A DNA stretch of 62,809 nucleotides, counting the filler. It is 3 parts of 3 records of this genome, joined end to end, with 100 filler letters (N's around TTAATTAATTAA, not from the genome) between each part and the next. Parts side by side here need not be neighbours in the genome. Positions count along the whole stretch, not along the records: positions 1 to 31,852 come from SRR20825019_1153; 2 more parts are not named here. The stretch is one strand, 5' to 3'. Made by a program: the position numbers and the translations under genes. Shown in pieces: positions 1 through 62,809 of the stretch. Numbering within the stretch: the stretch's first letter is position 1; every line of letters starts with the position of its first letter. Under the pieces are notes generated by a model. That model was given only the letters and a program-made list of their open reading frames with translations. It ran no database searches and was not told the DNA's origin.

Positions 1-863
1 CCCATCACCGGCGGCATGATCTGCCCGCCCATCGACGCAGTGGCCTCGACACCCCCGGCAAAGGCGGGCCGATAACCGAACTTCTTCATCAGGGGGATGG
101 TGAACTGACCTGTGGTCACCACGTTTGCAACGCCCGACCCCGAAATCGTCCCCATCAGTCCCGACGACACCACCGCAACCTTGGCTGCCCCGCCCTGCCG
201 CTGGCCGAACAGACCCAACGCGACATCGGTGAACAGCCGGATCATCCCGGCGCGTTCAAGAAAGGAACCGAACAGGATAAACAGGAAAATATAGGTCGAA
301 GACACATAGGTCGGGATGCCGTAGATGCCTTCGGTTCCATAAGCCATGTGGTCGATGACCTGCGAGAAATCGTAGCCGCGGTGGTTCAGCGGTGCCGGAA
401 GATATTCCCCAAACAGGCAATAGGCGAGAAACATGCCTGCGATCAGCGGCAGGGCAAAGCCCATCATCGTCCAGGCCGCGGCAAACACGACGACCAGTGC
501 CACGACACCGACGACGATATCCTGCGTCAGGGGACGCCCGGCGCGCAGGATGAGCGGCTGGTATTCCCACCACTGATACAAAGCGACAGCAACGCCGGTC
601 AGGGCAAAGGCCCAGGCCAGAGCGCGCAAGGGGGCAGACATACTGCGGCCATAGGCAATTAGGGGAAAGGCCAGCAATGTCAGGAAACCGACATGCACCG
701 CACGGGTGACCTGGCTGGACAAATCGACAAGATGCGCGGCGGTAACAATCTGAAAGACCGAGAAGATGACTGCGATCCAGAACAGCAGGCGGCCTATGGG
801 ACCTGCGCCGAATGACAACTCATGCCCCTCTTGAGGGCTGGGGGGCGAAACGGGATTGGACAT
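1..863 (-). CDS. TRAP transporter fused 4TM/12TM permease (TAXI-type), 3' end outside window
   Basis: Not in the ORF track. My translation from ATG 863 reads MSNPVSPPSPQEGHELSFG..., is hydrophobic, and reaches the window edge at VEATASMGGQIMPPVMG, a motif typical of fused TRAP permeases. Follows the TAXI receptor. Confidence 0.9.
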   Translation of the reverse strand, partial: MSNPVSPPSPQEGHELSFGAGPIGRLLFWIAVIFSVFQIVTAAHLVDLSSQVTRAVHVGFLTLLAFPLIAYGRSMSAPLRALAWAFALTGVAVALYQWWEYQPLILRAGRPLTQDIVVGVVALVVVFAAAWTMMGFALPLIAGMFLAYCLFGEYLPAPLNHRGYDFSQVIDHMAYGTEGIYGIPTYVSSTYIFLFILFGSFLERAGMIRLFTDVALGLFGQRQGGAAKVAVVSSGLMGTISGSGVANVVTTGQFTIPLMKKFGYRPAFAGGVEATASMGGQIMPPVM

Positions 864-891
864 GTGAACACCTGACAAGCGTTGGATAACC

Positions 892-923
892 GGATGGGAG
901 CTGCCAACGGGGCGCTCCCATCC
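892..923 (-). terminator. Stem-loop between TAXI receptor and permease genes
   Basis: GGATGGGAGC (892-901) / GCTCCCATCC (914-923), perfect 10-bp stem; no clear U-tract on the minus strand. Confidence 0.5.
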
Positions 924-946
924 TTGTGACGACAAACGGGCTTGGG

Positions 947-1903
947 TTACTTGAGAATGCCCATCTCGCGGTAATACCGCTCTGCACCGGGATGCAGCGG
1001 GATAGGCATACCGTCCAGTGCCTTCGTCATGTCAATCTGCGCCGCAGCTTTGTGCGCAGAGACCAGCGTATCAAGGTTTTCGAACAACTGTTTGGTCATC
1101 TGATATGCCAGTTCGTCACTGACATCTTCGTGGGTGACAAGAAAGTTCGAAACAGCAACGGTCGGCACGTCTTCGGTTTGGCCATCATAGGTGCCGGCGG
1201 GTATTGTGGCCGCGACATAGGGCGCGCCCAGTTTTTCAGCCACCTCGGCAGGGATCGCGACAACATTGATTGGCAGTGAAGATGCCAGATCGCGGATCGA
1301 CGCCACCCCAAGGCCTGCAGATTGCAAGGTTCCGTCCAATTGGCGGTTCTTGATCAGCTCGACTGATTCAGCGAAGGGCAGGTATTCAACCTTGCCAAGA
1401 TCCTCATAGGACATCCCCATGGCACCAAAGATCGCCCGCGCGTTCAGTTCTGTACCGGATGCAGGCGCGCCCACAGACAGGCTTTTGCCTGCCAGGCCGC
1501 TGAATTCGGTAATGCCGCTGTCTGTGGCAGCTACGATCTGAATGTAGTTGGGATAGATCGCGGCGATGCCGCGCAGCTTGTCCAGCTTTTCGGGAAAGCC
1601 CGCATCGGCGTTGCCTTCCCAGGCCATCGCAACACTGTCGCCAAGCGCAAAGCCCAGTTCACCACGGCCGCTTTGCAGTAGGTTCAGGTTCTCGACGCTG
1701 GCCTTTGTGGACTGCACCTGTGTGCGTGCACCTTCGATCTTTTCGCCGTAGATATTGGCCAGACCTGCACCCAGCGGGTAATAAACGCCCGAGGTGCCCC
1801 CGGTCAGCACGTTGATGAAATCTTGGGCCTGTGCCGCGAAAGGCACCGTGGCCAATGTCGACACCAGCGCACAACCGCGAAGTGCGGATTTGAGATTGAT
1901 CAT
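947..1903 (-). CDS. TAXI-family TRAP solute-binding protein
   Basis: Signal peptide, TGGTSGVYYPLG, ASVENLNLL, C-terminal PLHPGAERYY. Confidence 0.93.
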   Translation of the reverse strand: MINLKSALRGCALVSTLATVPFAAQAQDFINVLTGGTSGVYYPLGAGLANIYGEKIEGARTQVQSTKASVENLNLLQSGRGELGFALGDSVAMAWEGNADAGFPEKLDKLRGIAAIYPNYIQIVAATDSGITEFSGLAGKSLSVGAPASGTELNARAIFGAMGMSYEDLGKVEYLPFAESVELIKNRQLDGTLQSAGLGVASIRDLASSLPINVVAIPAEVAEKLGAPYVAATIPAGTYDGQTEDVPTVAVSNFLVTHEDVSDELAYQMTKQLFENLDTLVSAHKAAAQIDMTKALDGMPIPLHPGAERYYREMGILK

Positions 1904-2147
1904 GATTTTTCCTCCCAGAAAAGTTCTGCGGTCCGACGGACCAATGTAGGCAATAGTGGGATTTGCCGCGCCTGGCTGGCAAGATTATGCTCGCAAACAC
2001 ACCGATAATATCTGGCAGTAAATGACCAAGAGGCTGGCCAGAAATGGCCAGCGTGTGAACGGGCAGGCAAATGGGATTTTCCAACGATCGCGCTTTGCAT
2101 GAGCGTGACGGGCGAAGTCAAAGGGAGGAAACTGTGACGACGTCTGT

Positions 2148-3635
2148 TCAGAGACGTTTCTGAGAAATCAGGTCACGAAGGTCCTTTTTCATGACCTTTC
2201 CCATGGAGTTTCGAGGCAAGTTGTCGATTGTGACGATCTCTTTGGGTAGTTTGTACTTTGCCAGAGACTGGGCCAGCACATTTTTCAACGCAACCGGATC
2301 AACCGCACCTTTGGTGGTTTCAACGACAATTGCGATCACGCGCTCGCCGAAATCGGGATCGGGCAGGCCGATCACCGCGCTTTCGTCCACCTCGGGTTGC
2401 GCGTCTATGACCGTTTCAATTTCTTTGGGATAGATGTTCAGGCCGCCCGAAATAATCAGGTCTTTTGAACGTCCCACAATGGTGACGTATCCGTCGGCGT
2501 CGATCTCACCCAGATCACCGGTTCGGAAATAACCGTCTGTCGTGAACGCGTCGGCGGTTTTCTCCTTTAGCCCCCAATATCCCTTGAACACATTCGGGCC
2601 CTTGACCTGAATCTCTCCCGCCGCGCCCGGATCAGCATGGTCAATGCGCAGATCCACATCGGGCAAAGCCATGCCAACGGTTCCCGGTTTCCGAACCCCG
2701 GTTAGCGGGTTCGATGTGTTCATCGAGGTTTCGGTCAATCCGTATCTTTCGAGAATTCGGTGACCAGTGCGGTTCTCAAACGCCTGATGTGTATGCGCAA
2801 GCAAAGGTGCGCTGCCCGAGATGAACAGACGCATGTTCCGGCTTGCCTCAGGTGTGAATGCAGGCGACGCCAGCAGACGTGTGTAGAACGTGGGAACGCC
2901 CATCATCACGGTGCAATCGGGCAAGGCAGAAATTACACGATCGGGGTCGAATTTTGGCAAGTAGACCATGCGCGCACCGGCCAGAAGGCTGACATTACAG
3001 GCCACAAACAGCCCGTGGCTGTGATAGACGGGCAGCGCATGCATCAAGGTGTCCGCTTCGGTCATCCCCCACAGATCGACAAGGGCTGCCGCGTTCGACA
3101 AAAGGTTGTCGTGGCTCAGCATTGCCCCCTTGGGGCGACCGGTCGTGCCCGAAGTATACAGGATCGCGGCCAGATCATCACCGGTGCGCTCTGCCTTGAC
3201 CGGCAGTGCGCGGGTCTGTTCGGATTGCCAGCTTCCTGTACCATCTGCGGCCATCGTCACCAAACGCGCCGACATCCGTGCCACGATACTTTCAAGATCC
3301 GTTGCCCGCGCGGGATCGCAAAACAGAACCGATGCCCCACAATCCTGAATGAAGAAAGCGACTTCCTGATTGGTATAGGAGGTGTTGAGGGGCAGGAAAA
3401 CCGCGCCCACGTGCAGACAGGCCGCATAAAGCGCAAGTGCAGTTGGCGATTTTTCCACCTGTGCGGCGACACGATCACCCGCTTTGACGCCAATGGCGGC
3501 AAGGGCTGCAACAAGACTGGCGACGGTGCCCGCAAAGTCCTGATGCGACAGGGTTGTGCCCTCAGGCAGGTGCAGAAACGCGGTGCTGGATGCTGCGTGC
3601 GGTTCAAAGATGGCGTCGTAAAGGTGGTTCGCCAT
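2148..3635 (-). CDS. matB: Malonyl-CoA synthetase-like acyl-CoA ligase
   Basis: Start re-set to MANHLYDAIF; YTSGTTGRPKG, HALPVYHSHGLFV, ERYGLTET, FRTGD, PRNSMGKV. Confidence 0.8.
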   Translation of the reverse strand: MANHLYDAIFEPHAASSTAFLHLPEGTTLSHQDFAGTVASLVAALAAIGVKAGDRVAAQVEKSPTALALYAACLHVGAVFLPLNTSYTNQEVAFFIQDCGASVLFCDPARATDLESIVARMSARLVTMAADGTGSWQSEQTRALPVKAERTGDDLAAILYTSGTTGRPKGAMLSHDNLLSNAAALVDLWGMTEADTLMHALPVYHSHGLFVACNVSLLAGARMVYLPKFDPDRVISALPDCTVMMGVPTFYTRLLASPAFTPEASRNMRLFISGSAPLLAHTHQAFENRTGHRILERYGLTETSMNTSNPLTGVRKPGTVGMALPDVDLRIDHADPGAAGEIQVKGPNVFKGYWGLKEKTADAFTTDGYFRTGDLGEIDADGYVTIVGRSKDLIISGGLNIYPKEIETVIDAQPEVDESAVIGLPDPDFGERVIAIVVETTKGAVDPVALKNVLAQSLAKYKLPKEIVTIDNLPRNSMGKVMKKDLRDLISQKRL

Positions 3636-3639
3636 GTCT

Positions 3640-4461
3640 TTACCGGCCTTTGAACACGGGTTTGCGCTTTTGCGCGAAGGCGGCTCGGCCTTCGGCATAA
3701 TCATCGCTTTGAAAGCAGGCCGATACCGCTGCGTCGATATCATCCAAGCCCGCCGGGGCGGTCTGTTCCAGCGCACCGCGAATGGCCATTTTGACGGCCT
3801 TCATGGTCAACGGGGCATTCTGTGCGATTGTGCGAAGATAGCTTTCGGCGGCATCGTCGAACCCTTCAACCGGCAGGATTTCATTGATCAACCCCATGCG
3901 CTGCGCCTCTTGCGCGTTGTATTGTTTGGCGGAATAGAAAATCTCGGCTGCATTTGCGGGACCGACAACATCGACCAATGTCTTGACCCCGGCGTAGCGA
4001 TAGCCAAGCCCCAGCTTTGCAGCAGGGACGGCAAAGCGGGTGTCTTCCGCCGCGATCCGCAAATCACAGCCCAAGGCGGTGCCCAGGCCGCCGCCGACGC
4101 ACCAGGTGCGTATGACGGCGACAGTGGGCTTTAAAAGCCCCGCGATCGCAGCACCTGCTTCCTTGCCTGCCGCGTCGTAGGTTGCCACCTGCTCGGGCGT
4201 GTTGCGTTTTTCTGCGAATTCACTGATGTCGGCGCCCGAGATGAACGAAGACGTGCCTTCACCGCGCAATGCGACGACCCGCACGTTGGCGTCTTGTTCG
4301 AACTGTTTGATGATGCCCGGAATCTGCAGCCACATGTTATAAGTCACCGCATTGCGGCGACGTGGATTGGAAAAAACCATCCAGCCGATGCCGTCCTTTA
4401 CGTGTGATTGGACCTGCGGCGTGTATCCGTCTGCTTCGGCGATGGGTTCGACGGGTGTCAT
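3640..4461 (-). CDS. Crotonase/enoyl-CoA hydratase-fold protein
   Basis: FISGADISEF, CVGGGLG, PAAKLGLGY, C-terminal EGRAAFAQKRKPVFKGR. Confidence 0.9.
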   Translation of the reverse strand: MTPVEPIAEADGYTPQVQSHVKDGIGWMVFSNPRRRNAVTYNMWLQIPGIIKQFEQDANVRVVALRGEGTSSFISGADISEFAEKRNTPEQVATYDAAGKEAGAAIAGLLKPTVAVIRTWCVGGGLGTALGCDLRIAAEDTRFAVPAAKLGLGYRYAGVKTLVDVVGPANAAEIFYSAKQYNAQEAQRMGLINEILPVEGFDDAAESYLRTIAQNAPLTMKAVKMAIRGALEQTAPAGLDDIDAAVSACFQSDDYAEGRAAFAQKRKPVFKGR

Positions 4462-5636
4462 ACGACTTTCCTTTCTTTCAGCGCAGCGACTTCGTCGGTC
4501 GACAGGCCAAGTTCCTGCAATATCGCGTCGCTGTGCTGGCCTGCGTCCGGCGTTGCGGAATGCATGACAGGTGTTGCACCGGACAGAACGATCGGTTGGC
4601 CCAGCACGCGCTGGGTTCCTCGCTGGGGATGCTCTACTTCAACCACCAGACCAAGTGCAGCAACTTGCGGATCGGCGAAAACGGCATCAATCTTGTTGAT
4701 CGGCCCACATGGAATCCCCGTCGCTATCAGGGCGTCGGTCAAATCGGCACTGGTGCGGGTGCGGGTGATGTCGAACAGCAGCGCGTTCAGTTCGTCCCGA
4801 TGCTGAAATCGCAGGCGCGCCGTGGCAAAGCGGGCATCGTCGGCCAGGTCTGTCCGGTCGATGACGGTGCAAAAATCCTGCCACATCCGGTTTCCCGTAA
4901 CGGCGATGTTCATACTGCCATCGGATGTGGGATAGACGCCCATCGGCACCGCAGTGGGATGGTTGTTGCCCGCCTGCTCGGGGACCACGCCGTCGATCAG
5001 CCAGCGCGCGGCCTGAAAATCCAGCATCGCCACCTGTGCCTGAAGCAGGCTGGACTGTACCCATTGTCCGACACCCGTGCGTTCGCGGTCGAGCAAAGCC
5101 ATGAGAATGCCAGTGGCGCAGAACATACCTGCGGTCAGGTCCGCGACGGGAATGCCCACGCGCACTGGGCCTTGCCCCGGCAAGCCTGTGACGGACATCA
5201 ACCCGCCCATACCCTGCGCGACCTGATCAAAGCCTGGGCGCTCCGCATAGGGACCGGTCTGGCCAAAGCCGGAGATCGACCCCAGCACCAGCTTCGGGTT
5301 GCGGGCGTGAAGGCTGTCCCAGTCCAGTCCCAGACGCTTTTTCACACCAGGACGGAAATTTTCGACCAGTACATCGGACTTGTCGACAAGGCGCATCAGG
5401 ATGTCGCGCCCGTCGGCGCTTTTGAGGTCCAGCGTCAGGCTGCGTTTATTGCGGTGCAGGTTCTGAAAATCCGAACTGTCGCGATCTGCATAGCCACTGG
5501 CGTCGTCCGGCGGTTCGATCTTGATGACATCCGCCCCCCAGTCGGCAAACTGTTTAACGCAAGTTGGGCCGGACCGGATACGGGTCAGGTCAAGAACGCG
5601 GAATCTGTCAAGAGGTCCGATCAGATGATTGGTCAT
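4458..5636 (-). CDS. Family III CoA-transferase (CaiB/BaiF)
   Basis: RVLDLT..SGP, GADVIKIEPP, RNKRSLTLDLK, ENFRPG, PVAD. Confidence 0.93.
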   Translation of the reverse strand: MTNHLIGPLDRFRVLDLTRIRSGPTCVKQFADWGADVIKIEPPDDASGYADRDSSDFQNLHRNKRSLTLDLKSADGRDILMRLVDKSDVLVENFRPGVKKRLGLDWDSLHARNPKLVLGSISGFGQTGPYAERPGFDQVAQGMGGLMSVTGLPGQGPVRVGIPVADLTAGMFCATGILMALLDRERTGVGQWVQSSLLQAQVAMLDFQAARWLIDGVVPEQAGNNHPTAVPMGVYPTSDGSMNIAVTGNRMWQDFCTVIDRTDLADDARFATARLRFQHRDELNALLFDITRTRTSADLTDALIATGIPCGPINKIDAVFADPQVAALGLVVEVEHPQRGTQRVLGQPIVLSGATPVMHSATPDAGQHSDAILQELGLSTDEVAALKERKVV

Positions 5637-6706
5637 TATGCACCCTCCACCGGAATGATCCGGCTTTCCTGAATCGAGATCCAGACTGGTGCGTCCATGT
5701 CAAAAACCTGTTCGGCTGGTGCCGCCGCACGCAGGCTCATGGTGCGGCCTTCCAGCGCCAGCCCGTAATCCCAGCGTTCCCCCAGAAAGATCCGCTCGTC
5801 GATGCGCGCCGGAAGGTGCAGCACGCCCTCAGCCCGCTCGGGTTTGTCGTTGCCCCGCAAGCTGAGTTTCAGGTTTTGAGGTCGGACAGAGGCAAGCACG
5901 CCGCCCGACCTGACTTCGGCTGACGGTACGGAGAACCCCTCGAAGTGCATTTCGCCCGCCTTGGCATGGCCTTCGATCAGATTGGTGCGGCCGATAAACT
6001 CGGCTGCGAACCGTGTGCGAGGGCGTGCATACAGACGATAAGGCTCGTCGATCTGCTCGATGCGCCCCGCCTTGATGACGGCGACACGGTCCGAAATGGC
6101 CATCGCCTCTGATTGGTCATGGGTTACGTAGACGGTTGTGATGCCAAACTCGACGTGCATCCGTTTGATCTCGGTGCGCATTTCCTCGCGCAGGTTCGCG
6201 TCGAGGTTCGAAAGCGGTTCGTCCAGGAGCATCACCTTGGGCTGCACTGCAACCGCACGGGCCAACGCCACGCGTTGTTGCTGTCCGCCCGACAATTCGG
6301 AAGGATAGCGTTCGGCCAGATGGTCAAGCTGCACGACGCCAAGGATTTCCCCGACCCGTTTCTTGATCTGGTCCGCAGGCAGTTTTTTCATGCGCAGGCC
6401 AAATCCGACGTTCTGGGCCACTGTCATGTTGGGCCAGATCGCGTAGCTTTGAAAAATCATCGACATGTCACGGTTTTCAGGGGCGACGACGCCCTTGGGC
6501 GACGAAATTTCGCGGCCGTCCAGTTCGATGCGTCCTTGGGTCGGGGTGATGAACCCGGCGATCATGCGCAGCGTCGTGGTCTTGCCGCAGCCTGAAGGTC
6601 CCAACAAAGACAGGAACTCTCCGTCTGCGAGTGTCAGCGAGATATTATCTGCCGCACGGAACCCGCCGTAATCCTTAACCAGCCCGTCCAGTATCAATTT
6701 GGTCAT
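5636..6706 (-). CDS. ABC transporter ATP-binding protein (PotA/FbpC-like)
   Basis: GPSGCGKT, LSGGQQQR, LLDEP, VTHDQ; C-terminal TOBE-like extension. Confidence 0.95.
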   Translation of the reverse strand: MTKLILDGLVKDYGGFRAADNISLTLADGEFLSLLGPSGCGKTTTLRMIAGFITPTQGRIELDGREISSPKGVVAPENRDMSMIFQSYAIWPNMTVAQNVGFGLRMKKLPADQIKKRVGEILGVVQLDHLAERYPSELSGGQQQRVALARAVAVQPKVMLLDEPLSNLDANLREEMRTEIKRMHVEFGITTVYVTHDQSEAMAISDRVAVIKAGRIEQIDEPYRLYARPRTRFAAEFIGRTNLIEGHAKAGEMHFEGFSVPSAEVRSGGVLASVRPQNLKLSLRGNDKPERAEGVLHLPARIDERIFLGERWDYGLALEGRTMSLRAAAPAEQVFDMDAPVWISIQESRIIPVEGA

Positions 6707-6707
6707 T

Positions 6708-8426
6708 TCAGTTCCTTCTCAGCATGAAGTCGCGTCCAAGCAAACGCATGCCGATTGCGACGACGGTGGAGGTGACGACAAGCAGCACCACGCCCATGGC
6801 GGCCAATGTTTCGTAATCACCCTGTTCGCTCATATCGAGCGTCAGGATCGATATGACCCGGTTTTGATGACTGGTCAGGAACATCGCGGTCGACAGTTCG
6901 CGAGAGCAGATCACGAACACCAGAATCCAGACGCCCATCAAGGATTTCTTGAGCACCGGAGCAACCACTTCGACCATGGCGCGCATGCGCGATCCTCCAT
7001 GAATCCGAACCGCTTCTTCCAGTTCGGGGTTCAGGCTGCGGATACCTGATGCGCAGGACACAAAGGCGATGGGTAAAAAGCGGGTGATAAACGCAAGGAT
7101 GATGATCAGGCTGGAGCCGTAGAGCGAAAAGGGTGGGCCTGCGAAGGCTGCATAGAAACAGATCGCCAATACGATCCCCGGCACCGCCACGGGTGCGACT
7201 GCCAGAAAGGCCAGCGCGGACGAATAGGGGATCAGCTTTCGGATCACCACATAGGCTGTCAGGAATCCAAGGATGGTACAGGCCGTGGCCGATGCCAGCG
7301 CAAAGTAAACGGTGTTGAACATCGCTTCGCGCACTGTGGCCTGCTCGAACAGGATGGCCCGGTAATTGTCCAGCGTCAGGTTCGACAGAACTGGCGCCTT
7401 GGCCCAGGCGATCTGGAAGGACGTGGATACCAGGATGCCTGCGGGCAAGATGACAGCAAGCAAAGTCACAGCCACCCCATGCGCAAGGAACAACCATTTC
7501 CAACGTCCCACGCGCATTGCGGTGCGCGCACCGCCCTTGCCGCTGACAGCCACGTGGCCGCCGCGCAAAAGCAGCCGTTGGGCGCCCAGCAAGACGACCG
7601 TTATCAGAACCAAAGGAACAGAGAACGCCATCGCCAGCTCGATTTTCGCGGGATATTCGAAAAAGGTGGTAAGCTGCGTGGTGGCCACGTTGAACCTTGC
7701 GGGGATCGCAATCAGCGCAGGCGTTCCATAAAGGGCAATTGTCTCAAGAAACACCAGCATGATCGCCCCCAGGATCGCCGGTAGCGCGAGGGGCAAGGTG
7801 ATGATCCAGGTCGTCCGCATTGGTCCGGCGCCATGGATCGCGGCGGCTTCCTCCATCTCGGACGAGATGAGATCGAGCGCGGAAGTGGCAAAAATGAAAA
7901 TCAGAGGAAAGACATTCAGGGCGATGACAAAGGCCAGCCCCCAAAGGCTGAAGATATTCACCAACGGGTCTTCGATGCCGGTCAGTGACGTCCATATCTG
8001 GTTGATCCAGCCCGCGTTGGGGCCGGCCAGCAGGATCCACCCGATTGCGCCCAGAAACGGCGGCATGATGAACGCACCCAACGTGCCGAAGTAGAATAAC
8101 GACCGGCCCGGAATGTCGGTGCGGGACACGACCCACGCCATAGGCAAAGCCATTGCCACCGACATAATCACGGTAACGACGGCCAGTTGGACGGTGTGCC
8201 AATAGGCAAGTAGATAGCGGCTGCGACGTGCCACATCGAAAAAGTTTGCGACAGTGAAGCTACCCGTTTTCGGGTCGCTGAAGCTTTCTATAAGCAGACG
8301 GGACATCGGGTAGACAACCAGTCCGACCAGAATGGCCGTCAACAGTCCGAAAACCACCAGAGACCAGTCGAATTTTGGTCTGCGCGCCAAGGGGCGCAGA
8401 CCATCAACATTTGCGATATCCGTCAC
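6708..8426 (-). CDS. ABC transporter fused double permease (FbpB-like)
   Basis: Two EAA motifs (EEAAAIHGA, EEAVRIHGG); many hydrophobic segments. Confidence 0.92.
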   Translation of the reverse strand: MTDIANVDGLRPLARRPKFDWSLVVFGLLTAILVGLVVYPMSRLLIESFSDPKTGSFTVANFFDVARRSRYLLAYWHTVQLAVVTVIMSVAMALPMAWVVSRTDIPGRSLFYFGTLGAFIMPPFLGAIGWILLAGPNAGWINQIWTSLTGIEDPLVNIFSLWGLAFVIALNVFPLIFIFATSALDLISSEMEEAAAIHGAGPMRTTWIITLPLALPAILGAIMLVFLETIALYGTPALIAIPARFNVATTQLTTFFEYPAKIELAMAFSVPLVLITVVLLGAQRLLLRGGHVAVSGKGGARTAMRVGRWKWLFLAHGVAVTLLAVILPAGILVSTSFQIAWAKAPVLSNLTLDNYRAILFEQATVREAMFNTVYFALASATACTILGFLTAYVVIRKLIPYSSALAFLAVAPVAVPGIVLAICFYAAFAGPPFSLYGSSLIIILAFITRFLPIAFVSCASGIRSLNPELEEAVRIHGGSRMRAMVEVVAPVLKKSLMGVWILVFVICSRELSTAMFLTSHQNRVISILTLDMSEQGDYETLAAMGVVLLVVTSTVVAIGMRLLGRDFMLRRN

Positions 8427-8428
8427 AG

Positions 8429-9466
8429 TCAGATTCCGAACGTGTCACGGAATTTTTCAGCAAGCACGGGAATGTCGTTTACAATCTGATCAGGCGTTGC
8501 CGTGATAACCTTGATCTCGTCCAGTGCGGGGACACCCGGTTGCAGCGCAATGCCTGCTCTGATCGGCGTGCCGAACTGTTCTGCGATGACTTCATTGAAT
8601 TCGGCACCCAAGAGGAATTCCGAGAACAACTTAGCAGCGTTGGGGTGGGGCGCATTTGCCAGAATGCCGCTTGGGGACGTGATGATAACTGTCCCATCGG
8701 TCGGATAGACGTTGGCGATGGGGTTGCCTTTGGACGCAGCGGCCAACGACGACGCTGCAGGACCCGCGCCAACGATGGTTTCGCCCGAGACTGTTGTGGT
8801 GACCACATCAATCGAAGATCGGCCGATGTAAGGGTTCTGGTCCAACATTTTTTCAAAGAACTCGTATCCATAGAGTTCTTCCATCTTCACGCCCCAGATG
8901 CCGACGTACCCGGAAAATCCGGGATGACCGATGGCAACCTTGTCTTTCCACTTGGGGTCCAGCAGATCCGGCCAGTTCTTCGGAGCATCTTCTTCGGCCA
9001 CTTCATCGGTGTTGTAGACGATGCACATCGGACCCGCAGTCGTGACGTGGAACATATCGTCCGCGTCCAGGTTCTGAAATTCGGGAATGACTTCCATCTT
9101 GCGCACCGGCGCATAAGCCATCAACAGGTCACGTGATTTCAGGTCAATTGCGTGCGCAATGCTGGACGTGGTCAGGACGTCGCAATTGGCAACGCCGGAA
9201 TCGATGTCCTGGTTCAGCCGCTGGAACGCCACGCCTGCAGTCGAGCGCACGACGTTGACTTTTATGCCGGGGAACAACTCGGTGAATTTCTGGCCGACTA
9301 TCTCGGCGCTTTCCGAAGCCAGCGGCACCACGTACCAGGTGATCTCTCCTTCGGGCTTGGCGGCCTCGTATAGTGCTTGAATAGCGTCCTGCGCCATTGC
9401 CAGCCGTGGTGCCAGCGCAGATGCGGCAAGTCCGGTGACCACAAAGGTTCTTCTGTTAATCGACAT
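8429..9466 (-). CDS. ABC transporter solute-binding protein with Tat signal
   Basis: Start MSINRRTFVV (twin-Arg) after GGGAGG RBS; IVYNT, PKNWPDLLDPKWK, APHPNAAKLF. Confidence 0.9.
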   Translation of the reverse strand: MSINRRTFVVTGLAASALAPRLAMAQDAIQALYEAAKPEGEITWYVVPLASESAEIVGQKFTELFPGIKVNVVRSTAGVAFQRLNQDIDSGVANCDVLTTSSIAHAIDLKSRDLLMAYAPVRKMEVIPEFQNLDADDMFHVTTAGPMCIVYNTDEVAEEDAPKNWPDLLDPKWKDKVAIGHPGFSGYVGIWGVKMEELYGYEFFEKMLDQNPYIGRSSIDVVTTTVSGETIVGAGPAASSLAAASKGNPIANVYPTDGTVIITSPSGILANAPHPNAAKLFSEFLLGAEFNEVIAEQFGTPIRAGIALQPGVPALDEIKVITATPDQIVNDIPVLAEKFRDTFGI

Positions 9467-9582
9467 CGTATTCCTCCCAGAATTGTTGATGTGAAACGCG
9501 GTCCCTGCCAAAGGGCGTTGCGACCGTGACACGTCTTGAAATCGTCTTGCCGGGCAAAAGAGCGTTGTCGATTGACCGGATC

Positions 9583-10251
9583 TTAGTCGGTGTTCTCGCT
9601 CTCCTTTTTGTGGGTCATGGTCGCAACAAGGTCCGCATAGACCCTGCCGCCCGATAGAATGTGATCACGCATCGCGGCCTGTGCTTCTTCGGGGTCACCC
9701 TTCTCGATGGCTTTGACGACGTTGCCATGCTCGACCCATGACCGTTCAACACGAGACCGTTGGTACAGGCTGGACGTGTGATAGTACGCAAGGCGGCTGC
9801 GGGTCTGCCGGATCAGGTCCGCGATGTAAGTGTTGCGCGCGCCTTTGTAGATAAGGCCGTGAAACCGTCCGTTACATTCGATGTAACTTTTGCTGTCGTG
9901 GCTGTGTGCTGCGGCTTCACTTTCGGCGTGAACCGCGATCAATGCTTCCAACTCTTCTTGCCGGATGCGCTGGGCGGCCAGTGCGGCAGCTTCTGACTCC
10001 AGGCAGGCGAGAGTTTCCAGCATCGCAACGGCTTCGTCTGCGCTCAGCTCGCTGACAACGGCGCCGTGACGCGGCCGCATCTGCACAAGACCCGTTGCGG
10101 CCAGTTGCATGATGGCTTCGCGCGCAGGTGTGCGGGACACCTGAAATCTTTCAGAGAGCATTTTTTCGTCGATCAGGTCACCAGGGCGTAGCTTCCCACG
10201 GCTGATCTCCTTTTCGATTAGTCCTCTGACGGTATCGCTGGCACGTGCCAT
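9583..10251 (-). CDS. GntR-family (FCD) transcriptional regulator
   Basis: LRPGDLIDE..VSRTPAREA HTH; FCD-type N..FH...EH...H residues. Confidence 0.93.
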   Translation of the reverse strand: MARASDTVRGLIEKEISRGKLRPGDLIDEKMLSERFQVSRTPAREAIMQLAATGLVQMRPRHGAVVSELSADEAVAMLETLACLESEAAALAAQRIRQEELEALIAVHAESEAAAHSHDSKSYIECNGRFHGLIYKGARNTYIADLIRQTRSRLAYYHTSSLYQRSRVERSWVEHGNVVKAIEKGDPEEAQAAMRDHILSGGRVYADLVATMTHKKESENTD

Positions 10252-10270
10252 AAGATTCTCTCCTTGGCTT

Positions 10271-10340
10271 TAATGTATACGTAGATTATCTGTCCGTATG
10301 CAATATAAAACTTTACGCGTACGTACTTACATTATATTAC
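10271..10340. promoter_or_regulatory. Divergent promoter region with candidate GntR site (GTATAC core)
   Basis: AT-rich intergenic region; GTATAC at 10275-10280 and again at 10405-10410 inside the start of the divergent gene. Confidence 0.4.
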
Positions 10341-10385
10341 AACGGAACTTTCGCCCGATTCAATATCTTGCATAGGAATAACCTC

Positions 10386-11369
10386 ATGAAGACACAGGCT
10401 GTACGTATACACAGACATGGCGGACCCGAGGTGATGCGGCTGGACGAGATAGACTTGCCCGATCCGGCAACCGGGCATGTGCGCATCAAGAACACCTGCA
10501 TCGGCGTCAACTACGCCGATATCTACGAGCGCGAAGGGGATCACGGGGGACCGCATTCGGCCAAGGAAATGCCGAATACGATGGGGCACATGGCGGTGGG
10601 CGTCATTGATGCCGTCGGCAAGGATGTAACCAGCCACACCCTTGGTGCGCGTGTCGGTTATATCGGGCCGAACAGCTATGCCACGTATACGAACATGCCC
10701 GCAGCAAGGCTTTTCAGCTTGCCAGACGCGGTCACGGATGATGTCGCGGGCGGTTATCTGTTGCGCGGCCTGACTGCTGAATACCTTCTGCGGCGTCTCT
10801 ATAAGGTCGGCCCGGGGACGACGGCGCTGGTCCATGCGGCGGCGGGGGGCATGGGGCTTATCCTTGGGGAATGGGGCCGTCTGTTGGGCGCACGTATGAT
10901 CGGAACGGTCAGCAGCGAAGCCAAGGCCGAAGTCGCGCGCGCCCATGGCTATGATGCGATCATTAACTATTCATCCGAAGACTTCGTCGCGCGCACCCTG
11001 CAAGAGACCGATGGCAAAGGTGCAGACGTTATTTATGACGGCGTCGGAAAAATGGCCTTTTTGAAGTCGCTGGACTGTGTCCGCCCCCGTGGCATGGTCG
11101 TCAGCTACGGCACCGCATCAGGCAATGTCGGTGCGTTCGATTTGCAGCGCCTGCATTCAAAATCCATTATCGTGACCCGCCCGACGCTGCGCAGTTGGAT
11201 TGCAGACCCGGATGAGGCTGCGGCGGCATCGAAGGCGCTTTTCGACGTGCTGTCAGGTGGACAGATACAAACGCCCCTCGGTGCCCGGTTTCCGCTTGCG
11301 CAAGCCGCAGAGGCGCACCGCCAGCTTGAAAGCCGCAGCGCCACCGCGCCGATCGTACTTATCCCATGA
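10386..11369 (+). CDS. Quinone oxidoreductase (zeta-crystallin/MDR family)
   Basis: MKTQAVRIHRHGGPEV, GVNYAD, HAAAGGMG, YDGVG, YGTASG. Confidence 0.9.
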   Translation: MKTQAVRIHRHGGPEVMRLDEIDLPDPATGHVRIKNTCIGVNYADIYEREGDHGGPHSAKEMPNTMGHMAVGVIDAVGKDVTSHTLGARVGYIGPNSYATYTNMPAARLFSLPDAVTDDVAGGYLLRGLTAEYLLRRLYKVGPGTTALVHAAAGGMGLILGEWGRLLGARMIGTVSSEAKAEVARAHGYDAIINYSSEDFVARTLQETDGKGADVIYDGVGKMAFLKSLDCVRPRGMVVSYGTASGNVGAFDLQRLHSKSIIVTRPTLRSWIADPDEAAAASKALFDVLSGGQIQTPLGARFPLAQAAEAHRQLESRSATAPIVLIP

Positions 11370-11378
11370 GGTTCCACC

Positions 11379-12185
11379 ATGACTGACCCGAGCTTCCCAC
11401 CTGACTGGGCGCCTGACGCCACATTTGCGGACGGCCGCATCGGCTTGACCGTGCGCGATGGCATTGCCGTTCTTGCCGTGCAGATCCCACAAAAGATGAA
11501 TGCACTGGATGTCCATGCCACGCGCGGGATGGTTGAAGCGCTCGAGGCTGCACAGGAGCAGGCACGGGTTTTGCTGTTCACCGGTGCAGGTGGCAAAGCT
11601 TTTATCTCCGGTGCAGACATCGGCGGGTTTGATGATGATAAACAGCAAGGCAGCAGCTTCTTGGAGCGGCAGAAAATCCTTGCAAACTATCCGCTTCCCA
11701 CCATTGCGGTCATTCGCGGCTATTGCATTGGTGGCGGTCTGATGACGGCGCTGAACTGTGATTTCCGGCTTGCTGGAACTGATGCGACATTTGGCATTCC
11801 GGCGGCAAAACTCGGCATCTCCTACGGTTTTGACGGCCTGTCCCGTCTGGTTCAGGTGGCCGGTCCCGCACGCACCCGCTATTTGCTCTACACAGGCGAC
11901 CGGGTGGACGCGCAGACGGCCCTGACATGGGGGCTGGTCGAGCAGGTCCACGATACCGGCGTGCTTTGGGACGAAGCGATGACGCTTGCACGCAGGATCG
12001 CCGGAAACGCCCCGCTTTCCATTCGCGCGACGAAAGAAACCGTGGCCCAGATCACTCGCGATCCTGCTGATCGGGACATGCAGGCGATTGTCGATCTATC
12101 GACACTTTGCCAAAACAGTTCGGACTTCCGCGAAGGCCGCGATGCGTTTCGCGAAAAGCGCTCGCCAGTTTTCACAGGTCAATGA
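11379..12185 (+). CDS. Crotonase/enoyl-CoA hydratase-fold protein (second paralogue)
   Basis: AFISGADI, CIGGGLM, PAAKLGISY, EGRDAFREKRSPVFTG. Confidence 0.9.
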   Translation: MTDPSFPPDWAPDATFADGRIGLTVRDGIAVLAVQIPQKMNALDVHATRGMVEALEAAQEQARVLLFTGAGGKAFISGADIGGFDDDKQQGSSFLERQKILANYPLPTIAVIRGYCIGGGLMTALNCDFRLAGTDATFGIPAAKLGISYGFDGLSRLVQVAGPARTRYLLYTGDRVDAQTALTWGLVEQVHDTGVLWDEAMTLARRIAGNAPLSIRATKETVAQITRDPADRDMQAIVDLSTLCQNSSDFREGRDAFREKRSPVFTGQ

Positions 12186-12928
12186 TGGATCTGTTTTTGT
12201 ACCATGCCTGGAAATCCAGCGCCTCGCGTCGAGTCCGTTTCTTCCTTGAAGAAAAGGGGCTTGATTATGTTGCTCACGAAATCGACCTGTCACGACAGGA
12301 ACAGCACCAACCGGCCTTCTTGAAGGTAAACCCCTTGGGCGTCGTTCCCGCGTTGATCCACGACGGGCGCGCGTTGCACGAAAGCGGGACGATTTGCGAG
12401 TATCTCGAAGCTGTGTGCCCCGAACCGCAGTTGTGCCCGAGTGATCCGTACGACCTTGCGCAAATGCGGAACTGGGTGCGGTATGTCGACGGTCTGATCG
12501 GAAACCTGATACGGTTCAACTGGCGGTACACGATCCAGGACCGCGCGGCGAAACTGTCGGAAAGCGAACTTCAGGCGTTGCTGGACAAAATCCCCAGTGC
12601 GGAGCGGCGCGAGGCGTGGCTGAGAGTGGCCCGTAAACCCTATACTGCTGAAGAACTGGATCAGGCACGGGACAATTTGGTCGCGATGCTTGACCGGATG
12701 GAAGAGATGATGGTGGATGGCTGGCTTGTCCGGGGTGGCTTTTCTCTCGCTGATATTGCTGTGGCTCCCTTTGTGAAGCGGATCAGTGAAGAGATTGCCC
12801 CTGACGAGCTGCTACATGAAAAGCGCCCCAAGGTGACGGACTGGTGGGCGCGGCTGCAATCCAGGCCTGCTTACATCAGGGCCAGATTCGACCCGTTTTT
12901 AAGCGTTGAGCCTGACCCGTCTCAATAG
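12182..12928 (+). CDS. Glutathione S-transferase family protein
   Basis: Start overlaps the upstream stop (ATGA); SSASRRVR, NPLGVVPAL, LHESGTICEYL, FSLADI. Confidence 0.9.
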   Translation: MMDLFLYHAWKSSASRRVRFFLEEKGLDYVAHEIDLSRQEQHQPAFLKVNPLGVVPALIHDGRALHESGTICEYLEAVCPEPQLCPSDPYDLAQMRNWVRYVDGLIGNLIRFNWRYTIQDRAAKLSESELQALLDKIPSAERREAWLRVARKPYTAEELDQARDNLVAMLDRMEEMMVDGWLVRGGFSLADIAVAPFVKRISEEIAPDELLHEKRPKVTDWWARLQSRPAYIRARFDPFLSVEPDPSQ

Positions 12929-12989
12929 CGCTTTCGTTCTGGAGTTTGCGATTAAAGGAGTTCGCAGACCTCGATCCATCGACGACCTG

Positions 12990-13170
12990 ACCAAGACACC
13001 CCCCGTGTCACGCCAATGCGGTCAGTCAGGCCGGTGCGCAGCATTTTGCGACCGTGCCGGGCGCGGTCACGATCATGCCCGCCACAGTTGTCGACGAACG
13101 CACCTACGCCGACTTTCAGGCGTTCGAAGCCAGCATGCGCAAGGCTTTGTCACCGCGGAAGTCGACACTG
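12990..13170 (+). pseudogene. Possible gene remnant of unknown family
   Basis: Coding-like codon usage (…VTIMPATVVDERTYADFQAFEASMRKAL) without a convincing start or RBS. Confidence 0.25.
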
Positions 13171-13237
13171 CAGAGTTCAAGGGGATCTCAAGCAAACCCG
13201 AGGGTTGGTATTCCTGGCCCAACTCATCGAATGCGGG

Positions 13238-16200
13238 TCACCCGGCGCGCTGTTTTTCGAGTGTCAGCCCCTGAAGCCCGGTCTGATCCTGCGACACCGC
13301 GGCGGGGTCCGGATCGTGCAGATCTAGGGTCGCCAGCACGATGGGGGCAAAGGCCGCCACGCTTTGTTGTCCCAGCATATCATCATGCCCGCAATCGACC
13401 TCGATCCGTTGGGTTTCGGCCAGTGTAAAGCGATCCCACGGCGTGCCGCGCCATTCCAGAACTGCGTCAAGCGCGGCAGGTTTTCCCCGGGTGGCACTCA
13501 CGTCAATGATCGGCGTGTTGATCTGCGCCGACTTGTGACGCTGTGCGAGGTCAAGATTGGCCTCGACCATGTCACGAATACGCCCGCGCAATGTGTCAAA
13601 GCGGTCTTTGCCGATGGTTGTGCGCAGGGCGGTGATCTCGGGGCGGGTGACCAGTTTTTCGGCCAGCGCATCCAGCGTGTGCATCGCCGGGTCCGGCGGC
13701 TCGCCAAGGAAGGCCAGCGCCTGCTGTACCTGTGTTGCTTCGGTGTCGGTGTCCATGCGGGATTGGAACGGATAGGCGTCGAGCAGGCACAGGCAGGCGA
13801 TCTGGGCGCCCTGCGCCTGTAGCTGACCCGCGATTTCATGGGCAAGGAGGCCGCCAAAGGACCAGCCAACAAGATAGTAGGGACCATGGGGCTGAATGGC
13901 GCGGATACGGGCCACATAGTCACGCGCCATGGCTTGCATGTCGGGCCAGGTGTCGGGTTCGGTCAGGGCGGAAGATTGCAAGGCACAGATGCCCACCCGC
14001 CGGGGCAGCGCTTGCGCCAGTGCGGCATAGCCCCAGCCGATCCCCAGGATCGGGTGCAGGCAAAAGACGGTTGGCGCGTCGGTATCGGCCTTGCGCAGGT
14101 CAAGAACAGGGGCCAGCGGATCAGCTCCGCTGGCGTGGTCCAGTTCGGCCGCAAGGCGGCGCAGGCTGGGGTTGGCAAATACGGTGGTCAGCGCAATATC
14201 AGGCCCGTAGTCGCGGCGCAAAACGGCGATCAGCCGCGCGGCCGTCAGGCTGTTCCCTCCGAGTTGGAAGAAATCGTCGTCTATTCCGATATCCTGATTG
14301 TCCAATACCGCGCGGACCCGATCCAGCAGGTGGTGTTCGGTTGGCGTCAGCGGACCCGTTGCGGCTTGAGTGGCCCTTTGTGCCGGGCAGGGGATCGGGG
14401 GCAGGGCCCTGCGGTCAAGTTTGCCATTTGCGTTCTGCGGCAATGCGGGAAGGCGCAGATAGGCCGAGGGCATCATGTAGCCCGGCAAATGGGCGCGCAA
14501 ATGTGTTTCGAGCGCTGCCATGTCGATGGGCTGGGGGCTGGCGAAATAGCACAGCAGGCGGTCTTGGTCGACCGGCTTTACGACGACGGCGGCCTCGATG
14601 GGGGTGAACTGGCGCACCGCGGCTTCGATTTCTCCGGTTTCGATCCGGTGACCGCGGATCTTGATCTGAAAATCGATCCGTCCAAAATGTTCCAGCGTCC
14701 CGGTCTCAGTCCAGCGGCCCAGATCCCCGGTGCGGTAGATGCGCCCCAGCGGGGTGTCGACAAAACTGTCCTGCGTCAGGTCGGGACGCGCGTGATAGCC
14801 TTGTGCCAGCCCGATGCCCCCGATCCAGATTTCACCGATGGTGCCAACAGGTGCGGGTGCGCCGAACCGGTCGAGGACGAACACATTTTCGCCGGCAAGG
14901 GGGCGGCCAATCGGGGGACGTGTTGCGTTGTCGGCAGTGATCCGTGCGATGCTGGACCAGATTGTCGTTTCGGTTGGCCCATAGACGTTGAACAGCGGCC
15001 CGCCTGTGACCAGCCGTTGAGCGAGATCACCCGGCAGAGCCTCGCCACCTGCCAGTTTGGTCACGGCGTGCAGGCCCGGCCCTGCGGCTTCAAGGGCAAG
15101 CGACCACAGCGACGGCGTTGCCTGCAAATGGGTGATGTTCGATGTCTCGATCCGTGTGTTCAGCCGGTCAGGATCAAGCGTTTCCTGCCGCTGTGCGATT
15201 TCGACCGTGCCGCCGACACACAGCGGCAGCAGCGTTTCCAGTGTTGCGATGTCAAAGGCGATTGTGGTGACGGCCAGCCAGCGGGTCGTTGCATCCAGAT
15301 TGATCGCGTCACGCATCGCAGCCAACAGGGCCCACAGTGCACCATGACCGATATCGACGCCCTTGGGCTGACCGGTAGAGCCGGATGTGAAGATCACATA
15401 GGCCAGATCGTCGGCAGCACCCGCGCAGATGTCGGCAGGCCAGTGGACCGGCGCACCGTCAAGGCATGTGGTGTCCAGCGTCAGGCTTGATACCCCGCCG
15501 GTGGTTTCGGCATCACTCCGGTGGGGAGAGGCCAGCACAAGCGCGAGCGTGGCGGTTTGCAGGATCAACGCATTGCGTTTTCGGGGGGCGTCGGGATCGA
15601 GTGGCAGATAGGCCGCGCCGAGCCGGTGCAAGGCCAGTATTGCGGCAGGCAACAAGACCGTGCGGTCCAGCAGCAAGGCCACGATGTCGCCCCGCGCGAC
15701 ACCACGTTTATGCAGCTGGCATGCAATCCCTGCGGCTGTTGCGTCAAGCGCGCCATAGCTGAGAGACCGCGTGCCGTCATGAATGGCGGTATGGTCCGGT
15801 GTTCGGCGCACATGCGCGTCGAATGCGTCCAGCCAGCTGTTACCCGCAGGTGCCGGGCCACCATCGGACCACGCCGCGATGTTCCGGCGTTCGCCCGCCA
15901 GATAGATGTCAGCGGCGCGCACGGGGGCTTCGGGACGGACCACCATTTCGCGCAGAAACTGGAGCAGACGATCAAGGTGCCGGTCAACTTCGGTCTGGGA
16001 ATACAGCCCCGGATTGGCGTTCAGGGTCAGGGTCAGCCCCGCGCCGTAACCGCGGTCAAAGACAAAGGCGGTGAGATCGTCGACCGACCCGTTTGACAGG
16101 TTGGTCACCTTGGCGGCGACAGGTCCGAAATGCAGCGCATAGTCGAAAGGTTCAAAATTGACAGCCATGCGCGCGACCTGCTGGTCGGCCCGCGTCAGGC

Positions 16201-17215
16201 CAAGATCGTGGCGGACATGTTCAAAGCGGTATTTCTGATGGCGCAGCGCACTCATCATGGTTTGGCCGCCCTGGCGAACCAGGTCCGAGAAGCTGATTTC
16301 GCCGTTGAAATCAAAACGCAGTGCGACGGCATTGGCCGCCATCATCGCCACCGAACGTTCGCGCCGCGACAGCCGCCCCAGCACGGGCATGGCCAGCACC
16401 AGATCAGCAACGCCGGTCATTCTGTGCACATAACCGGCAAAGGCCGAAACCATCACCTGTGGCAGTGAAACGCCCGATTGCGTGGCAAACCTGCGCAGCC
16501 TACCGCTGTCATCAAGGTTCAGCTGACGGCTTGCGCTGATCACGCCACCGGTGCGGGTGCCGCCGTTTGACAGGGTCACCGGATCACCAAGGGCAGCCAG
16601 CTTTTCGCGCCAATAGGCGCGGTCACGTCCGGCGCGCGGGCTGTTCTGATAGCTGTTTTCTGCCTCCAGCAGGACTTTGGCTGGCGCTATTCCAGAAGGC
16701 GGCGGCGTGTCGCCAAGTAGCCGTGCGGAGTATATTTCGGCGCAGCGACGTGCCAACAGGCCGCCGGAAAATCCATCAAGCAGTACATGGTGGGCACAGT
16801 GATACCACAGGTGGTGACGCGGGTTCAGGCGGATCAGAGCGGACCGCCACAGCCCGCGTGAGTGATCCGCAAGGTCGGATTGCATCCACGCAAGGGCCGC
16901 AGCCATCGGATCGGCTTCGTGGCCGAAATCGATCAGCGGAATGTCCCCTTCGAAGTGCCGGGTGATCTGGATCTGCAATCCGGTTTCATCCGGGGCAAGA
17001 CTGGCGCGCGAGGCCTCAATCTCGTTGGCCAGCCAGTGCAGGGTCTCTAGAAACACCGCGGTATCAATGTCGCCTTCCAGCGACAGATATTCAGCGAGGT
17101 TGAACATATAGCCTGCCGGGCTGAGCTGTTCCGCGAACCAGATCCCGTTCTGTGCGGCATTCGCCCGAAGCGTTGTTGTGTCAGTCGGGATCAGGTTTTG
17201 CCTATCCAAAAGCAT
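13238..17215 (-). CDS. Stand-alone single-module NRPS: starter C - A (Gly code) - T - TE (DhbF/EntF-like)
   Basis: Start MLLDRQNL after AAAGGA; C: AQNGIWFAEQL, HHVLLDGFS; A: YVIFTSGSTGQPKG, YGPTETT, YRTGD, NGKLDR; T: FFQLGGNSL; TE: GWSFGG. Confidence 0.93.
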   Translation of the reverse strand: MLLDRQNLIPTDTTTLRANAAQNGIWFAEQLSPAGYMFNLAEYLSLEGDIDTAVFLETLHWLANEIEASRASLAPDETGLQIQITRHFEGDIPLIDFGHEADPMAAALAWMQSDLADHSRGLWRSALIRLNPRHHLWYHCAHHVLLDGFSGGLLARRCAEIYSARLLGDTPPPSGIAPAKVLLEAENSYQNSPRAGRDRAYWREKLAALGDPVTLSNGGTRTGGVISASRQLNLDDSGRLRRFATQSGVSLPQVMVSAFAGYVHRMTGVADLVLAMPVLGRLSRRERSVAMMAANAVALRFDFNGEISFSDLVRQGGQTMMSALRHQKYRFEHVRHDLGLTRADQQVARMAVNFEPFDYALHFGPVAAKVTNLSNGSVDDLTAFVFDRGYGAGLTLTLNANPGLYSQTEVDRHLDRLLQFLREMVVRPEAPVRAADIYLAGERRNIAAWSDGGPAPAGNSWLDAFDAHVRRTPDHTAIHDGTRSLSYGALDATAAGIACQLHKRGVARGDIVALLLDRTVLLPAAILALHRLGAAYLPLDPDAPRKRNALILQTATLALVLASPHRSDAETTGGVSSLTLDTTCLDGAPVHWPADICAGAADDLAYVIFTSGSTGQPKGVDIGHGALWALLAAMRDAINLDATTRWLAVTTIAFDIATLETLLPLCVGGTVEIAQRQETLDPDRLNTRIETSNITHLQATPSLWSLALEAAGPGLHAVTKLAGGEALPGDLAQRLVTGGPLFNVYGPTETTIWSSIARITADNATRPPIGRPLAGENVFVLDRFGAPAPVGTIGEIWIGGIGLAQGYHARPDLTQDSFVDTPLGRIYRTGDLGRWTETGTLEHFGRIDFQIKIRGHRIETGEIEAAVRQFTPIEAAVVVKPVDQDRLLCYFASPQPIDMAALETHLRAHLPGYMMPSAYLRLPALPQNANGKLDRRALPPIPCPAQRATQAATGPLTPTEHHLLDRVRAVLDNQDIGIDDDFFQLGGNSLTAARLIAVLRRDYGPDIALTTVFANPSLRRLAAELDHASGADPLAPVLDLRKADTDAPTVFCLHPILGIGWGYAALAQALPRRVGICALQSSALTEPDTWPDMQAMARDYVARIRAIQPHGPYYLVGWSFGGLLAHEIAGQLQAQGAQIACLCLLDAYPFQSRMDTDTEATQVQQALAFLGEPPDPAMHTLDALAEKLVTRPEITALRTTIGKDRFDTLRGRIRDMVEANLDLAQRHKSAQINTPIIDVSATRGKPAALDAVLEWRGTPWDRFTLAETQRIEVDCGHDDMLGQQSVAAFAPIVLATLDLHDPDPAAVSQDQTGLQGLTLEKQRAG

Positions 17216-17421
17216 AGTACTTCCTTTTGTGATCTGGGGGAGTGTCCGTTGCATCGCGCACCCGGGAACCATCCTGGGCTTGCAATCGCCCCAGCATCTG
17301 CACATCAAGATTTCTCAGAACCTTTTGGGATGTCGGGGCGCGAAGACAGCTGGGGTTTCGTGTATCTGATTGGAAAGAGTGATCTTTCTTGCGCCCTTCA
17401 AGGCGCGCAACACTGGTTTCC

Positions 17422-17481
17422 TCAGGGTGCTGCACATGTGAACTGTGTGTGCTCATGAAACCATCGGTCCAAGTTTTTCAT
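17422..17481 (-). CDS. Candidate 19-aa upstream ORF (MKNLDRWFHEHTQFTCAAP) in the NRPS leader
   Basis: GAGG 6 nt before the ATG; ATG lies at the base of the 17481-17520 hairpin. Confidence 0.3.
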   Translation of the reverse strand: MKNLDRWFHEHTQFTCAAP

Positions 17482-17548
17482 AGGTTGCCTCTGGCTGGCG
17501 AACAGCCAAAGTTCAACCTAAGAGGGAATATTTTGGGACCACGGATAC

Positions 17549-17576
17549 ATACTAAAGTTTCTAAAATACATATCAA
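17549..17576 (-). promoter_or_regulatory. Candidate sigma70 promoter for the NRPS leader
   Basis: TTGATA-N16-TAGTAT on the minus strand in an AT-rich stretch. Confidence 0.4.
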
Positions 17577-17739
17577 AAGTTGGTTTTTACAATAAATTCA
17601 AAAAGGGCGTCTAAAAATTGGGCGTTGGTCACCCAGCGTTCAGCGCCTGATTGACCCGCACCACCAAGCCGAGACGCCAGGTGTAGAGCCCGGAGACGAA
17701 TCCTGGCTTTTGTTTGCTGGCCTTAAAAGGTGCCAAAGC

Positions 17740-17756
17740 TGTCCGGCAGCTGGACA
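17740..17756. promoter_or_regulatory. Palindromic operator copy 1 (upstream of P450)
   Basis: TGTCC-GGCAGCT-GGACA. Confidence 0.65.
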
Positions 17757-17820
17757 CCCGCACTTCTGATCTTTCCAGATCACGTCTGATTTCAGCATCA
17801 TTTATCCAGGAGGAGCTGCC

Positions 17821-19011
17821 ATGCTGGATCAACACAAACACCCACGTGCGGAATACGATGTCGATCTCTATTCCGACGACGCGATCCTTGATCCTTATGA
17901 TCACTACCGGGAAATTCGCGACCGTGGGCCGGCGGTCTGGCTGCCGCGTCACGATCTTTGGGCCATCGGTCGGCATGCGGATGTGCGCGCGGCGCTGGCT
18001 GCGCATGACGTGCTGATTTCCGGCCGGGGCGTCGCCGCCAACGACGAGGTCAACAAGATTGCCAACAACAACATCCTTGCCACCGATGAACCGGCGCATG
18101 GCAAGTTGCGAAAGGTCATCGCGGCACCTGTAATGCCTCGTGGTCTGGCTGCGGTGAAAGAGCGTATCGTCGCAACAGCGCAGGAGATGATTGCTCGACT
18201 GGTCGAGCAGGGCACTTTTGACGGCATGCGCGATCTCGCCCAGACTTTGCCACTGACGGTCGTTTCTGAACTGCTTGGCCTGCCGGAGTCGGGAAGGCAG
18301 AATATGCTTCGTTGGGCCGCCGCCTCCTTCGATGCGCTTGGCGGAGCCAACGACAGACGCGACGCGGCCTTTCCGACGATCCTCGAACTGCGGGAGTTCT
18401 GCAACAACGGGGCCACGCGCGATGCAGTGAAGCCCGGCAGCTGGGTGGCCGGGCTTTATGATGCTGCGGATGCCGGTCTGATCGACCCGGACCTCGTGCC
18501 GCAGTTCACCCGTGATTACATCGCTCCCAGCCTCGACACGACGATCTTTGCCACTGGCCATCTGATGTACCACCTGGGACAGAACCCGGATCAGTGGGAC
18601 ACGTTGCGCGAAAATCCCCGCCTGATCGGCAATGCAATCAACGAGGCGATCCGGATTGAGGCGCCGATCCGAGGCTTCACCCGCTACGCGGCCACGGACT
18701 ATGACGTCGACGGGACCACCATCCCAAAAGGCGACCGGGTGATTGTTCTCTTTGCCTCCGCCAACCGGGACGAACGGCATTGGGACCAACCCGACCGGTT
18801 CGACGTGCACCGCGTCGTGACCGATCATGTCGGCTTCGGCCATGGTGTGCATCAGTGTATGGGCATGCAGCTTGCCCGTCTCGAAATGCGGTCCATCCTG
18901 GAGGCAATGATAGAGCGTGTCGCGCGGATCGAAATCGGCGCGCCGGTGTTCGAGATCAATAACGTCCTGCGCGGTTACCGGCAGTTGCCGATGACGTTTC
19001 ATGCGGCGTGA
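17821..19011 (+). CDS. Cytochrome P450 (bacterial class I)
   Basis: AGGAGG RBS; TDEPAHGKLR, I-helix APSLDTT, EAIR (ExxR), FGHGVHQCMG heme Cys. Confidence 0.96.
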   Translation: MLDQHKHPRAEYDVDLYSDDAILDPYDHYREIRDRGPAVWLPRHDLWAIGRHADVRAALAAHDVLISGRGVAANDEVNKIANNNILATDEPAHGKLRKVIAAPVMPRGLAAVKERIVATAQEMIARLVEQGTFDGMRDLAQTLPLTVVSELLGLPESGRQNMLRWAAASFDALGGANDRRDAAFPTILELREFCNNGATRDAVKPGSWVAGLYDAADAGLIDPDLVPQFTRDYIAPSLDTTIFATGHLMYHLGQNPDQWDTLRENPRLIGNAINEAIRIEAPIRGFTRYAATDYDVDGTTIPKGDRVIVLFASANRDERHWDQPDRFDVHRVVTDHVGFGHGVHQCMGMQLARLEMRSILEAMIERVARIEIGAPVFEINNVLRGYRQLPMTFHAA

Positions 19012-19111
19012 TGCCATCGCGATTGCGCCATTCGATGACCGCTGACGCTGGAAGGCCGTGCCCGTGCTGACGTTCTTTCACTCTCAGGGCGGTCTCTTGG
19101 ATGGCATCCTC

Positions 19112-19128
19112 TGTCCGTCCAGTGAACA
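19112..19128. promoter_or_regulatory. Palindromic operator copy 2 (upstream of FAD monooxygenase)
   Basis: TGTCC-GTCCAGT-GAACA. Confidence 0.6.
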
Positions 19129-19213
19129 GCTTTTGACCGTCCGTGGACCGACGCCTCGGGAAAGGCTGAAAAGACCCGCGTCGCGTTCCACGAACAATAC
19201 GAAAGGTTAAGAG

Positions 19214-20806
19214 ATGTCACATTTCCCGAGCGAGGTTCCGGTGGTGATCGTCGGCGCCGGTCCGACCGGACTGACGGCTGCGAACCTGCTGGCGTCCTAT
19301 GGCGTCGATTGCCTGCTTTTGGAACGCGATGCCGGGCCGATGAACCTGCCGCGGGCCATCGTGATCGACGACGAAGGCGCACGCACCTTGCAGGTGTTCG
19401 GCCTTGATCGCAGCTATCTCTCCGATCCGATGGAGGGGAACGGATCACGCTATTACGATGATGCTGGCCAGTGCTTTGCCGAGACGGGGCAGGGGCCGCG
19501 CAACTTTGGCTTTGCCAAGCGGAACTTTATCTTCCAACCCGAGCTTGAGGCGGCGTTGCGCGCGCGGCTGAATGAACTGGCACCAGCCACGCTTTGCTTT
19601 GATGCAGAAGTGACCGCGATTGAACAGGCTGAAGGGCACGCGACAGTGGCCGTGGCCGGGTCCGACGGTCAGGTCCACCACATTCGCACCCAGTGGGTTC
19701 TGGCCTGCGACGGCGGACGCAGCCCGATCCGCGAAACCCTTGGCATCCCGATGTCGGGGAACACATATGAAGAAGACTGGATCGTTGTCGATACGGTGAA
19801 CGATCCCGACGACACGCTGTTTTCCAAGTTCTTCTGCAGCGATGTGCGCCCCACGGTCAGCGTACCCGCACCGAATGGCGGCAGGCGCTACGAATTCATG
19901 CTCTTGCCGGGTGAAACACGTGAACTGGTGCTGGCAGATGATTTTCTGGAAACCCTGATGGCGCCGCTGCGTCCGTGGCGTCCGGCGGACATACTGCGGC
20001 GTACGGTCTATACCTTTCATGCCCGCATGGCCGAGCGGTTTCGGGACGGGCGTATCCTGCTGTTGGGGGACGCCGCGCATCTGACGCCACCCTTTGCCGG
20101 GCAGGGGATGAACGCCGGGCTGCGCGATGCACACAACGTGGCGTGGAAGCTGGCCTGCATGGTCCGGGGGTGCGCCGGTGATGTGCTGGACAGCTATTCG
20201 GACGAGCGTCGCAAGCCCGCTTGGGACATGATCCAGCTGGCGGTCGCCATGGGCAGCATCGTGATGCCTGCGGGGCGTGACCAAGTTACGTTTCGCGATC
20301 TGCTGCTGAAGGCACTGGAGCCTTTCCCGAACGTCCGCGACTACCTGATCCACATGCGGTTCAAACCCAAGCCACGCTATGAAACGGGGCTGTTTCTGGG
20401 ATTGGAAGCGCCGGAGTTCGATGCCTCGCTGGTGGGCGAGATGATCCCGCAACCTTTGCTCACCGCTGGAGGGCGGCTGGACGACAGGCTTGGGCCCGGC
20501 TTTGCGCTCATCGCGCAGGACGCAGCGGGTGCGGCGGCGCTTGAGATCATTAAAGGCGACAGTTTTATGGGCCTGCCGCTGGCAAAGGTGCAACTCGATA
20601 CAGGTAGCGCTGGTGTCGGTCTGAAGCTGGCCGATCCGGCTATCGCCCGGCCGTTGCGCACGCATCGCGACCAGGTGTTGCTGGTGCGACCCGACCGCTA
20701 TTGCGCCGCAGCCTCTGCCCCGTGCGCTGTCGACAAGATGCTTGCAGATTACGCGGCGCAATTTGCTGGCGCGCAGCGGGTGGACACGGATCGCGTGCCT
20801 GTCTGA
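19214..20806 (+). CDS. FAD-dependent aromatic hydroxylase, MhpA-like
   Basis: GAGPTG, PRAIVID, ACDGGRS, GDAAHLTPPFAGQGMNAG, C-terminal LVRPDRY. Confidence 0.92.
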   Translation: MSHFPSEVPVVIVGAGPTGLTAANLLASYGVDCLLLERDAGPMNLPRAIVIDDEGARTLQVFGLDRSYLSDPMEGNGSRYYDDAGQCFAETGQGPRNFGFAKRNFIFQPELEAALRARLNELAPATLCFDAEVTAIEQAEGHATVAVAGSDGQVHHIRTQWVLACDGGRSPIRETLGIPMSGNTYEEDWIVVDTVNDPDDTLFSKFFCSDVRPTVSVPAPNGGRRYEFMLLPGETRELVLADDFLETLMAPLRPWRPADILRRTVYTFHARMAERFRDGRILLLGDAAHLTPPFAGQGMNAGLRDAHNVAWKLACMVRGCAGDVLDSYSDERRKPAWDMIQLAVAMGSIVMPAGRDQVTFRDLLLKALEPFPNVRDYLIHMRFKPKPRYETGLFLGLEAPEFDASLVGEMIPQPLLTAGGRLDDRLGPGFALIAQDAAGAAALEIIKGDSFMGLPLAKVQLDTGSAGVGLKLADPAIARPLRTHRDQVLLVRPDRYCAAASAPCAVDKMLADYAAQFAGAQRVDTDRVPV

Positions 20807-20883
20807 GCCGCGCACCGCAGGAATGAATCTTCAAAGCGCGGAGGGAGATCGCGCCAGAGAAGAGAGAATAGGGAGGAGATTAT

Positions 20884-21414
20884 ATGACTTGGGTTTGGAA
20901 ACGGTCATTGGGGCTGGCGCGTGCGCTGGCTCTGGTGGGCTTCACCGGTCTGCTGATACTGGCCCTGATGACCTCGCTCGACGTTTTGCTGCGCTGGCTG
21001 TTCAAGGCCCCGTTGCAGGGGGTGAACGACGTCAGCTCTGTCGTGATGGCGGTGGTGATCGCCGCCTGCATCCCCGCCAACCTCGCGATGAAACAGAACA
21101 TCCGGGTCGAGGTGTTCGGCGCAATTGGCGGGCGCATGGTGCACAAGATCCTGGAAGTCCTGTCGAGCAGCCTGACGCTGGTCTTCATCCTGATGATCGC
21201 CTGGCAATTTGTTCCCTTTGCCGCCTCGCTCAAGGCGGGGGGAGACAGGACATGGGTGCTGGGCTGGCCGGTCTGGCCGTGGTGGAGCGTGGCCTCCGTG
21301 ATGATGTGGCTGGCCGCTTTTGTGCAGGCAATGGTTCTTGTCATCGACCTCATCGCTCTTTTTCACCGGACCGACGATCCGCTGCCGCATGACGATACGG
21401 CGTCCGCAGCGTGA
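20884..21414 (+). CDS. TRAP small permease (DctQ family)
   Basis: Four TM segments, DVLLRWLF..PLQG, NIRVE; precedes the large permease. Confidence 0.88.
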   Translation: MTWVWKRSLGLARALALVGFTGLLILALMTSLDVLLRWLFKAPLQGVNDVSSVVMAVVIAACIPANLAMKQNIRVEVFGAIGGRMVHKILEVLSSSLTLVFILMIAWQFVPFAASLKAGGDRTWVLGWPVWPWWSVASVMMWLAAFVQAMVLVIDLIALFHRTDDPLPHDDTASAA

Positions 21415-21441
21415 CCGACCCCAGTATTTTGGAAGACTGAC

Positions 21442-22743
21442 ATGGACCCTCTGATTCTCGCCCTGCTGGGCTTTTGCGCCATGATGCTGCTGATCGCACT
21501 GCATGTGCCGATCGGCATCTCGATGGCGCTTGTCGGTGTTGTCGGCTTTGCGCAGGTCGTAGGCTGGGGGCCGGCGCTGTCGCTCATGGCCAGCGAACCG
21601 GCCTCGGCGATGAGCTCGCTCGACCTTGCGGTCATTCCCCTCTTCATGCTGATGGGCAGCCTTGCCGCCGCCGGAGGGCTGGCGACGGATGTTTACGATA
21701 TGGCGGGGGCGCTGTTCGGGCACCGGCGGGGCGGGCTGGCAACGACAACAATTGTCGCAAGCGCAGGTTTCGGGGCGATCTGCGGATCGGGTGTTGCGAC
21801 GACAGCCACTTTCGGTCGGGTCGCAATGCCCGAGATGTTGTCGCGCAACTATCGGCCCAGCCTTGCCTCGGGCGCCATCGCGGCGGGCGGAACACTTGGC
21901 ATTATCGTGCCGCCTTCGGCCATGATGATCCTCTACGCGGTTTTGACAGAACAATCGGTGCTGGAGCTGTTCAGCGCCGCGATCATTCCCGCCATGCTGG
22001 CCGTGGTGTTCTACGCGGTCGCCGTACAGGTCACGGTCTGGCGCGATCCGGACGCCGCCCCGAAATCAGAAAAGCTGCCGCTGCGCGAAAGGCTTGCGGC
22101 CATTGGTCGGGCATGGGGTGTGATCCTGCTGGCTGTGGTGGTCTTGGGCGGGATCTATTCGGGCATCTTCACTGTCAACGAGGCGGCGGCCATTGGTGTG
22201 GTCATCGCCTTCTTCTTCGCGCTGATGCGCAAGCGGCTCGACCGGGCGACGTTCCTGAGGGTGATGGCCGAGGCCAGTGGATCGACGGCGATGATCTACC
22301 TGATGGTCTTCGGCGCGACGATCTTTTCCTACTTCGTCTCGGTCACCGGCGGCGCACAGTTCATCGTCTCGTCCATCTCGGAAAGCTCCATCTCTCCGAT
22401 CGCCGTGATCTTCTGCATCCTGCTGCTCTACATCTTCCTTGGCGCGTTCTTCGACGAGGTCGCGGCGATGGTCATCACGCTGCCTTTCGTGATCCCGGTG
22501 ATCCAGGGCTTCGGCTATGATCTGGTGTGGTGGGGGATCATCAACGTCGTGGTGATCGGCATCGGCATGATCACACCGCCGATCGGGATCAACGTGATGC
22601 TGCTGAATTCGATGTATCGCGACATCCGCATTACCACGATCTACCGCGGTATCGTGCCCTTCCTGGTGGCGGACCTCGTGCGGCTGATCGTGCTGGTTCT
22701 GTTTCCCCCGCTCACGCTCTGGCTGCCTTCTGTCATTGGATGA
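21442..22743 (+). CDS. TRAP large permease (DctM family)
   Basis: IPLFMLMG, GTLGIIVPPS, ITPPIGINV. Confidence 0.94.
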   Translation: MDPLILALLGFCAMMLLIALHVPIGISMALVGVVGFAQVVGWGPALSLMASEPASAMSSLDLAVIPLFMLMGSLAAAGGLATDVYDMAGALFGHRRGGLATTTIVASAGFGAICGSGVATTATFGRVAMPEMLSRNYRPSLASGAIAAGGTLGIIVPPSAMMILYAVLTEQSVLELFSAAIIPAMLAVVFYAVAVQVTVWRDPDAAPKSEKLPLRERLAAIGRAWGVILLAVVVLGGIYSGIFTVNEAAAIGVVIAFFFALMRKRLDRATFLRVMAEASGSTAMIYLMVFGATIFSYFVSVTGGAQFIVSSISESSISPIAVIFCILLLYIFLGAFFDEVAAMVITLPFVIPVIQGFGYDLVWWGIINVVVIGIGMITPPIGINVMLLNSMYRDIRITTIYRGIVPFLVADLVRLIVLVLFPPLTLWLPSVIG

Positions 22744-22748
22744 CACCC

Positions 22749-22765
22749 TGTCCAACAGCTGGACA
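22749..22765. promoter_or_regulatory. Palindromic operator copy 3 (upstream of DctP)
   Basis: cTGTCC-AACAGCT-GGACAg. Confidence 0.65.
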
Positions 22766-22837
22766 GTTTCGCCTCGACCGTCGCCCGCGCAACGGCTTGG
22801 GGACATCGTGAAGGATACAAAAACCAGGGAGGAAACC

Positions 22838-23845
22838 ATGAAACTCATTAACATCGCCTTGGCGGCCGCGATTGCGGTCGGGCTGGCGGTCCCGGCCCGT
22901 GCCGAAGTGCTACGGTTCTCGAGCTTCGAGCCACCGGTGGCGCATATCACCAAGAACATCCTTACGGCCTGGGCCGCGGATGTCTCCGCTGCCTCCGAAG
23001 GGGAGTTGGATGTCCAGATGTTCCCCGGCGGGACATTGGGGCGGAACCCGGCGCAGCAGCTCAAGCTGGTCGAGGATGGGGTGGCGGATATCGCCTGGGT
23101 AATTCCCGGCTATACGCCCGGTCGCTTTAACGAGGGAACGGTGGCCGAGCTGCCATTCCTTGTGAAGGATTCAACAACCGGATCGACTGCAATGTGGGCG
23201 CTGTACGAGGCCGGGCTGCTCAAGGGGGATTACGAAAACTTCAAGCTGATCGGGGTCATGTCATCGTCGCCGAACGGGCTGGCGAGCACCGTGGACATGC
23301 GCGAACCGGCGGAACTGAAAGGCCAGAACATCCGCGCACCGGGTCCAACCATGCTGTCCGCCATCAAGTCGCTCGACGCGGTGCCGGTCGGGGGCATTAC
23401 GGGTCCGACCATGGCCGAAAGCCTCAGTCGCGGGTTGATTACCGGAACCTTCACACAGTGGGGGGCGGTAGAGACCTTCAGCGCTGGCGGGGTCGTGAAC
23501 CACTTTCTCGAATTGCCTCTCGGAGCGACGCCGATGCTGATCATCATGAACAAGGCCAAATACGAGGGCCTGTCGGACAAGGCGAAGGCGGCTATTGATG
23601 CACAGTCCGGCGCGGCGTTTTCGGACCGCTTCGGTCGATCCTTCGATGAATACCTCTCCGAGGCGAAAGACCGCATCCTGGCCGCGAACGAGATTACGGT
23701 CATTGATCCGGATGAGGCGTTGACCGCGAAATGGCAGGAGGCGATGTCGGTCGCGACACAGGACTGGATCGCGCAGACCGAGAACGGCCAGGCCATCTAT
23801 GACGCCTTCAAGGCCGAGCTTGAGAAGGCCGAAGCTTCGAACTGA
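22838..23845 (+). CDS. TRAP solute-binding protein (DctP family)
   Basis: Start MKLINIAL after GGGAGG; signal peptide; FPGGTLG, GVADI, YTPGRF, ELPF, LKGQNIR. Confidence 0.92.
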   Translation: MKLINIALAAAIAVGLAVPARAEVLRFSSFEPPVAHITKNILTAWAADVSAASEGELDVQMFPGGTLGRNPAQQLKLVEDGVADIAWVIPGYTPGRFNEGTVAELPFLVKDSTTGSTAMWALYEAGLLKGDYENFKLIGVMSSSPNGLASTVDMREPAELKGQNIRAPGPTMLSAIKSLDAVPVGGITGPTMAESLSRGLITGTFTQWGAVETFSAGGVVNHFLELPLGATPMLIIMNKAKYEGLSDKAKAAIDAQSGAAFSDRFGRSFDEYLSEAKDRILAANEITVIDPDEALTAKWQEAMSVATQDWIAQTENGQAIYDAFKAELEKAEASN

Positions 23846-23850
23846 AACCT

Positions 23851-23890
23851 GTGCGCGACGCGGGGACTTCCCGCGCGTCGCGCACTTTCT
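23851..23890 (+). terminator. Rho-independent terminator-like hairpin after dctP
   Basis: GTGCGCGACGCG…CGCGTCGCGCAC 12-bp stem followed by TTTCT. Confidence 0.7.
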
Positions 23891-23990
23891 AACGGTGCAT
23901 CATGACTGGCCAGACGGCGGATATGACTGCGATGGCGCGCCCGGATCGGACGACCTGCTGCCTGTCACTGGCTCGCATGTGCAGGCTGAT

Positions 23991-24797
23991 CTAGAGCGCT
24001 TCTTTCTCGGCCAGCTCGCGGGAAATGCGCCGGGTCGTTTCCAGAAGCCTGTCCCGATAAAGTCTGATTGCATCATCAAAGGTCAGCGCACTGCCGGTCC
24101 AGATGATTGTCAGGCAGGCGACCACCTGGTCCCCGCTGAATATGGGGGCAGAGATGCTTTTGGTCGCTGACCGAAATCCCTCTTTGCGAAATCCGACGCC
24201 CAACTGGCGTGCCTGCGACAGGATATAGTCCAGCGAACCGTCTTGCAGGATGATCGGCCGCCTGAGGCCAAGCTGTGCCTCCAGTCCGGCCAGAGTGCGT
24301 TCGCGTTCCGCCTCGGGCGAAAACGCCAGATAGGCCCGTCCGCCCGAAGTTTCGAGCACAGGAAGCTTCAGGCCGACCATGCCATGATCGATGGAATAGG
24401 GGCTGATGTTGTGCGTCGACTCGCGGATCTCCATCTGGTGATCGTTGAAGGTGACCAGATCAAGCGGCCAGAGGATCTCCCTTCCCAGCCGGACCATCTC
24501 GGGCACCACGCTTTGCGCGACCCAGTCCTTGTCACGGAAACCCGAGCTGAGCGACTTGGCCTTCAGCGTCGGTCGCCATTTTTCTGACGAATGATCGCGG
24601 CTCACAAAACCCAGCCCTTCCAGCGTTTCCAGCAGGCGGTAGACCGTCGGTCGGGGAATACCGGTTTCGGCGGCCACCTCAGCGGCTTTGAGGCCATCAC
24701 GCTGGTTCACGGCCTGCAGCACCTGAAGGCCCCGTTCGAGCGCTCTGACAGATCCAAACCCTGAAATGGCGGTGCCTCCCTCTGGCTGGTCGCCCAC
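23991..24797 (-). CDS. IclR-family regulator (MhpR-like)
   Basis: SVRALERGLQVL, PRPTVYRLLETL HTH, TSGGRAYLAF, ISAPI; start uncertain (GTG 24797 chosen). Confidence 0.9.
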   Translation of the reverse strand: MGDQPEGGTAISGFGSVRALERGLQVLQAVNQRDGLKAAEVAAETGIPRPTVYRLLETLEGLGFVSRDHSSEKWRPTLKAKSLSSGFRDKDWVAQSVVPEMVRLGREILWPLDLVTFNDHQMEIRESTHNISPYSIDHGMVGLKLPVLETSGGRAYLAFSPEAERERTLAGLEAQLGLRRPIILQDGSLDYILSQARQLGVGFRKEGFRSATKSISAPIFSGDQVVACLTIIWTGSALTFDDAIRLYRDRLLETTRRISRELAEKEAL

Positions 24798-24844
24798 TTT
24801 GGTAGAAGCGTCGGGGTGGTCTGGCAAGCCTGTTCGCGGCGCAT

Positions 24845-24861
24845 TGTCCGCCAAGCGGACA
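24845..24861. promoter_or_regulatory. Palindromic operator copy 4 (IclR/FAH divergent region)
   Basis: attGTCCGC-CAA-GCGGACaat, an extended perfect palindrome containing TGTCC-N7-GGACA. Confidence 0.7.
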
Positions 24862-24935
24862 ATTGCAGAGCGGCACGCGCCCACGGGTTTTTGCCGCGAT
24901 AAGAACAGTTCGAACAGTCAATCAGGAGCGAGCAC

Positions 24936-25787
24936 ATGCGCATAGCCTCATATATCACGTCCGACGGTACCGCATCGTTCGGCGTTGCGGAGAACGGACA
25001 GCTGAAGGACGTGGGCGCGGCGTTCCGGCAAAAATATTCTGACCTGCGCGCGGTTCTCGCCGCCGGCGCGCTGGGCGACCTTGCCGCTGCCGCAGGGCAA
25101 GGCGGCGCGCTGGCCGAGGGCGATGTCACGCTGATCTCGCCGGTGCCGAACCCGGACAAGATCATCTGCATCGGCCTGAACTACATGACCCATATCAACG
25201 AGACCGGGCGCGACAAACCCGCGAAGCCGTCGATTTTCACGCGCTATCCGTCCTCTGTCACCGGGCACGGCCAGCCGATGATCCGGCCCAAGGCCTCGGA
25301 TTGGTTCGATTTCGAGGGCGAGTTGGCGGTGATCATTGGCACAGCCGGACGTGACATCGCCGAAGCGGACGCCATGCAGCACGTCGCGGGTTACAGCTGT
25401 TTCAACGACGGGTCGATCCGCGACTACCAGCGCCACACCTCGCAATTCTGGGCCGGCAAGAACTTTGTCGACAGCGGCGCCATGGGCCCCTGGCTGGTCA
25501 CGACGGATGAGTTGACGGACCCGGCGGCGCAGACCATGGAGACGCGGCTGAATGGCGAGGTCATGCAATCGACGCCGATCAGCGACCTGGCCTTCAACAT
25601 TCCCGAATTGATCGCCTACCTGTCCATCGTGACCGAACTGCTGCCCGGCGACGTGATCGCCACCGGCACCCCAAGCGGTGTGGGCCTGTTCCGCGAGCCC
25701 AAGCTGTTCATGAAGGACGGTGATAACGTCGAGGTCGAGATTTCGGGGATCGGCACCCTGTCGAACCCGATCCGCGATCAGGTCTGA
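24936..25787 (+). CDS. Fumarylacetoacetate hydrolase (FAH) family protein
   Basis: KIICIGLNY, DFEGELAVIIG, FNDGSIRD, GKNF, PGDVIATGTPSGVG. Confidence 0.94.
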   Translation: MRIASYITSDGTASFGVAENGQLKDVGAAFRQKYSDLRAVLAAGALGDLAAAAGQGGALAEGDVTLISPVPNPDKIICIGLNYMTHINETGRDKPAKPSIFTRYPSSVTGHGQPMIRPKASDWFDFEGELAVIIGTAGRDIAEADAMQHVAGYSCFNDGSIRDYQRHTSQFWAGKNFVDSGAMGPWLVTTDELTDPAAQTMETRLNGEVMQSTPISDLAFNIPELIAYLSIVTELLPGDVIATGTPSGVGLFREPKLFMKDGDNVEVEISGIGTLSNPIRDQV

Positions 25788-25822
25788 GGCGGGCACCCGT
25801 CCGGGTAGAAGGGGATCTCGGC

Positions 25823-26146
25823 ATGATCAAAGTGACGTTCATCGAACATGACGGAACCAAGACGACAGTCGAAGGCCGCAGCGGCGACAGTGTGATGAGC
25901 CTTGCCGCTGCGCAGGGCATCGACGGCATCGTCGCCGAATGCGGCGGCGGGATGATGTGCGCAACCTGTCATTGCTATGTCGATGATGCATGGTTCGCCA
26001 GGACCGGGCCACGGTCGGACGACGAGGCTGACATGCTGGACTGTGCGGTTGCCGAGGTCCGTCAGACTTCGCGCCTGTCCTGCCAGATCACGCTGAGCGA
26101 CGAGCTTGACGGTCTTGTCGTCTACCTTCCAGAGGCTCAGGTGTGA
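25823..26146 (+). CDS. [2Fe-2S] ferredoxin, putidaredoxin-type
   Basis: ECGGGMMCATCH…SRLSCQI. Confidence 0.95.
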   Translation: MIKVTFIEHDGTKTTVEGRSGDSVMSLAAAQGIDGIVAECGGGMMCATCHCYVDDAWFARTGPRSDDEADMLDCAVAEVRQTSRLSCQITLSDELDGLVVYLPEAQV

Positions 26147-27339
26147 ACGACGGGCATGTGGTCATCGTCGGCGCGGGGCAGGGCGGCGTTCAGGCGGCGC
26201 TTTCGCTGCGGCAGGAAGGGCATGGCGGAGCGATCACGCTGATCGGGGACGAAGAGGGCCTGCCCTATCAGCGGCCGCCCCTGTCAAAGGACTATCTCAA
26301 GACCGGACAGGCCGAGAGGCTGGTGCTGCGTCCTGCAGATTATTTTGACCGCAAGGCGATCAACCTGTGGACCGGCAGGCGCGTCGATGGCATCGACCGG
26401 GCGGCCAGGCAGGTCCATGTCGGGCAGGACACTCTGACCTACGACAGGCTCATTCTCGCGACTGGAACGCGCAACCTGACCCCGCCGATATCGGGCATCG
26501 GGCGGGCTTTCGGTCTGCGAACCCTTGCGCAGGCGAAAGGTCTGCGCGACGCCCTGAACGGAACACGCCGCATTGCCGTGATCGGTGGCGGGTTCATCGG
26601 GCTGGAAGTTGCCGCTGTGGCGCGGGCTGGCGGGCATGAGGTGCATGTCGCCGAGGCAGCGCCGCGCCTGATGTCTCGGGTTCTGTCGCCCCAGATGTCC
26701 GAGAGGTTTCGGGGCAAGCACGAATCGCTCGGCACCCGGTTCCATCTTGGCAACGGCGTGACCGAACTGCGCGACGGCTGCATTGTTTTGGCCAGTGGTG
26801 AAACGATAGACGCGGACCTTGTGCTGTTGGCCGCCGGTGTGCGTCCGAACACCGAACTGGCCGAGGCCGCAGGGCTTGCCGTCGACAACGGCGTGGTGGT
26901 CGATCCTCTCCTTCGGACCTCCGATCCGGAGATCTACGCGCTTGGCGATTGCTGCGCCTTTCCCGACCCCGAGTCCGGCAACCACGTGCGCCTTGAAAGC
27001 GTGCAGGCGGCGACGGATCAGGCCCGCGCCATTGCCCGGACCATCGTCCACGGTGCGCAGGAGCCTTACGCCAAGGTGCCGTGGTTCTGGTCCGATCAGG
27101 CGGACTGGAAGTTGCAGATCGCGGGGCTGGCCGATCCCGACGCCACCAGTGTCACCATTGGCGAGGACACGGTTTTCAGGTTCTCCGGCAACAGGTTGTG
27201 CGCGGTTGAGACAATCAACAATGCCAAGGTCCACATGCAGGCGCGCAAGGTTCTGGCCCGGCGGCCTGCTCCGGCTTACGATGATCTTGCGCGGTGCGGC
27301 TTTGACCTCGGACGCGAAACAGAGAAGGACAGAGTTTGA
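26143..27339 (+). CDS. FAD/NAD(P)H ferredoxin reductase
   Basis: GAGQGG, PYQRPPLSK, GGGFIGLE, RLESVQAA, PWFWSDQ. Confidence 0.95.
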   Translation: MNDGHVVIVGAGQGGVQAALSLRQEGHGGAITLIGDEEGLPYQRPPLSKDYLKTGQAERLVLRPADYFDRKAINLWTGRRVDGIDRAARQVHVGQDTLTYDRLILATGTRNLTPPISGIGRAFGLRTLAQAKGLRDALNGTRRIAVIGGGFIGLEVAAVARAGGHEVHVAEAAPRLMSRVLSPQMSERFRGKHESLGTRFHLGNGVTELRDGCIVLASGETIDADLVLLAAGVRPNTELAEAAGLAVDNGVVVDPLLRTSDPEIYALGDCCAFPDPESGNHVRLESVQAATDQARAIARTIVHGAQEPYAKVPWFWSDQADWKLQIAGLADPDATSVTIGEDTVFRFSGNRLCAVETINNAKVHMQARKVLARRPAPAYDDLARCGFDLGRETEKDRV

Positions 27340-28205
27340 TGAAACGGATGCTCACCTGTGCCGTGCTGGGCAACTTTACCAGCCGCGCCATGAACCCCAA
27401 CCTGCCGATTACCCCGGCCGAGATTGCAGATGACTGCCTTGCCGCTGCCGAAGAGGGTGCGGCGATTGTCCATGTGCATGTCCGCGACCCAAAGACGGAA
27501 CTTCCCTCGATGGAGGTCGCGCATTACGCCGAGGTCGTCTCGCGCATCCGTGACGTCAACGCGGACCTGATCATAAATCTGACGACCGGCAACGGCGGAC
27601 GGTTCGATCCGACGGACGGCGATCCGGTGAAACCCGGGCCAAAGACCAACCTTCTGCCTCCCGACGCACGGGTGCGGCATATCCAGGAGATCAAACCGGA
27701 CATCGCGACGCTCGACCTGAATACGATGGTGTTCGGCGGTGAGGTCGTCATCAACGCGCCCGCCTCCATCCGGCGGATGGGTGAATTGATCATGTCAGCG
27801 GGCGTAAAGCCCGAGATCGAGCTGTTCGATTCCGGTGATATCGCCCTTCTCAAAGCCCTGCAAAAGGAAGGTCACCTTCCCGCCGCGCCGCTTTGTTCGA
27901 TCGTCATGGGCGTTCAATTCGGCTTTGCGCCGTCGCCTGAAACCGTTCTCTATGCCCGCGGACTGCTGCCGCCCGGTGCGCATTGGACGGCCTTTGGCAC
28001 CGGACGCTTCGCTTTTCCGATGGTGGCCCAGTCGCTGCTGGCGGGTGGCCACGTGCGCATCGGATTGGAGGACGCGACAAAGCTGGACGCAGATACGCTT
28101 GCGCCGTCGAATGCGGCAATGGTCGCAAAAGCACGGCGCATGATGGAGGATTTGGGCCATCCCCCCATGTCTCCGTCCGAGGCGCGGAGAATGCTGGCTC
28201 TTTGA
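27339..28205 (+). CDS. Beta-keto acid cleavage enzyme (BKACE/DUF849)
   Basis: NPNLPITPAEIA, GAAIVHVHVRD (HxH), KPEIELFD, GHVRIGLED. Confidence 0.9.
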   Translation: MKRMLTCAVLGNFTSRAMNPNLPITPAEIADDCLAAAEEGAAIVHVHVRDPKTELPSMEVAHYAEVVSRIRDVNADLIINLTTGNGGRFDPTDGDPVKPGPKTNLLPPDARVRHIQEIKPDIATLDLNTMVFGGEVVINAPASIRRMGELIMSAGVKPEIELFDSGDIALLKALQKEGHLPAAPLCSIVMGVQFGFAPSPETVLYARGLLPPGAHWTAFGTGRFAFPMVAQSLLAGGHVRIGLEDATKLDADTLAPSNAAMVAKARRMMEDLGHPPMSPSEARRMLAL

Positions 28206-28383
28206 TCCAGTTTGCCCTGCACCTTGTCCGAAGCGCTCCGCGTGCACAGACAAGGCGATCTCGATGCCCGGTCCTGTGCGGTTGCCTTTTATCAAAGGAC
28301 ACCGCGCGTCCTTTCGGGCATTGCCGTGCGATGGGCGCCAGATCAGCACATAGCTTGCGCATGATAACAGGCTGCCAGTGATG

Positions 28384-28495
28384 TACCGCCGTCTGCTTGG
28401 TGCAGGATCGCCAAGATCTGGGGGTCGTTACTCTCCGCATGTAACTTGCTTTCGGCAAGACTGCGGTTCTCCTCCACAAGGCGCGGGGAAGTCCA
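28384..28495 (-). mobile_element. Degenerate left-end remnant of an IS3-family element
   Basis: Begins TGGACTTCCCC…GTGGAGGAGAAC and encodes DPQILAILHQADGG, resembling the N-terminus of alphaproteobacterial IS3-family OrfA as I recall it; no start codon, rest absent. Confidence 0.55.
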
Positions 28496-28534
28496 ACTGC
28501 TAGATCCCGGCAATAGCCGCATGGGAAAGGCTTC

Positions 28535-29155
28535 TCAGATGAGGCCTTCCAACTGCATAGCCCTTTGCGCCGCCGGTCGCGCGGACATACGTTCGAAATA
28601 CCGGATCAGGTTCGCGGGCAAGTCCAGCTTCAACCGCGCGACGCCCCAGAACATCGTATAGAACAACGCGGCATCCGCGATGGTCATGCGTTCGCCCATG
28701 ATAAAGGGATTGTCGCCAAGCTGCGTCGACAGGAAACCCGCCGCTTTCATCACGATGTCCTTGCCATAGTTCTGCACCCACACAAGGTCGCCATCGTTCG
28801 GCGTGAACTTCTGTGGCCGCAGAATCCGCGTGAAGCCCTGCATGTGCATCGTGGCCACGATGTAATCGAGGGTCTCCTTAATGCGCAGTTCCTGTTCAAA
28901 GCTGTCCGGTTCGAATTGCTCCCTGGCGTGGGTCTGGGCCAACCAGTGGGCGATGACACCGAACTCGGTCAGCAAAGAGCCGTCGTCGCGCAGGATCGCA
29001 GGGACCTTGGATTTGGGATTTATCTTGATGTAGCCGTCCTTGAGCTGGTCGCCGTTCTGGATGTGGATGGCGCCGCCTTCATAGGCGATGCCGATTTCCT
29101 CAAGCAGAAAGTGAATGCCGAGCGAGCACGCTCCGGGGGAATAATAGAACTTCAT
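28535..29155 (-). CDS. Beta-class glutathione S-transferase (BphK-like)
   Basis: MKFYYSPGACSL, INPKSKVPAI, MTIADA. Confidence 0.9.
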   Translation of the reverse strand: MKFYYSPGACSLGIHFLLEEIGIAYEGGAIHIQNGDQLKDGYIKINPKSKVPAILRDDGSLLTEFGVIAHWLAQTHAREQFEPDSFEQELRIKETLDYIVATMHMQGFTRILRPQKFTPNDGDLVWVQNYGKDIVMKAAGFLSTQLGDNPFIMGERMTIADAALFYTMFWGVARLKLDLPANLIRYFERMSARPAAQRAMQLEGLI

Positions 29156-29176
29156 GGGGTGGCTCCCTTGTTCGCG

Positions 29177-30172
29177 TCAGTCGTGTTCGACCTTGAGCAT
29201 GATTTTCCCGATATGTGCGTTCTCTTCCATCGCGGCATGCGCCTTGGCTGCGTCCCGCAGATCGAACGTGGCAGCAATCGTCGGTCGCACCTTGCTGCCC
29301 AGCAAGGGCAGGACATCCCGCCGAAGGTCCTCGGCGACCGCGGCCTTGCGGTCGAGCGGAAGCGGACGCAGCAGCGACCCGGTAATACATAGCCGTTTGG
29401 CCATGATATCACGCAGCGGGATCGCCAGATCTGCACCGCCCCCACCGGACAGGTGCGCAATCTGGCCGTCGGGGGCCATCATCTGGATATCCTGTTTCAG
29501 ATGCGACCCGGCGGAGACGTCGAGCAGGGATGAAATCCCCTGTCCCCCGGTCGCCTCCATCACCTTGGCGGCGAGATCTTCGTCGCGGTACGAAAATGCG
29601 TCATGAGCCCCAAAGGCCTTTGCCGCGGCGACCTTGGTTTCGGTCCCAGCGGTTGCGATGACGCGATAGCCAAGGGCCGACATCGCCTGCAGCGCGATGT
29701 GGCCGACGCCGCTGGTCCCGCCGTGGATCAGGGCAAAGCTGTCTTTCCTGCATGTCATGAGGTGGAAGAAATTCCACCATGTCGTGAACGCAGCCTCGGG
29801 AAAACCTGCCGCTTCGATATCCGAGAGCGTATCTGGCGCGGGCAGGACCAGTTGCTGGTTGGCCACCACATACTGACCATAGCCGCCTCCCTGAACCAGT
29901 GCCATGACACGCTCTCCGATCCGGCCCTGATCGACGCCGGCTCCGACCGCGACGATCGTACCGCAGACTTCAAGCCCCGGCACCGCGGTGCCGTCGCTGT
30001 GCCGGCCCCCCACCCGCTGGTGGACGTCATGCCGGTTGATGCCCGCAGCGCTCACCCGGATCAGCATCTGGCCGCAACCCGGCTGTGGAACCTCGACCGT
30101 TTTCGGTTCCAAGACGTCGGGGCCTCCAGCCTTGGTAATGACAATCGCGGTTTGGGTTTCAGGTATGGGCAT
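29177..30172 (-). CDS. NAD(P)H:quinone oxidoreductase (PIG3-like MDR)
   Basis: GGPDVL, AGINRHD, PGLEVCG, HGGTSGVG, HIGKIML; start MPIPETQ. Confidence 0.9.
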   Translation of the reverse strand: MPIPETQTAIVITKAGGPDVLEPKTVEVPQPGCGQMLIRVSAAGINRHDVHQRVGGRHSDGTAVPGLEVCGTIVAVGAGVDQGRIGERVMALVQGGGYGQYVVANQQLVLPAPDTLSDIEAAGFPEAAFTTWWNFFHLMTCRKDSFALIHGGTSGVGHIALQAMSALGYRVIATAGTETKVAAAKAFGAHDAFSYRDEDLAAKVMEATGGQGISSLLDVSAGSHLKQDIQMMAPDGQIAHLSGGGGADLAIPLRDIMAKRLCITGSLLRPLPLDRKAAVAEDLRRDVLPLLGSKVRPTIAATFDLRDAAKAHAAMEENAHIGKIMLKVEHD

Positions 30173-30284
30173 CGCCTTGGAGGTCCTCGTGTTGATCATG
30201 CAAAGACGGTCGCATCGGACCGTGAAACGGCGCGCGCGAGGGCGTCGCGCAGGTCACCAAATGTGCCTGCTCAGCGCGCCGCGA

Positions 30285-31265
30285 TCATTCGCTGTGAATG
30301 ACGCGATCCAGCCAGGCGCAATTCGGTTGGGGATTGGGTGCGCGGAAGCCAGTGCGGGCAGTCTCGTGGCGCATTTCCCGCATCCTTTTGCGCACCGCGT
30401 CATCCTCTGGAAGATACAGGCGTTCATGCCCCCAGGTTGACGGGCCTTCGGTTGTCTCGAACGGTTGCCAGGTGTCCGGATCGACGATCTGCGCGCCCCA
30501 TCCGTATTCAACGAAAAACTTCGAAGGGGTATTGGTGTAAAAGCTCATCATGTGATCGTTCGAGTGCCGCCCCAGTGAATAGGCGACCCCTTCGTCGCGC
30601 TCCTGTGCGATGTCATACCCCTGTCCGACATCGTCCAAGGACAGCAGTTCGACCATGAAGTGATGGATGCCCTTGCGGCCCGATCCCACCATGGCAAAGC
30701 TGTGGTGCCGCCCGTTCACGTGGAAGAAGTAGAGAGGGTAGGGTGTCAGCCCATAATCGGTGACCTTAAAGCCCAGAATGTCCCGGTAGAAATGCAGGAT
30801 GCCTTGAACGTTTTCAACATGCAGGACCGCGTGGCCCATGCCCAGCGAACCTGTCTTGAAACCGGAAATCGGTCGCCCGGACAGGAACGGGTCGCTGGCG
30901 ATTTCAGGCCCGCTGAAGGCTTCGAGCCGGTTGCCGTCCGGATCACAGAAAGAGATCAGCCGGGCGACATGGCGCTGATCGGCGAGAGACGCGCCATGCC
31001 AGGTGACATTGACACCGTGGTTCTCCAATCGCGACGCCAAGGCATCGAGATCGTCGGGCGTGTCCACTTCCCATCCCATAAAGGCCAGGTCCTCTTCGCC
31101 CTCGCCTGTGACAATCAGCCGTTGCTTTCGGTCGTCCATGCGGAACAGTCCGGAGTTTCCACCTGTGTCGACCTTCTGCATTCCCAGCATATTGGTGGCG
31201 AAATCGTCCCAATCGTTCAGTTTTTTTGAGCTGATTCCGATATAGCCGAGCGATGTGATTGACAT
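30285..31265 (-). CDS. Type I extradiol ring-cleavage dioxygenase (BphC-like, VOC fold)
   Basis: MSITSLGYIG after GAGAGGAG; GMGHAVL, RHHS, HHFMVE, LGRHSND, SFY.TPS.F.VEYG. Confidence 0.93.
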   Translation of the reverse strand: MSITSLGYIGISSKKLNDWDDFATNMLGMQKVDTGGNSGLFRMDDRKQRLIVTGEGEEDLAFMGWEVDTPDDLDALASRLENHGVNVTWHGASLADQRHVARLISFCDPDGNRLEAFSGPEIASDPFLSGRPISGFKTGSLGMGHAVLHVENVQGILHFYRDILGFKVTDYGLTPYPLYFFHVNGRHHSFAMVGSGRKGIHHFMVELLSLDDVGQGYDIAQERDEGVAYSLGRHSNDHMMSFYTNTPSKFFVEYGWGAQIVDPDTWQPFETTEGPSTWGHERLYLPEDDAVRKRMREMRHETARTGFRAPNPQPNCAWLDRVIHSE

Positions 31266-31413
31266 GGGTGTGCTCCTCTCAAGCTGGTGTGTCGGCCCCG
31301 ATCTGCTGCTTCGCTTTGCCAACCTGACCAAGGCGGCCCACGCAGGTAACCGCTACACAGTTGCCCGAATATCTAACGTCGCTCGCCGCTCCGCGCTTTT
31401 GCAAACTCATTCC

Positions 31414-31430
31414 TGTTCACCTGTCGAACA
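31414..31430. promoter_or_regulatory. Palindromic operator copy 5 (upstream of dioxygenase)
   Basis: ccTGTTC-ACCTGTC-GAACAgg. Confidence 0.6.
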
Positions 31431-31575
31431 GGCTGCACTATATGCCTCTCGGCGCTGCCTGCCCGGCTGAGATCGGGAGCGGTGATTTCCGTACAGAAAG
31501 CTGAAGATGTCGTACAACTTTGACGCTGATCGGCGTGACCGGACAGCAGATCGCAGCTCACGCCGGTGTCCGGTT

Positions 31576-31852
31576 TCAGAAGACAGCCTCAGGCTGGTCG
31601 ACCAACAGTTCCCTGAACACCGCCAGCAACGCGGCGCCCCATTCCGTTTGGCTGAGAGAAAGCGTGTGACCTTGGTCGGCCGCATTGCGAGACAATGTCC
31701 GTATCAGTTGGTCATCGTGCGCAAGCCATTCCAGCATATGGACCAGCCCGTCAAAATGACCGGCAGTGAAACTCATGCCCATTTCCGCCTGTTGAATTGA
31801 TTTGGCCAGCAACATGCTGTCGGGCCTTGTTGCACAAATCGGGGCCTGACCA
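31576..31852 (-). CDS. 3' end of a gene cut by the contig edge, possibly a GT4 glycosyltransferase
   Basis: Frame open to the contig end; GMSFTAGHFDGLVHMLEWLAHDDQLIRTLSRNA resembles a GT-B C-terminal pattern. Confidence 0.4.
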
Positions 31853-31952
31853 NNNNNNNNNNNNNNNNNNNNNNNNNNNNNNNNNNNNNNNNNNNNTTAA
31901 TTAATTAANNNNNNNNNNNNNNNNNNNNNNNNNNNNNNNNNNNNNNNNNNNN
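31853..31952. other. Artificial contig spacer
   Basis: 100 nt of N with a central TTAATTAATTAA (stops in all six frames). Confidence 0.98.
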
Positions 31953-32143
31953 TGGCGACCGGCTTCCACGGCTTCCACGTGATCATCGGCACCACCTTCC
32001 TCGGTGTCTGCTGGTTCCGCGGCCGGGCCGGCCACTTCACGCCGGATCATCATTTCGGCTTCGAGGCGGCAGCCTGGTACTGGCACTTCGTTGACGTGGT
32101 CTGGCTGTTCCTGTTCGTCTGCGTTTACTGGTGGGGCGGCTGA
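31953..32143 (+). CDS. coxC: Cytochrome c oxidase subunit III, C-terminal fragment
   Basis: [12 protein letters not shown]…[29 protein letters not shown]. Confidence 0.96.
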
Positions 32144-32177
32144 CCGTTTCTGAAACGGGCACAGCGGGGGAAATGCC

Positions 32178-32552
32178 GTGAGCACATCCTATTATCCTCC
32201 GCTGTCGCCATTCTCGACCGGGCTTGCCTGCCGCTGTCCGCGATGTGGCAAGGGAAGCCTGTTCGAGGGATTTCTGACGGTCCGGGAAAGTTGCCCGGAC
32301 TGTGGCCTGGATCTGAAAAACGAAGATAGCGGCGACGGCCCGGCCGTTTTCATCATCTTCCTTCTGGGCGGCACCGTGGTGCCCATCGCGCTCTGGATCG
32401 AGACCCTGTTCGCGCCGCCGCTCTGGGTGCATGCCATCCTGTGGAGCGCGGTGGTCCTTGGTGGTACGATCGGCCTGTTGCGGCCCTTGAAAGCGGTCAC
32501 GATCGCTCTGCAATACAAGCACAAGACACCGCATCGCCCGCCGGGTCTCTGA
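32178..32552 (+). CDS. DUF983-family membrane protein
   Basis: CRCPRCGKGSLF, CPDCGLD, DSGDGPA, LRPLKA; usual position after coxC. Confidence 0.88.
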   Translation: MSTSYYPPLSPFSTGLACRCPRCGKGSLFEGFLTVRESCPDCGLDLKNEDSGDGPAVFIIFLLGGTVVPIALWIETLFAPPLWVHAILWSAVVLGGTIGLLRPLKAVTIALQYKHKTPHRPPGL

Positions 32553-32641
32553 CCGGGAGCCAGGGCTGGGCAAACCTTCGTCCGGAGCCTATGGTCCGGC
32601 TTGATCACCGTGCCCCGTTACGCGCGTAGTCTGGAAAAAAC

Positions 32642-33373
32642 ATGTTCGGCAATCGCAGGTTCCGTCCCACATTCTGGGCAACCTTTTTCACGATCATCTC
32701 CGTGATCTTCATGGGCAGCCTCAGCTATTGGCAGCTGGAGCGTCTGGCCTGGAAGAGCAATCTGATCGACCAGTTCGAAAGCCGGGTCGCGGCGGAGCCG
32801 GTCGCGGCTCCGGACAAGATCGATAATATCGAGGACTGGCGATACCGCCGGGTCCGGCTCGAAGGCACCTACCTGCACGACAAGGAATTGCTGATCACCG
32901 GCAAGCCCTATGAAGGCAATGTCGGCTTTCATCTGGTCACACCGATGAAGCTGGTCGATGGCCGTACCGTGCTGGTGAAACGCGGCTGGATAGAACTCAA
33001 GAACCGCAAGCCCGCGGATACCGTCCCGATGCATGTCGAGGGGATCCAGACGGTCGACGGGCTGATCCGGCAGGATCGCCTGAAAGGCTATTTCGTCCCC
33101 GATAACGAGCCGCAGAACGAAGTCTGGCTCTATATCGACACGGCGGAGATGGCGCAGGCCCGGGATCTTGGTCCGGTGCTGCCCTATTTTGTGGACCAGT
33201 TGCGTGAGCCAGGTCCGTTGAAGATGCCAATTGGTGCAGACAGCGAGATCCGTGTCCGGAACGAGCATCTGAGCTATGCCGCGACCTGGGCCTTGCTGGC
33301 GCTGACCCTCATCGTCATCTATGTGATCTATCACATGAAACCCGAGGACGAGACGGAGCCTGACCGTGACTGA
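32642..33373 (+). CDS. surf1: SURF1-family cytochrome oxidase assembly protein
   Basis: WQLERLAWK, VKRGW, NEHLSYAATW. Confidence 0.93.
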   Translation: MFGNRRFRPTFWATFFTIISVIFMGSLSYWQLERLAWKSNLIDQFESRVAAEPVAAPDKIDNIEDWRYRRVRLEGTYLHDKELLITGKPYEGNVGFHLVTPMKLVDGRTVLVKRGWIELKNRKPADTVPMHVEGIQTVDGLIRQDRLKGYFVPDNEPQNEVWLYIDTAEMAQARDLGPVLPYFVDQLREPGPLKMPIGADSEIRVRNEHLSYAATWALLALTLIVIYVIYHMKPEDETEPDRD

Positions 33374-34859
33374 GAACGCTTACGCTGCCCTGGAAAAACG
33401 GTTCAGGCGCTATTCCGCTCTTTCGGGAGCAAGCGGCCTGCTCGGCTGGGACCAGGAAACCATGATGCCGTCCGGCGGCGCGGAAGCGCGGGCCGAACAA
33501 CTGGCGACTCTGGATGTGCTGCAGCATGAATTGCTGTCGGCCCCTGCCGTCTCCGAGGAACTGGCCCGGGCGGAAGCGGACAGCGCTGGTCTGGATCCGA
33601 TGCAGCAGGCGAACCTGCGCGAGATGCGCCGGGTTCATACCAACGAAACAGTAGCGCCGGCGGATCTGGTGGAAGCCCGGTCCCGGGCTGTCTCGGCCTG
33701 TGTCGTCGCCTGGCGCGATGCCCGGGCACAGGATGATTTCTCCGCCGTCTCCGGCAAGCTCGCCACGGTGCTTGAGCTGACCCGGGAATATGGCGCGGTC
33801 AAATCCGAGAAGCTCGGGTGCGGTCTCTACGACGCGCTGATCGACAGCTACGAGCCCGGCGGCACCATGGCCTGGATCGATCCGGTCTTTGCCAGACTGA
33901 AGGCCGAGCTGCCGGGGCTGATGGAGAAAATTCTGGAGCGGCAGGCCGCTGGCCCGGCGCCGCTGAGCCCGGAAGGCCCGTTCCCTGCAACCCTGCAGAA
34001 GCAGCTTGGCGAGCGGGTGATGCGCGCGCTCGGTTTTGATTTCGCGCATGGCCGCCTTGATGAAAGTGCTCATCCCTTCACCGGCGGCATTCCCGACGAT
34101 GTGCGTATCACGACGCGCTATTCCGAGGATGATTTCACCAGTGCCCTGATGGGGGTGATCCATGAGACAGGCCACGCGCTGTATGAGCGCGGCCTGCCGG
34201 TTGAATGGCGCAACCAGCCGGTCGGGTCCTCCCGGGGCATGGTCATGCATGAAAGCCAGTCCCTGCTGATGGAGATGCAGGCTTGTCGCTCGCCTGCTTT
34301 CTACAGGTTCCTCTCTCCGCTTGCCTCGGACGTGCTGGATACGGGTGGTCTCGCCATGACGCCGGAAAACCTGAACAGGATCGGCCATCGTGTGGCGCGC
34401 GGGCTGATCCGCGTCGATGCGGACGAGGTGACCTATCCGCTGCATGTCATGCTGCGGTATGACCTGGAAAAGGCGCTGCTCTCCGGCGATCTGCCGCTGA
34501 AGGATCTGCCCGGCGCCTGGCGTGACGGCCTGAAGGCCTCACTCGGTGTGGCGCCGGAAGACGACCGGGATGGCTGTCTGCAGGATATCCACTGGTATCA
34601 CGGCTCGTTCGGGTATTTCCCGACCTATACGCTGGGCGCTCTTGCCGCCGCACAGCTGTTTAAGGCTGCTCACGACGCTTTGCCGGATCTGGACGAGCGT
34701 ATCGCCGCCGGTGATTTCACGACCCTGCTTGGCTGGCTTGTCGAGAATGTGCATTCGGTCGGCAGCGCGAAATCGACGGACGAGATCATCAGCGCGGCAA
34801 CCGGTGCGCCGCTCTCGGCGGATGCATTCCTGAACCATCTGAACACCCGCTACCTCTGA
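33366..34859 (+). CDS. M32 carboxypeptidase (Taq-like)
   Basis: WDQETMMP, HPF, HETGHALYE, HESQS, IRVDADE, GYFPTY. Confidence 0.95.
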   Translation: MTENAYAALEKRFRRYSALSGASGLLGWDQETMMPSGGAEARAEQLATLDVLQHELLSAPAVSEELARAEADSAGLDPMQQANLREMRRVHTNETVAPADLVEARSRAVSACVVAWRDARAQDDFSAVSGKLATVLELTREYGAVKSEKLGCGLYDALIDSYEPGGTMAWIDPVFARLKAELPGLMEKILERQAAGPAPLSPEGPFPATLQKQLGERVMRALGFDFAHGRLDESAHPFTGGIPDDVRITTRYSEDDFTSALMGVIHETGHALYERGLPVEWRNQPVGSSRGMVMHESQSLLMEMQACRSPAFYRFLSPLASDVLDTGGLAMTPENLNRIGHRVARGLIRVDADEVTYPLHVMLRYDLEKALLSGDLPLKDLPGAWRDGLKASLGVAPEDDRDGCLQDIHWYHGSFGYFPTYTLGALAAAQLFKAAHDALPDLDERIAAGDFTTLLGWLVENVHSVGSAKSTDEIISAATGAPLSADAFLNHLNTRYL

Positions 34860-34885
34860 CCGGCACCTTCGCGCGGGCTGAAGCT

Positions 34886-35143
34886 TTATTCCGCCGGTTG
34901 CTGGCTGAGGTCGCTGTGGTTCTTTTCCATCACGGCATGCCGGGCACCGGCGGACATCCGGTCATGCAGCCGGGCGATGGTCTTGCTGCCGGTCCGGGTG
35001 CAGAGAAACGGGAACAGGCCATGCACCACGCAGGCGAGACCGCCAAGGATCATCGCGCCACCGGTTGAGGTGGCGAATCCGAAATGCTGCCAGTAGCTCT
35101 CGCCGACCGATTGCGGATGGCTGGTGAAGATTTTGAAGATCAT
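34886..35143 (-). CDS. Small conserved protein, DUF6356-like
   Basis: MIFKIFTSHPQSVGESYWQH…VHGLFPFLC..TGS. Confidence 0.75.
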   Translation of the reverse strand: MIFKIFTSHPQSVGESYWQHFGFATSTGGAMILGGLACVVHGLFPFLCTRTGSKTIARLHDRMSAGARHAVMEKNHSDLSQQPAE

Positions 35144-35231
35144 GGCGCGCCCCGGAGTGAATGTGTAAACCGCATTCATTCTGGCCCGGAATCGGGGCAA
35201 AAAGTTTGCTATTTTCCTCAAGTGCAGCCTC

Positions 35232-35256
35232 TATGTTAGAATAATATTCTAACATA
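35232..35256. promoter_or_regulatory. Perfect 25-bp palindrome, candidate Lrp-family operator
   Basis: TATGTTAGAATA-A-TATTCTAACATA. Confidence 0.7.
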
Positions 35257-35271
35257 AGCGGATTATGCGGA

Positions 35272-35739
35272 ATGAAGATCGACGAGACGGACCGGCGCAT
35301 CCTCGCCCTGTTGCAGGAGAATGCCGATCTCTCCGTGGCGGAGATCGGCACCCGTGTCGGCCTCTCCTCGACACCGTGCTGGCGCCGCATCCAGAATCTC
35401 GAAAAGCAGGGCGTGATCCGCAAGAAGGTGGCTCTGCTGGATCGCCGCGCCATTGACGTGCCGCTGACCGTTTTCGTCATGATCCGGACCAGCCAGCATA
35501 ATGACAGCTGGCTGGAGAAGTTCGCCAAGGGGGTTTCCGAGATCCCGGAGGTGCTCGAATTCTACCGCATGAGCGGAACCGTCGATTATCTGTTGCGCAT
35601 CGTGGTACCGAGTGTCGAGACCTATGACGCCGTCTACAAGCGTCTGATCTCGATCGCGGACCTGGCCGAAGTCAGCTCCAGCTTTGCGATGGAAGAGATC
35701 AAGTATACGACGGCACTGCCCCTTGGGTATGCTGGCTGA
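35272..35739 (+). CDS. Lrp/AsnC-family regulator (DecR-like)
   Basis: DRRILALLQ, VGLSSTPCWRRI, EFYRMSG.VDYLLR, SSFAMEEIKYTTALP. Confidence 0.92.
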   Translation: MKIDETDRRILALLQENADLSVAEIGTRVGLSSTPCWRRIQNLEKQGVIRKKVALLDRRAIDVPLTVFVMIRTSQHNDSWLEKFAKGVSEIPEVLEFYRMSGTVDYLLRIVVPSVETYDAVYKRLISIADLAEVSSSFAMEEIKYTTALPLGYAG

Positions 35740-35765
35740 CGAAAGTCATCGCGGAGGGGCTGGTG

Positions 35766-36341
35766 ATGGAAGAGGTCCGGGATGAACCGCATATACCGGT
35801 GCTGGAAACGGAGCGCCTGATCCTTCGGCCGCTTGAGCTCGCCGATGCACCCGCGGTGCAGAAGACCTTCCCGCAGTGGGAGATCGTGAAGCACCTTTCT
35901 AGCGCGTCTATCCCATGGCCATATCCACCGGACGGGGCGGAGACATTCATTCGTGATTTTGCCCTGCCTGCCCAGCGCGCGGGCATCGAGTGGACTTGGT
36001 CATTGCGGCCCAGATCGAAGCCGGAAGAACTGATCGGATTGATCGGTCTCTATGATAAGGCGGAAGCCAATCGCGGTTTCTGGCTGGCGCCCGAATGGCA
36101 GGGCAAAGACCTGATGTCGGAGGCTGTCGAGGTGGTGACGAATTTCTGGTTCGTCAACCTCGGGCGTTCGCTCATGCGCATTCCAAAGGCGGCGCCGAAC
36201 CTCGCGTCCCGCCGGATCTCGGAGAAGACCGGCATGCGCCTCGTTGAGACGGGCGAGAAAGACTATGTCTGCGGGCGATTACCGACGGAGGTTTGGGAAA
36301 TCACGCGCGAGGAATGGCTGGCGCGAAAGGCCGCGCGTTAG
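35766..36341 (+). CDS. GNAT acetyltransferase (RimJ/RimL-like)
   Basis: LETERLILRP, RGFWLAPEWQGK, NLASRRISEKTGM. Confidence 0.88.
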   Translation: MEEVRDEPHIPVLETERLILRPLELADAPAVQKTFPQWEIVKHLSSASIPWPYPPDGAETFIRDFALPAQRAGIEWTWSLRPRSKPEELIGLIGLYDKAEANRGFWLAPEWQGKDLMSEAVEVVTNFWFVNLGRSLMRIPKAAPNLASRRISEKTGMRLVETGEKDYVCGRLPTEVWEITREEWLARKAAR

Positions 36342-37234
36342 GCACGCCGCTCCCTGAGCGCATCCGCAAGCCGTGTGACAAGGTCATCCAGTGTAGTCCC
36401 CATGGTTCGGTTCTCGACCACCTCCTTGCCGAGCGGCGTACTTTCGACGAAGCGGTAGACATCAGCCACACCCTCGAAGGTTTTCGGCGTCAGGCCCGCA
36501 TCACCGTAGGTCTTGGCAATCTCCTCCATCTCGCCGACCCAGCGATAGGCTTTCGGCGGCATGCCGGGGAGGCTGCCGGTCAGGCTTCTCAGAAGATTTG
36601 CCTGTGCCCCTTCCAGTTCCGCCCGGAAGGCCGGGGCGACCCCTTCCAATTCTGCCGTGACGAAACTCTGGATGGCGAGCGCCTGCACGCCCTTAGTCAG
36701 GGTGGCGAAACACATCTTCAGGGCGGAGGCGCCGCCGATCTCATCGCCGAGCGGGCGGATGTCGAGGGCGGGGCTCAGGGCTGAGAAGGCATCCGCGCCG
36801 GGACCGCTCAGATAGATGCGCGGGCTTGGCCGTCCCGGATAGGGCGGGCCACCGATGATGCCGCCATCGAGGAAGCCGATACCGGCGGCTTCCGCTGTCG
36901 CTTGAAGCTGCCGCGCCGTGGAGGGCGCGACGGCGTTGAGATCGGCGATCAGTGCTTTCGGTTTGCTGCCGAGCGCATTTGCCGCCGCTGCCATGCGGGT
37001 GACGAAGCCCGCCGCCTGATCCGGCGGCATGATGGAGAAGATGACGTCGCAGTCGGTGAGCAGCGCCGCGTCGGAGCCGAGATCCTCGATGCCTGCTTTC
37101 TCCGCCAGCGCGCGGCTGCGTTCCGAGCGGCCTTCGAGGTTGGTGACGACCCGGATTCCTGCTTCACGAAGCCGCCCGCCGATGGCATGACCCATGTCCC
37201 CGGGCGTCATGATTCCGATGGTTTTGATGGTCAT
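36338..37234 (-). CDS. NAD(P)-dependent oxidoreductase (6PGD-like, DUF1932 C-terminus)
   Basis: IGIMTPGDMG, DGGIIGGPP, ASALKMC, KAYRWVGEMEEI. Confidence 0.85.
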   Translation of the reverse strand: MTIKTIGIMTPGDMGHAIGGRLREAGIRVVTNLEGRSERSRALAEKAGIEDLGSDAALLTDCDVIFSIMPPDQAAGFVTRMAAAANALGSKPKALIADLNAVAPSTARQLQATAEAAGIGFLDGGIIGGPPYPGRPSPRIYLSGPGADAFSALSPALDIRPLGDEIGGASALKMCFATLTKGVQALAIQSFVTAELEGVAPAFRAELEGAQANLLRSLTGSLPGMPPKAYRWVGEMEEIAKTYGDAGLTPKTFEGVADVYRFVESTPLGKEVVENRTMGTTLDDLVTRLADALRERRA

Positions 37235-37343
37235 GCAGAGCGTCCCGGTTTGCGTCATTTCCTGACAGAGCCGGTATTGTTGCAAGAACCCAGCGCCACC
37301 GCTAGGTTGCGTCCTTTCGAACGGCGAAAAAGAGACGGCGGAC

Positions 37344-38768
37344 GTGCGCTATATCAGCACCCGGGGCAAGGCCCCTGAACTCGGTTTCGAAGACGTACTC
37401 CTGACGGGCCTCGCCCGCGATGGCGGACTCTATGTCCCGAAGACATGGCCGACCCTGACCCCGGCGGATCTGAAACGGCTCGCCGGGCTGTCCTATGCCG
37501 AGACCGCGTTCGAGGTTTGCCGCCTGTTCACCGGCGATGCGTTCGATGATGCGACGCTGAAAGGCATCATGGACGAGGTCTATGGCAGCTTCGAGCACAG
37601 CGCCGTGGCGCCGCTGAAGCAGCTGGACGGCAATCTCTGGATGATGGAGCTGTTCCACGGCCCGACGCTGGCCTTCAAGGACTATGCGATGCAGGTCCTT
37701 GGCCGGATGTTCGATCATGTGCTGACCAAGCGCGGCGAGAAGGTGACCATCGTTGGCGCCACCTCGGGCGATACCGGCTCGGCCGCCATCGAGGCGTTCC
37801 GCGACAGCGCTAATGCCGAGATCTTCATCTTCTTCCCGAAAGGCCGGGTCTCCCCGGTGCAGCAGCACCAGATGACGACGGTCGATGCGCCGAATGTCCA
37901 TGCCATCGCGCTGGAAGGCACCTTCGACGATTGCCAGGACATGGTGAAGGCGCTGTTCAACGACATCGCCTTCCGGGATGAGCACAATCTGTCCGGTGTG
38001 AACTCGATCAACTGGGCCCGCATCCTGCCGCAGGTGGTCTATTACGTGACGTCGGCGCTGAGCATCGGCGCCACCGCGGAGCGGCCGGTCTCCTTCGTCG
38101 TGCCGACCGGGAATTTCGGCAATATCTTCGCCGCCTATGCCGCCAAGCAGATGGGGCTGCCGATCGACCGCATGGTGGTGGCGACGAACCAGAACGACAT
38201 TCTGTCCCGCTTTCTCGCTTCCGGTGAGATGAAGCTCGAAGGCGTGCAGCCCTCGATCAGCCCGAGCATGGATATCCAGGTCTCCAGTAATTTCGAGCGC
38301 TATCTGTTCGACCTGTTCGACCGGGACGGCACCGCCGTGACCGAGGCCCTTTCCAGCTTCCGCGAGACCGGCCATTTCTCGGTCTCCCAGGGCATGCTGG
38401 ATCGCGCCCGGGCCGAATTCGACGGCTTCCGCACCGATGAGGACGGCACCAAGGCGACCATCAAGGCGGTCTATGAGGAGACGGGCGAGATCACCGATCC
38501 GCATTCCGCCGTCTCCCTGGGCGCGGCCCGCCAGGCCCGCGAAAGCGGTGCCATCGGAACCGATATGCCGATGATCTCGCTTGCCTGTGCCCACCCGGCG
38601 AAATTCCCCGATGCTGTCGAGTCCGCCATCGGTTTGCGTCCGGCGCTGCCGCCACGGCTGGCAGACCTGCTGGAGCGGGAAGAGCGTATGACCGTGCTCG
38701 CCAATGACTACGGGACTGTCAGCACCCATATAGCAGGCATCGTCAAGACCAAGGAGAACGCTGCATGA
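37344..38768 (+). CDS. thrC: Threonine synthase
   Basis: RYISTRG, ELFHGPTLAFKD, ATSGDTGS, VNSINWAR, AHPAKF. Confidence 0.97.
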   Translation: MRYISTRGKAPELGFEDVLLTGLARDGGLYVPKTWPTLTPADLKRLAGLSYAETAFEVCRLFTGDAFDDATLKGIMDEVYGSFEHSAVAPLKQLDGNLWMMELFHGPTLAFKDYAMQVLGRMFDHVLTKRGEKVTIVGATSGDTGSAAIEAFRDSANAEIFIFFPKGRVSPVQQHQMTTVDAPNVHAIALEGTFDDCQDMVKALFNDIAFRDEHNLSGVNSINWARILPQVVYYVTSALSIGATAERPVSFVVPTGNFGNIFAAYAAKQMGLPIDRMVVATNQNDILSRFLASGEMKLEGVQPSISPSMDIQVSSNFERYLFDLFDRDGTAVTEALSSFRETGHFSVSQGMLDRARAEFDGFRTDEDGTKATIKAVYEETGEITDPHSAVSLGAARQARESGAIGTDMPMISLACAHPAKFPDAVESAIGLRPALPPRLADLLEREERMTVLANDYGTVSTHIAGIVKTKENAA

Positions 38769-40036
38769 GCGGCGACATGGACGGCATCAAGATCACTGAA
38801 CTCGCCAACGGCGCCCGTGTGGTGACCGACAAGATGGCCAGCGTCGAGAGCGTTTCTCTCGGCGCCTGGCTGAATGTCGGCACCCGGCACGAGGTCGCGG
38901 CCGAGAACGGTGTGGCGCACTTGCTGGAGCATATGGTGTTCAAGGGCACCAAGCGCCGCTCGGCGCTTCAGATCGCCGAGGAGATCGAGGCGGTCGGCGG
39001 GCACATGAATGCCTACACGGCGCGGGAGCAGACGGCCTATTACGCCAAAGTGCTGAAGGAAGACGTGTCGCTGGGTGTCGATGTCATCTCGGACATTCTG
39101 GTGAACTCGACCTTTGACGAGCAGGAACTGACCCGCGAGCGCTCGGTGATCATTCAGGAGATCGGCCAGGCGGCGGACACGCCGGACGATATCATCTTCG
39201 ATTATTTCCAGGAAACCGCCTACCCGGAGCAGGCCATGGGCCGCCCGGTGCTGGGTCTTTCCGAGATCGTCCAGGGGATGAGCCGGGACGGCATCATGGC
39301 TTTCATCAACGAGAATTACGCAGGCGACAGCCTGGTCTTCTCCGCCGCCGGTGCCGTCGAGCATGACGCGGTGGTGGCCGAGGTCGAACGCGGTTTCGGC
39401 ACGCTCGGTGCGAAGACGGCCGCGAAGACCGAACGGGCGGAATACAAGGGCGGCGAAATCCGGGTCGAGAAGGATCTGGAGCAGTTGCACCTGTTGCTCG
39501 GTTTCGAGGGCACGGGCTTCCACGATCCGGACTTCTACGCCCAGCAGGTCCTCTCCATGCTGTTCGGCGGCGGCATGTCCTCGCGCCTGTTCCAGGAAGT
39601 GCGCGAGAAGCGCGGGCTGGTCTATTCGGTCTATTCCTTCAGCGCGGCCTATAACGATGGCGGCATGTTCTCGGTCTATGCCGGAACCGGCGAAAAGGAA
39701 TCCATCGAGCTGATGCCGGTGGTCTGCGACGAGCTGATGGATGTCGCCGCCAGCGTCACCGAGGAAGAGGTGATGCGGGCCCGTACCCAGCTCCGCTCCG
39801 GCCTGCTGATGAGCCGGGAGAGCACGTCGAACCGGTGCGAGCAGCTGGCCCAGCACATGCTGGTCTATGGCCGTCCGGTCTCGGTGGAAGAGCTTGTCAC
39901 CAAGGTCGATGCGGTCGATACGGCGGCGATCCGCCGGGTGGCGGAACGCTTGCTCAAGAGCACGCCGACCCTGGCCGCTCTCGGCCCGACCGGCAGCCTT
40001 GAATCCTACGACAAGATCTGCGCCCGGCTGAACTGA
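38765..40036 (+). CDS. M16 (pitrilysin/MPP-like) peptidase
   Basis: AHLLEHMVFKGT (HxxEH), SSRLFQEVREKRGLVY. Confidence 0.95.
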   Translation: MSGDMDGIKITELANGARVVTDKMASVESVSLGAWLNVGTRHEVAAENGVAHLLEHMVFKGTKRRSALQIAEEIEAVGGHMNAYTAREQTAYYAKVLKEDVSLGVDVISDILVNSTFDEQELTRERSVIIQEIGQAADTPDDIIFDYFQETAYPEQAMGRPVLGLSEIVQGMSRDGIMAFINENYAGDSLVFSAAGAVEHDAVVAEVERGFGTLGAKTAAKTERAEYKGGEIRVEKDLEQLHLLLGFEGTGFHDPDFYAQQVLSMLFGGGMSSRLFQEVREKRGLVYSVYSFSAAYNDGGMFSVYAGTGEKESIELMPVVCDELMDVAASVTEEEVMRARTQLRSGLLMSRESTSNRCEQLAQHMLVYGRPVSVEELVTKVDAVDTAAIRRVAERLLKSTPTLAALGPTGSLESYDKICARLN

Positions 40037-40166
40037 CCGGCTGGTCGGCCCCCTCCCAAATTTCCCGGCACCACACGGCAAGGTTTGTCGTGCGGTTGTT
40101 CCGCTTGCCATTCGCAGGGTTAACGGGAAAAATGATCCTGTAACGGGCACCGAGGGGATACGCGAA

Positions 40167-40778
40167 GTGGTCCTGACGTTTTTTCCGCCGTCCAAGATCG
40201 AGCCGCGCGTGTCTCTGCCGCGACTTTATCTCAGGCAGCCGAACAAGAACGACTGGCGTGAATGGGCTGAGCTGCGCGCGATCAGCCGGGACTTTCTTGT
40301 CGAGTGGGAACCACGTTGGCCGGACGACGCCTTGACCCGCGCCGCCTTCCGTCGCCGCCTTGCCCGTTATGCCGAGGACTGGTCACGGGACCAGGGTTAT
40401 TCCTTCCTGATTTACCGGCGCAGCGACGATGCGCTGGTTGGCGGCATCACCATCGCCAATGTGCGCCGGGGCGTGGCTCAGTGCTGCACTATCGGCTACT
40501 GGATCGGCCGCCCGCATGCCCGGCGTGGCTATATGACCGAAGCCGTGCATGGCGCCTGCTCCTTCTGTTTCGATCAGCTTTCCCTGCATCGGGTCGAGGC
40601 GGCCTGCCTGCCGCGTAACGAGCCGAGCCAAGGTGTGCTGCGCAAGGCCGGGTTCCGCGAGGAAGGGCTGGCCAAGAAATACCTGAAGATCGACGGCCGC
40701 TGGCAGGATCACGTCCTGTTCGCATTGCTGCGCGAGGATTTTTATCCAAGCTTCGCGGATGAGCTGAAGCACTTCTAG
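40167..40778 (+). CDS. rimJ: RimJ-like N-acetyltransferase
   Basis: SRDFLVEWEP, VRRGVAQ..TIGYWIG, LHRVEAAC, YLKIDGRWQDH; conserved position after the M16 peptidase. Confidence 0.85.
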   Translation: MVLTFFPPSKIEPRVSLPRLYLRQPNKNDWREWAELRAISRDFLVEWEPRWPDDALTRAAFRRRLARYAEDWSRDQGYSFLIYRRSDDALVGGITIANVRRGVAQCCTIGYWIGRPHARRGYMTEAVHGACSFCFDQLSLHRVEAACLPRNEPSQGVLRKAGFREEGLAKKYLKIDGRWQDHVLFALLREDFYPSFADELKHF

Positions 40779-40796
40779 TCCGGACAGCTTCCGGAT

Positions 40797-41747
40797 CTAA
40801 TACGACCCCGCAACCGCCAGATAGAACGAGAGTGTCGCGACCGAGAGCACGGTTGTCGTCAGCACGACACGGCTCGTGAGCAGGGCTTCGCGCTGGTAGA
40901 ATTCCGCCAGCATGAAGGGGCCTGTGCCGGTCGGCAGGGCGGCGAGAAGCACCGCAATGTAAGCGACACTTGAGGGCAGGGCGAGGATCGGGACCGCGAC
41001 CACCCAGGTAACGGCGGGTTGCCCCACCAGTTTGAGAGCGACCAGCGCTGCCTGCACCCGGTGGTTCACGCCGGGGCTGATGTTCCGGCCGGCATTGTCG
41101 GCGAGGAACAGCCCGAGCGAGACGAGGGCGCAGGGCGAGGCCGCCCCGCCCAGCAGTGCCAGATAGCTGTCGAGGATCTCAGGGAGCGAGAGACCCGACG
41201 CCATGAACAGGGCACCGAGGGCGGGAGCGACAAGGAGCGGGTTTTTGGCGAGCGCGATAACAGTCTTGCGAAGAATGTCGCGGCGCCGCGACCCGGTTTG
41301 CAGAGCACATTCGATCAGTACGATCGCGGCCGCGAAGAGCACGCAGGCAGTCAGGATTGTCGCGATCATTGTGGCGCCCATGGCGGAGCTGCCGATCACG
41401 GCGAGGACCAGCGGGAACCCCATATATCCGGTATTCGGATAGCTCGCGTTGAGCGCGTCGATGGCGGCGTCGGCAAGATGGCTGCCCTGCCGCATGCGGA
41501 TCAGGAGTGTGGCGCCGAAGATCAGCGCGCAGCCCGCCGTGAAGGCGAGGATAAAGTCCGGCTGCCAGATCTCCGCCGGATCCGCATTCGCCATGATGCT
41601 GAACAGCATCGCCGGCAGGGCCAGATAGACCACGAGCCGGTTGACCTCCCGCGTCGCGGTCGGGCCGAGAGCGCCAAAGCGCCGCGCGGCATATCCCGTC
41701 AGGACGAGCGCGAAGATCGGCAGCACGATAAGCAGATTGGAGAGCAT
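40797..41747 (-). CDS. AEC-family (auxin efflux carrier-like) transporter
   Basis: VLPIF, YLALPA, NTGYMGFP, ALPTG; many TM segments. Confidence 0.88.
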   Translation of the reverse strand: MLSNLLIVLPIFALVLTGYAARRFGALGPTATREVNRLVVYLALPAMLFSIMANADPAEIWQPDFILAFTAGCALIFGATLLIRMRQGSHLADAAIDALNASYPNTGYMGFPLVLAVIGSSAMGATMIATILTACVLFAAAIVLIECALQTGSRRRDILRKTVIALAKNPLLVAPALGALFMASGLSLPEILDSYLALLGGAASPCALVSLGLFLADNAGRNISPGVNHRVQAALVALKLVGQPAVTWVVAVPILALPSSVAYIAVLLAALPTGTGPFMLAEFYQREALLTSRVVLTTTVLSVATLSFYLAVAGSY

Positions 41748-41861
41748 GGATGGATGAGGCGCCAGAGGAAGGACCAGAAGAAGGAATAGTCTTTCCCTAA
41801 TCCGTTCCTGCGATACAATCCAATCCAATATTAGCTCACCATCAAACCAATTAAGGTATCA

Positions 41862-42755
41862 ATGGATACGCGCCAGATGCGCTATTTCGTGGCCCTCGCC
41901 GAAACGCTGCATTTCGGGCGGGCGGCGGAGCGCCTGAACATGACCCAACCCCCCTTCAGCCGGCAGATCGCCAATCTCGAACGGGATCTCGGGGTGACGC
42001 TGGTGAACAGGACGTCGCGGCAGGTTTCGCTGACACTGGCTGGGCAACGCTTCCTTGAAGATTCCCGACAGGTTCTGGCCCGCTTCGATACCGCCTGCCG
42101 GGATGCGCGACTTGTCGCGGAGGGGCAGAAGGGAGAGCTGCGCTTCGGCTTCATGATGCATGCCGCGCACCGGATCGTGCCGCGCATCGTCAGCGGCTAT
42201 TCCGCCATCAGGCCGGATGTCCGGCTGTCTCTTTCGGAGACCACACCGGCGGATATCGAGCGCCTGTTGCTGAACGGAGAACTCGATGCCGCCGTGACTT
42301 TCTCTGGCGGCACCGCACCGCAACTCGAAAGTCTGCCGATCTTCACCGATCGTCTCTGCCTTGTGGTGCCGCCATCGCACCGGCTGGCCGCGTGCGCCTC
42401 CGTCGAGGCGCAGGACCTGCGGGATGAAGACGTTATCGCCACTCCGGCAAGCGTTGCGGAGACGCTGCACCGGACCATCGTTGAGTATCTCACGGGTGGG
42501 GGCGTGGTGCCGCGCTTCCGCTTCGAGCCGCAATTGCAGAACACGATCCTGCGCCTGGTCGCGGCCGGGCTCGGGGTGGCTCTGGTGCCGGAATCGATCT
42601 GTGACGAAGAACCTGACGGCCTGGTTGCGCGGCCGCTTGCCGGCGCGCCCGAGCTGGAGGTGGTTCTGAAAATAACGCGGGAGCGGGACAATCCGGCTGT
42701 CGCCCCGTTGGTGGAGCTGATCCGCACGCAGTCATTTTCCGGCCCGGATGCATGA
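41862..42755 (+). CDS. LysR-family regulator divergent from the AEC transporter
   Basis: YFVALAETLHFGRAAERLNMTQPPFSRQI. Confidence 0.95.
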   Translation: MDTRQMRYFVALAETLHFGRAAERLNMTQPPFSRQIANLERDLGVTLVNRTSRQVSLTLAGQRFLEDSRQVLARFDTACRDARLVAEGQKGELRFGFMMHAAHRIVPRIVSGYSAIRPDVRLSLSETTPADIERLLLNGELDAAVTFSGGTAPQLESLPIFTDRLCLVVPPSHRLAACASVEAQDLRDEDVIATPASVAETLHRTIVEYLTGGGVVPRFRFEPQLQNTILRLVAAGLGVALVPESICDEEPDGLVARPLAGAPELEVVLKITRERDNPAVAPLVELIRTQSFSGPDA

Positions 42756-42872
42756 TGCCGGAATTTCTTCGGCTGAAAAGACGCGGACCGGCTCGACGTG
42801 GAGCAAGCATCGGGGCATTCTTCCATGCACATTCCTCATCGGCCGCCCCGGCCGGCATCCACTGGATTTCAC

Positions 42873-44075
42873 ATGACCGACACGCCCGCGTTTTCCTCGC
42901 GTCACCACAACCAGATTTCAGCCCTGCACAGCGATGTCACCGCATGGCGCCGTGATCTCCATGCTCACCCCGAAACCGGGTTCGAGGAAGTGCGCACCGC
43001 CGGGATCGTCGCGGAGAAGCTTAAGGCTTTCGGTGTTGACGAGATCATGACCGGGATCGCCAAAACCGGTGTCGTGGGCATCGTGCGCGGGCGCTCGGAG
43101 GGGCCGATGATCGGGCTACGCGCGGACATGGACGCGCTGCCGATGCAGGAGTTCGGCGATGTGCCGCATAAATCGACGGTGCCCGGAAAGATGCATGCCT
43201 GCGGTCATGACGGACACACCGCGATGCTGCTCGGCGCCGCGAAGCTGCTGGCCGAGAGCCGGGATTTCGCCGGCTCCGTCGCGCTGATCTTCCAGCCGGC
43301 GGAAGAGGGCGGTGGCGGCGGCCGGGTGATGGTCGAGGAAGGCATGTTCGAGCGGGCGAATTGCGAGACGGTCTGGGGCCTGCATAACTGGCCCGACCTG
43401 CCGCTCGGGACTTTCTGCCCGCTGGCCGGACCGACGATGGCCGGTATCGACTATTTTGACATCGCGGTGCGCGGCCAGGGCACCCATGCGGGCATGCCGC
43501 ACGATGGCGTGGACACGGTGCTGGCGGCGGCCCATCTGGTCACCGCGATCCAGAGCGTGCCGGGGCGCAACGTCTCGCCGCACAAGACCGCGACCATCGG
43601 GGTTTCGATGTTCAAGGGCTCGGACGCTTATGTGGTGATGCCGGACGAAGCGGTGATCGGCGGCTCGGTGCGCTATTTCGAGTCGGGCGTGCGCGACCTC
43701 GCCGAGGAACGCATCCGCGCGCTGGCGACCGGGATCGCCGAGGGCTTCGGCTGCGAGGCGGTGATCGACTACCGCAAGAACTATCCCCCGGCCATCAACC
43801 CGCCCGCCGAAGCCGAGGTCGCGGCTGAAATCGCAACGGCGGTCGTTGGCGCCGACAGGGTCATCCGGGAGCATGATCCCTGCATGGCGGGCGAGGATTT
43901 CTCCTTCATGCTGAACGAGCGCCCGGGGAACTATATCTGGATGGGCACGGCGGCGCCGGATCACAAGTCCGGCAAGCTGCACTACCCGGATTACGATTTC
44001 AACGACGCGTCCATTCCGCTTGGCATCGGCTACTGGATGGCATTGGTGGACACGTTGCTGCCGTCGAACGCCTAG
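42873..44075 (+). CDS. M20D amidohydrolase (hippurate hydrolase-like)
   Basis: RRDLHAHPE, LRADMDALP, MHACGHDGH, FQPAEE, GEDF, LH. Confidence 0.93.
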   Translation: MTDTPAFSSRHHNQISALHSDVTAWRRDLHAHPETGFEEVRTAGIVAEKLKAFGVDEIMTGIAKTGVVGIVRGRSEGPMIGLRADMDALPMQEFGDVPHKSTVPGKMHACGHDGHTAMLLGAAKLLAESRDFAGSVALIFQPAEEGGGGGRVMVEEGMFERANCETVWGLHNWPDLPLGTFCPLAGPTMAGIDYFDIAVRGQGTHAGMPHDGVDTVLAAAHLVTAIQSVPGRNVSPHKTATIGVSMFKGSDAYVVMPDEAVIGGSVRYFESGVRDLAEERIRALATGIAEGFGCEAVIDYRKNYPPAINPPAEAEVAAEIATAVVGADRVIREHDPCMAGEDFSFMLNERPGNYIWMGTAAPDHKSGKLHYPDYDFNDASIPLGIGYWMALVDTLLPSNA

Positions 44076-44123
44076 GCTAACGCTTGAAGCCTTGAGCGTT
44101 GACGGCTGACTGGGGTGCAGAAG

Positions 44124-44471
44124 ATGAGCGTCTATTCAGGCAGTTGTCATTGCGGATCGGTGCGTTTCAGGCTGAAGGCCGACCTTGATCATGTCCGTGT
44201 GTGCGATTGCTCGATCTGCCGGCGGCGGGGGGCATTGCTACACCGGGTGGAAGAAAACGCCCTGGAGCTGCTGACGCCGCTTGAGGAGCTCACGACCTAC
44301 CAGTTCAACACAAAGCAAGCGACGGACTATTTTTGCCCGCGCTGCGGCATCCTGCCGTTCCGCAGACCACGGACCGCCCCGCATTTATGGTCGGTCAACG
44401 TGCGCTGTCTGGAGGATGTCGATATAGACGCAATTCCGGTTGAACGGGTGCATGGCAGCCGTCTGTCGTGA
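44124..44471 (+). CDS. GFA/CENP-V family protein
   Basis: GSCHCG, CDCSIC, FCPRCG. Confidence 0.9.
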   Translation: MSVYSGSCHCGSVRFRLKADLDHVRVCDCSICRRRGALLHRVEENALELLTPLEELTTYQFNTKQATDYFCPRCGILPFRRPRTAPHLWSVNVRCLEDVDIDAIPVERVHGSRLS

Positions 44472-44504
44472 GGTGCCTCCCGTTGTTCCACGGGGCAGGA
44501 ACCT

Positions 44505-44789
44505 TCAGGCGTGGATCGCGATCCGGATGTTCGATCCGGTCGCGCGCGCGACCCGGCGTACGGTCTCGAGGGAAGGGAGGGTTTTGCCTCCCTCAAGGCG
44601 CGCGATGGTGCTGCGGGAGGTATTCATTCTCTCGGCCAGCGCCTGCTGCGTCAGACCGGCTTTCGTGCGGGCAGCGATGAGCTTGCGCGCAACCTCGAAT
44701 TCCAGTTCGAGAGCATCGTATTCAGACCGCGTTTCGGGGTTCTGAAGCAGTTCCTCCTGCAGGTCTGCGAATGCGATCTTTTCAACCAT
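44505..44789 (-). CDS. XRE-family HTH protein, HigA-like antitoxin
   Basis: EYDALELEFEVAR..IAARTKAGLTQQALAERM..S.IARLEGG..PSL. Confidence 0.85.
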   Translation of the reverse strand: MVEKIAFADLQEELLQNPETRSEYDALELEFEVARKLIAARTKAGLTQQALAERMNTSRSTIARLEGGKTLPSLETVRRVARATGSNIRIAIHA

Positions 44790-44887
44790 GGTCCAACATC
44801 CGTTTCATCGCCTTCGCGAGTTCCCGATCGGGCGTTTTCTGGGTCTTTTTGGCGAAGGCGCTCAGGATGACAATTCGGCAATCGCGT
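44782..44887 (-). pseudogene. C-terminal remnant of a RelE/HigB (Gp49-like) toxin
   Basis: RIVILSAFAKKTQKTPDRELAKAMKRMLDHG*; stop overlaps the antitoxin start; N-terminal part and start codon missing. Confidence 0.75.
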
Positions 44888-44937
44888 TTTGGCTCGATAA
44901 TGTGACGTTCTGGAGTGCTTTTTCGGTAGAGCGGAAC

Positions 44938-45528
44938 CTATGCCCGCCCGGCCTCGGTCGAGAGCAGGGCGGAATCGACGCCGAGTTTGGCCAGTGCCCG
45001 GTCCCATTTGCTGTCGAGATCGGTATCGAAGACCAGCGCGTTATCCGCGGCGACATTGAGCCAGGCGTTTTCCTGGATCTCGCCGTCGAGCTGGCCCGGG
45101 CCCCAGCCCGCGTAACCGAGGGCCAGAAGATGGTTCTTCGGCCCGCTGCCCGATGCGATGGTGCGGACGATATCGACGGTGGCGGTCAGGCCGAATTCCG
45201 CGTCGATACCCAGTGTTTCCTCACTCTGATAATCGGCGCTGTGCAGCACGAAGCCGCGTTCCGTATCGACCGGTCCGCCGAAATGCACCGGCGGACTGGC
45301 AACCAGATCGTCTTCGCCGAACTTCATGTCGAGCTGTTCGATCAGATCACCGAATTCGATGGAGCCGACCAGTCGATTGACGACCAGGCCGATTGCGCCA
45401 TCGGCGTTATGGACGCAGATATAGATCACGGAACGGGCAAAACGCGGATCGCGCATTGCCGGCATGGCCACCAGAAGCTGTCCGGTGAGATAGCCTTCCT
45501 GGGTTTCCTCGGCGACGGTAGTAGGCAT
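44938..45528 (-). CDS. yqgE: YqgE/AlgH family protein
   Basis: LLVAMP..DPRF.RSVIY, GGPV...RGFVLH, LGYAGWGPGQL. Confidence 0.93.
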   Translation of the reverse strand: MPTTVAEETQEGYLTGQLLVAMPAMRDPRFARSVIYICVHNADGAIGLVVNRLVGSIEFGDLIEQLDMKFGEDDLVASPPVHFGGPVDTERGFVLHSADYQSEETLGIDAEFGLTATVDIVRTIASGSGPKNHLLALGYAGWGPGQLDGEIQENAWLNVAADNALVFDTDLDSKWDRALAKLGVDSALLSTEAGRA

Positions 45529-45675
45529 TCTTGTCTGTCCTGATCCCTGGTGGCGCTTGATCCGCCAATTCTTTCCATGGTTCCGGAAAATGTGACCGAC
45601 GTGGCGGCTCCGGTCCACTATATATGCGGTACGAAAAGGGTATGAAACCCCTGCAACAAGCTCGGGCATCTGATT

Positions 45676-47799
45676 ATGAGTTGGTTCATCCGCCCCGAAA
45701 ATCGAATCCTGGCCGTCATTCTGGGCATCATCGTGGCGCTCGGTATTTTCACACGCCCGGCTTCCGCCGCGACGGGGGCGTCCGATTGGGTCAGTACGGA
45801 TTTCGCCGATGTCCGGCTTGTCTCGGCGGTCGCGGGAACCGAAGGTCAGGAAGATGTTCCGCTCGGCCTCCAGTTTCGCCTGGCGGAAGGCTGGAAAGTT
45901 TACTGGCGGGCGCCTGGCGATGCGGGTTATCCGCCGGAAATAGACTGGCAGGGCTCCGGTAATCTGGCCGGGACATCCTGGCGCTGGCCGGTGCCGGAAC
46001 GGTTCAGCCTGTTCGGTCTGGAGACCTACGGCTATCACGACGAAGTGGTGATCCCGATCCGCGCGACGCTTTCCCAGCCGGGCGCGCCGTTGCAGTTGCG
46101 GGCGGAGATGAATGCACTCGCCTGCAGCGATATCTGCGTGCCATTGACGGCAAGTCTGTCGCTCGATCTTGCCGGAGATGCCGCCGGGCCGACGGCCTTT
46201 GCTCAATTGATCGACCGGTTCCGCGCCCGGGTGCCGAAGAATTTGAGCGGGCTTGGCCTCGATATCGGCCCTGTCACGGCGGCCGGGGCGCCGGAGCCGC
46301 ATTCGCTTGCCATCTCCATCAGTTCGGACAGCCCGCTCGATGCGCCGGATGTGTTTCCGGAAGCACGGCAGGGTTTTTCATTCGGCAAACCAACAATTGT
46401 CTATTCCGCCGACCGGCAATCCGCCGTGCTGACGGTTCCGGCAGCCGTGCCCGAGGGCAGCAGGCTGACCGGTGAGGAAATTACCCTGACGCTGGTCGAC
46501 GGGGACCGCTTCCTTGAGCGCAAGTTCACGGTTTCGGAAATGCTGGAAGGCGGGACGTCCAACCGTTGGGCGGCATTGGCTGCAATACTTGGTATTGCCT
46601 TTCTTGGCGGGCTGATCCTGAACCTGATGCCCTGCGTTCTGCCGGTTCTGTCCCTGAAGCTGGTTGGCGCGGTGGCATATGGCGGGGCTGATAAAGGGGA
46701 GATCCGGGCCGGGTTTCTGGCCTCGGCCGCAGGCATCGTGGCATCGTTTCTGCTGCTGGCCGGTGGGGCGATCGCGCTGAAAGAGGCGGGCCTTGCCGTG
46801 GGCTGGGGCATCCAGTTCCAGCAACCGCTGTTCCTCGCGCTGATGGTGACGCTCCTGATACTTTTCGCGGGCAATCTTCTTGGTCTGTTCGAGATCAGCC
46901 TGCCGCAACGGCTGTCGGATCTCGGGCTCGCGGCTTCCGATACCGATGGCAAGACCGGCCTGGTCGGCCATTTCCTGACCGGCGCTTTTGCCACCCTGCT
47001 GGCGACACCCTGCTCCGCCCCGTTTCTCGGCACGGCCATTGGTTTCGCGCTGTCGCGCGGGGCGGTGGAGATCGCCGTGGTCTTTCTGGTCATGGGGCTT
47101 GGTTTGGCGGCGCCTTATCTGCTCGTGGCGGCGCTGCCGGGGCTGGCGCGTGCCTTGCCACGGCCGGGCGCCTGGATGATCTGGCTGCGCCGAATTCTCG
47201 GACTGGCGCTGGTTGCGACGGCTCTGTGGCTCTTCACCGTTTTCGCCGCGACCGCTGTGATGCGCGATACACTTTTGCTCGGCGGGCTGGCGCTGGCGCT
47301 GACGGCAGCACTGACCTGGAGAGCATGGAACGGCGCGCCTGGTCGCCGGGTTGCCGCACCGCTCGCCCTGATTGCCATGCTTGCGGTCGTTGCCGTCGGC
47401 GTACAGGCCACGCCCCGGGAGCAAGCGGCTCCGGCGCCTTCCATATATGAAACGGCCTGGCGGCCTTTTGACCAGCGGGAGATCGCCCGGCTTGTGGCCG
47501 AGGGCAAGACGGTGCTGGTCGATGTCACCGCGGACTGGTGCCTGACCTGCAAGGTCAACAAATCTCTGGTTCTCGAAACCGAGGAGATTTCCGGGTTGAT
47601 CGGGGCGGATGATGTGATCGCGATGCGGGCCGACTGGACGGCTCCCGATCCGAAGATCGCGGACTATCTGGCCTCTTTCGGCCGGTATGGCATTCCGTTC
47701 AATGCGGTTTATGGCCCGGGCGCACCCGGCGGCCTGGCGCTGCCGGAACTGCTCAGCCTGGAAGCGGTGCAATCCGCAATCGAACAGGCAGGTAGTTGA
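45676..47799 (+). CDS. DsbD/ScsB-family thiol:disulfide interchange protein
   Basis: GWKVYWRAPG, CSDIC, NLMPCVLP, ATPCSAP, TADWCLTC. Confidence 0.92.
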   Translation: MSWFIRPENRILAVILGIIVALGIFTRPASAATGASDWVSTDFADVRLVSAVAGTEGQEDVPLGLQFRLAEGWKVYWRAPGDAGYPPEIDWQGSGNLAGTSWRWPVPERFSLFGLETYGYHDEVVIPIRATLSQPGAPLQLRAEMNALACSDICVPLTASLSLDLAGDAAGPTAFAQLIDRFRARVPKNLSGLGLDIGPVTAAGAPEPHSLAISISSDSPLDAPDVFPEARQGFSFGKPTIVYSADRQSAVLTVPAAVPEGSRLTGEEITLTLVDGDRFLERKFTVSEMLEGGTSNRWAALAAILGIAFLGGLILNLMPCVLPVLSLKLVGAVAYGGADKGEIRAGFLASAAGIVASFLLLAGGAIALKEAGLAVGWGIQFQQPLFLALMVTLLILFAGNLLGLFEISLPQRLSDLGLAASDTDGKTGLVGHFLTGAFATLLATPCSAPFLGTAIGFALSRGAVEIAVVFLVMGLGLAAPYLLVAALPGLARALPRPGAWMIWLRRILGLALVATALWLFTVFAATAVMRDTLLLGGLALALTAALTWRAWNGAPGRRVAAPLALIAMLAVVAVGVQATPREQAAPAPSIYETAWRPFDQREIARLVAEGKTVLVDVTADWCLTCKVNKSLVLETEEISGLIGADDVIAMRADWTAPDPKIADYLASFGRYGIPFNAVYGPGAPGGLALPELLSLEAVQSAIEQAGS

Positions 47800-47904
47800 C
47801 GGAATTGGAATTCGGGCTGGCCGTCACCATCTCAAGCATCGTATTCCATTCATACTGAATTTTCTTGGCCGTTCCGGCCAGATAACATCCAGGGAGAGAC
47901 CAGA

Positions 47905-48387
47905 ATGACCATCAAGGTTGGGGATGCATTCCCGGCGCTGACGCTGAAAACAAACACGGCGGACGGGATCGACGATCTCGATACGGCGGAATTCTTCAAG
48001 GGCCGCAAGGTTGTCCTGTTCGCGGTGCCGGGGGCATTCACGCCGACCTGTTCCGTCAAGCATCTGCCGGGCTTCGTGCAGAAGGCGGGCGATCTGAAGG
48101 CAAAGGGCGTCGACGCGATTGCCTGTACGGCCGTGAACGATGCTTTCGTCATGGGTGCCTGGGCCAAGGATCAGGGTGCGGGCGATGCCGTCACCATGAT
48201 CGCGGACGGGAATGGCGATCTCGCCAAGGCTCTCGGTCTTGAGATGGATGTTTCCGCAGCGGGCCTCGGCACGCGCTCCCAGCGCTATGCGATGCTTGTC
48301 GAGGACGGCGCCGTCTCCAAGCTTTTCATCGAAGAGCCGCGTGCCTTCGAAGTTTCCAGCGCCGAACACGTGCTGGCCAATATCTGA
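47905..48387 (+). CDS. Peroxiredoxin (Prx5-type)
   Basis: VPGAFTPTCS..HLPG, VNDAFVM, RSQRY. Confidence 0.95.
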   Translation: MTIKVGDAFPALTLKTNTADGIDDLDTAEFFKGRKVVLFAVPGAFTPTCSVKHLPGFVQKAGDLKAKGVDAIACTAVNDAFVMGAWAKDQGAGDAVTMIADGNGDLAKALGLEMDVSAAGLGTRSQRYAMLVEDGAVSKLFIEEPRAFEVSSAEHVLANI

Positions 48388-48403
48388 CATCTGATGTCAG
48401 TGA

Positions 48404-48430
48404 TCCGGAGCGGCGCTTTGCCGCTCCGGA
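48404..48430. terminator. Hairpin between convergent genes
   Basis: TCCGGAGCGGC / GCCGCTCCGGA 11-bp stem. Confidence 0.6.
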
Positions 48431-48443
48431 CATACTCCGCGCT

Positions 48444-49028
48444 TTAGCGGAGAAATTCTCCGAGATGGGCCGTCACCTGCGGGCGCACGGCCGTATCGAA
48501 ATCATTCAGCAGTTTTTCCGTCAGCCCGTACCAGAGGGTTTCCCTGTCCGCGAGAGTGGCGTCCTCGGGGATCGTCGCGCTGCGGGTGGCGAAAGCCTCC
48601 GCCACGGCCCGGCGCTTGTTGTCCGGGGTGCGGATTTCCAGCCGGACGGCGATGCGGCCTTCATACCGTTCCGTCTGATCGGTCGTGAAAGCGCCTTCCA
48701 GGCCCTTCTTTACTTTCAGCGGGGTTTCGGTCACCGAGGCATCGGTGATCACCATCACCAGCTTGTCTGTGCCGCCAGCGGCCTGCAGCACGTCCTGTGC
48801 CCAGCGTTCGGCAGCCGGGCCGGGCGCCACGGGCATCTTGTGCTCCACATTCGGCGCGGCGAACGGCATGCTGAATTCATTGACGACCTCGACGGAGCCG
48901 ACGGCAAGCCGGATCGGTTTCTTGTGCCGGAAAGTCAGCTCCGGAAAATTCGCCGTTGGCGGTGTTGCACAGGCACCGAGCAGCGGCGCCGCGAAGACAA
49001 AGAGAAGAAAAGCTAGCCGGACTCGCAT
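48444..49028 (-). CDS. Hypothetical lipoprotein
   Basis: Signal peptide with lipobox LGAC. Confidence 0.75.
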   Translation of the reverse strand: MRVRLAFLLFVFAAPLLGACATPPTANFPELTFRHKKPIRLAVGSVEVVNEFSMPFAAPNVEHKMPVAPGPAAERWAQDVLQAAGGTDKLVMVITDASVTETPLKVKKGLEGAFTTDQTERYEGRIAVRLEIRTPDNKRRAVAEAFATRSATIPEDATLADRETLWYGLTEKLLNDFDTAVRPQVTAHLGEFLR

Positions 49029-49105
49029 TGAGATCCCCCCAAGGATTTAAAGGATGAATGAGCCGTAGCCCCCATCCTAACTCAAGCGATGGGGCAGCAT
49101 TGTGA

Positions 49106-50068
49106 TCAATCGTGCGTGGCGGCCCGAAGTTTCTCCATACCGGCTTCGTCATATTCCCAGCGTGACTTGCAGAATTCGCAGACGACGAAAACCAGACCAT
49201 CCACCGTCATGTCCCGGATTTCTTCGTCCGAGAGGGATGTCAGCACGCTTTCCACCCGGTCTTTCGAGCAGCGGCAGCGTTCCATCACGGGCTGGGCCGG
49301 ATAGGCCCGGATACCGTTTTCGTGGAACAGGCGGAACAGCAGCCGGTCCGGCGCGACACGGGTGCCGGCGATCTCGTCCGGGGTCGCGCTGCTGAGCATT
49401 ACCATGGCAGTGCGCCAGGCATCCTCGTAGGCGTCCATGTCATGCACGGTACGGGCCTTGCCCGGCTCCGGCGCCTCGCCACCGTCGAGCGGCATGCGCT
49501 GCAGCATCAGGGCGCCCGCCCGCCAGATACCGAACTCGTCCTTGCGCACGGCGACATTGATGCCGGTCTCGAGCTGCTCCGACTGGCGGAAATATTCGTG
49601 CGTGCATTCCGCCAGCGTCTGTCCGGCCAGCGGCACGATGCCCTGATAGCGCTCCGTGTCCGTGCCCTGATCGACGGTGAAGGCGATATAGCCGCCACCG
49701 ATCATCCGGGGAACGGTGGCTTCGCCGTTCTCGGCCGCCTGCTTCACGGCATCCTCGTCGAAGGCCGCATAGCCGCGCAGGTGGCCGTCGCTGGTGAAAT
49801 CCGCGAGCATGGTGCGGATCGGCCCGTCGCCCTTGATCTGCAGCGAGAACACGCCCTCGTATTTGAGGGCGCCGGCGAGGCAGACCGTAATGGTCATGAC
49901 CTCGCCGAGCAGTTTGGATACCGGTTCCGGATAGCCGTGCCGGTCCAGAATGGTATGGGCGGCCGAGTTCAGCCGTACCATCCGGCCGCGCAGGCCGAAC
50001 GGGTCGACCTGGAACGGCAGCAACAGATCATCATGACCCGACTCTGCGAAAATGTCGGCGGTGCTCAT
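49106..50068 (-). CDS. hslO: Hsp33 redox-regulated chaperone
   Basis: YQGIV, YFRQSEQ, CRCS…CEFC zinc motif. Confidence 0.95.
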   Translation of the reverse strand: MSTADIFAESGHDDLLLPFQVDPFGLRGRMVRLNSAAHTILDRHGYPEPVSKLLGEVMTITVCLAGALKYEGVFSLQIKGDGPIRTMLADFTSDGHLRGYAAFDEDAVKQAAENGEATVPRMIGGGYIAFTVDQGTDTERYQGIVPLAGQTLAECTHEYFRQSEQLETGINVAVRKDEFGIWRAGALMLQRMPLDGGEAPEPGKARTVHDMDAYEDAWRTAMVMLSSATPDEIAGTRVAPDRLLFRLFHENGIRAYPAQPVMERCRCSKDRVESVLTSLSDEEIRDMTVDGLVFVVCEFCKSRWEYDEAGMEKLRAATHD

Positions 50069-50095
50069 CTTGATCTCCGGATCAGGCGAAAGGCT

Positions 50096-50998
50096 TTATG
50101 AAAGACACCAGTTGAGGACGGCCTTCTGCGAATGCAACCGGTTCTCCGCCTCGTCGAAGACTATGGATTGCGGGCCGTCGATGACTTCCGCCGTCACTTC
50201 CTCGCCGCGATGGGCGGGCAGGCAATGCATGAAGATCGCGTCCGGCTTCGCCTTCGCCATCAGCTCTTCGGTCACCTGGTACGGGCCGAGCTGGTTATGC
50301 ACGTTGGAGCTGTCGTCGCCCATGGAGACCCAGGTATCGGTCACCACGCAATCGACATCCTTCACGGCTTCTTCCGGATCGTGCGTCAGGATGACGTTGC
50401 CGCCATTCTTCCTGGCCCATTCCAGCAGGGCCGGGTCCGGACTGCGTTCCGCCGGGCAGGCGATGCGGAGCTCGAAGCCGAATTTTGTCGCCGCGTGAAT
50501 CCAGGACGACGCCATGTTGTTACCGTCGCCGCTCCAGGCGACGACCTTGCCCTGGATCGGGCCGCGATGCTCTTCGAAGGCCATGATGTCAGCCATCAGC
50601 TGGCAGGGATGAGAATGGTCCGTCAGGCCATTGATGACGGGAACGGTGGCATGCTCCGCCATCTCCCGGATCGTGGCCTCGTCGAAGGTCCGCATCATGA
50701 TGCAGTCGACATAGCGGGACAGCACCTTCGCAGTGTCGCTGACCGACTCGCCACGGCCAAGTTGCAGATCGGCCGCGTTCAGCACCACGACTTCGCCGCC
50801 GAGTTGCTTCATGCCGACTTCGAAGGAGACGCGGGTCCGGGTCGACGGTTTCTCGAAAATCATTGCGAGCGTTTTGCCGGCCAGCGGTTTTTCGGTGCCG
50901 GCTTCGCCGCGTTTCATCGCCATACCTTCATCGACAATAGCCCGAAGGGTGAGCGCATCGATCTGGTCGAGATCGAGGAAATGGTTCTGTTTGGTCAT
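50096..50998 (-). CDS. argF: Ornithine carbamoyltransferase
   Basis: PSTRT, HPCQ, SMG, HCLP, EAENR; start MTKQNHF. Confidence 0.96.
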
Positions 50999-51065
50999 AT
51001 CGGAGTTCCAGAATCGGGGGCGGACGCCGGCCGGCTCCATCCGTGGGAGCCGGCCGGGTGCCTGT

Positions 51066-52238
51066 TCAGGCGTCCCAGTCCGCGCAGACTTTCTCGATAA
51101 TGCCGCAGGCTTCGGCGACATGGTTTTCGTCGATGATCAGCGGCGGCAGGATACGCAGAACGTTTCCTCCGGCGCCGACGGTCAGCAGGCCGGCTTCGCG
51201 CAGCTTGCCCTGGAAGTCGGTATTCTTGACTTCGCAGGCCAGGCCGAGCATCAGGCCCTTGCCCTTGACCGCCGAAAAGATCTTCGGATGTCGTGACGCG
51301 ATTGCTTCCAGACGGTTGTGGAAGTCCTCGCCGAGTGTCGTGACGCGCTCCAGCAGGCCCGGCTCCAGCAGCACATCGAGCACCGCATTGGCGACTGCCA
51401 TCCCCAGCGGGTTACCGCCGAAGGTGGAGCCATGGGTGCCCGGCGCCATGCCGGACGCGGCCTTCTCGCTTGCCAGAATGGCACCAACCGGAAAGCCGCC
51501 GCCAAGACCCTTGGCAAGCGTCATGATGTCCGGCGCGACCCCGGCCCATTCATAGGCCCAGAGCTTGCCGGTCCGGCCCATGCCGCACTGGATTTCGTCG
51601 AAGATCAGCAGAGCGCCGAATTCGTCCGCCGCCTGGCGGAGCGCCTTCAGATACTCGACATCGGCGGTGTTGATACCGCCTTCGCCCTGGATCGGCTCAA
51701 CCAGGATGGCGGCGGTCTTCTCGCCCATCGCCTCGCGCATCTCGTTCATGTTGCCGAAAGCGACATGACGGAAGCCTTCCGGGCGCGGGCCGAAGCCGGT
51801 CCGGTAGGTTTCGTTATCGCCAGCCGACAAGGTCGTCAGCGTCCGGCCGTGGAAGGCGGAAGTGCAGCAGACGATCTCGTTCCGCTCTTTCTCGCCGCGT
51901 TCCCACTGGTATTTGCGGGCGATCTTCAGCGCGCCTTCATTCGCCTCGGCACCGGAATTCGCGAAGAACACCGTGTCGGCGAAGGAATTCTGCACCAGCC
52001 GGTCGGCCAGCCGCTTCTGTTCCGGAACCTCATAGAGGTTGGAGACGTGCCACAGCTTTTCCGACTGGCTCTTCAGCGTTTCGACCAGATGCGGATGTGC
52101 GTGACCGAGGGAGTTGGTGGCGATCCCCGATGCGAAATCGAGATATCGTCGGCCTTCGGTGCTATACAGATAAGGGCCATCCCCCCGCTCGAAAGCGATA
52201 TCTATACGCCCGTATGTGGGCATCACCGTGGTAACCAA
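51066..52238 (-). CDS. argD: Acetylornithine aminotransferase
   Basis: TTG start after [51 protein letters not shown]. Confidence 0.95.
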
Positions 52239-52409
52239 CGTCCTTCTCCACCATAAAAAATGGCGGCACCGAAAACCGGCGCCGCCGGATATCGAAAAAA
52301 GCACGGAATTCGGGGGACGCCAAGGGGAATATGGTGCCATGGCGGGGGATTTCCGCGAAACTGTGCGAATCGAGGCCGAAGACGGGCGTTTAACGCCCCC
52401 TGCTGAGGG

Positions 52410-53453
52410 TCACGCCCAGTGAAAGAGGCCTAGCGCGGCTCGCACATCATCCAGTGTCCCCTGCGTGATTTCCCGCGCCCTGTCGGTGCCGTCGCGCAGC
52501 ATCCGCATCACCTCGCCGGGATCGTCCGCAAGCCGCGCCCGGCGCTCCCGTATCGGCCAGATCAGGGTCTGTAGAATCTCTTCGAGATGATCTTTCACCG
52601 CACTGTCGCCAAGACCACCGCGGCGATACCGGGCCTTCAGGTCCGAGACCGTCGCCTGATCGTCCGAGAAAGCGTCCAGATACGTGAAGACGACATTGCC
52701 TTCGATTTTCCCCGGATCGCTGACCTTGAGGTGATCCGGGTCCGTATACATCCGCCGCACAGCGTCCCTTATGTCGTCGGGCGAGGCGGAGAGCGGGATT
52801 GCGTTGCCGGCAGATTTGCTCATCTTGCTGACACCATCGATGCCCGGAAGACGGCCGACGGCGGGGATCAGAGCGCGGGCTTCAGGCAGCAGGCTGGTGC
52901 CGGTCAGCCGGTTCAGCCGCCGGACGATCTCGTTCGTCTGCTCGATCATCGGCGCCTGGTCCTCGCCGACCGGCACCAGCGTTGCCCTGAAGGCAGTGAT
53001 GTCGGCGGCCTGGGAGACCGGGTAGCAGAGGAACCCGGCGGGAACGTCCCGCTCGAAACCGCGCTGCTGGATCTCGGTCTTAATCGTCGGGTTCCGCTCT
53101 AGCCGGGAGACGGTGACAAGGTTCAGATAAAGCAGTGTCAGTTCGGCAAGCGCGGGCAGGGCAGACTGGACGGCGATCGTGGTCAGCTCCGGATCGATGC
53201 CGACGGCCAGATAGTCGAGCGCGACCTCCAGGACGTTACGGGCCACTTTATCCGGGGCGGCGGCATTGTCCGTCAGGGCCTGGGTATCCGCGAGTAGCAG
53301 ATACTGCCGATGCGAATGCTGAAGTGCGACACGGTTCCTGATGGAGCCTGCATAATGACCGAGATGCAGGGGGCCGGTGGTCCGGTCTCCGGTGAGAATG
53401 ACGGGTTGGGTGTCGGCAACCCTGTCAAGTTTATGGTTGGTTGCGATGTTCAT
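52410..53453 (-). CDS. trpS: Tryptophan--tRNA ligase (TGDR-type)
   Basis: [34 protein letters not shown]; start MNIATNH after GGAG. Confidence 0.95.
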
Positions 53454-53503
53454 TGGCTGCTCCGGGAAGGAAGCCGCCGCAATTCGGAAAGATTTTAGGG
53501 GAA

Positions 53504-53563
53504 GATCCCATGCTCGCCGATAACGGCGGCAGGGATCGAAAATTGAATAACGACGTGCCGCTC
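53504..53563 (-). promoter_or_regulatory. Attenuator-like alternative RNA hairpins in the trpS leader
   Basis: GATCCC-TGC-CGCCG-TTAT-CGGCG-A-GCA-T-GGGATC hairpin (53504-53537); upstream GCGGCA can pair with its 5' arm TGCCGC. Confidence 0.7.
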
Positions 53564-53614
53564 CTAAGGGGAGGGCCACCAAAATCGGGTCAGGTTTTGT
53601 GTGTTGTTATCCAT
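53564..53614 (-). CDS. trpL: Trp leader peptide [16 protein letters not shown]
   Basis: 16-aa ORF with tandem TGG TGG, ending about 110 nt upstream of trpS. Confidence 0.8.
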
Positions 53615-53701
53615 TCGATTTTCTTCGCACGCAGGGGGCGGAACGGCAACAGGATATTTCAGGCCTCATGATCGAATTTGAAATCGTGGAAAATTTTTCA
53701 C

Positions 53702-54118
53702 CTACCACGGCCACGGGAAGATCTTCTCGCCCGGCTTTCTCGGGAGTCTCCGGAGGTCCTCCACGCCGAACCCAAACACCCGTTCGCTCACCCCGAGCAA
53801 GCCGTATTTGTAGCGGGCGACCATCAGCCAGCCGACAGGGATAAATAGGAAAGAAAGAGGATAACCGATGACAACTATCACTTTGAGAAATATGAGGTCT
53901 GAAACTAACGGCTCCGAATTCAAGAGCGCGAGACCAAACTCTATGGCGACGAAAGTCGTAAAGGCTGCAGCGTGTTTCGCGAGCCATCTCAGCTTTTTCG
54001 TGGAATGAAAATTTTCAATCAAGAGATACCCTTGATAGGAGCCAAATATAAGAGCGGCCAAAGCTATGCCTGCTTTAACGAGAAGAAGGAAACCATCGGG
54101 GATCATAGGTCCAGCCAA
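53702..54118 (-). CDS. Hypothetical membrane protein (about 3 TM)
   Basis: Hydrophobic ORF in an AT-richer segment; start uncertain. Confidence 0.55.
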   Translation of the reverse strand: MAGPMIPDGFLLLVKAGIALAALIFGSYQGYLLIENFHSTKKLRWLAKHAAAFTTFVAIEFGLALLNSEPLVSDLIFLKVIVVIGYPLSFLFIPVGWLMVARYKYGLLGVSERVFGFGVEDLRRLPRKPGEKIFPWPW

Positions 54119-54348
54119 GTCTGTCGAAACATCTACCAGTCAGAGGTCAAACGAGAGCTCTGTCTCACGTTCTGTAATTGAAAGTATCACCGTGAAGTGA
54201 TCGATACACCTATTAATTGCTAAAGATCGGGAGGGTTCTCATTGTGCAAAAACTCCATAAAATCCAACACGATCCTTCATGACTCATAAAGGCGTGGCCG
54301 CTATAGTGCATGCACTTGAGAAGCGGAATTACCAGAAAGGAGTCCGCC

Positions 54349-54519
54349 ATGACCGCACCCGTGCAGTCCAGTCTCGCTGTCTTTGCTTTCCAGGCGGACA
54401 AGCAGCAGCAAATTGTTCAGTCTCAGGTTGTCTCCAGCGCTGTCGAAACAGCGAAGCAGATCGCCCAGTCGACGGGAACGCAAGGCGCTTCCTCCGGTGG
54501 TGTCGACATCACCGTCTGA
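54349..54519 (+). CDS. Small 56-aa protein, YjfB/putative motility protein-like
   Basis: Strong RBS AGAAAGGAG; Q/S/A-rich; ends GGVDITV; followed by a terminator. Confidence 0.6.
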   Translation: MTAPVQSSLAVFAFQADKQQQIVQSQVVSSAVETAKQIAQSTGTQGASSGGVDITV

Positions 54520-54542
54520 GACCAGACCACTTTCAAAAATAC

Positions 54543-54599
54543 AAACCGGCGCGGTATGCGGGCATTTTCAATGCCCCTGTTCCGCGCCGATTTTGTTTT
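54543..54599. terminator. Probable bidirectional terminator
   Basis: CGGCGCGG…GGGCATT-TTC-AATGCCC…CCGCGCCG, followed by TTTTGTTTT and preceded by A-runs. Confidence 0.65.
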
Positions 54600-54934
54600 C
54601 AGCGTCTGCGCTGCTTGAGCTGATCGATTTCCCGTTGCTGAACTTCGAACGCCTCGATTGCGTGACGCTCCGCCTCGTCCAGCGTGCTGCGGTCGAGCTT
54701 GTCGATCAGAACCTGCATCGCCTCACCCATGCGTCCGAGCTGACGGCCGTAGGAGCCGACTTCCGACAGGATTTCCTGCTCCAGCTCCGGATCGGATGAG
54801 CGGCCGAGATTGACATTGATCAGGCTGAAATTGCTCCCGGCCCAGTCAAACACCCATTTCCACGGATTGATCGCCTGGGTGACGTCGCCCGAGAGCGGCA
54901 GGTTTACAGTGGTCGGCGCATGCAGGTTCGGCAT
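54599..54934 (-). CDS. Hypothetical protein (111 aa)
   Basis: GGAG RBS, host-like codon usage; LSGDVTQAINPW…SYGRQLGR. Confidence 0.75.
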   Translation of the reverse strand: MPNLHAPTTVNLPLSGDVTQAINPWKWVFDWAGSNFSLINVNLGRSSDPELEQEILSEVGSYGRQLGRMGEAMQVLIDKLDRSTLDEAERHAIEAFEVQQREIDQLKQRRR

Positions 54935-55037
54935 TGGTGCTCTCCGGACTTCAAAAATAAAAATAAATTTTATGCAATTTTCACGTGCATAAATAGATAT
55001 TCAAATTATTATACCCTCATTGATTGATTTTTGGGGA

Positions 55038-56375
55038 ATGAAAATGGCTGAGGTAACCACAGGTAAGACAACTGATGAGTGGACGGCGCTTCTATCCGGA
55101 AAATATTACGGGATGGTCTGGCTAGGGTTGGCGAACGCTGCCTATACCAGCGACTGGAAGCGGAACAAGGGTGAGATAACAAGCGATCTGAAGTTCGCAA
55201 TCGAGACGACGGAATATATGCCACTCCTCCCGGATGAGGGTTTCGCGGGTCAGGAAAAGGCGACTCCGGTGCCTGGTTACTGGCAACTCGACTGGGGCCC
55301 GGCTATTGCGGATGACTGGAGTAACCTGGTTTACATCGCGTCCTATCGGAACCCGGATGGAACAGCGATCTTCTTTACTGTCGGTATTCGCGGAACGGAT
55401 ACCAGTACGGGCATAAAGGGGATCGTCAACCAGGTGTTCCAGGATCTGGATTCTTTCACCGTACAGCCATGGGCCGATTACCTGAATGACGGGATTGATC
55501 GAAAGGATCATCCCAAACTCGGCCCGCCGCAGAAGGTCAATAAAGCCCGTGTTGCGGACCTTGGAAATGTCGCGACGGGTACCATGGAGGGCTTCAACAA
55601 GATGGCCGGCCTGAAGGGCACCCTGCTGCACTGGAAACCGGGTGCATCTGTCTCGCAAGATTGTGTTCTTGTTGACGCCCTGAACTATTTGCTGGGAACG
55701 ACGGATGTTCCGATCGTCGTGACAGGGCATAGTCTTGGCGGATGCCAGACCCAGGTGATGACATCCTATCTTGACTGGCAGTTTCCGTCGCATTGCGTCA
55801 TCGGCCATCCCTTTGCACCTTCGACGGCCGGTGATTCTGGTTTCGCCAAGCAACAGGCCTTTTCCAAGGGATGTTTCTGGTGGTGCACGCTCGATTTCAT
55901 ACCTTGCGGTTACGGTCCCGTTTCTGATTACGGGCTCGTTTCCGATACCTCGAAGACTCGTGAAGATTTCTACAAGTTCAATCTCGCTATTTCTTGGGCG
56001 CTGAAGAACCAGTGGAAGGAATCGGTCTGGCCGGGAACGGATCCTGCAGAATCAGGTCCTTCACTTCCAGCGAAGTGGGGGCTGGCGGCTGCGCGCGATC
56101 TTGGTGGGGCAATCATCGAACGTTTGGAGTTCCGCCGTCCGACCCTGGCTGGCATGGAGAACGTGATGCTTGTGGGAGAGCTTCCGACCTTTGACGTGAT
56201 GCGGGATTTCCTAATCGCTCAGGGAATTGACCCAACAGACAAGGATTTGAGAAAGTCTTCGAATCAGTTGGAATGGCAGCATTTTCCGCCGAATTACAAA
56301 CTGATGCTGTGGGAACGTTGCCAGTCTGATTTGGTCTACTTCAATTATCAGACCTACAAGAATCTCTATTCTTGA
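55038..56375 (+). CDS. Lipase class 3-like alpha/beta hydrolase
   Basis: VGIRGT, IVVTGHSLGG nucleophile elbow, FAPSTAG; no signal peptide; start uncertain. Confidence 0.8.
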   Translation: MKMAEVTTGKTTDEWTALLSGKYYGMVWLGLANAAYTSDWKRNKGEITSDLKFAIETTEYMPLLPDEGFAGQEKATPVPGYWQLDWGPAIADDWSNLVYIASYRNPDGTAIFFTVGIRGTDTSTGIKGIVNQVFQDLDSFTVQPWADYLNDGIDRKDHPKLGPPQKVNKARVADLGNVATGTMEGFNKMAGLKGTLLHWKPGASVSQDCVLVDALNYLLGTTDVPIVVTGHSLGGCQTQVMTSYLDWQFPSHCVIGHPFAPSTAGDSGFAKQQAFSKGCFWWCTLDFIPCGYGPVSDYGLVSDTSKTREDFYKFNLAISWALKNQWKESVWPGTDPAESGPSLPAKWGLAAARDLGGAIIERLEFRRPTLAGMENVMLVGELPTFDVMRDFLIAQGIDPTDKDLRKSSNQLEWQHFPPNYKLMLWERCQSDLVYFNYQTYKNLYS

Positions 56376-56446
56376 TCTCGTGTACGGGCGTTGAGCGGTA
56401 TCGCCGGCGGTGTGCCGCTCAACGCTTGGCCTGTCTTACGGACAGC

Positions 56447-57321
56447 CTACGCCGTGCGGAAATGCTTGCCGAGCTTCAGGCCCTGGCCCTGATAGTTCGA
56501 GCCGATGCCGCCGGCGCCATAGATCTTGTCCGGGACTTCGGTCAGCGGCTCATACACCAGGCGGCAGACGATCTGGCCGTCGGTGATGACGAAGGGCACG
56601 TCGTGGGAGCGCACTTCGAGCACGCCGCGGGTTGCCTCTCCACCAGCTTCGCTCAGACCAAAACCGGGATCGAAGAAGCCTGCATAATGCACCCGGAACT
56701 CGCCGACCTTCGTGTCGTAGGCCCGCATCTCCGCCGCGTAATCGAGCGGAACGGTGAGATATTCCTTTGAGGCGAGGATGTAGAATTCATCCGGGTCCAG
56801 TATCAGCTCGCCCGGCCGGTTCTGCTGGCGGTACAGCGGCTCCCAGAAATCCAGCACGTCATAGCCGTTCGGATTGTCGATATCGATCAGGCCGGTATGC
56901 TGCTTTGCCTTGTAGCCGATCAGGCCGGTCTTCGCTTCGCCGGTCAGGTCGACGCTGACGGCGACGCCTTCCTTGATGTCGACCTCATGACCGCTGACCA
57001 GCACCACGCTGTCCTGCAGCCGCCGCATCGCGGTGTCGCTGGCAACCGGGTTACCGCGCCGGAAACGGAGCTGGTTCAGCCGGGAGCCAGTGCGGGCCAG
57101 CACGCTGAAGGTGCGTGGGCTGATCTCGGCATAGAGCGGGCCGTCATAGCCCTCGCGCACGCTCTCGAACTCGGTGCCATGATCGGTGATCAGCCGGGTG
57201 AAGATATCGAGCCGGCCGGTGGAGCTTTTCGGGTTCGCCGTGCCGGAGACCTTGGGCGGCAGCGAGACACTTTCCTGCAGCCGGACGATATAGACACAGC
57301 CCTTCTCCAGCACCGCGCCGT
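56447..57321 (-). CDS. dcd: dCTP deaminase (alphaproteobacterial long form), 5'-truncated
   Basis: ANPKSSTGRLD, EFRVHYAGFFDPGFG, LEVR, SNYQGQGLKL.KHF. Confidence 0.92.
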
Positions 57322-57421
57322 NNNNNNNNNNNNNNNNNNNNNNNNNNNNNNNNNNNNNNNNNNNNTTAATTAATTAANNNNNNNNNNNNNNNNNNNNNNN
57401 NNNNNNNNNNNNNNNNNNNNN
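57322..57421. other. Artificial contig spacer
   Basis: Same 100-nt N/TTAATTAATTAA/N linker. Confidence 0.98.
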
Positions 57422-57512
57422 TCCAGCGGGCCCCGGGCAGGCCGCCGCGCAGAAGCGAGAGGCTTAAAGCCTGTTCGCGCGGAATTTCGAGGGCGGTGAA
57501 TAATCTCGGCAT
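57422..57512 (-). CDS. thpR: RNA 2',3'-cyclic phosphodiesterase, N-terminal fragment
   Basis: MPRLFTALEIPREQALSLSLLRGGLPGARW; usual neighbour of the arylesterase gene in Rhizobiales. Confidence 0.8.
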
Positions 57513-57578
57513 GGCGAGCTCCCCGAATCTGCTTCTGACACTGTCAGCGAATCATTTAAGCCGTCATGATGCAAGGAG

Positions 57579-58226
57579 TTATTCTGATTGCCCACTGATT
57601 GTTGCAATAAAGCCTTCAACCGCTGGCAGTGTACTTTTGACCATGACCTCCACCCCGTCAGCATTGGGATGCATGCCATCGGCAAGCTGCAAATCGGGAT
57701 GTGTCGTCACGCCATCCAGAAAAAACGGGTAAAGCGGCAGATCATATTTTTCGGCCAGTTCACCATAGATCGGATTGAACCGGGCGGCGTAATCCTCACC
57801 CATATTCGGTGGGGAGATCATCCCCATCAGCATTACCGGGATATCGCGACTTTCAAGCCGCGTGATAACCGCCTCAAGATTTTCCCTAATGTTTTTCGGG
57901 CCGACACCTCTGAGCGCGTCATTGGCACCGAGTTCAAGAATGACACCGTCCGTACCGTCGGGAACCGACCAGTCGACCCGTGCCAGTCCGCCACTGGTAG
58001 TATCGCCGGAGACACCGGCATTGATCACGGAGATTTGATAGCCCCTGCCTCTCAAAGCGGCCTGAAGTCTCGCCGGGTAATCCTCTCCTGCACCCAGCTG
58101 ATATCCCGCCACAAGGCTATCGCCCAGCACCACGATTTCCAGCGGATCGCTTTTTTCTGCAACGGCAGCACCGGCAAAAACAGCCGTTAAAGCAAAAACA
58201 ATCGGGGCTATCGCTTTTAATCGCAT
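57579..58226 (-). CDS. tesA: Arylesterase/acyl-CoA thioesterase I (SGNH)
   Basis: Signal peptide, GDSL, GVSGDT, GANDALRG, DGMHP. Confidence 0.93.
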   Translation of the reverse strand: MRLKAIAPIVFALTAVFAGAAVAEKSDPLEIVVLGDSLVAGYQLGAGEDYPARLQAALRGRGYQISVINAGVSGDTTSGGLARVDWSVPDGTDGVILELGANDALRGVGPKNIRENLEAVITRLESRDIPVMLMGMISPPNMGEDYAARFNPIYGELAEKYDLPLYPFFLDGVTTHPDLQLADGMHPNADGVEVMVKSTLPAVEGFIATISGQSE

Positions 58227-58321
58227 GATCGGGCTCCTAAATCTTTCTGGTCCGCCTGTGGCGGCTCTGCGTAATCCTTTATGTGTTTATCACGATAACA
58301 TTTTCAAAGCGGGACAGTGAT

Positions 58322-59026
58322 TTGGCTGATACTCTTATCAAAATTGAAGACGCAGAACTGACCCTTGGCAGCGGTTCGGCAGCGGTTCATGTGCTGAAAG
58401 GCATGTCCCTCGACATTGCCCGCGGCGAGTCCATCGGCATACTCGGTCCCTCCGGTTCGGGAAAGTCTACACTCTTGATGGTGATCGCCGGGCTGGAACG
58501 GCTGGACAAGGGTAATATCAGCATTGGCGGTACAACGCTCACACCGCTTTCCGAAGATGCACTGGCCTCTTTTCGAGGTGAAAACATCGGCATTGTGTTT
58601 CAATCATTTCATCTGATCGCCAATATGACGGCACTGGAAAATGCTGCCATTCCGCTGGAACTTGCCGGCCGCACAGATGCGTTCGAGCGGGCCCGCGCCG
58701 CACTTGAAAGCGTCGGCCTCGGCCATCGACTGACACATTACCCCGGCCAGCTTTCCGGCGGAGAACAGCAGCGTGTTGCCATTGCCCGTGCGCTTGCCCC
58801 GGAACCGGCTGTGCTGATCGCGGATGAACCAACAGGAAACCTGGACGGAGAAACCGGCAGGCAGGTCGCCGATATTCTTTTCGAGCGCCAGAAGGTCAGC
58901 GGCACAACGCTGGTACTGGTCACGCATGACCCCTCACTTGCCGCACGCTGTGACCGGCAGATTCATGTTCGCTCCGGCGAAATCGTAGCACCGGCCGCAA
59001 ACAAAACCGAACTGGCCAGCCGATGA
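58322..59026 (+). CDS. ybbA: ABC ATP-binding protein, YbbA-like
   Basis: GPSGSGKS, LSGGEQQR, ADEPTGNLD, VTHD; divergent from tesA. Confidence 0.88.
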   Translation: MADTLIKIEDAELTLGSGSAAVHVLKGMSLDIARGESIGILGPSGSGKSTLLMVIAGLERLDKGNISIGGTTLTPLSEDALASFRGENIGIVFQSFHLIANMTALENAAIPLELAGRTDAFERARAALESVGLGHRLTHYPGQLSGGEQQRVAIARALAPEPAVLIADEPTGNLDGETGRQVADILFERQKVSGTTLVLVTHDPSLAARCDRQIHVRSGEIVAPAANKTELASR

Positions 59027-61572
59027 GCCCGAACCGAGTCCGTCCTCTGCTTGCTCTCAGGCTGGCGCTGCGCGAAATGCGTGGCGGCTTGTCCGGATTT
59101 TACATTTTCCTGGCCTGCATTGCTCTGGGCGTTGCCGCCATTTCTGCCGTCAACTCCGTATCTCAGGCTGTCAATCAGGGCATTCAGGAACGCGGGCGGG
59201 AAATCCTCGCCGCCGATATCCGCTTCGAACGCGATAATGAACCGCTTGGCGGCGAAGCGCTTTCCTATATTGAAAGCCTCGGCGCGGTCTCGCAGTCAGC
59301 AACACTGCGCTCAATGACACGGCTTCCCGATGGCTCGGACCAGTCGCTGGCCGAGGTCAAGGCTGTAGATGGCCAGTATCCGCTTTATGGCAATGTGGTT
59401 GCCGATCCGCCGCAGTCTGTTTCTGAAGCGCTCGCCGATCAGGATGGACGCTACGGCGTTCTGGTCGCGCCGCTCCTTGCAGACCGGCTGGGCGTTTCTC
59501 CCGGTGATACATTGCTGCTGGGTAACACAAAGCTAAGGGTTTCCGGCAGGCTGGTGGAAGAGCCCGATGCACTTTCGGAAGGCTTTGCCTTTGCCCCCCG
59601 CATTCTGATTAGCCGGGCAGCACTTGATGCCTCTGGTCTTGTCCGGCAGGGAAGCCTGATCGACTATTCTTACCGAGTCCGGCTGCCAGACACCGCCATC
59701 GCACCTGAGACCGTGAAGACCGAAGCCGAGGAAAAGTTTCCCAACATTGGCTGGTCGGTGCGCACCTCTGATCGCGCAGCCCCTTCCTTGAGCGAGAATG
59801 TTGACCGCCTTTCGGAGTTTCTGACGCTCGTCGGGTTGGCAACACTGATCACGGGCGGTGTCGGCATTGCCAATGCCGTCAGTGCCTATCTGGAAAGCCG
59901 GCGCCGCGCCATTGCAGCATTCAAATGCCTTGGCGCGCCTGCCAATATGGTGGTGCTGATCTATTTCATTCAAATCATGCTGGTCGCCCTGATCGGCATT
60001 GCAATCGGCATGGTGTTTGGCGCGGTCATTCCACTCATCGCCCTGCCGCTGCTTTCATCACTGCTGGAGATCAGCTTCCCGCTGGCGGTTTATCCGCTGG
60101 CATTGGCGCTTGCTGCACTTTTTGGCCTGCTGACAGCGGGTGCTTTTGCAATCCTGCCTTTGTCCGCAGCCCGGCATGTACCCGCTACAGCGCTGTTGCG
60201 TGAACATGGCTATGATGAAGGAAACCGGCCAGGCTGGCCCTATCTTCTGGCTGCGGGACTGATACTGGCAGCGCTTGCGGCTTTGGCTGTTCTGACAACG
60301 GAGGAACGTTTCGTCGCTGCTGTATTCCTCGGTGCAACGGCTGGTGCATTTGTTGTGCTTCGCCTGGTTGCCTTCGGTATCAAGGCGCTTGCCCGCCGTG
60401 CGCCGCACCCGAAAGCACCGTCCTTGCGGCTGGCAATAGGCAATATTCATCGCCCCGGTTCACTCACCGGCTCTGTGGTTTTGTCGCTTGGTCTCGGTTT
60501 GACGCTTCTGGTGGCGCTGGCGCTGATTGACGGCAATCTCAACCGTGAGCTTTCAAGCACGCTGCCGGAACGGGCTCCGAACTTCTTCTTCGTTGATATT
60601 CAGAGCAATGAAGCCGATGATTTCAAAAACCTGATCGGCGAACAGGCCCCCGGCAGCGACCTGACACTTGTGCCGATGTTGCGCGGGCGGATCACGGCGC
60701 TGAACGATACACCGGCGAGTGAGTGGGAGACGCCCTCGGATGAGGCTAACTGGGTGCTGCGCGGTGATCGCGGCATCACCTATGATGCCATCCTGCCCGA
60801 AAATTCCACTCTTGCCGAAGGTGAATGGTGGCCTGAAGACTACAACGGCAAGCCGCTCGTCTCCTTTGCGGCACAGGAGGGTGAAGAACTCGGACTGAAG
60901 CTGGGCGATACGATCACGGTCAAAGTTCTGGGCCGGGACATCACGGCCACGATTGCAAACTTCAGATCGGTCGAGTGGGAATCACTGTCGATCAACTTCG
61001 TCATGGTGTTTTCACCGAACACATTTGCCGGAGCGCCCCATGCCTGGCTTGCGACACTGACCGATGAAACCGCAGACACAGCACAAAATGCAGAAATCCT
61101 CGGTGTCGTGACCCGCGCCTTTCCGACGATCACCACCATTGAGGTTAAAGCAGCACTCGAAATTGCAAGCGATCTTGTCGGACAGCTGGCGACCGCCATC
61201 CGCGCCGCAGCAGCCATTGCGCTTGTGGCCTCGGTTCTGGTGCTTTCCGGTGCGCTCGCCGCAGGCAATCGCCGCCGCGGTCATGATGCGGTGATCATGA
61301 AAACGCTGGGGGCGACACGCCCGGCGCTGATCCGCGCCTTTGTCTACGAATATCTGCTGCTAGGAGCAATGACCGGACTTTTCGCACTGATTGCCGGAAG
61401 CGCCGCTGCCTGGTATGCGCTGACCCAGATTATGATGCTGCCGTTTGCATTGCTGCCGGCGGTTGCCCTTGCCACAATTGTCGGGGCTGTTACCGTGACG
61501 GTTGCGATCGGGCTTTTCGGCACCTGGCACCTTCTGGGACAAAAGCCCGCGCTTTATTTGCGCGAGCTTTGA
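59023..61572 (+). CDS. ybbP: ABC permease, YbbP-like (FtsX/MacB-type)
   Basis: 849 aa, duplicated FtsX-like TM blocks, APNFFFVDIQ, PMLRGRI. Confidence 0.88.
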   Translation: MSPNRVRPLLALRLALREMRGGLSGFYIFLACIALGVAAISAVNSVSQAVNQGIQERGREILAADIRFERDNEPLGGEALSYIESLGAVSQSATLRSMTRLPDGSDQSLAEVKAVDGQYPLYGNVVADPPQSVSEALADQDGRYGVLVAPLLADRLGVSPGDTLLLGNTKLRVSGRLVEEPDALSEGFAFAPRILISRAALDASGLVRQGSLIDYSYRVRLPDTAIAPETVKTEAEEKFPNIGWSVRTSDRAAPSLSENVDRLSEFLTLVGLATLITGGVGIANAVSAYLESRRRAIAAFKCLGAPANMVVLIYFIQIMLVALIGIAIGMVFGAVIPLIALPLLSSLLEISFPLAVYPLALALAALFGLLTAGAFAILPLSAARHVPATALLREHGYDEGNRPGWPYLLAAGLILAALAALAVLTTEERFVAAVFLGATAGAFVVLRLVAFGIKALARRAPHPKAPSLRLAIGNIHRPGSLTGSVVLSLGLGLTLLVALALIDGNLNRELSSTLPERAPNFFFVDIQSNEADDFKNLIGEQAPGSDLTLVPMLRGRITALNDTPASEWETPSDEANWVLRGDRGITYDAILPENSTLAEGEWWPEDYNGKPLVSFAAQEGEELGLKLGDTITVKVLGRDITATIANFRSVEWESLSINFVMVFSPNTFAGAPHAWLATLTDETADTAQNAEILGVVTRAFPTITTIEVKAALEIASDLVGQLATAIRAAAAIALVASVLVLSGALAAGNRRRGHDAVIMKTLGATRPALIRAFVYEYLLLGAMTGLFALIAGSAAAWYALTQIMMLPFALLPAVALATIVGAVTVTVAIGLFGTWHLLGQKPALYLREL

Positions 61573-61584
61573 ACACCGATCAAC

Positions 61585-61788
61585 CTACTTGTCGCGGCGG
61601 AGCTCATGAAGCAATTCTTCGTTGCGCCGGTCGGCAAAATAGTTCTGAACCGAAAACACGGCCCAGATTGCAGCCACCGGCCAACCGATCAGCGTGATCT
61701 GAAGGATCAGGCAGATGACACCGGAAATCGGCTTGCCAATCGTGAAGAAAGAAAGCCAGGGCAAAACGACGGCAATGAAGTAACGCAT
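61585..61788 (-). CDS. YqaE/Pmp3-like small membrane protein
   Basis: MRYFIAVVLPWLSFFTIGKP..G.ICLILQITLIGW..AAIWA. Confidence 0.75.
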   Translation of the reverse strand: MRYFIAVVLPWLSFFTIGKPISGVICLILQITLIGWPVAAIWAVFSVQNYFADRRNEELLHELRRDK

Positions 61789-62071
61789 GGGCATGTCCTT
61801 CGCTCTTTGAAGACCAGGCTGGCAAGCCGTGCCAGCCTCACGGATCACTAAATGGTGCCCCAGATGACACTTTTGCAGGTGCGATGCACTAAAACTTACG
61901 AAAAATTGAGCCTTTCCAACCCGTTTTCGGCCTGAATCGGCTTGTAACAGATAACGCGAACGATCATATTACGGTCAGGCTTGCTGGGCCCCGCAGCGGC
62001 GCCTGGGTATTATCGTTTGGAGGCAGTACCCGACACCGTGATCCACAAAGGGGCTTTAAAAGAGGAATTGA

Positions 62072-62809
62072 ATGGCTGATCTTCGTAACTACCAGACCCG
62101 CGCGCAGACGGGAGCGCACGCGAGTGCCGAAATCGATCAGGGCCTGCGCGCTTACATGCTCAAGATCTACAACCTGATGGCGCTTGGCTTGGTGATTACA
62201 GGCATTGCCGCTTTCGGGCTGAGCAGTCTTGCGACCACGACCAATCAGGCAGCAGCAGTTGCCAGCCTGCCCAATGGTATCATGCTGACCAGTCTTGGTG
62301 CCGTTGTCTACGGCTCACCGCTGAAATGGCTCGTCATGTTTGCCCCGCTGATCGCGTTCTTCTTCCTCGCGTTCCGCGTTAACAAGATGAGCGTGTCTGC
62401 AGCCCAGACGTCTTTCTGGGTCTACGCAGCGCTAACAGGCATTTCGCTGTCATCGATCTTCTTGATGTACACGACCGCCAGCATCGTTCAGACGTTTTTC
62501 ATCACGTCCGCTTCCTTCGGCGCACTTTCGCTCTACGGTTACACAACCAAGCGTGATCTTTCCGCCATGGGTTCGTTTATGGTCGTCGGCCTGTTCGGCA
62601 TCCTGATCGCAATGGTCGTCAACATTTTCCTGCAGTCAAGCGCTCTGAGCTTTGCTGTTTCGGTTCTCGGTGTTCTCATCTTCGCAGGTCTGACCGCCTG
62701 GGATACGCAGAAGCTGAAGGAAATGTATTACGACGGCGACAGCGATGTGGTTGCTGGCCGCAAGGCCGTCATGGGCGCCCTGACGCTCTACCTCGACTTC
62801 ATCAACATG
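62072..62809 (+). CDS. Bax inhibitor-1/YccA family protein, 3'-truncated
   Basis: Not in the ORF track; AGAGGA RBS; MADLRNYQ…IDQGLRAYMLKIYNLM…GYTTKRDLS…GALTLYLDFINM. Confidence 0.93.
   Translation, partial: MADLRNYQTRAQTGAHASAEIDQGLRAYMLKIYNLMALGLVITGIAAFGLSSLATTTNQAAAVASLPNGIMLTSLGAVVYGSPLKWLVMFAPLIAFFFLAFRVNKMSVSAAQTSFWVYAALTGISLSSIFLMYTTASIVQTFFITSASFGALSLYGYTTKRDLSAMGSFMVVGLFGILIAMVVNIFLQSSALSFAVSVLGVLIFAGLTAWDTQKLKEMYYDGDSDVVAGRKAVMGALTLYLDFINM

Follow-up and report, generated by a model that had tools for sequence, protein, structure and literature searches.

Gene content and extent of the cluster

We have analysed a stretch of DNA of 62,809 nucleotides from a marine bacterium (the window), which carries a gene cluster whose bounds in a first-pass annotation, 17740 and 31430, coincide with the outer edges of the first and last copies of a 17-bp palindrome. 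All 13 genes named in that annotation were confirmed at their places by Pfam and NCBIfam profile searches. The genes, the operator copies and a hairpin are given below in their order along the window.

17740-17756, no strand: operator copy 1, TGTCCGGCAGCTGGACA, 81 bp upstream of the P450 start
17821-19011, plus strand: CYP199-related cytochrome P450, 396 aa (Pfam p450)
19112-19128, no strand: operator copy 2, TGTCCGTCCAGTGAACA, 102 bp upstream of the hydroxylase
19214-20806, plus strand: MhpA-like class A FAD aromatic hydroxylase, 530 aa (FAD_binding_3, E 5e-65)
20884-21414, plus strand: DctQ, TRAP membrane subunit (Pfam DctQ)
21442-22743, plus strand: DctM, TRAP membrane subunit (Pfam DctM; TIGR00786 294, above the cut-off of 268)
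22749-22765, no strand: operator copy 3, TGTCCAACAGCTGGACA, within the dctM-dctP gap
22838-23845, plus strand: DctP, TRAP solute-binding protein, 335 aa (Pfam DctP)
23852-23886, plus strand: GC-rich perfect hairpin directly 3' of the dctP stop, read from the sequence
23991-24797, minus strand: IclR-family regulator, MhpR-like (HTH_IclR and IclR_C)
24845-24861, no strand: operator copy 4, TGTCCGCCAAGCGGACA, between the divergently oriented iclR and FAH genes, 91 bp from the FAH start
24936-25787, plus strand: FAH-family protein, 283 aa (FAA_hydrolase, E 3e-66)
25823-26146, plus strand: 2Fe-2S ferredoxin (Fer2)
26143-27339, plus strand: FAD ferredoxin reductase (Pyr_redox_2 with Reductase_C)
27336-28205, plus strand: DUF849/BKACE enzyme of the BsfD type, 289 aa (PF05853, 292 bits)
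28535-29155, minus strand: glutathione S-transferase (GST), GstA-like (GST_N and GST_C)
29177-30199, minus strand: PIG3-family NAD(P)H quinone oxidoreductase, MDR (TIGR02824 327.9, above the cut-off of 296.8)
30285-31265, minus strand: BphC-like two-domain type I extradiol dioxygenase, 326 aa (Glyoxalase and BphC_D1)
31414-31430, no strand: operator copy 5, TGTTCACCTGTCGAACA, 149 bp upstream of the dioxygenase

The start of DctP was corrected by alignment with the copy in genome G004, and the dioxygenase start at 31265 is also a corrected one. For the IclR regulator, the longest ORF begins at 24884, orthologues align from residue 36-40 on, and a GTG start at 24797 is probable. The hairpin at 23852-23886 is a probable operon end, which is missing from the list of a terminator scan because it has no T-run. 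The FAH, ferredoxin, reductase and BKACE genes form one close-packed unit. The intergenic gaps of the cluster leave no room for a further gene, and the interval 17.3-31.6 kb contains no gene for an alpha/beta-hydrolase, an aldolase or an acylating dehydrogenase.

Operator copies and the putative regulator

The palindrome TGTYC-N7-GRACA has six copies in the window where 100 shuffles predict 0.14, none of these shuffles attaining six, and all six copies lie inside the cluster. Five of them precede the P450, hydroxylase, dctP, FAH and dioxygenase genes, here and in relatives, which bears out the proposal of the first-pass annotation that a shared operator ties the genes together. The remaining copy, at position 23019, is internal to dctP and may be a chance occurrence. 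Genome-wide, in the nearest genome compared (G001), the palindrome is not enriched (17 copies versus 14 for the reversed control), and six of these 17 copies fall within the 13.7-kb cluster.

The distances from operator to start codon are fixed across 13 related loci, and copies are also found on a Pannonibacter plasmid. Copy 1 keeps equal spacing to the P450 in L015, L016, L026, L027 and L053. Among the 13 roseobacter-group loci, the operator lies 101-105 bp upstream of the hydroxylase in eight, 73-92 bp upstream of FAH in all 13 and 86-149 bp upstream of the dioxygenase in 12; the copy in the dctM-dctP gap is at the matching position in 11, and in L028 and L053 as well. The accessory genes (P450, BKACE, ferredoxin and reductase) stand under the same operator as the core. 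This conservation shows that the sites are real, and the putative ligand is the IclR protein, which is predicted to bind them, with either regulatory sign, ahead of five transcription units. Its score with NF007339 (232) is below the cut-off of 299. In two RNA runs, the only matches to the cluster were chance matches of 18 letters.

Conserved core and accessory genes

We compared 38 loci fetched with DctP, among them 14 orthologous loci. The MhpA-like hydroxylase, the TRAP importer DctQMP, the IclR regulator, the BphC-like dioxygenase and FAH occur together in 14/38 loci and are the conserved core. FAH is found in every one of the orthologous loci, and the PIG3-type reductase in 12 of the 14, usually in the order dioxygenase-reductase-FAH. 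In the relatives, the gene set is kept at about 70% identity but its order is rearranged, and it is found again on the Pannonibacter plasmid at 49-71% protein identity. On the other hand, the P450 occurs in only 6/14, BKACE in 7/14 and the ferredoxin with its reductase in 2/14, the latter pair lying near the cluster also in Pannonibacter. These genes, which the first-pass annotation had counted in the system, are optional accessories and not core. In a wider sample of 301 genomes, one per genus of the family, the dioxygenase was found in 16; among these, one has the P450 (E<=1e-100) and three have BKACE (E<=1e-80).

Proposed route and alternative readings

We consider it about an even chance (roughly 0.5) that the cluster forms a single regulon under IclR control, through which a para-oxygenated aromatic carboxylic acid is degraded aerobically by the steps set out below. 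The substrate is probably a phenylpropanoid or aryl-alkanoate of plant or algal type. In the first step, a TarP-like TRAP transporter would import the acid, as the fold and family of DctP suggest. The predicted DctP model (pLDDT 91.8) gave as best Foldseek matches marine aromatic-acid binding proteins and TarP_Sse in complex with coumarate or cinnamate (TM 0.86-0.92), and the ligands of these matches are coumarate, cinnamate, ferulate, caffeate or 4-hydroxyphenylacetate. Arg166 is invariant in the 17 sequences aligned. The model thus groups DctP with the TarP-like aromatic-acid binders, in line with the earlier suggestion that TRAP imports an aromatic acid.

In the second step, the P450, served by a ferredoxin and reductase of its own, which are class I P450 redox partners, would strip a para O-methyl group. 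Among solved structures, CYP199A4 and CYP199A2 are closest to this P450 (E 2e-73 to 4e-74), and it retains the heme-Cys motif as well as the Asp/Thr pair. The CYP199 family comprises para-selective O-demethylases of aromatic acids, which demethylate 4-methoxybenzoate and 4-methoxycinnamate. Accordingly, the unmasking by O-demethylation proposed in the first-pass annotation gains support, and the P450 is a probable para-O-demethylase feeding the pathway. The carboxylate triad of CYP199A4, R92/S95/S244, reads I/N/D here, and Asp244 is present in all six cluster-linked orthologues of L015-L027 as well as in L053. Without these carboxylate binders, the substrate may not be anchored as benzoate is, or may not carry an acid at that end. 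In 7/13 sister loci, an arylsulfatase (E 2e-267 to SpAS2, 4UPL) lies at the place equivalent to that of the P450, and a truncated copy of it lies within a P450-bearing locus. This placement suggests that methyl-ether and sulfate-ester unmasking are interchangeable, and in the sister clusters the SpAS2-type enzyme would unmask a sulfate ester. Para-sulfated phenolic acids are found in marine macrophytes.

In the third step, the hydroxylase would form a triol of the hydroxyquinol type, perhaps by way of a quinone, which the PIG3-type reductase would reduce back, by analogy with HcdA and DntB/DntC. The GST is suggested to protect against quinones or other electrophiles, a safeguard drawn from the same analogy. 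The BphC-like dioxygenase would then open the ring beside the vicinal diol. In the alignment with 1HAN (E 8e-64), its catalytic residues are intact (His146, His195, His210, His241, Asp244, Tyr250 and Glu260). The product would be a 2,4-dihydroxy-6-oxo-dienoate, which corresponds to a 2,4,6-trioxo acid, and we propose that FAH hydrolyses it as a C-C hydrolase, for which HcdC and DntG are precedents.

The claim that the gene set is not a described pathway was too strong, considering that the core resembles two described routes, with the P450 and BKACE as add-ons. The hcdABC genes of Pseudomonas mandelii (FAD hydroxylase, type I extradiol dioxygenase and FAH-family hydrolase) have the composition of the core, and the lower 2,4-dinitrotoluene (dnt) route, with monooxygenase, quinone reductase, extradiol (trihydroxytoluene) oxygenase and isomerase/hydrolase, is alike including its quinone reductase; the likeness to HcdA/B/C and DntB/D/G is one of family and composition only. 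The dnt lower route yields pyruvate. HcdC, a 31.2-kDa FAH-family protein working after HcdA and HcdB, left the 2,3-dihydroxyphenylpropionate cleavage product undecolorised, and its own products were drawn as hypothetical by the authors.

Unlike the mhp and bph routes, which have an alpha/beta-hydrolase, hydratase and aldolase, the cluster has FAH proposed in their stead. As the first-pass annotation had remarked, the canonical MhpC/MhpDEF lower pathway is absent from the cluster, and the MhpF-type dehydrogenase domain PF09290 was found in 0/3 related genomes (99-100% complete). This bears on an Mhp/Hpp-like route, in which the hydroxylase would form a 3-substituted catechol (e.g. 2,3-dihydroxyphenylpropionate or -cinnamate), the dioxygenase would cleave it and FAH would replace MhpC. 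The hydroxylase and the regulator are nearest to MhpA- and MhpR-named models, respectively, and the dioxygenase is of the BphC/HsaC-like type preferring 3-substituted catechols. The hydroxylase exceeds the cut-off of the NCBIfam subfamily NF004829 (411 against 390) but is under every MhpA equivalog cut-off (best 527.7 against 546); being just under, it may possibly still carry out ordinary ortho-hydroxylation to a catechol. However, the plain catechol expected in the first-pass annotation fits poorly because HcdC, the one tested FAH enzyme at this position, is idle on the corresponding cleavage product, and an oxidation-prone triol is favoured because the quinone reductase, which such a route leaves without a role, is conserved. 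The 2-hydroxypentadienoate product would also need MhpD/E/F. We consider this route unlikely.

Also unlikely, in our view, is a homogentisate- or gentisate-like route, in which ipso attack para to the hydroxyl group would give a 2,5-dihydroxyaryl acid and then a maleyl-1,3-diketone, which GST would isomerise and FAH hydrolyse, the reductase recycling benzoquinone. GST, FAH and quinone reductase are co-located, HcdA belongs to an enzyme class capable of ipso hydroxylation with side-chain shift, and para-hydroxy acids are what the P450 or the sulfatase would form directly. However, the dioxygenase keeps all catechol-type BphC catalytic residues and is about as close to BphC as to any relative. 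The para-diol cleavers known to us belong to lineages other than the BphC-type dioxygenases. The GST scores below cut-off with GstA (111 against 198) and with maiA (47 against 171), and it is not a conserved orthologue: among the orthologous loci the window type is confined to L015 and L027, an unrelated GST type (36-47% identical) stands in others, and some show none.

FAH comes nearest to the NCBIfam models for a 2,4-diketo-acid hydrolase and for the C-terminal half of HpaG, both under cut-off. The second of these (171.5 bits, cut-off 276), with HpcE and related decarboxylases among the best solved relatives, would suit a homoprotocatechuate-like route, where FAH acts as an HpaG-type decarboxylase/isomerase following semialdehyde oxidation. 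This is highly improbable, considering that the cluster has no semialdehyde dehydrogenase, hydratase or aldolase and that the dioxygenase, with 54 bits where the cut-off is 321, falls outside the HpaD type.

As the last and least certain step of the preferred triol route, BKACE, where present, would take a beta-keto-acid fragment with acetyl-CoA. The generic BKACE reaction converts a beta-keto acid and acetyl-CoA to an acyl-CoA and acetoacetate. The closest structure is 9ZSC (BsfD, E 1e-94), and as in BsfD, the canonical Tyr is replaced by Phe (Phe166) and the Arg91 loop is kept; BsfD, the closest characterised relative, lacks the canonical cleavage. One Paracoccus BKACE has an aromatic-catabolism gene context, with its role unassigned. 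BKACE might instead work with the P450 on the side chain: the P450 would generate a beta-keto acid by oxidation at the benzylic or beta carbon, BKACE would cleave this acid with acetyl-CoA and so make the side chain shorter with no CoA ligase, and the core would take the ring afterwards. The close packing of FAH, redox partners and BKACE and the presence of BKACE in 5/6 P450-bearing loci of L015-L027 speak for this, as do plasmids of Sphingopyxis and Aminobacter on which P450 homologues (46-50% identical) adjoin a BKACE gene or have one at a distance of 6 kb. We hold it to be very unlikely, since the plasmid BKACEs are just 28-30% identical to that of the window, either gene occurs without the other (BKACE in L022 and L025, the P450 in L016 and Pannonibacter), and CYP199 enzymes work on the para substituent. 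Formaldehyde-handling genes adjoin the P450s on the Sphingopyxis and Aminobacter plasmids, which is consistent with demethylation.

Gene content and surroundings of the cluster

We identified 13 closely packed genes within 17.7-31.4 kb of the window by ORF calling and by Pfam and NCBIfam searches, and the gene set noted there in the first-pass annotation was confirmed for every member. Three start codons were reset, those of DctP and the IclR regulator by alignment to relatives and that of the dioxygenase from reading the sequence.

Genes of the cluster, with window position, strand, product and source of the call
17821-19011, +, P450 (ORF, Pfam/NCBIfam)
19214-20806, +, FAD hydroxylase (ORF, Pfam/NCBIfam)
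20884-21414, +, DctQ (ORF, Pfam)
21442-22743, +, DctM (ORF, Pfam/NCBIfam)
22838-23845, +, DctP (ORF, Pfam; start from alignment with relatives)
23991-24797, -, IclR regulator (ORF, Pfam/NCBIfam; start from alignment with relatives)
24936-25787, +, FAH-family protein (ORF, Pfam/NCBIfam)
25823-26146, +, 2Fe-2S ferredoxin (ORF, Pfam)
26143-27339, +, ferredoxin reductase (ORF, Pfam)
27336-28205, +, BKACE (ORF, Pfam)
28535-29155, -, GST (ORF, Pfam/NCBIfam)
29177-30199, -, PIG3-type quinone oxidoreductase (ORF, NCBIfam)
30285-31265, -, BphC-like extradiol dioxygenase (ORF, Pfam; start set by reading the sequence)

The closest named record is Sulfitobacter sp. 20_GPM-1509m, with 93-99% protein identity across all 13 genes. 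The right flank carries SURF1, M32 peptidase, threonine synthase, argF, argD and tRNA synthetase genes (Pfam), and these housekeeping genes indicate a chromosomal context for the cluster. Directly upstream of the cluster, a single-module NRPS of 1356 aa with condensation, adenylation, carrier and thioesterase domains is encoded at 13238-17308 on the minus strand, without an operator copy and without a link to the cluster in other loci. The left flank also holds an acyl-CoA ligase and an enoyl-CoA hydratase (2148-4461) and, farther on, an enoyl-CoA hydratase together with an MDR dehydrogenase and a GST (10368-12928); a GntR regulator and an ABC transporter separate the two groups. These genes could be a CoA-dependent side-chain pathway for an acid, possibly an aromatic one. 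A GFA-family gene (glutathione-dependent formaldehyde-activating enzyme; 44115-44471, plus strand) is located at a distance of 13 kb from the P450 and lacks an operator copy. Runs of 44 N occur four times, at 31853-31896, 31909-31952, 57322-57365 and 57378-57421, forming two pairs with 12 bases between members, the first pair about 400 bp past the last operator copy. The lowest GC of the window (0.52) was found at 54000-56400, where ORFs such as 55020-56375 (451 aa) have no Pfam match.

Putative operator and distribution among relatives

The 17-bp palindrome TGTYC-N7-GRACA, whose outermost copies mark the end coordinates 17740 and 31430 of the first-pass annotation, was found by reading intergenic DNA and by pattern searches; a generic repeat search did not return it and listed weak coding-region matches. 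It occurs six times in the window against 0.14 expected, a count reached in 0 of 100 shuffles, and all six copies fall inside the cluster. Five copies precede genes, at 81 bp for the P450, 91 bp for FAH (in the divergent iclR-FAH region), 102 bp for the hydroxylase and 149 bp for the dioxygenase; the fifth stands ahead of dctP, in the gap behind dctM. The copy within dctP may be due to chance. Genome-wide, the nearest related genome showed no overall enrichment (17 copies, 14 for the reversed control), and 6 of its 17 copies lie inside the 13.7-kb cluster.

Using DctP as the anchor, we collected 38 related loci and scored each with all 13 window proteins. The hydroxylase, DctQMP, IclR, the dioxygenase and FAH were found together in 14 of them (13 roseobacter-group loci and one of Nitratireductor) at 49-99% identity. 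In the roseobacter-group loci, the operator stands 73-92 bp upstream of FAH (13/13), 86-149 bp upstream of the dioxygenase (12/13), upstream of dctP (11/13) and 101-105 bp upstream of the hydroxylase (8/13). When a P450 is present, it has a copy exactly 81 bp upstream in four of six loci and lies directly behind FAH in the other two; on a Pannonibacter plasmid the distance to the P450 is likewise 81 bp. We consider this conserved placement to be a phylogenetic footprint of the putative regulator site. The proposal that a shared operator ties the cluster together was thus borne out by the count in the window and strengthened by the relatives.

The IclR regulator has both HTH and effector domains and scored 232 on NF007339, whose cut-off is 299. 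A promoter scan returned 4 promoter-like sites against 3.2 expected, none of which precedes a cluster gene in the correct orientation, and a terminator scan returned 5 terminator-like sites against 10.9 expected. Two RNA runs from one sample shared 11% of sampled words, but yielded only 18-letter matches of chance length in long unrelated contigs; one further contig matched beyond 31.6 kb. The sequencing runs X5 and X6 contain the whole stretch as a single contig and may represent its source DNA.

The quinone reductase was present in 12 of the 14 orthologous loci, BKACE in 7, the P450 in 6, and the ferredoxin and its reductase in 2. The usual gene order is hydroxylase-DctQMP-(SnoaL_4)-IclR (opposite strand)-dioxygenase-reductase-FAH; compared with this, the dioxygenase-reductase segment of the window is inverted, and the ferredoxin, its reductase and BKACE are inserted behind FAH. 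A relative at about 70% identity (G004) carries the same set minus the ferredoxin and its reductase in still another order. The Pannonibacter plasmid, which belongs to another bacterial order, carries the P450, ferredoxin, reductase, hydroxylase, IclR, DctQMP, dioxygenase and FAH at 49-71% identity. Co-occurrence in other genomes had been set as a check of the cluster: the core passes it, recurring together in 14 of the 38 loci. The P450, its redox partners and BKACE are often missing, and we regard these accessory genes as optional modules that come under the same regulon in the loci that carry them.

The GST type of the window was found in only two loci, and 7 of the 13 roseobacter-group loci have a different GST. 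A core role of the GST as a maleyl isomerase was dropped on the basis of NCBIfam scores and this distribution. A SnoaL_4 gene (NTF2-like, about 200 aa, no NCBIfam match) lies between dctP and iclR in 10 of the 13 sister loci (L016-L019 and L021-L026; e.g., L018:11064-11660) and is missing from the window, L015, L020 and L027. No further conserved members were found in the scanned flanks of five sister loci.

We also sampled the family with one genome per genus (n=301; E<=1e-100 for dioxygenase and P450, E<=1e-80 for BKACE). The dioxygenase occurred in 16 genomes, about 5% of genera, and BKACE in 9, three of which also had the dioxygenase. The P450 occurred in 8 genomes and was orthologous only in the nearest related one; in the other seven it was 43-46% identical and the dioxygenase was absent. 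The distant Burkholderiales MAG loci (L029-L037) have FAH, DctPQM and a hydroxylase of 32-35% identity to that of the window, and the two that were scanned (L031 and L036) each contain a small single-domain VOC protein. These loci are analogous to the cluster.

Ring-cleavage core and described pathways

The hydroxylase is a class A flavoprotein closest to MhpA-named models. It passes a subfamily cut-off only (411 against 390) and stays below the MhpA equivalog cut-offs of NCBIfam (score/cut-off 527.7/546, 353.7/966, 347.6/853 and 301.3/1135). The dioxygenase has two VOC domains. Aligned with 1HAN, it keeps His146, His210 and Glu260, which bind Fe(II), together with the catalytic His195 and Tyr250. 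Since the metal ligands and catalytic residues of BphC are intact, a vicinal diol is the likely substrate; a homogentisate-like route, which would go through a para-diol, has lower odds. The score on the equivalog TIGR03213 (290.7) does not reach the cut-off of 366.45, and therefore the enzyme is not filed as BphC itself. The quinone reductase passes the PIG3 model TIGR02824 (327.9 against 296.8), and its gene lies between those of the dioxygenase and FAH in most loci. The FAH protein matches PF01557 (FAA_hydrolase, 223.5 bits) and is closest to the 2,4-diketo-acid hydrolase and HpaG models of NCBIfam, both below cut-off. A decarboxylase role would agree with the second of these models and is given lower odds than hydrolysis. 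Among the best 120 of 7605 FAH relatives, HcdC was absent and the names were generic only.

The first-pass annotation had not recognised the gene set, with its lower route, as a described pathway. For the core this does not hold, because hcdABC and the lower dnt pathway share its composition. Passages of PMC6222606 and PMC7913881 describe hcdABC of Pseudomonas mandelii 7HK4 (with hcdR and hcdDEFG) as encoding a flavin hydroxylase, a type I extradiol dioxygenase and a 31.2-kDa FAH-family protein for the catabolism of 3-(2,4-dihydroxyphenyl)propionate and 7-hydroxycoumarin. According to the same passages, 3-(2,3,5-trihydroxyphenyl)propionate is the product of HcdA, and its cleavage by HcdB gives 2,4-dihydroxy-6-oxonona-2,4-dienedioate, which HcdC removes; HcdC is reported there as inactive on ordinary catechol cleavage products, including that of 2,3-dihydroxyphenylpropionate. 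They also give the substrate as a plant phenylpropanoid-type acid, with reductases co-induced and HcdE as an MDR ene-reductase acting on coumarins. As far as these passages allow a comparison by family and composition, the window resembles hcdABC in that hydroxylase, type I extradiol dioxygenase and FAH hydrolase are encoded together under a shared operator. On the other hand, it adds a TRAP importer, a CYP199-like P450 with redox partners, a PIG3 reductase, a GST and BKACE, and its host is a marine alphaproteobacterium. Accordingly, the Pseudomonas hydroxylase/extradiol dioxygenase/FAH module, which is from soil, has widespread marine counterparts (dioxygenase in 16/301 genera).

The lower 2,4-dinitrotoluene pathway of Burkholderia (DntB-DntC-DntD-DntG-DntE), in the part of PMC10602510 that treats it, starts with a flavin monooxygenase that gives a hydroxyquinone, which a quinone reductase converts to the triol. 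A trihydroxytoluene (extradiol) oxygenase then cleaves the ring, an isomerase/hydrolase yields pyruvate and a beta-oxo acid, and the CoA-dependent semialdehyde dehydrogenase DntE takes the fragment, with pyruvate and propionyl-CoA as the endpoint (PMC10602510). By family and composition, and to the extent of that account, the window is similar in having a quinone reductase alongside the monooxygenase and the extradiol dioxygenase. DntG belongs to the FAH family. The dnt substrate differs, being a xenobiotic non-acid, and a DntE counterpart is missing from the cluster, and BKACE is present in some loci; Pfam found no aldehyde dehydrogenase within 17.3-31.6 kb. The hcd and dnt routes both proceed via a 1,2,4-triol, whose cleavage product is a 1,3-diketone hydrolysable by FAH-type enzymes. 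The dnt logic, in which the quinone formed by the monooxygenase is reduced to the triol, explains a quinone reductase conserved beside the dioxygenase and FAH. More generally, a triol accounts for FAH conserved directly after the dioxygenase, for the quinone reductase between them in most loci and for the absence of MhpC and MhpDEF from the cluster.

The mhp (E. coli) and hpp (Rhodococcus) pathways for 3-hydroxyphenylpropionate rely on the hydroxylase MhpA and on the IclR regulator MhpR, whose site is a 17-bp palindrome, and the diol, which bears a side chain, is opened by extradiol cleavage. The window likewise has an MhpA-like hydroxylase, an MhpR-like IclR, a 17-bp palindrome and an extradiol dioxygenase, and in these respects a Mhp-like catechol route would fit. 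However, the cluster lacks an MhpC-type alpha/beta hydrolase and MhpD/E/F, and the MhpA and MhpR equivalog cut-offs are missed. The intergenic gaps of the cluster are too small for an alpha/beta-hydrolase, an aldolase or an acylating dehydrogenase, and none of 3 related genomes, each 99-100% complete, yielded an MhpF-type domain. The canonical lower route is thus missing from the cluster, as had been noted, and we give the catechol route lower odds than the triol route.

The interpretation of the cluster as an aromatic-catabolism system is partly supported: the cluster is an uncharacterised marine variant of the hydroxylase/extradiol dioxygenase/FAH pathway type, and the P450 and BKACE, which had been counted as parts of it, are optional modules. 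A full-text search limited to open-access papers gave no description of this gene set as a whole, and orcinol-pathway terms returned nothing relevant. Roseobacter-group bacteria process much of the aromatic carbon from marine plants and algae, and few peripheral pathways have been assigned; here a compact regulon offers a precise putative operator, one regulator and one importer.

A MhpA-like hydroxylase and a FAH (53% identical to that of the window) also occur on a Croceibacterium plasmid (L054), together with glycosidases, esterases, a VOC protein and a gene of the quercetin 2,3-dioxygenase family. The locus has the look of one for flavonoid glycosides and suggests that the hydroxylase-FAH pair serves polyhydroxylated rings more widely.

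Importer, P450 and BKACE in the proposed route

The best structural matches of the DctP model (pLDDT 91.8) are TarP proteins with coumarate, cinnamate, ferulate, caffeate or 4-hydroxyphenylacetate, together with marine binding proteins that are "specific for aromatic acid ligands" by their PDB titles. DctP resembles the TarPQM-type TRAP transporters for lignin-derived aromatic acids (7NR2, 7NRA, 7NSW, 7NQG and 5IGA, ligands taken from PDB titles) in fold (TM 0.86-0.92), in the conserved Arg and in standing in an aromatic-acid catabolic context, whereas identity is only 24-30%. With the DctP fold, the carboxylate-binding Arg and aromatic-acid-binding nearest relatives, DctP is predicted from the model to be a TarP-like aromatic-acid binder. 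A search of open-access literature on the codes 7NR2 and 7NRA found no paper.

The P450 (Pfam p450, E 1e-26) has CYP199A4 and CYP199A2 as its best solved relatives (E 2e-73 to 4e-74; 250 bits over 379 residues). Membership in CYP199 requires at least 40% identity to a named member. The motifs FGHGVHQCMG and LDTT align with the Cys-ligand and I-helix acid/alcohol (D251/T252) motifs of CYP199A4, and the aromatic cradle F182 and F298 as well as Arg243 are kept. In contrast, R92, S95 and S244 are replaced by Ile, Asn and Asp, and a three-residue deletion precedes position 92. In CYP199A4, Arg92, Ser95 and Ser244 bind the carboxylate, as stated in part of PMC11854964. CYP199A enzymes attack aromatic acids at the para substituent, which they oxidise, and they demethylate 4-methoxybenzoate; a relative also produced 4-hydroxycinnamate, and engineered S244D raises the activity of CYP199A4 on para-methoxy benzenes in general, according to passages of PMC10838780 and PMC11854964. 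Asp244, engineered in that enzyme, is natural in the window P450 and present in every cluster-linked orthologue. Considering that the CYP199A4 motifs are kept and the carboxylate binders replaced, the P450 probably acts on a para substituent and probably holds the far end of its substrate otherwise than a benzoate oxidase does. It would be a new CYP199 relative with a different substrate anchor.

A class I redox chain is encoded at 25823-27339 (Fer2 and Pyr_redox_2/Reductase_C) and belongs to the regulon of the P450 through the FAH operator. As had been noted, a complete three-component system of P450, ferredoxin and FAD reductase is thus split across the cluster, comparable to the class I systems CYP199A4/HaPux/HaPuR and CYP199A2/Pux/PuR (Rhodopseudomonas palustris). 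At 25984-26069 in the ferredoxin gene, second, lower-depth contigs of the sequencing runs X5 and X6 match the flanks and carry 81 different letters in place of 84; they probably stem from a second organism in these samples that has a related ferredoxin gene.

Just upstream of the hydroxylase, where the window has its P450, 7 of the 13 sister loci encode a sulfatase that looks cytoplasmic. It matches 4UPL (E 2e-267), which is the arylsulfatase SpAS2, with a kcat/Km of 2.1e5 on p-nitrophenyl sulfate. Sulfatase and P450 are both present in one locus, another P450-bearing locus has a sulfatase fragment only, and the distant Burkholderiales locus L031 has a VanA-type O-demethylase beside its FAH-TRAP-hydroxylase set. 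Since one or another of these enzymes is found beside the hydroxylase set, the variable upstream enzyme may unmask a para-oxygen, from a methyl ether in the window and from a sulfate ester in the relatives. The relatives may give a native setting for SpAS2-type arylsulfatases, which are structurally solved and functionally orphan.

BKACE is a DUF849 TIM barrel (PF05853, 292 bits) that reaches no NCBIfam BKACE equivalog cut-off. Its closest solved relative is BsfD (PDB 9ZSC, E 1e-94). At the column of the canonical catalytic Tyr (Tyr145 of the Cloacimonas enzyme) it has Phe, as do BsfD (Phe166) and 3C6C, and it retains the loop of about 20 residues with Arg91 of BsfD. In the part of the preprint 10.64898/2026.01.15.699783 that explains the significance of the Tyr position, BsfD is a DUF849 enzyme of flavophos biosynthesis that makes a 1,3-diketone and performs no canonical cleavage. 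It builds a 1,3-diketone phosphonate in a biosynthetic cluster, whereas the BKACE gene of the window lies in a catabolic regulon; its product may either cleave in the canonical way or, like BsfD, condense and decarboxylate. In part of PMC11961710, the generic BKACE reaction moves the acyl part of a beta-keto acid to CoA and releases acetoacetate, and what BKACEs do physiologically in aromatic catabolism is called unknown; the cluster points to a possible role of this kind.

Based on these assignments, the TRAP system would import an acid, which the P450 would para-O-demethylate. Hydroxylation would then give a triol, the reductase and perhaps the GST would protect against the quinone, and extradiol cleavage would follow. 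FAH would hydrolyse the product to pyruvate and a beta-keto acid, or to a dicarboxylate and acetylpyruvate as proposed for HcdC, and BKACE would move the acyl part of the beta-keto acid to CoA with release of acetoacetate. In its widest form, to which we give about one chance in four, this is a marine "masked phenol" regulon of interchangeable parts. Aryl-alkanoic acids of algae and seagrasses with a para-O-methyl or para-O-sulfate group would be unmasked by one of two enzymes, a CYP199-derived O-demethylase whose anchor pocket is rebuilt and has a natural Asp244, or a cytoplasmic arylsulfatase of the SpAS2 type; a common triol-type meta-cleavage core would degrade the product, and a BsfD-type DUF849 enzyme would capture the beta-keto-acid fragment of FAH. 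If true, a BKACE would gain its first physiological role in the aerobic catabolism of aromatics, and SpAS2-like sulfatases would gain their first native substrate context.

Of all steps in the model, that of BKACE is the least secure: not every core-bearing locus has the gene, the closest relative that has been characterised is non-canonical, and relatives of the P450 occur beside distant BKACEs on two plasmids. The last observation may reflect a separate P450-BKACE side-chain module. On these plasmids (L056, Sphingopyxis granuli pRW412a; L055, Aminobacter sp. MSH1 pUSP2), P450 relatives of 46-50% identity have distant BKACE genes (28-30% identical) and formaldehyde-detoxification genes as neighbours or at a distance of 6 kb, which points to a P450-BKACE association recurrent across orders. 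The Sphingopyxis plasmid also carries a FAD monooxygenase-VOC-FAH operon.
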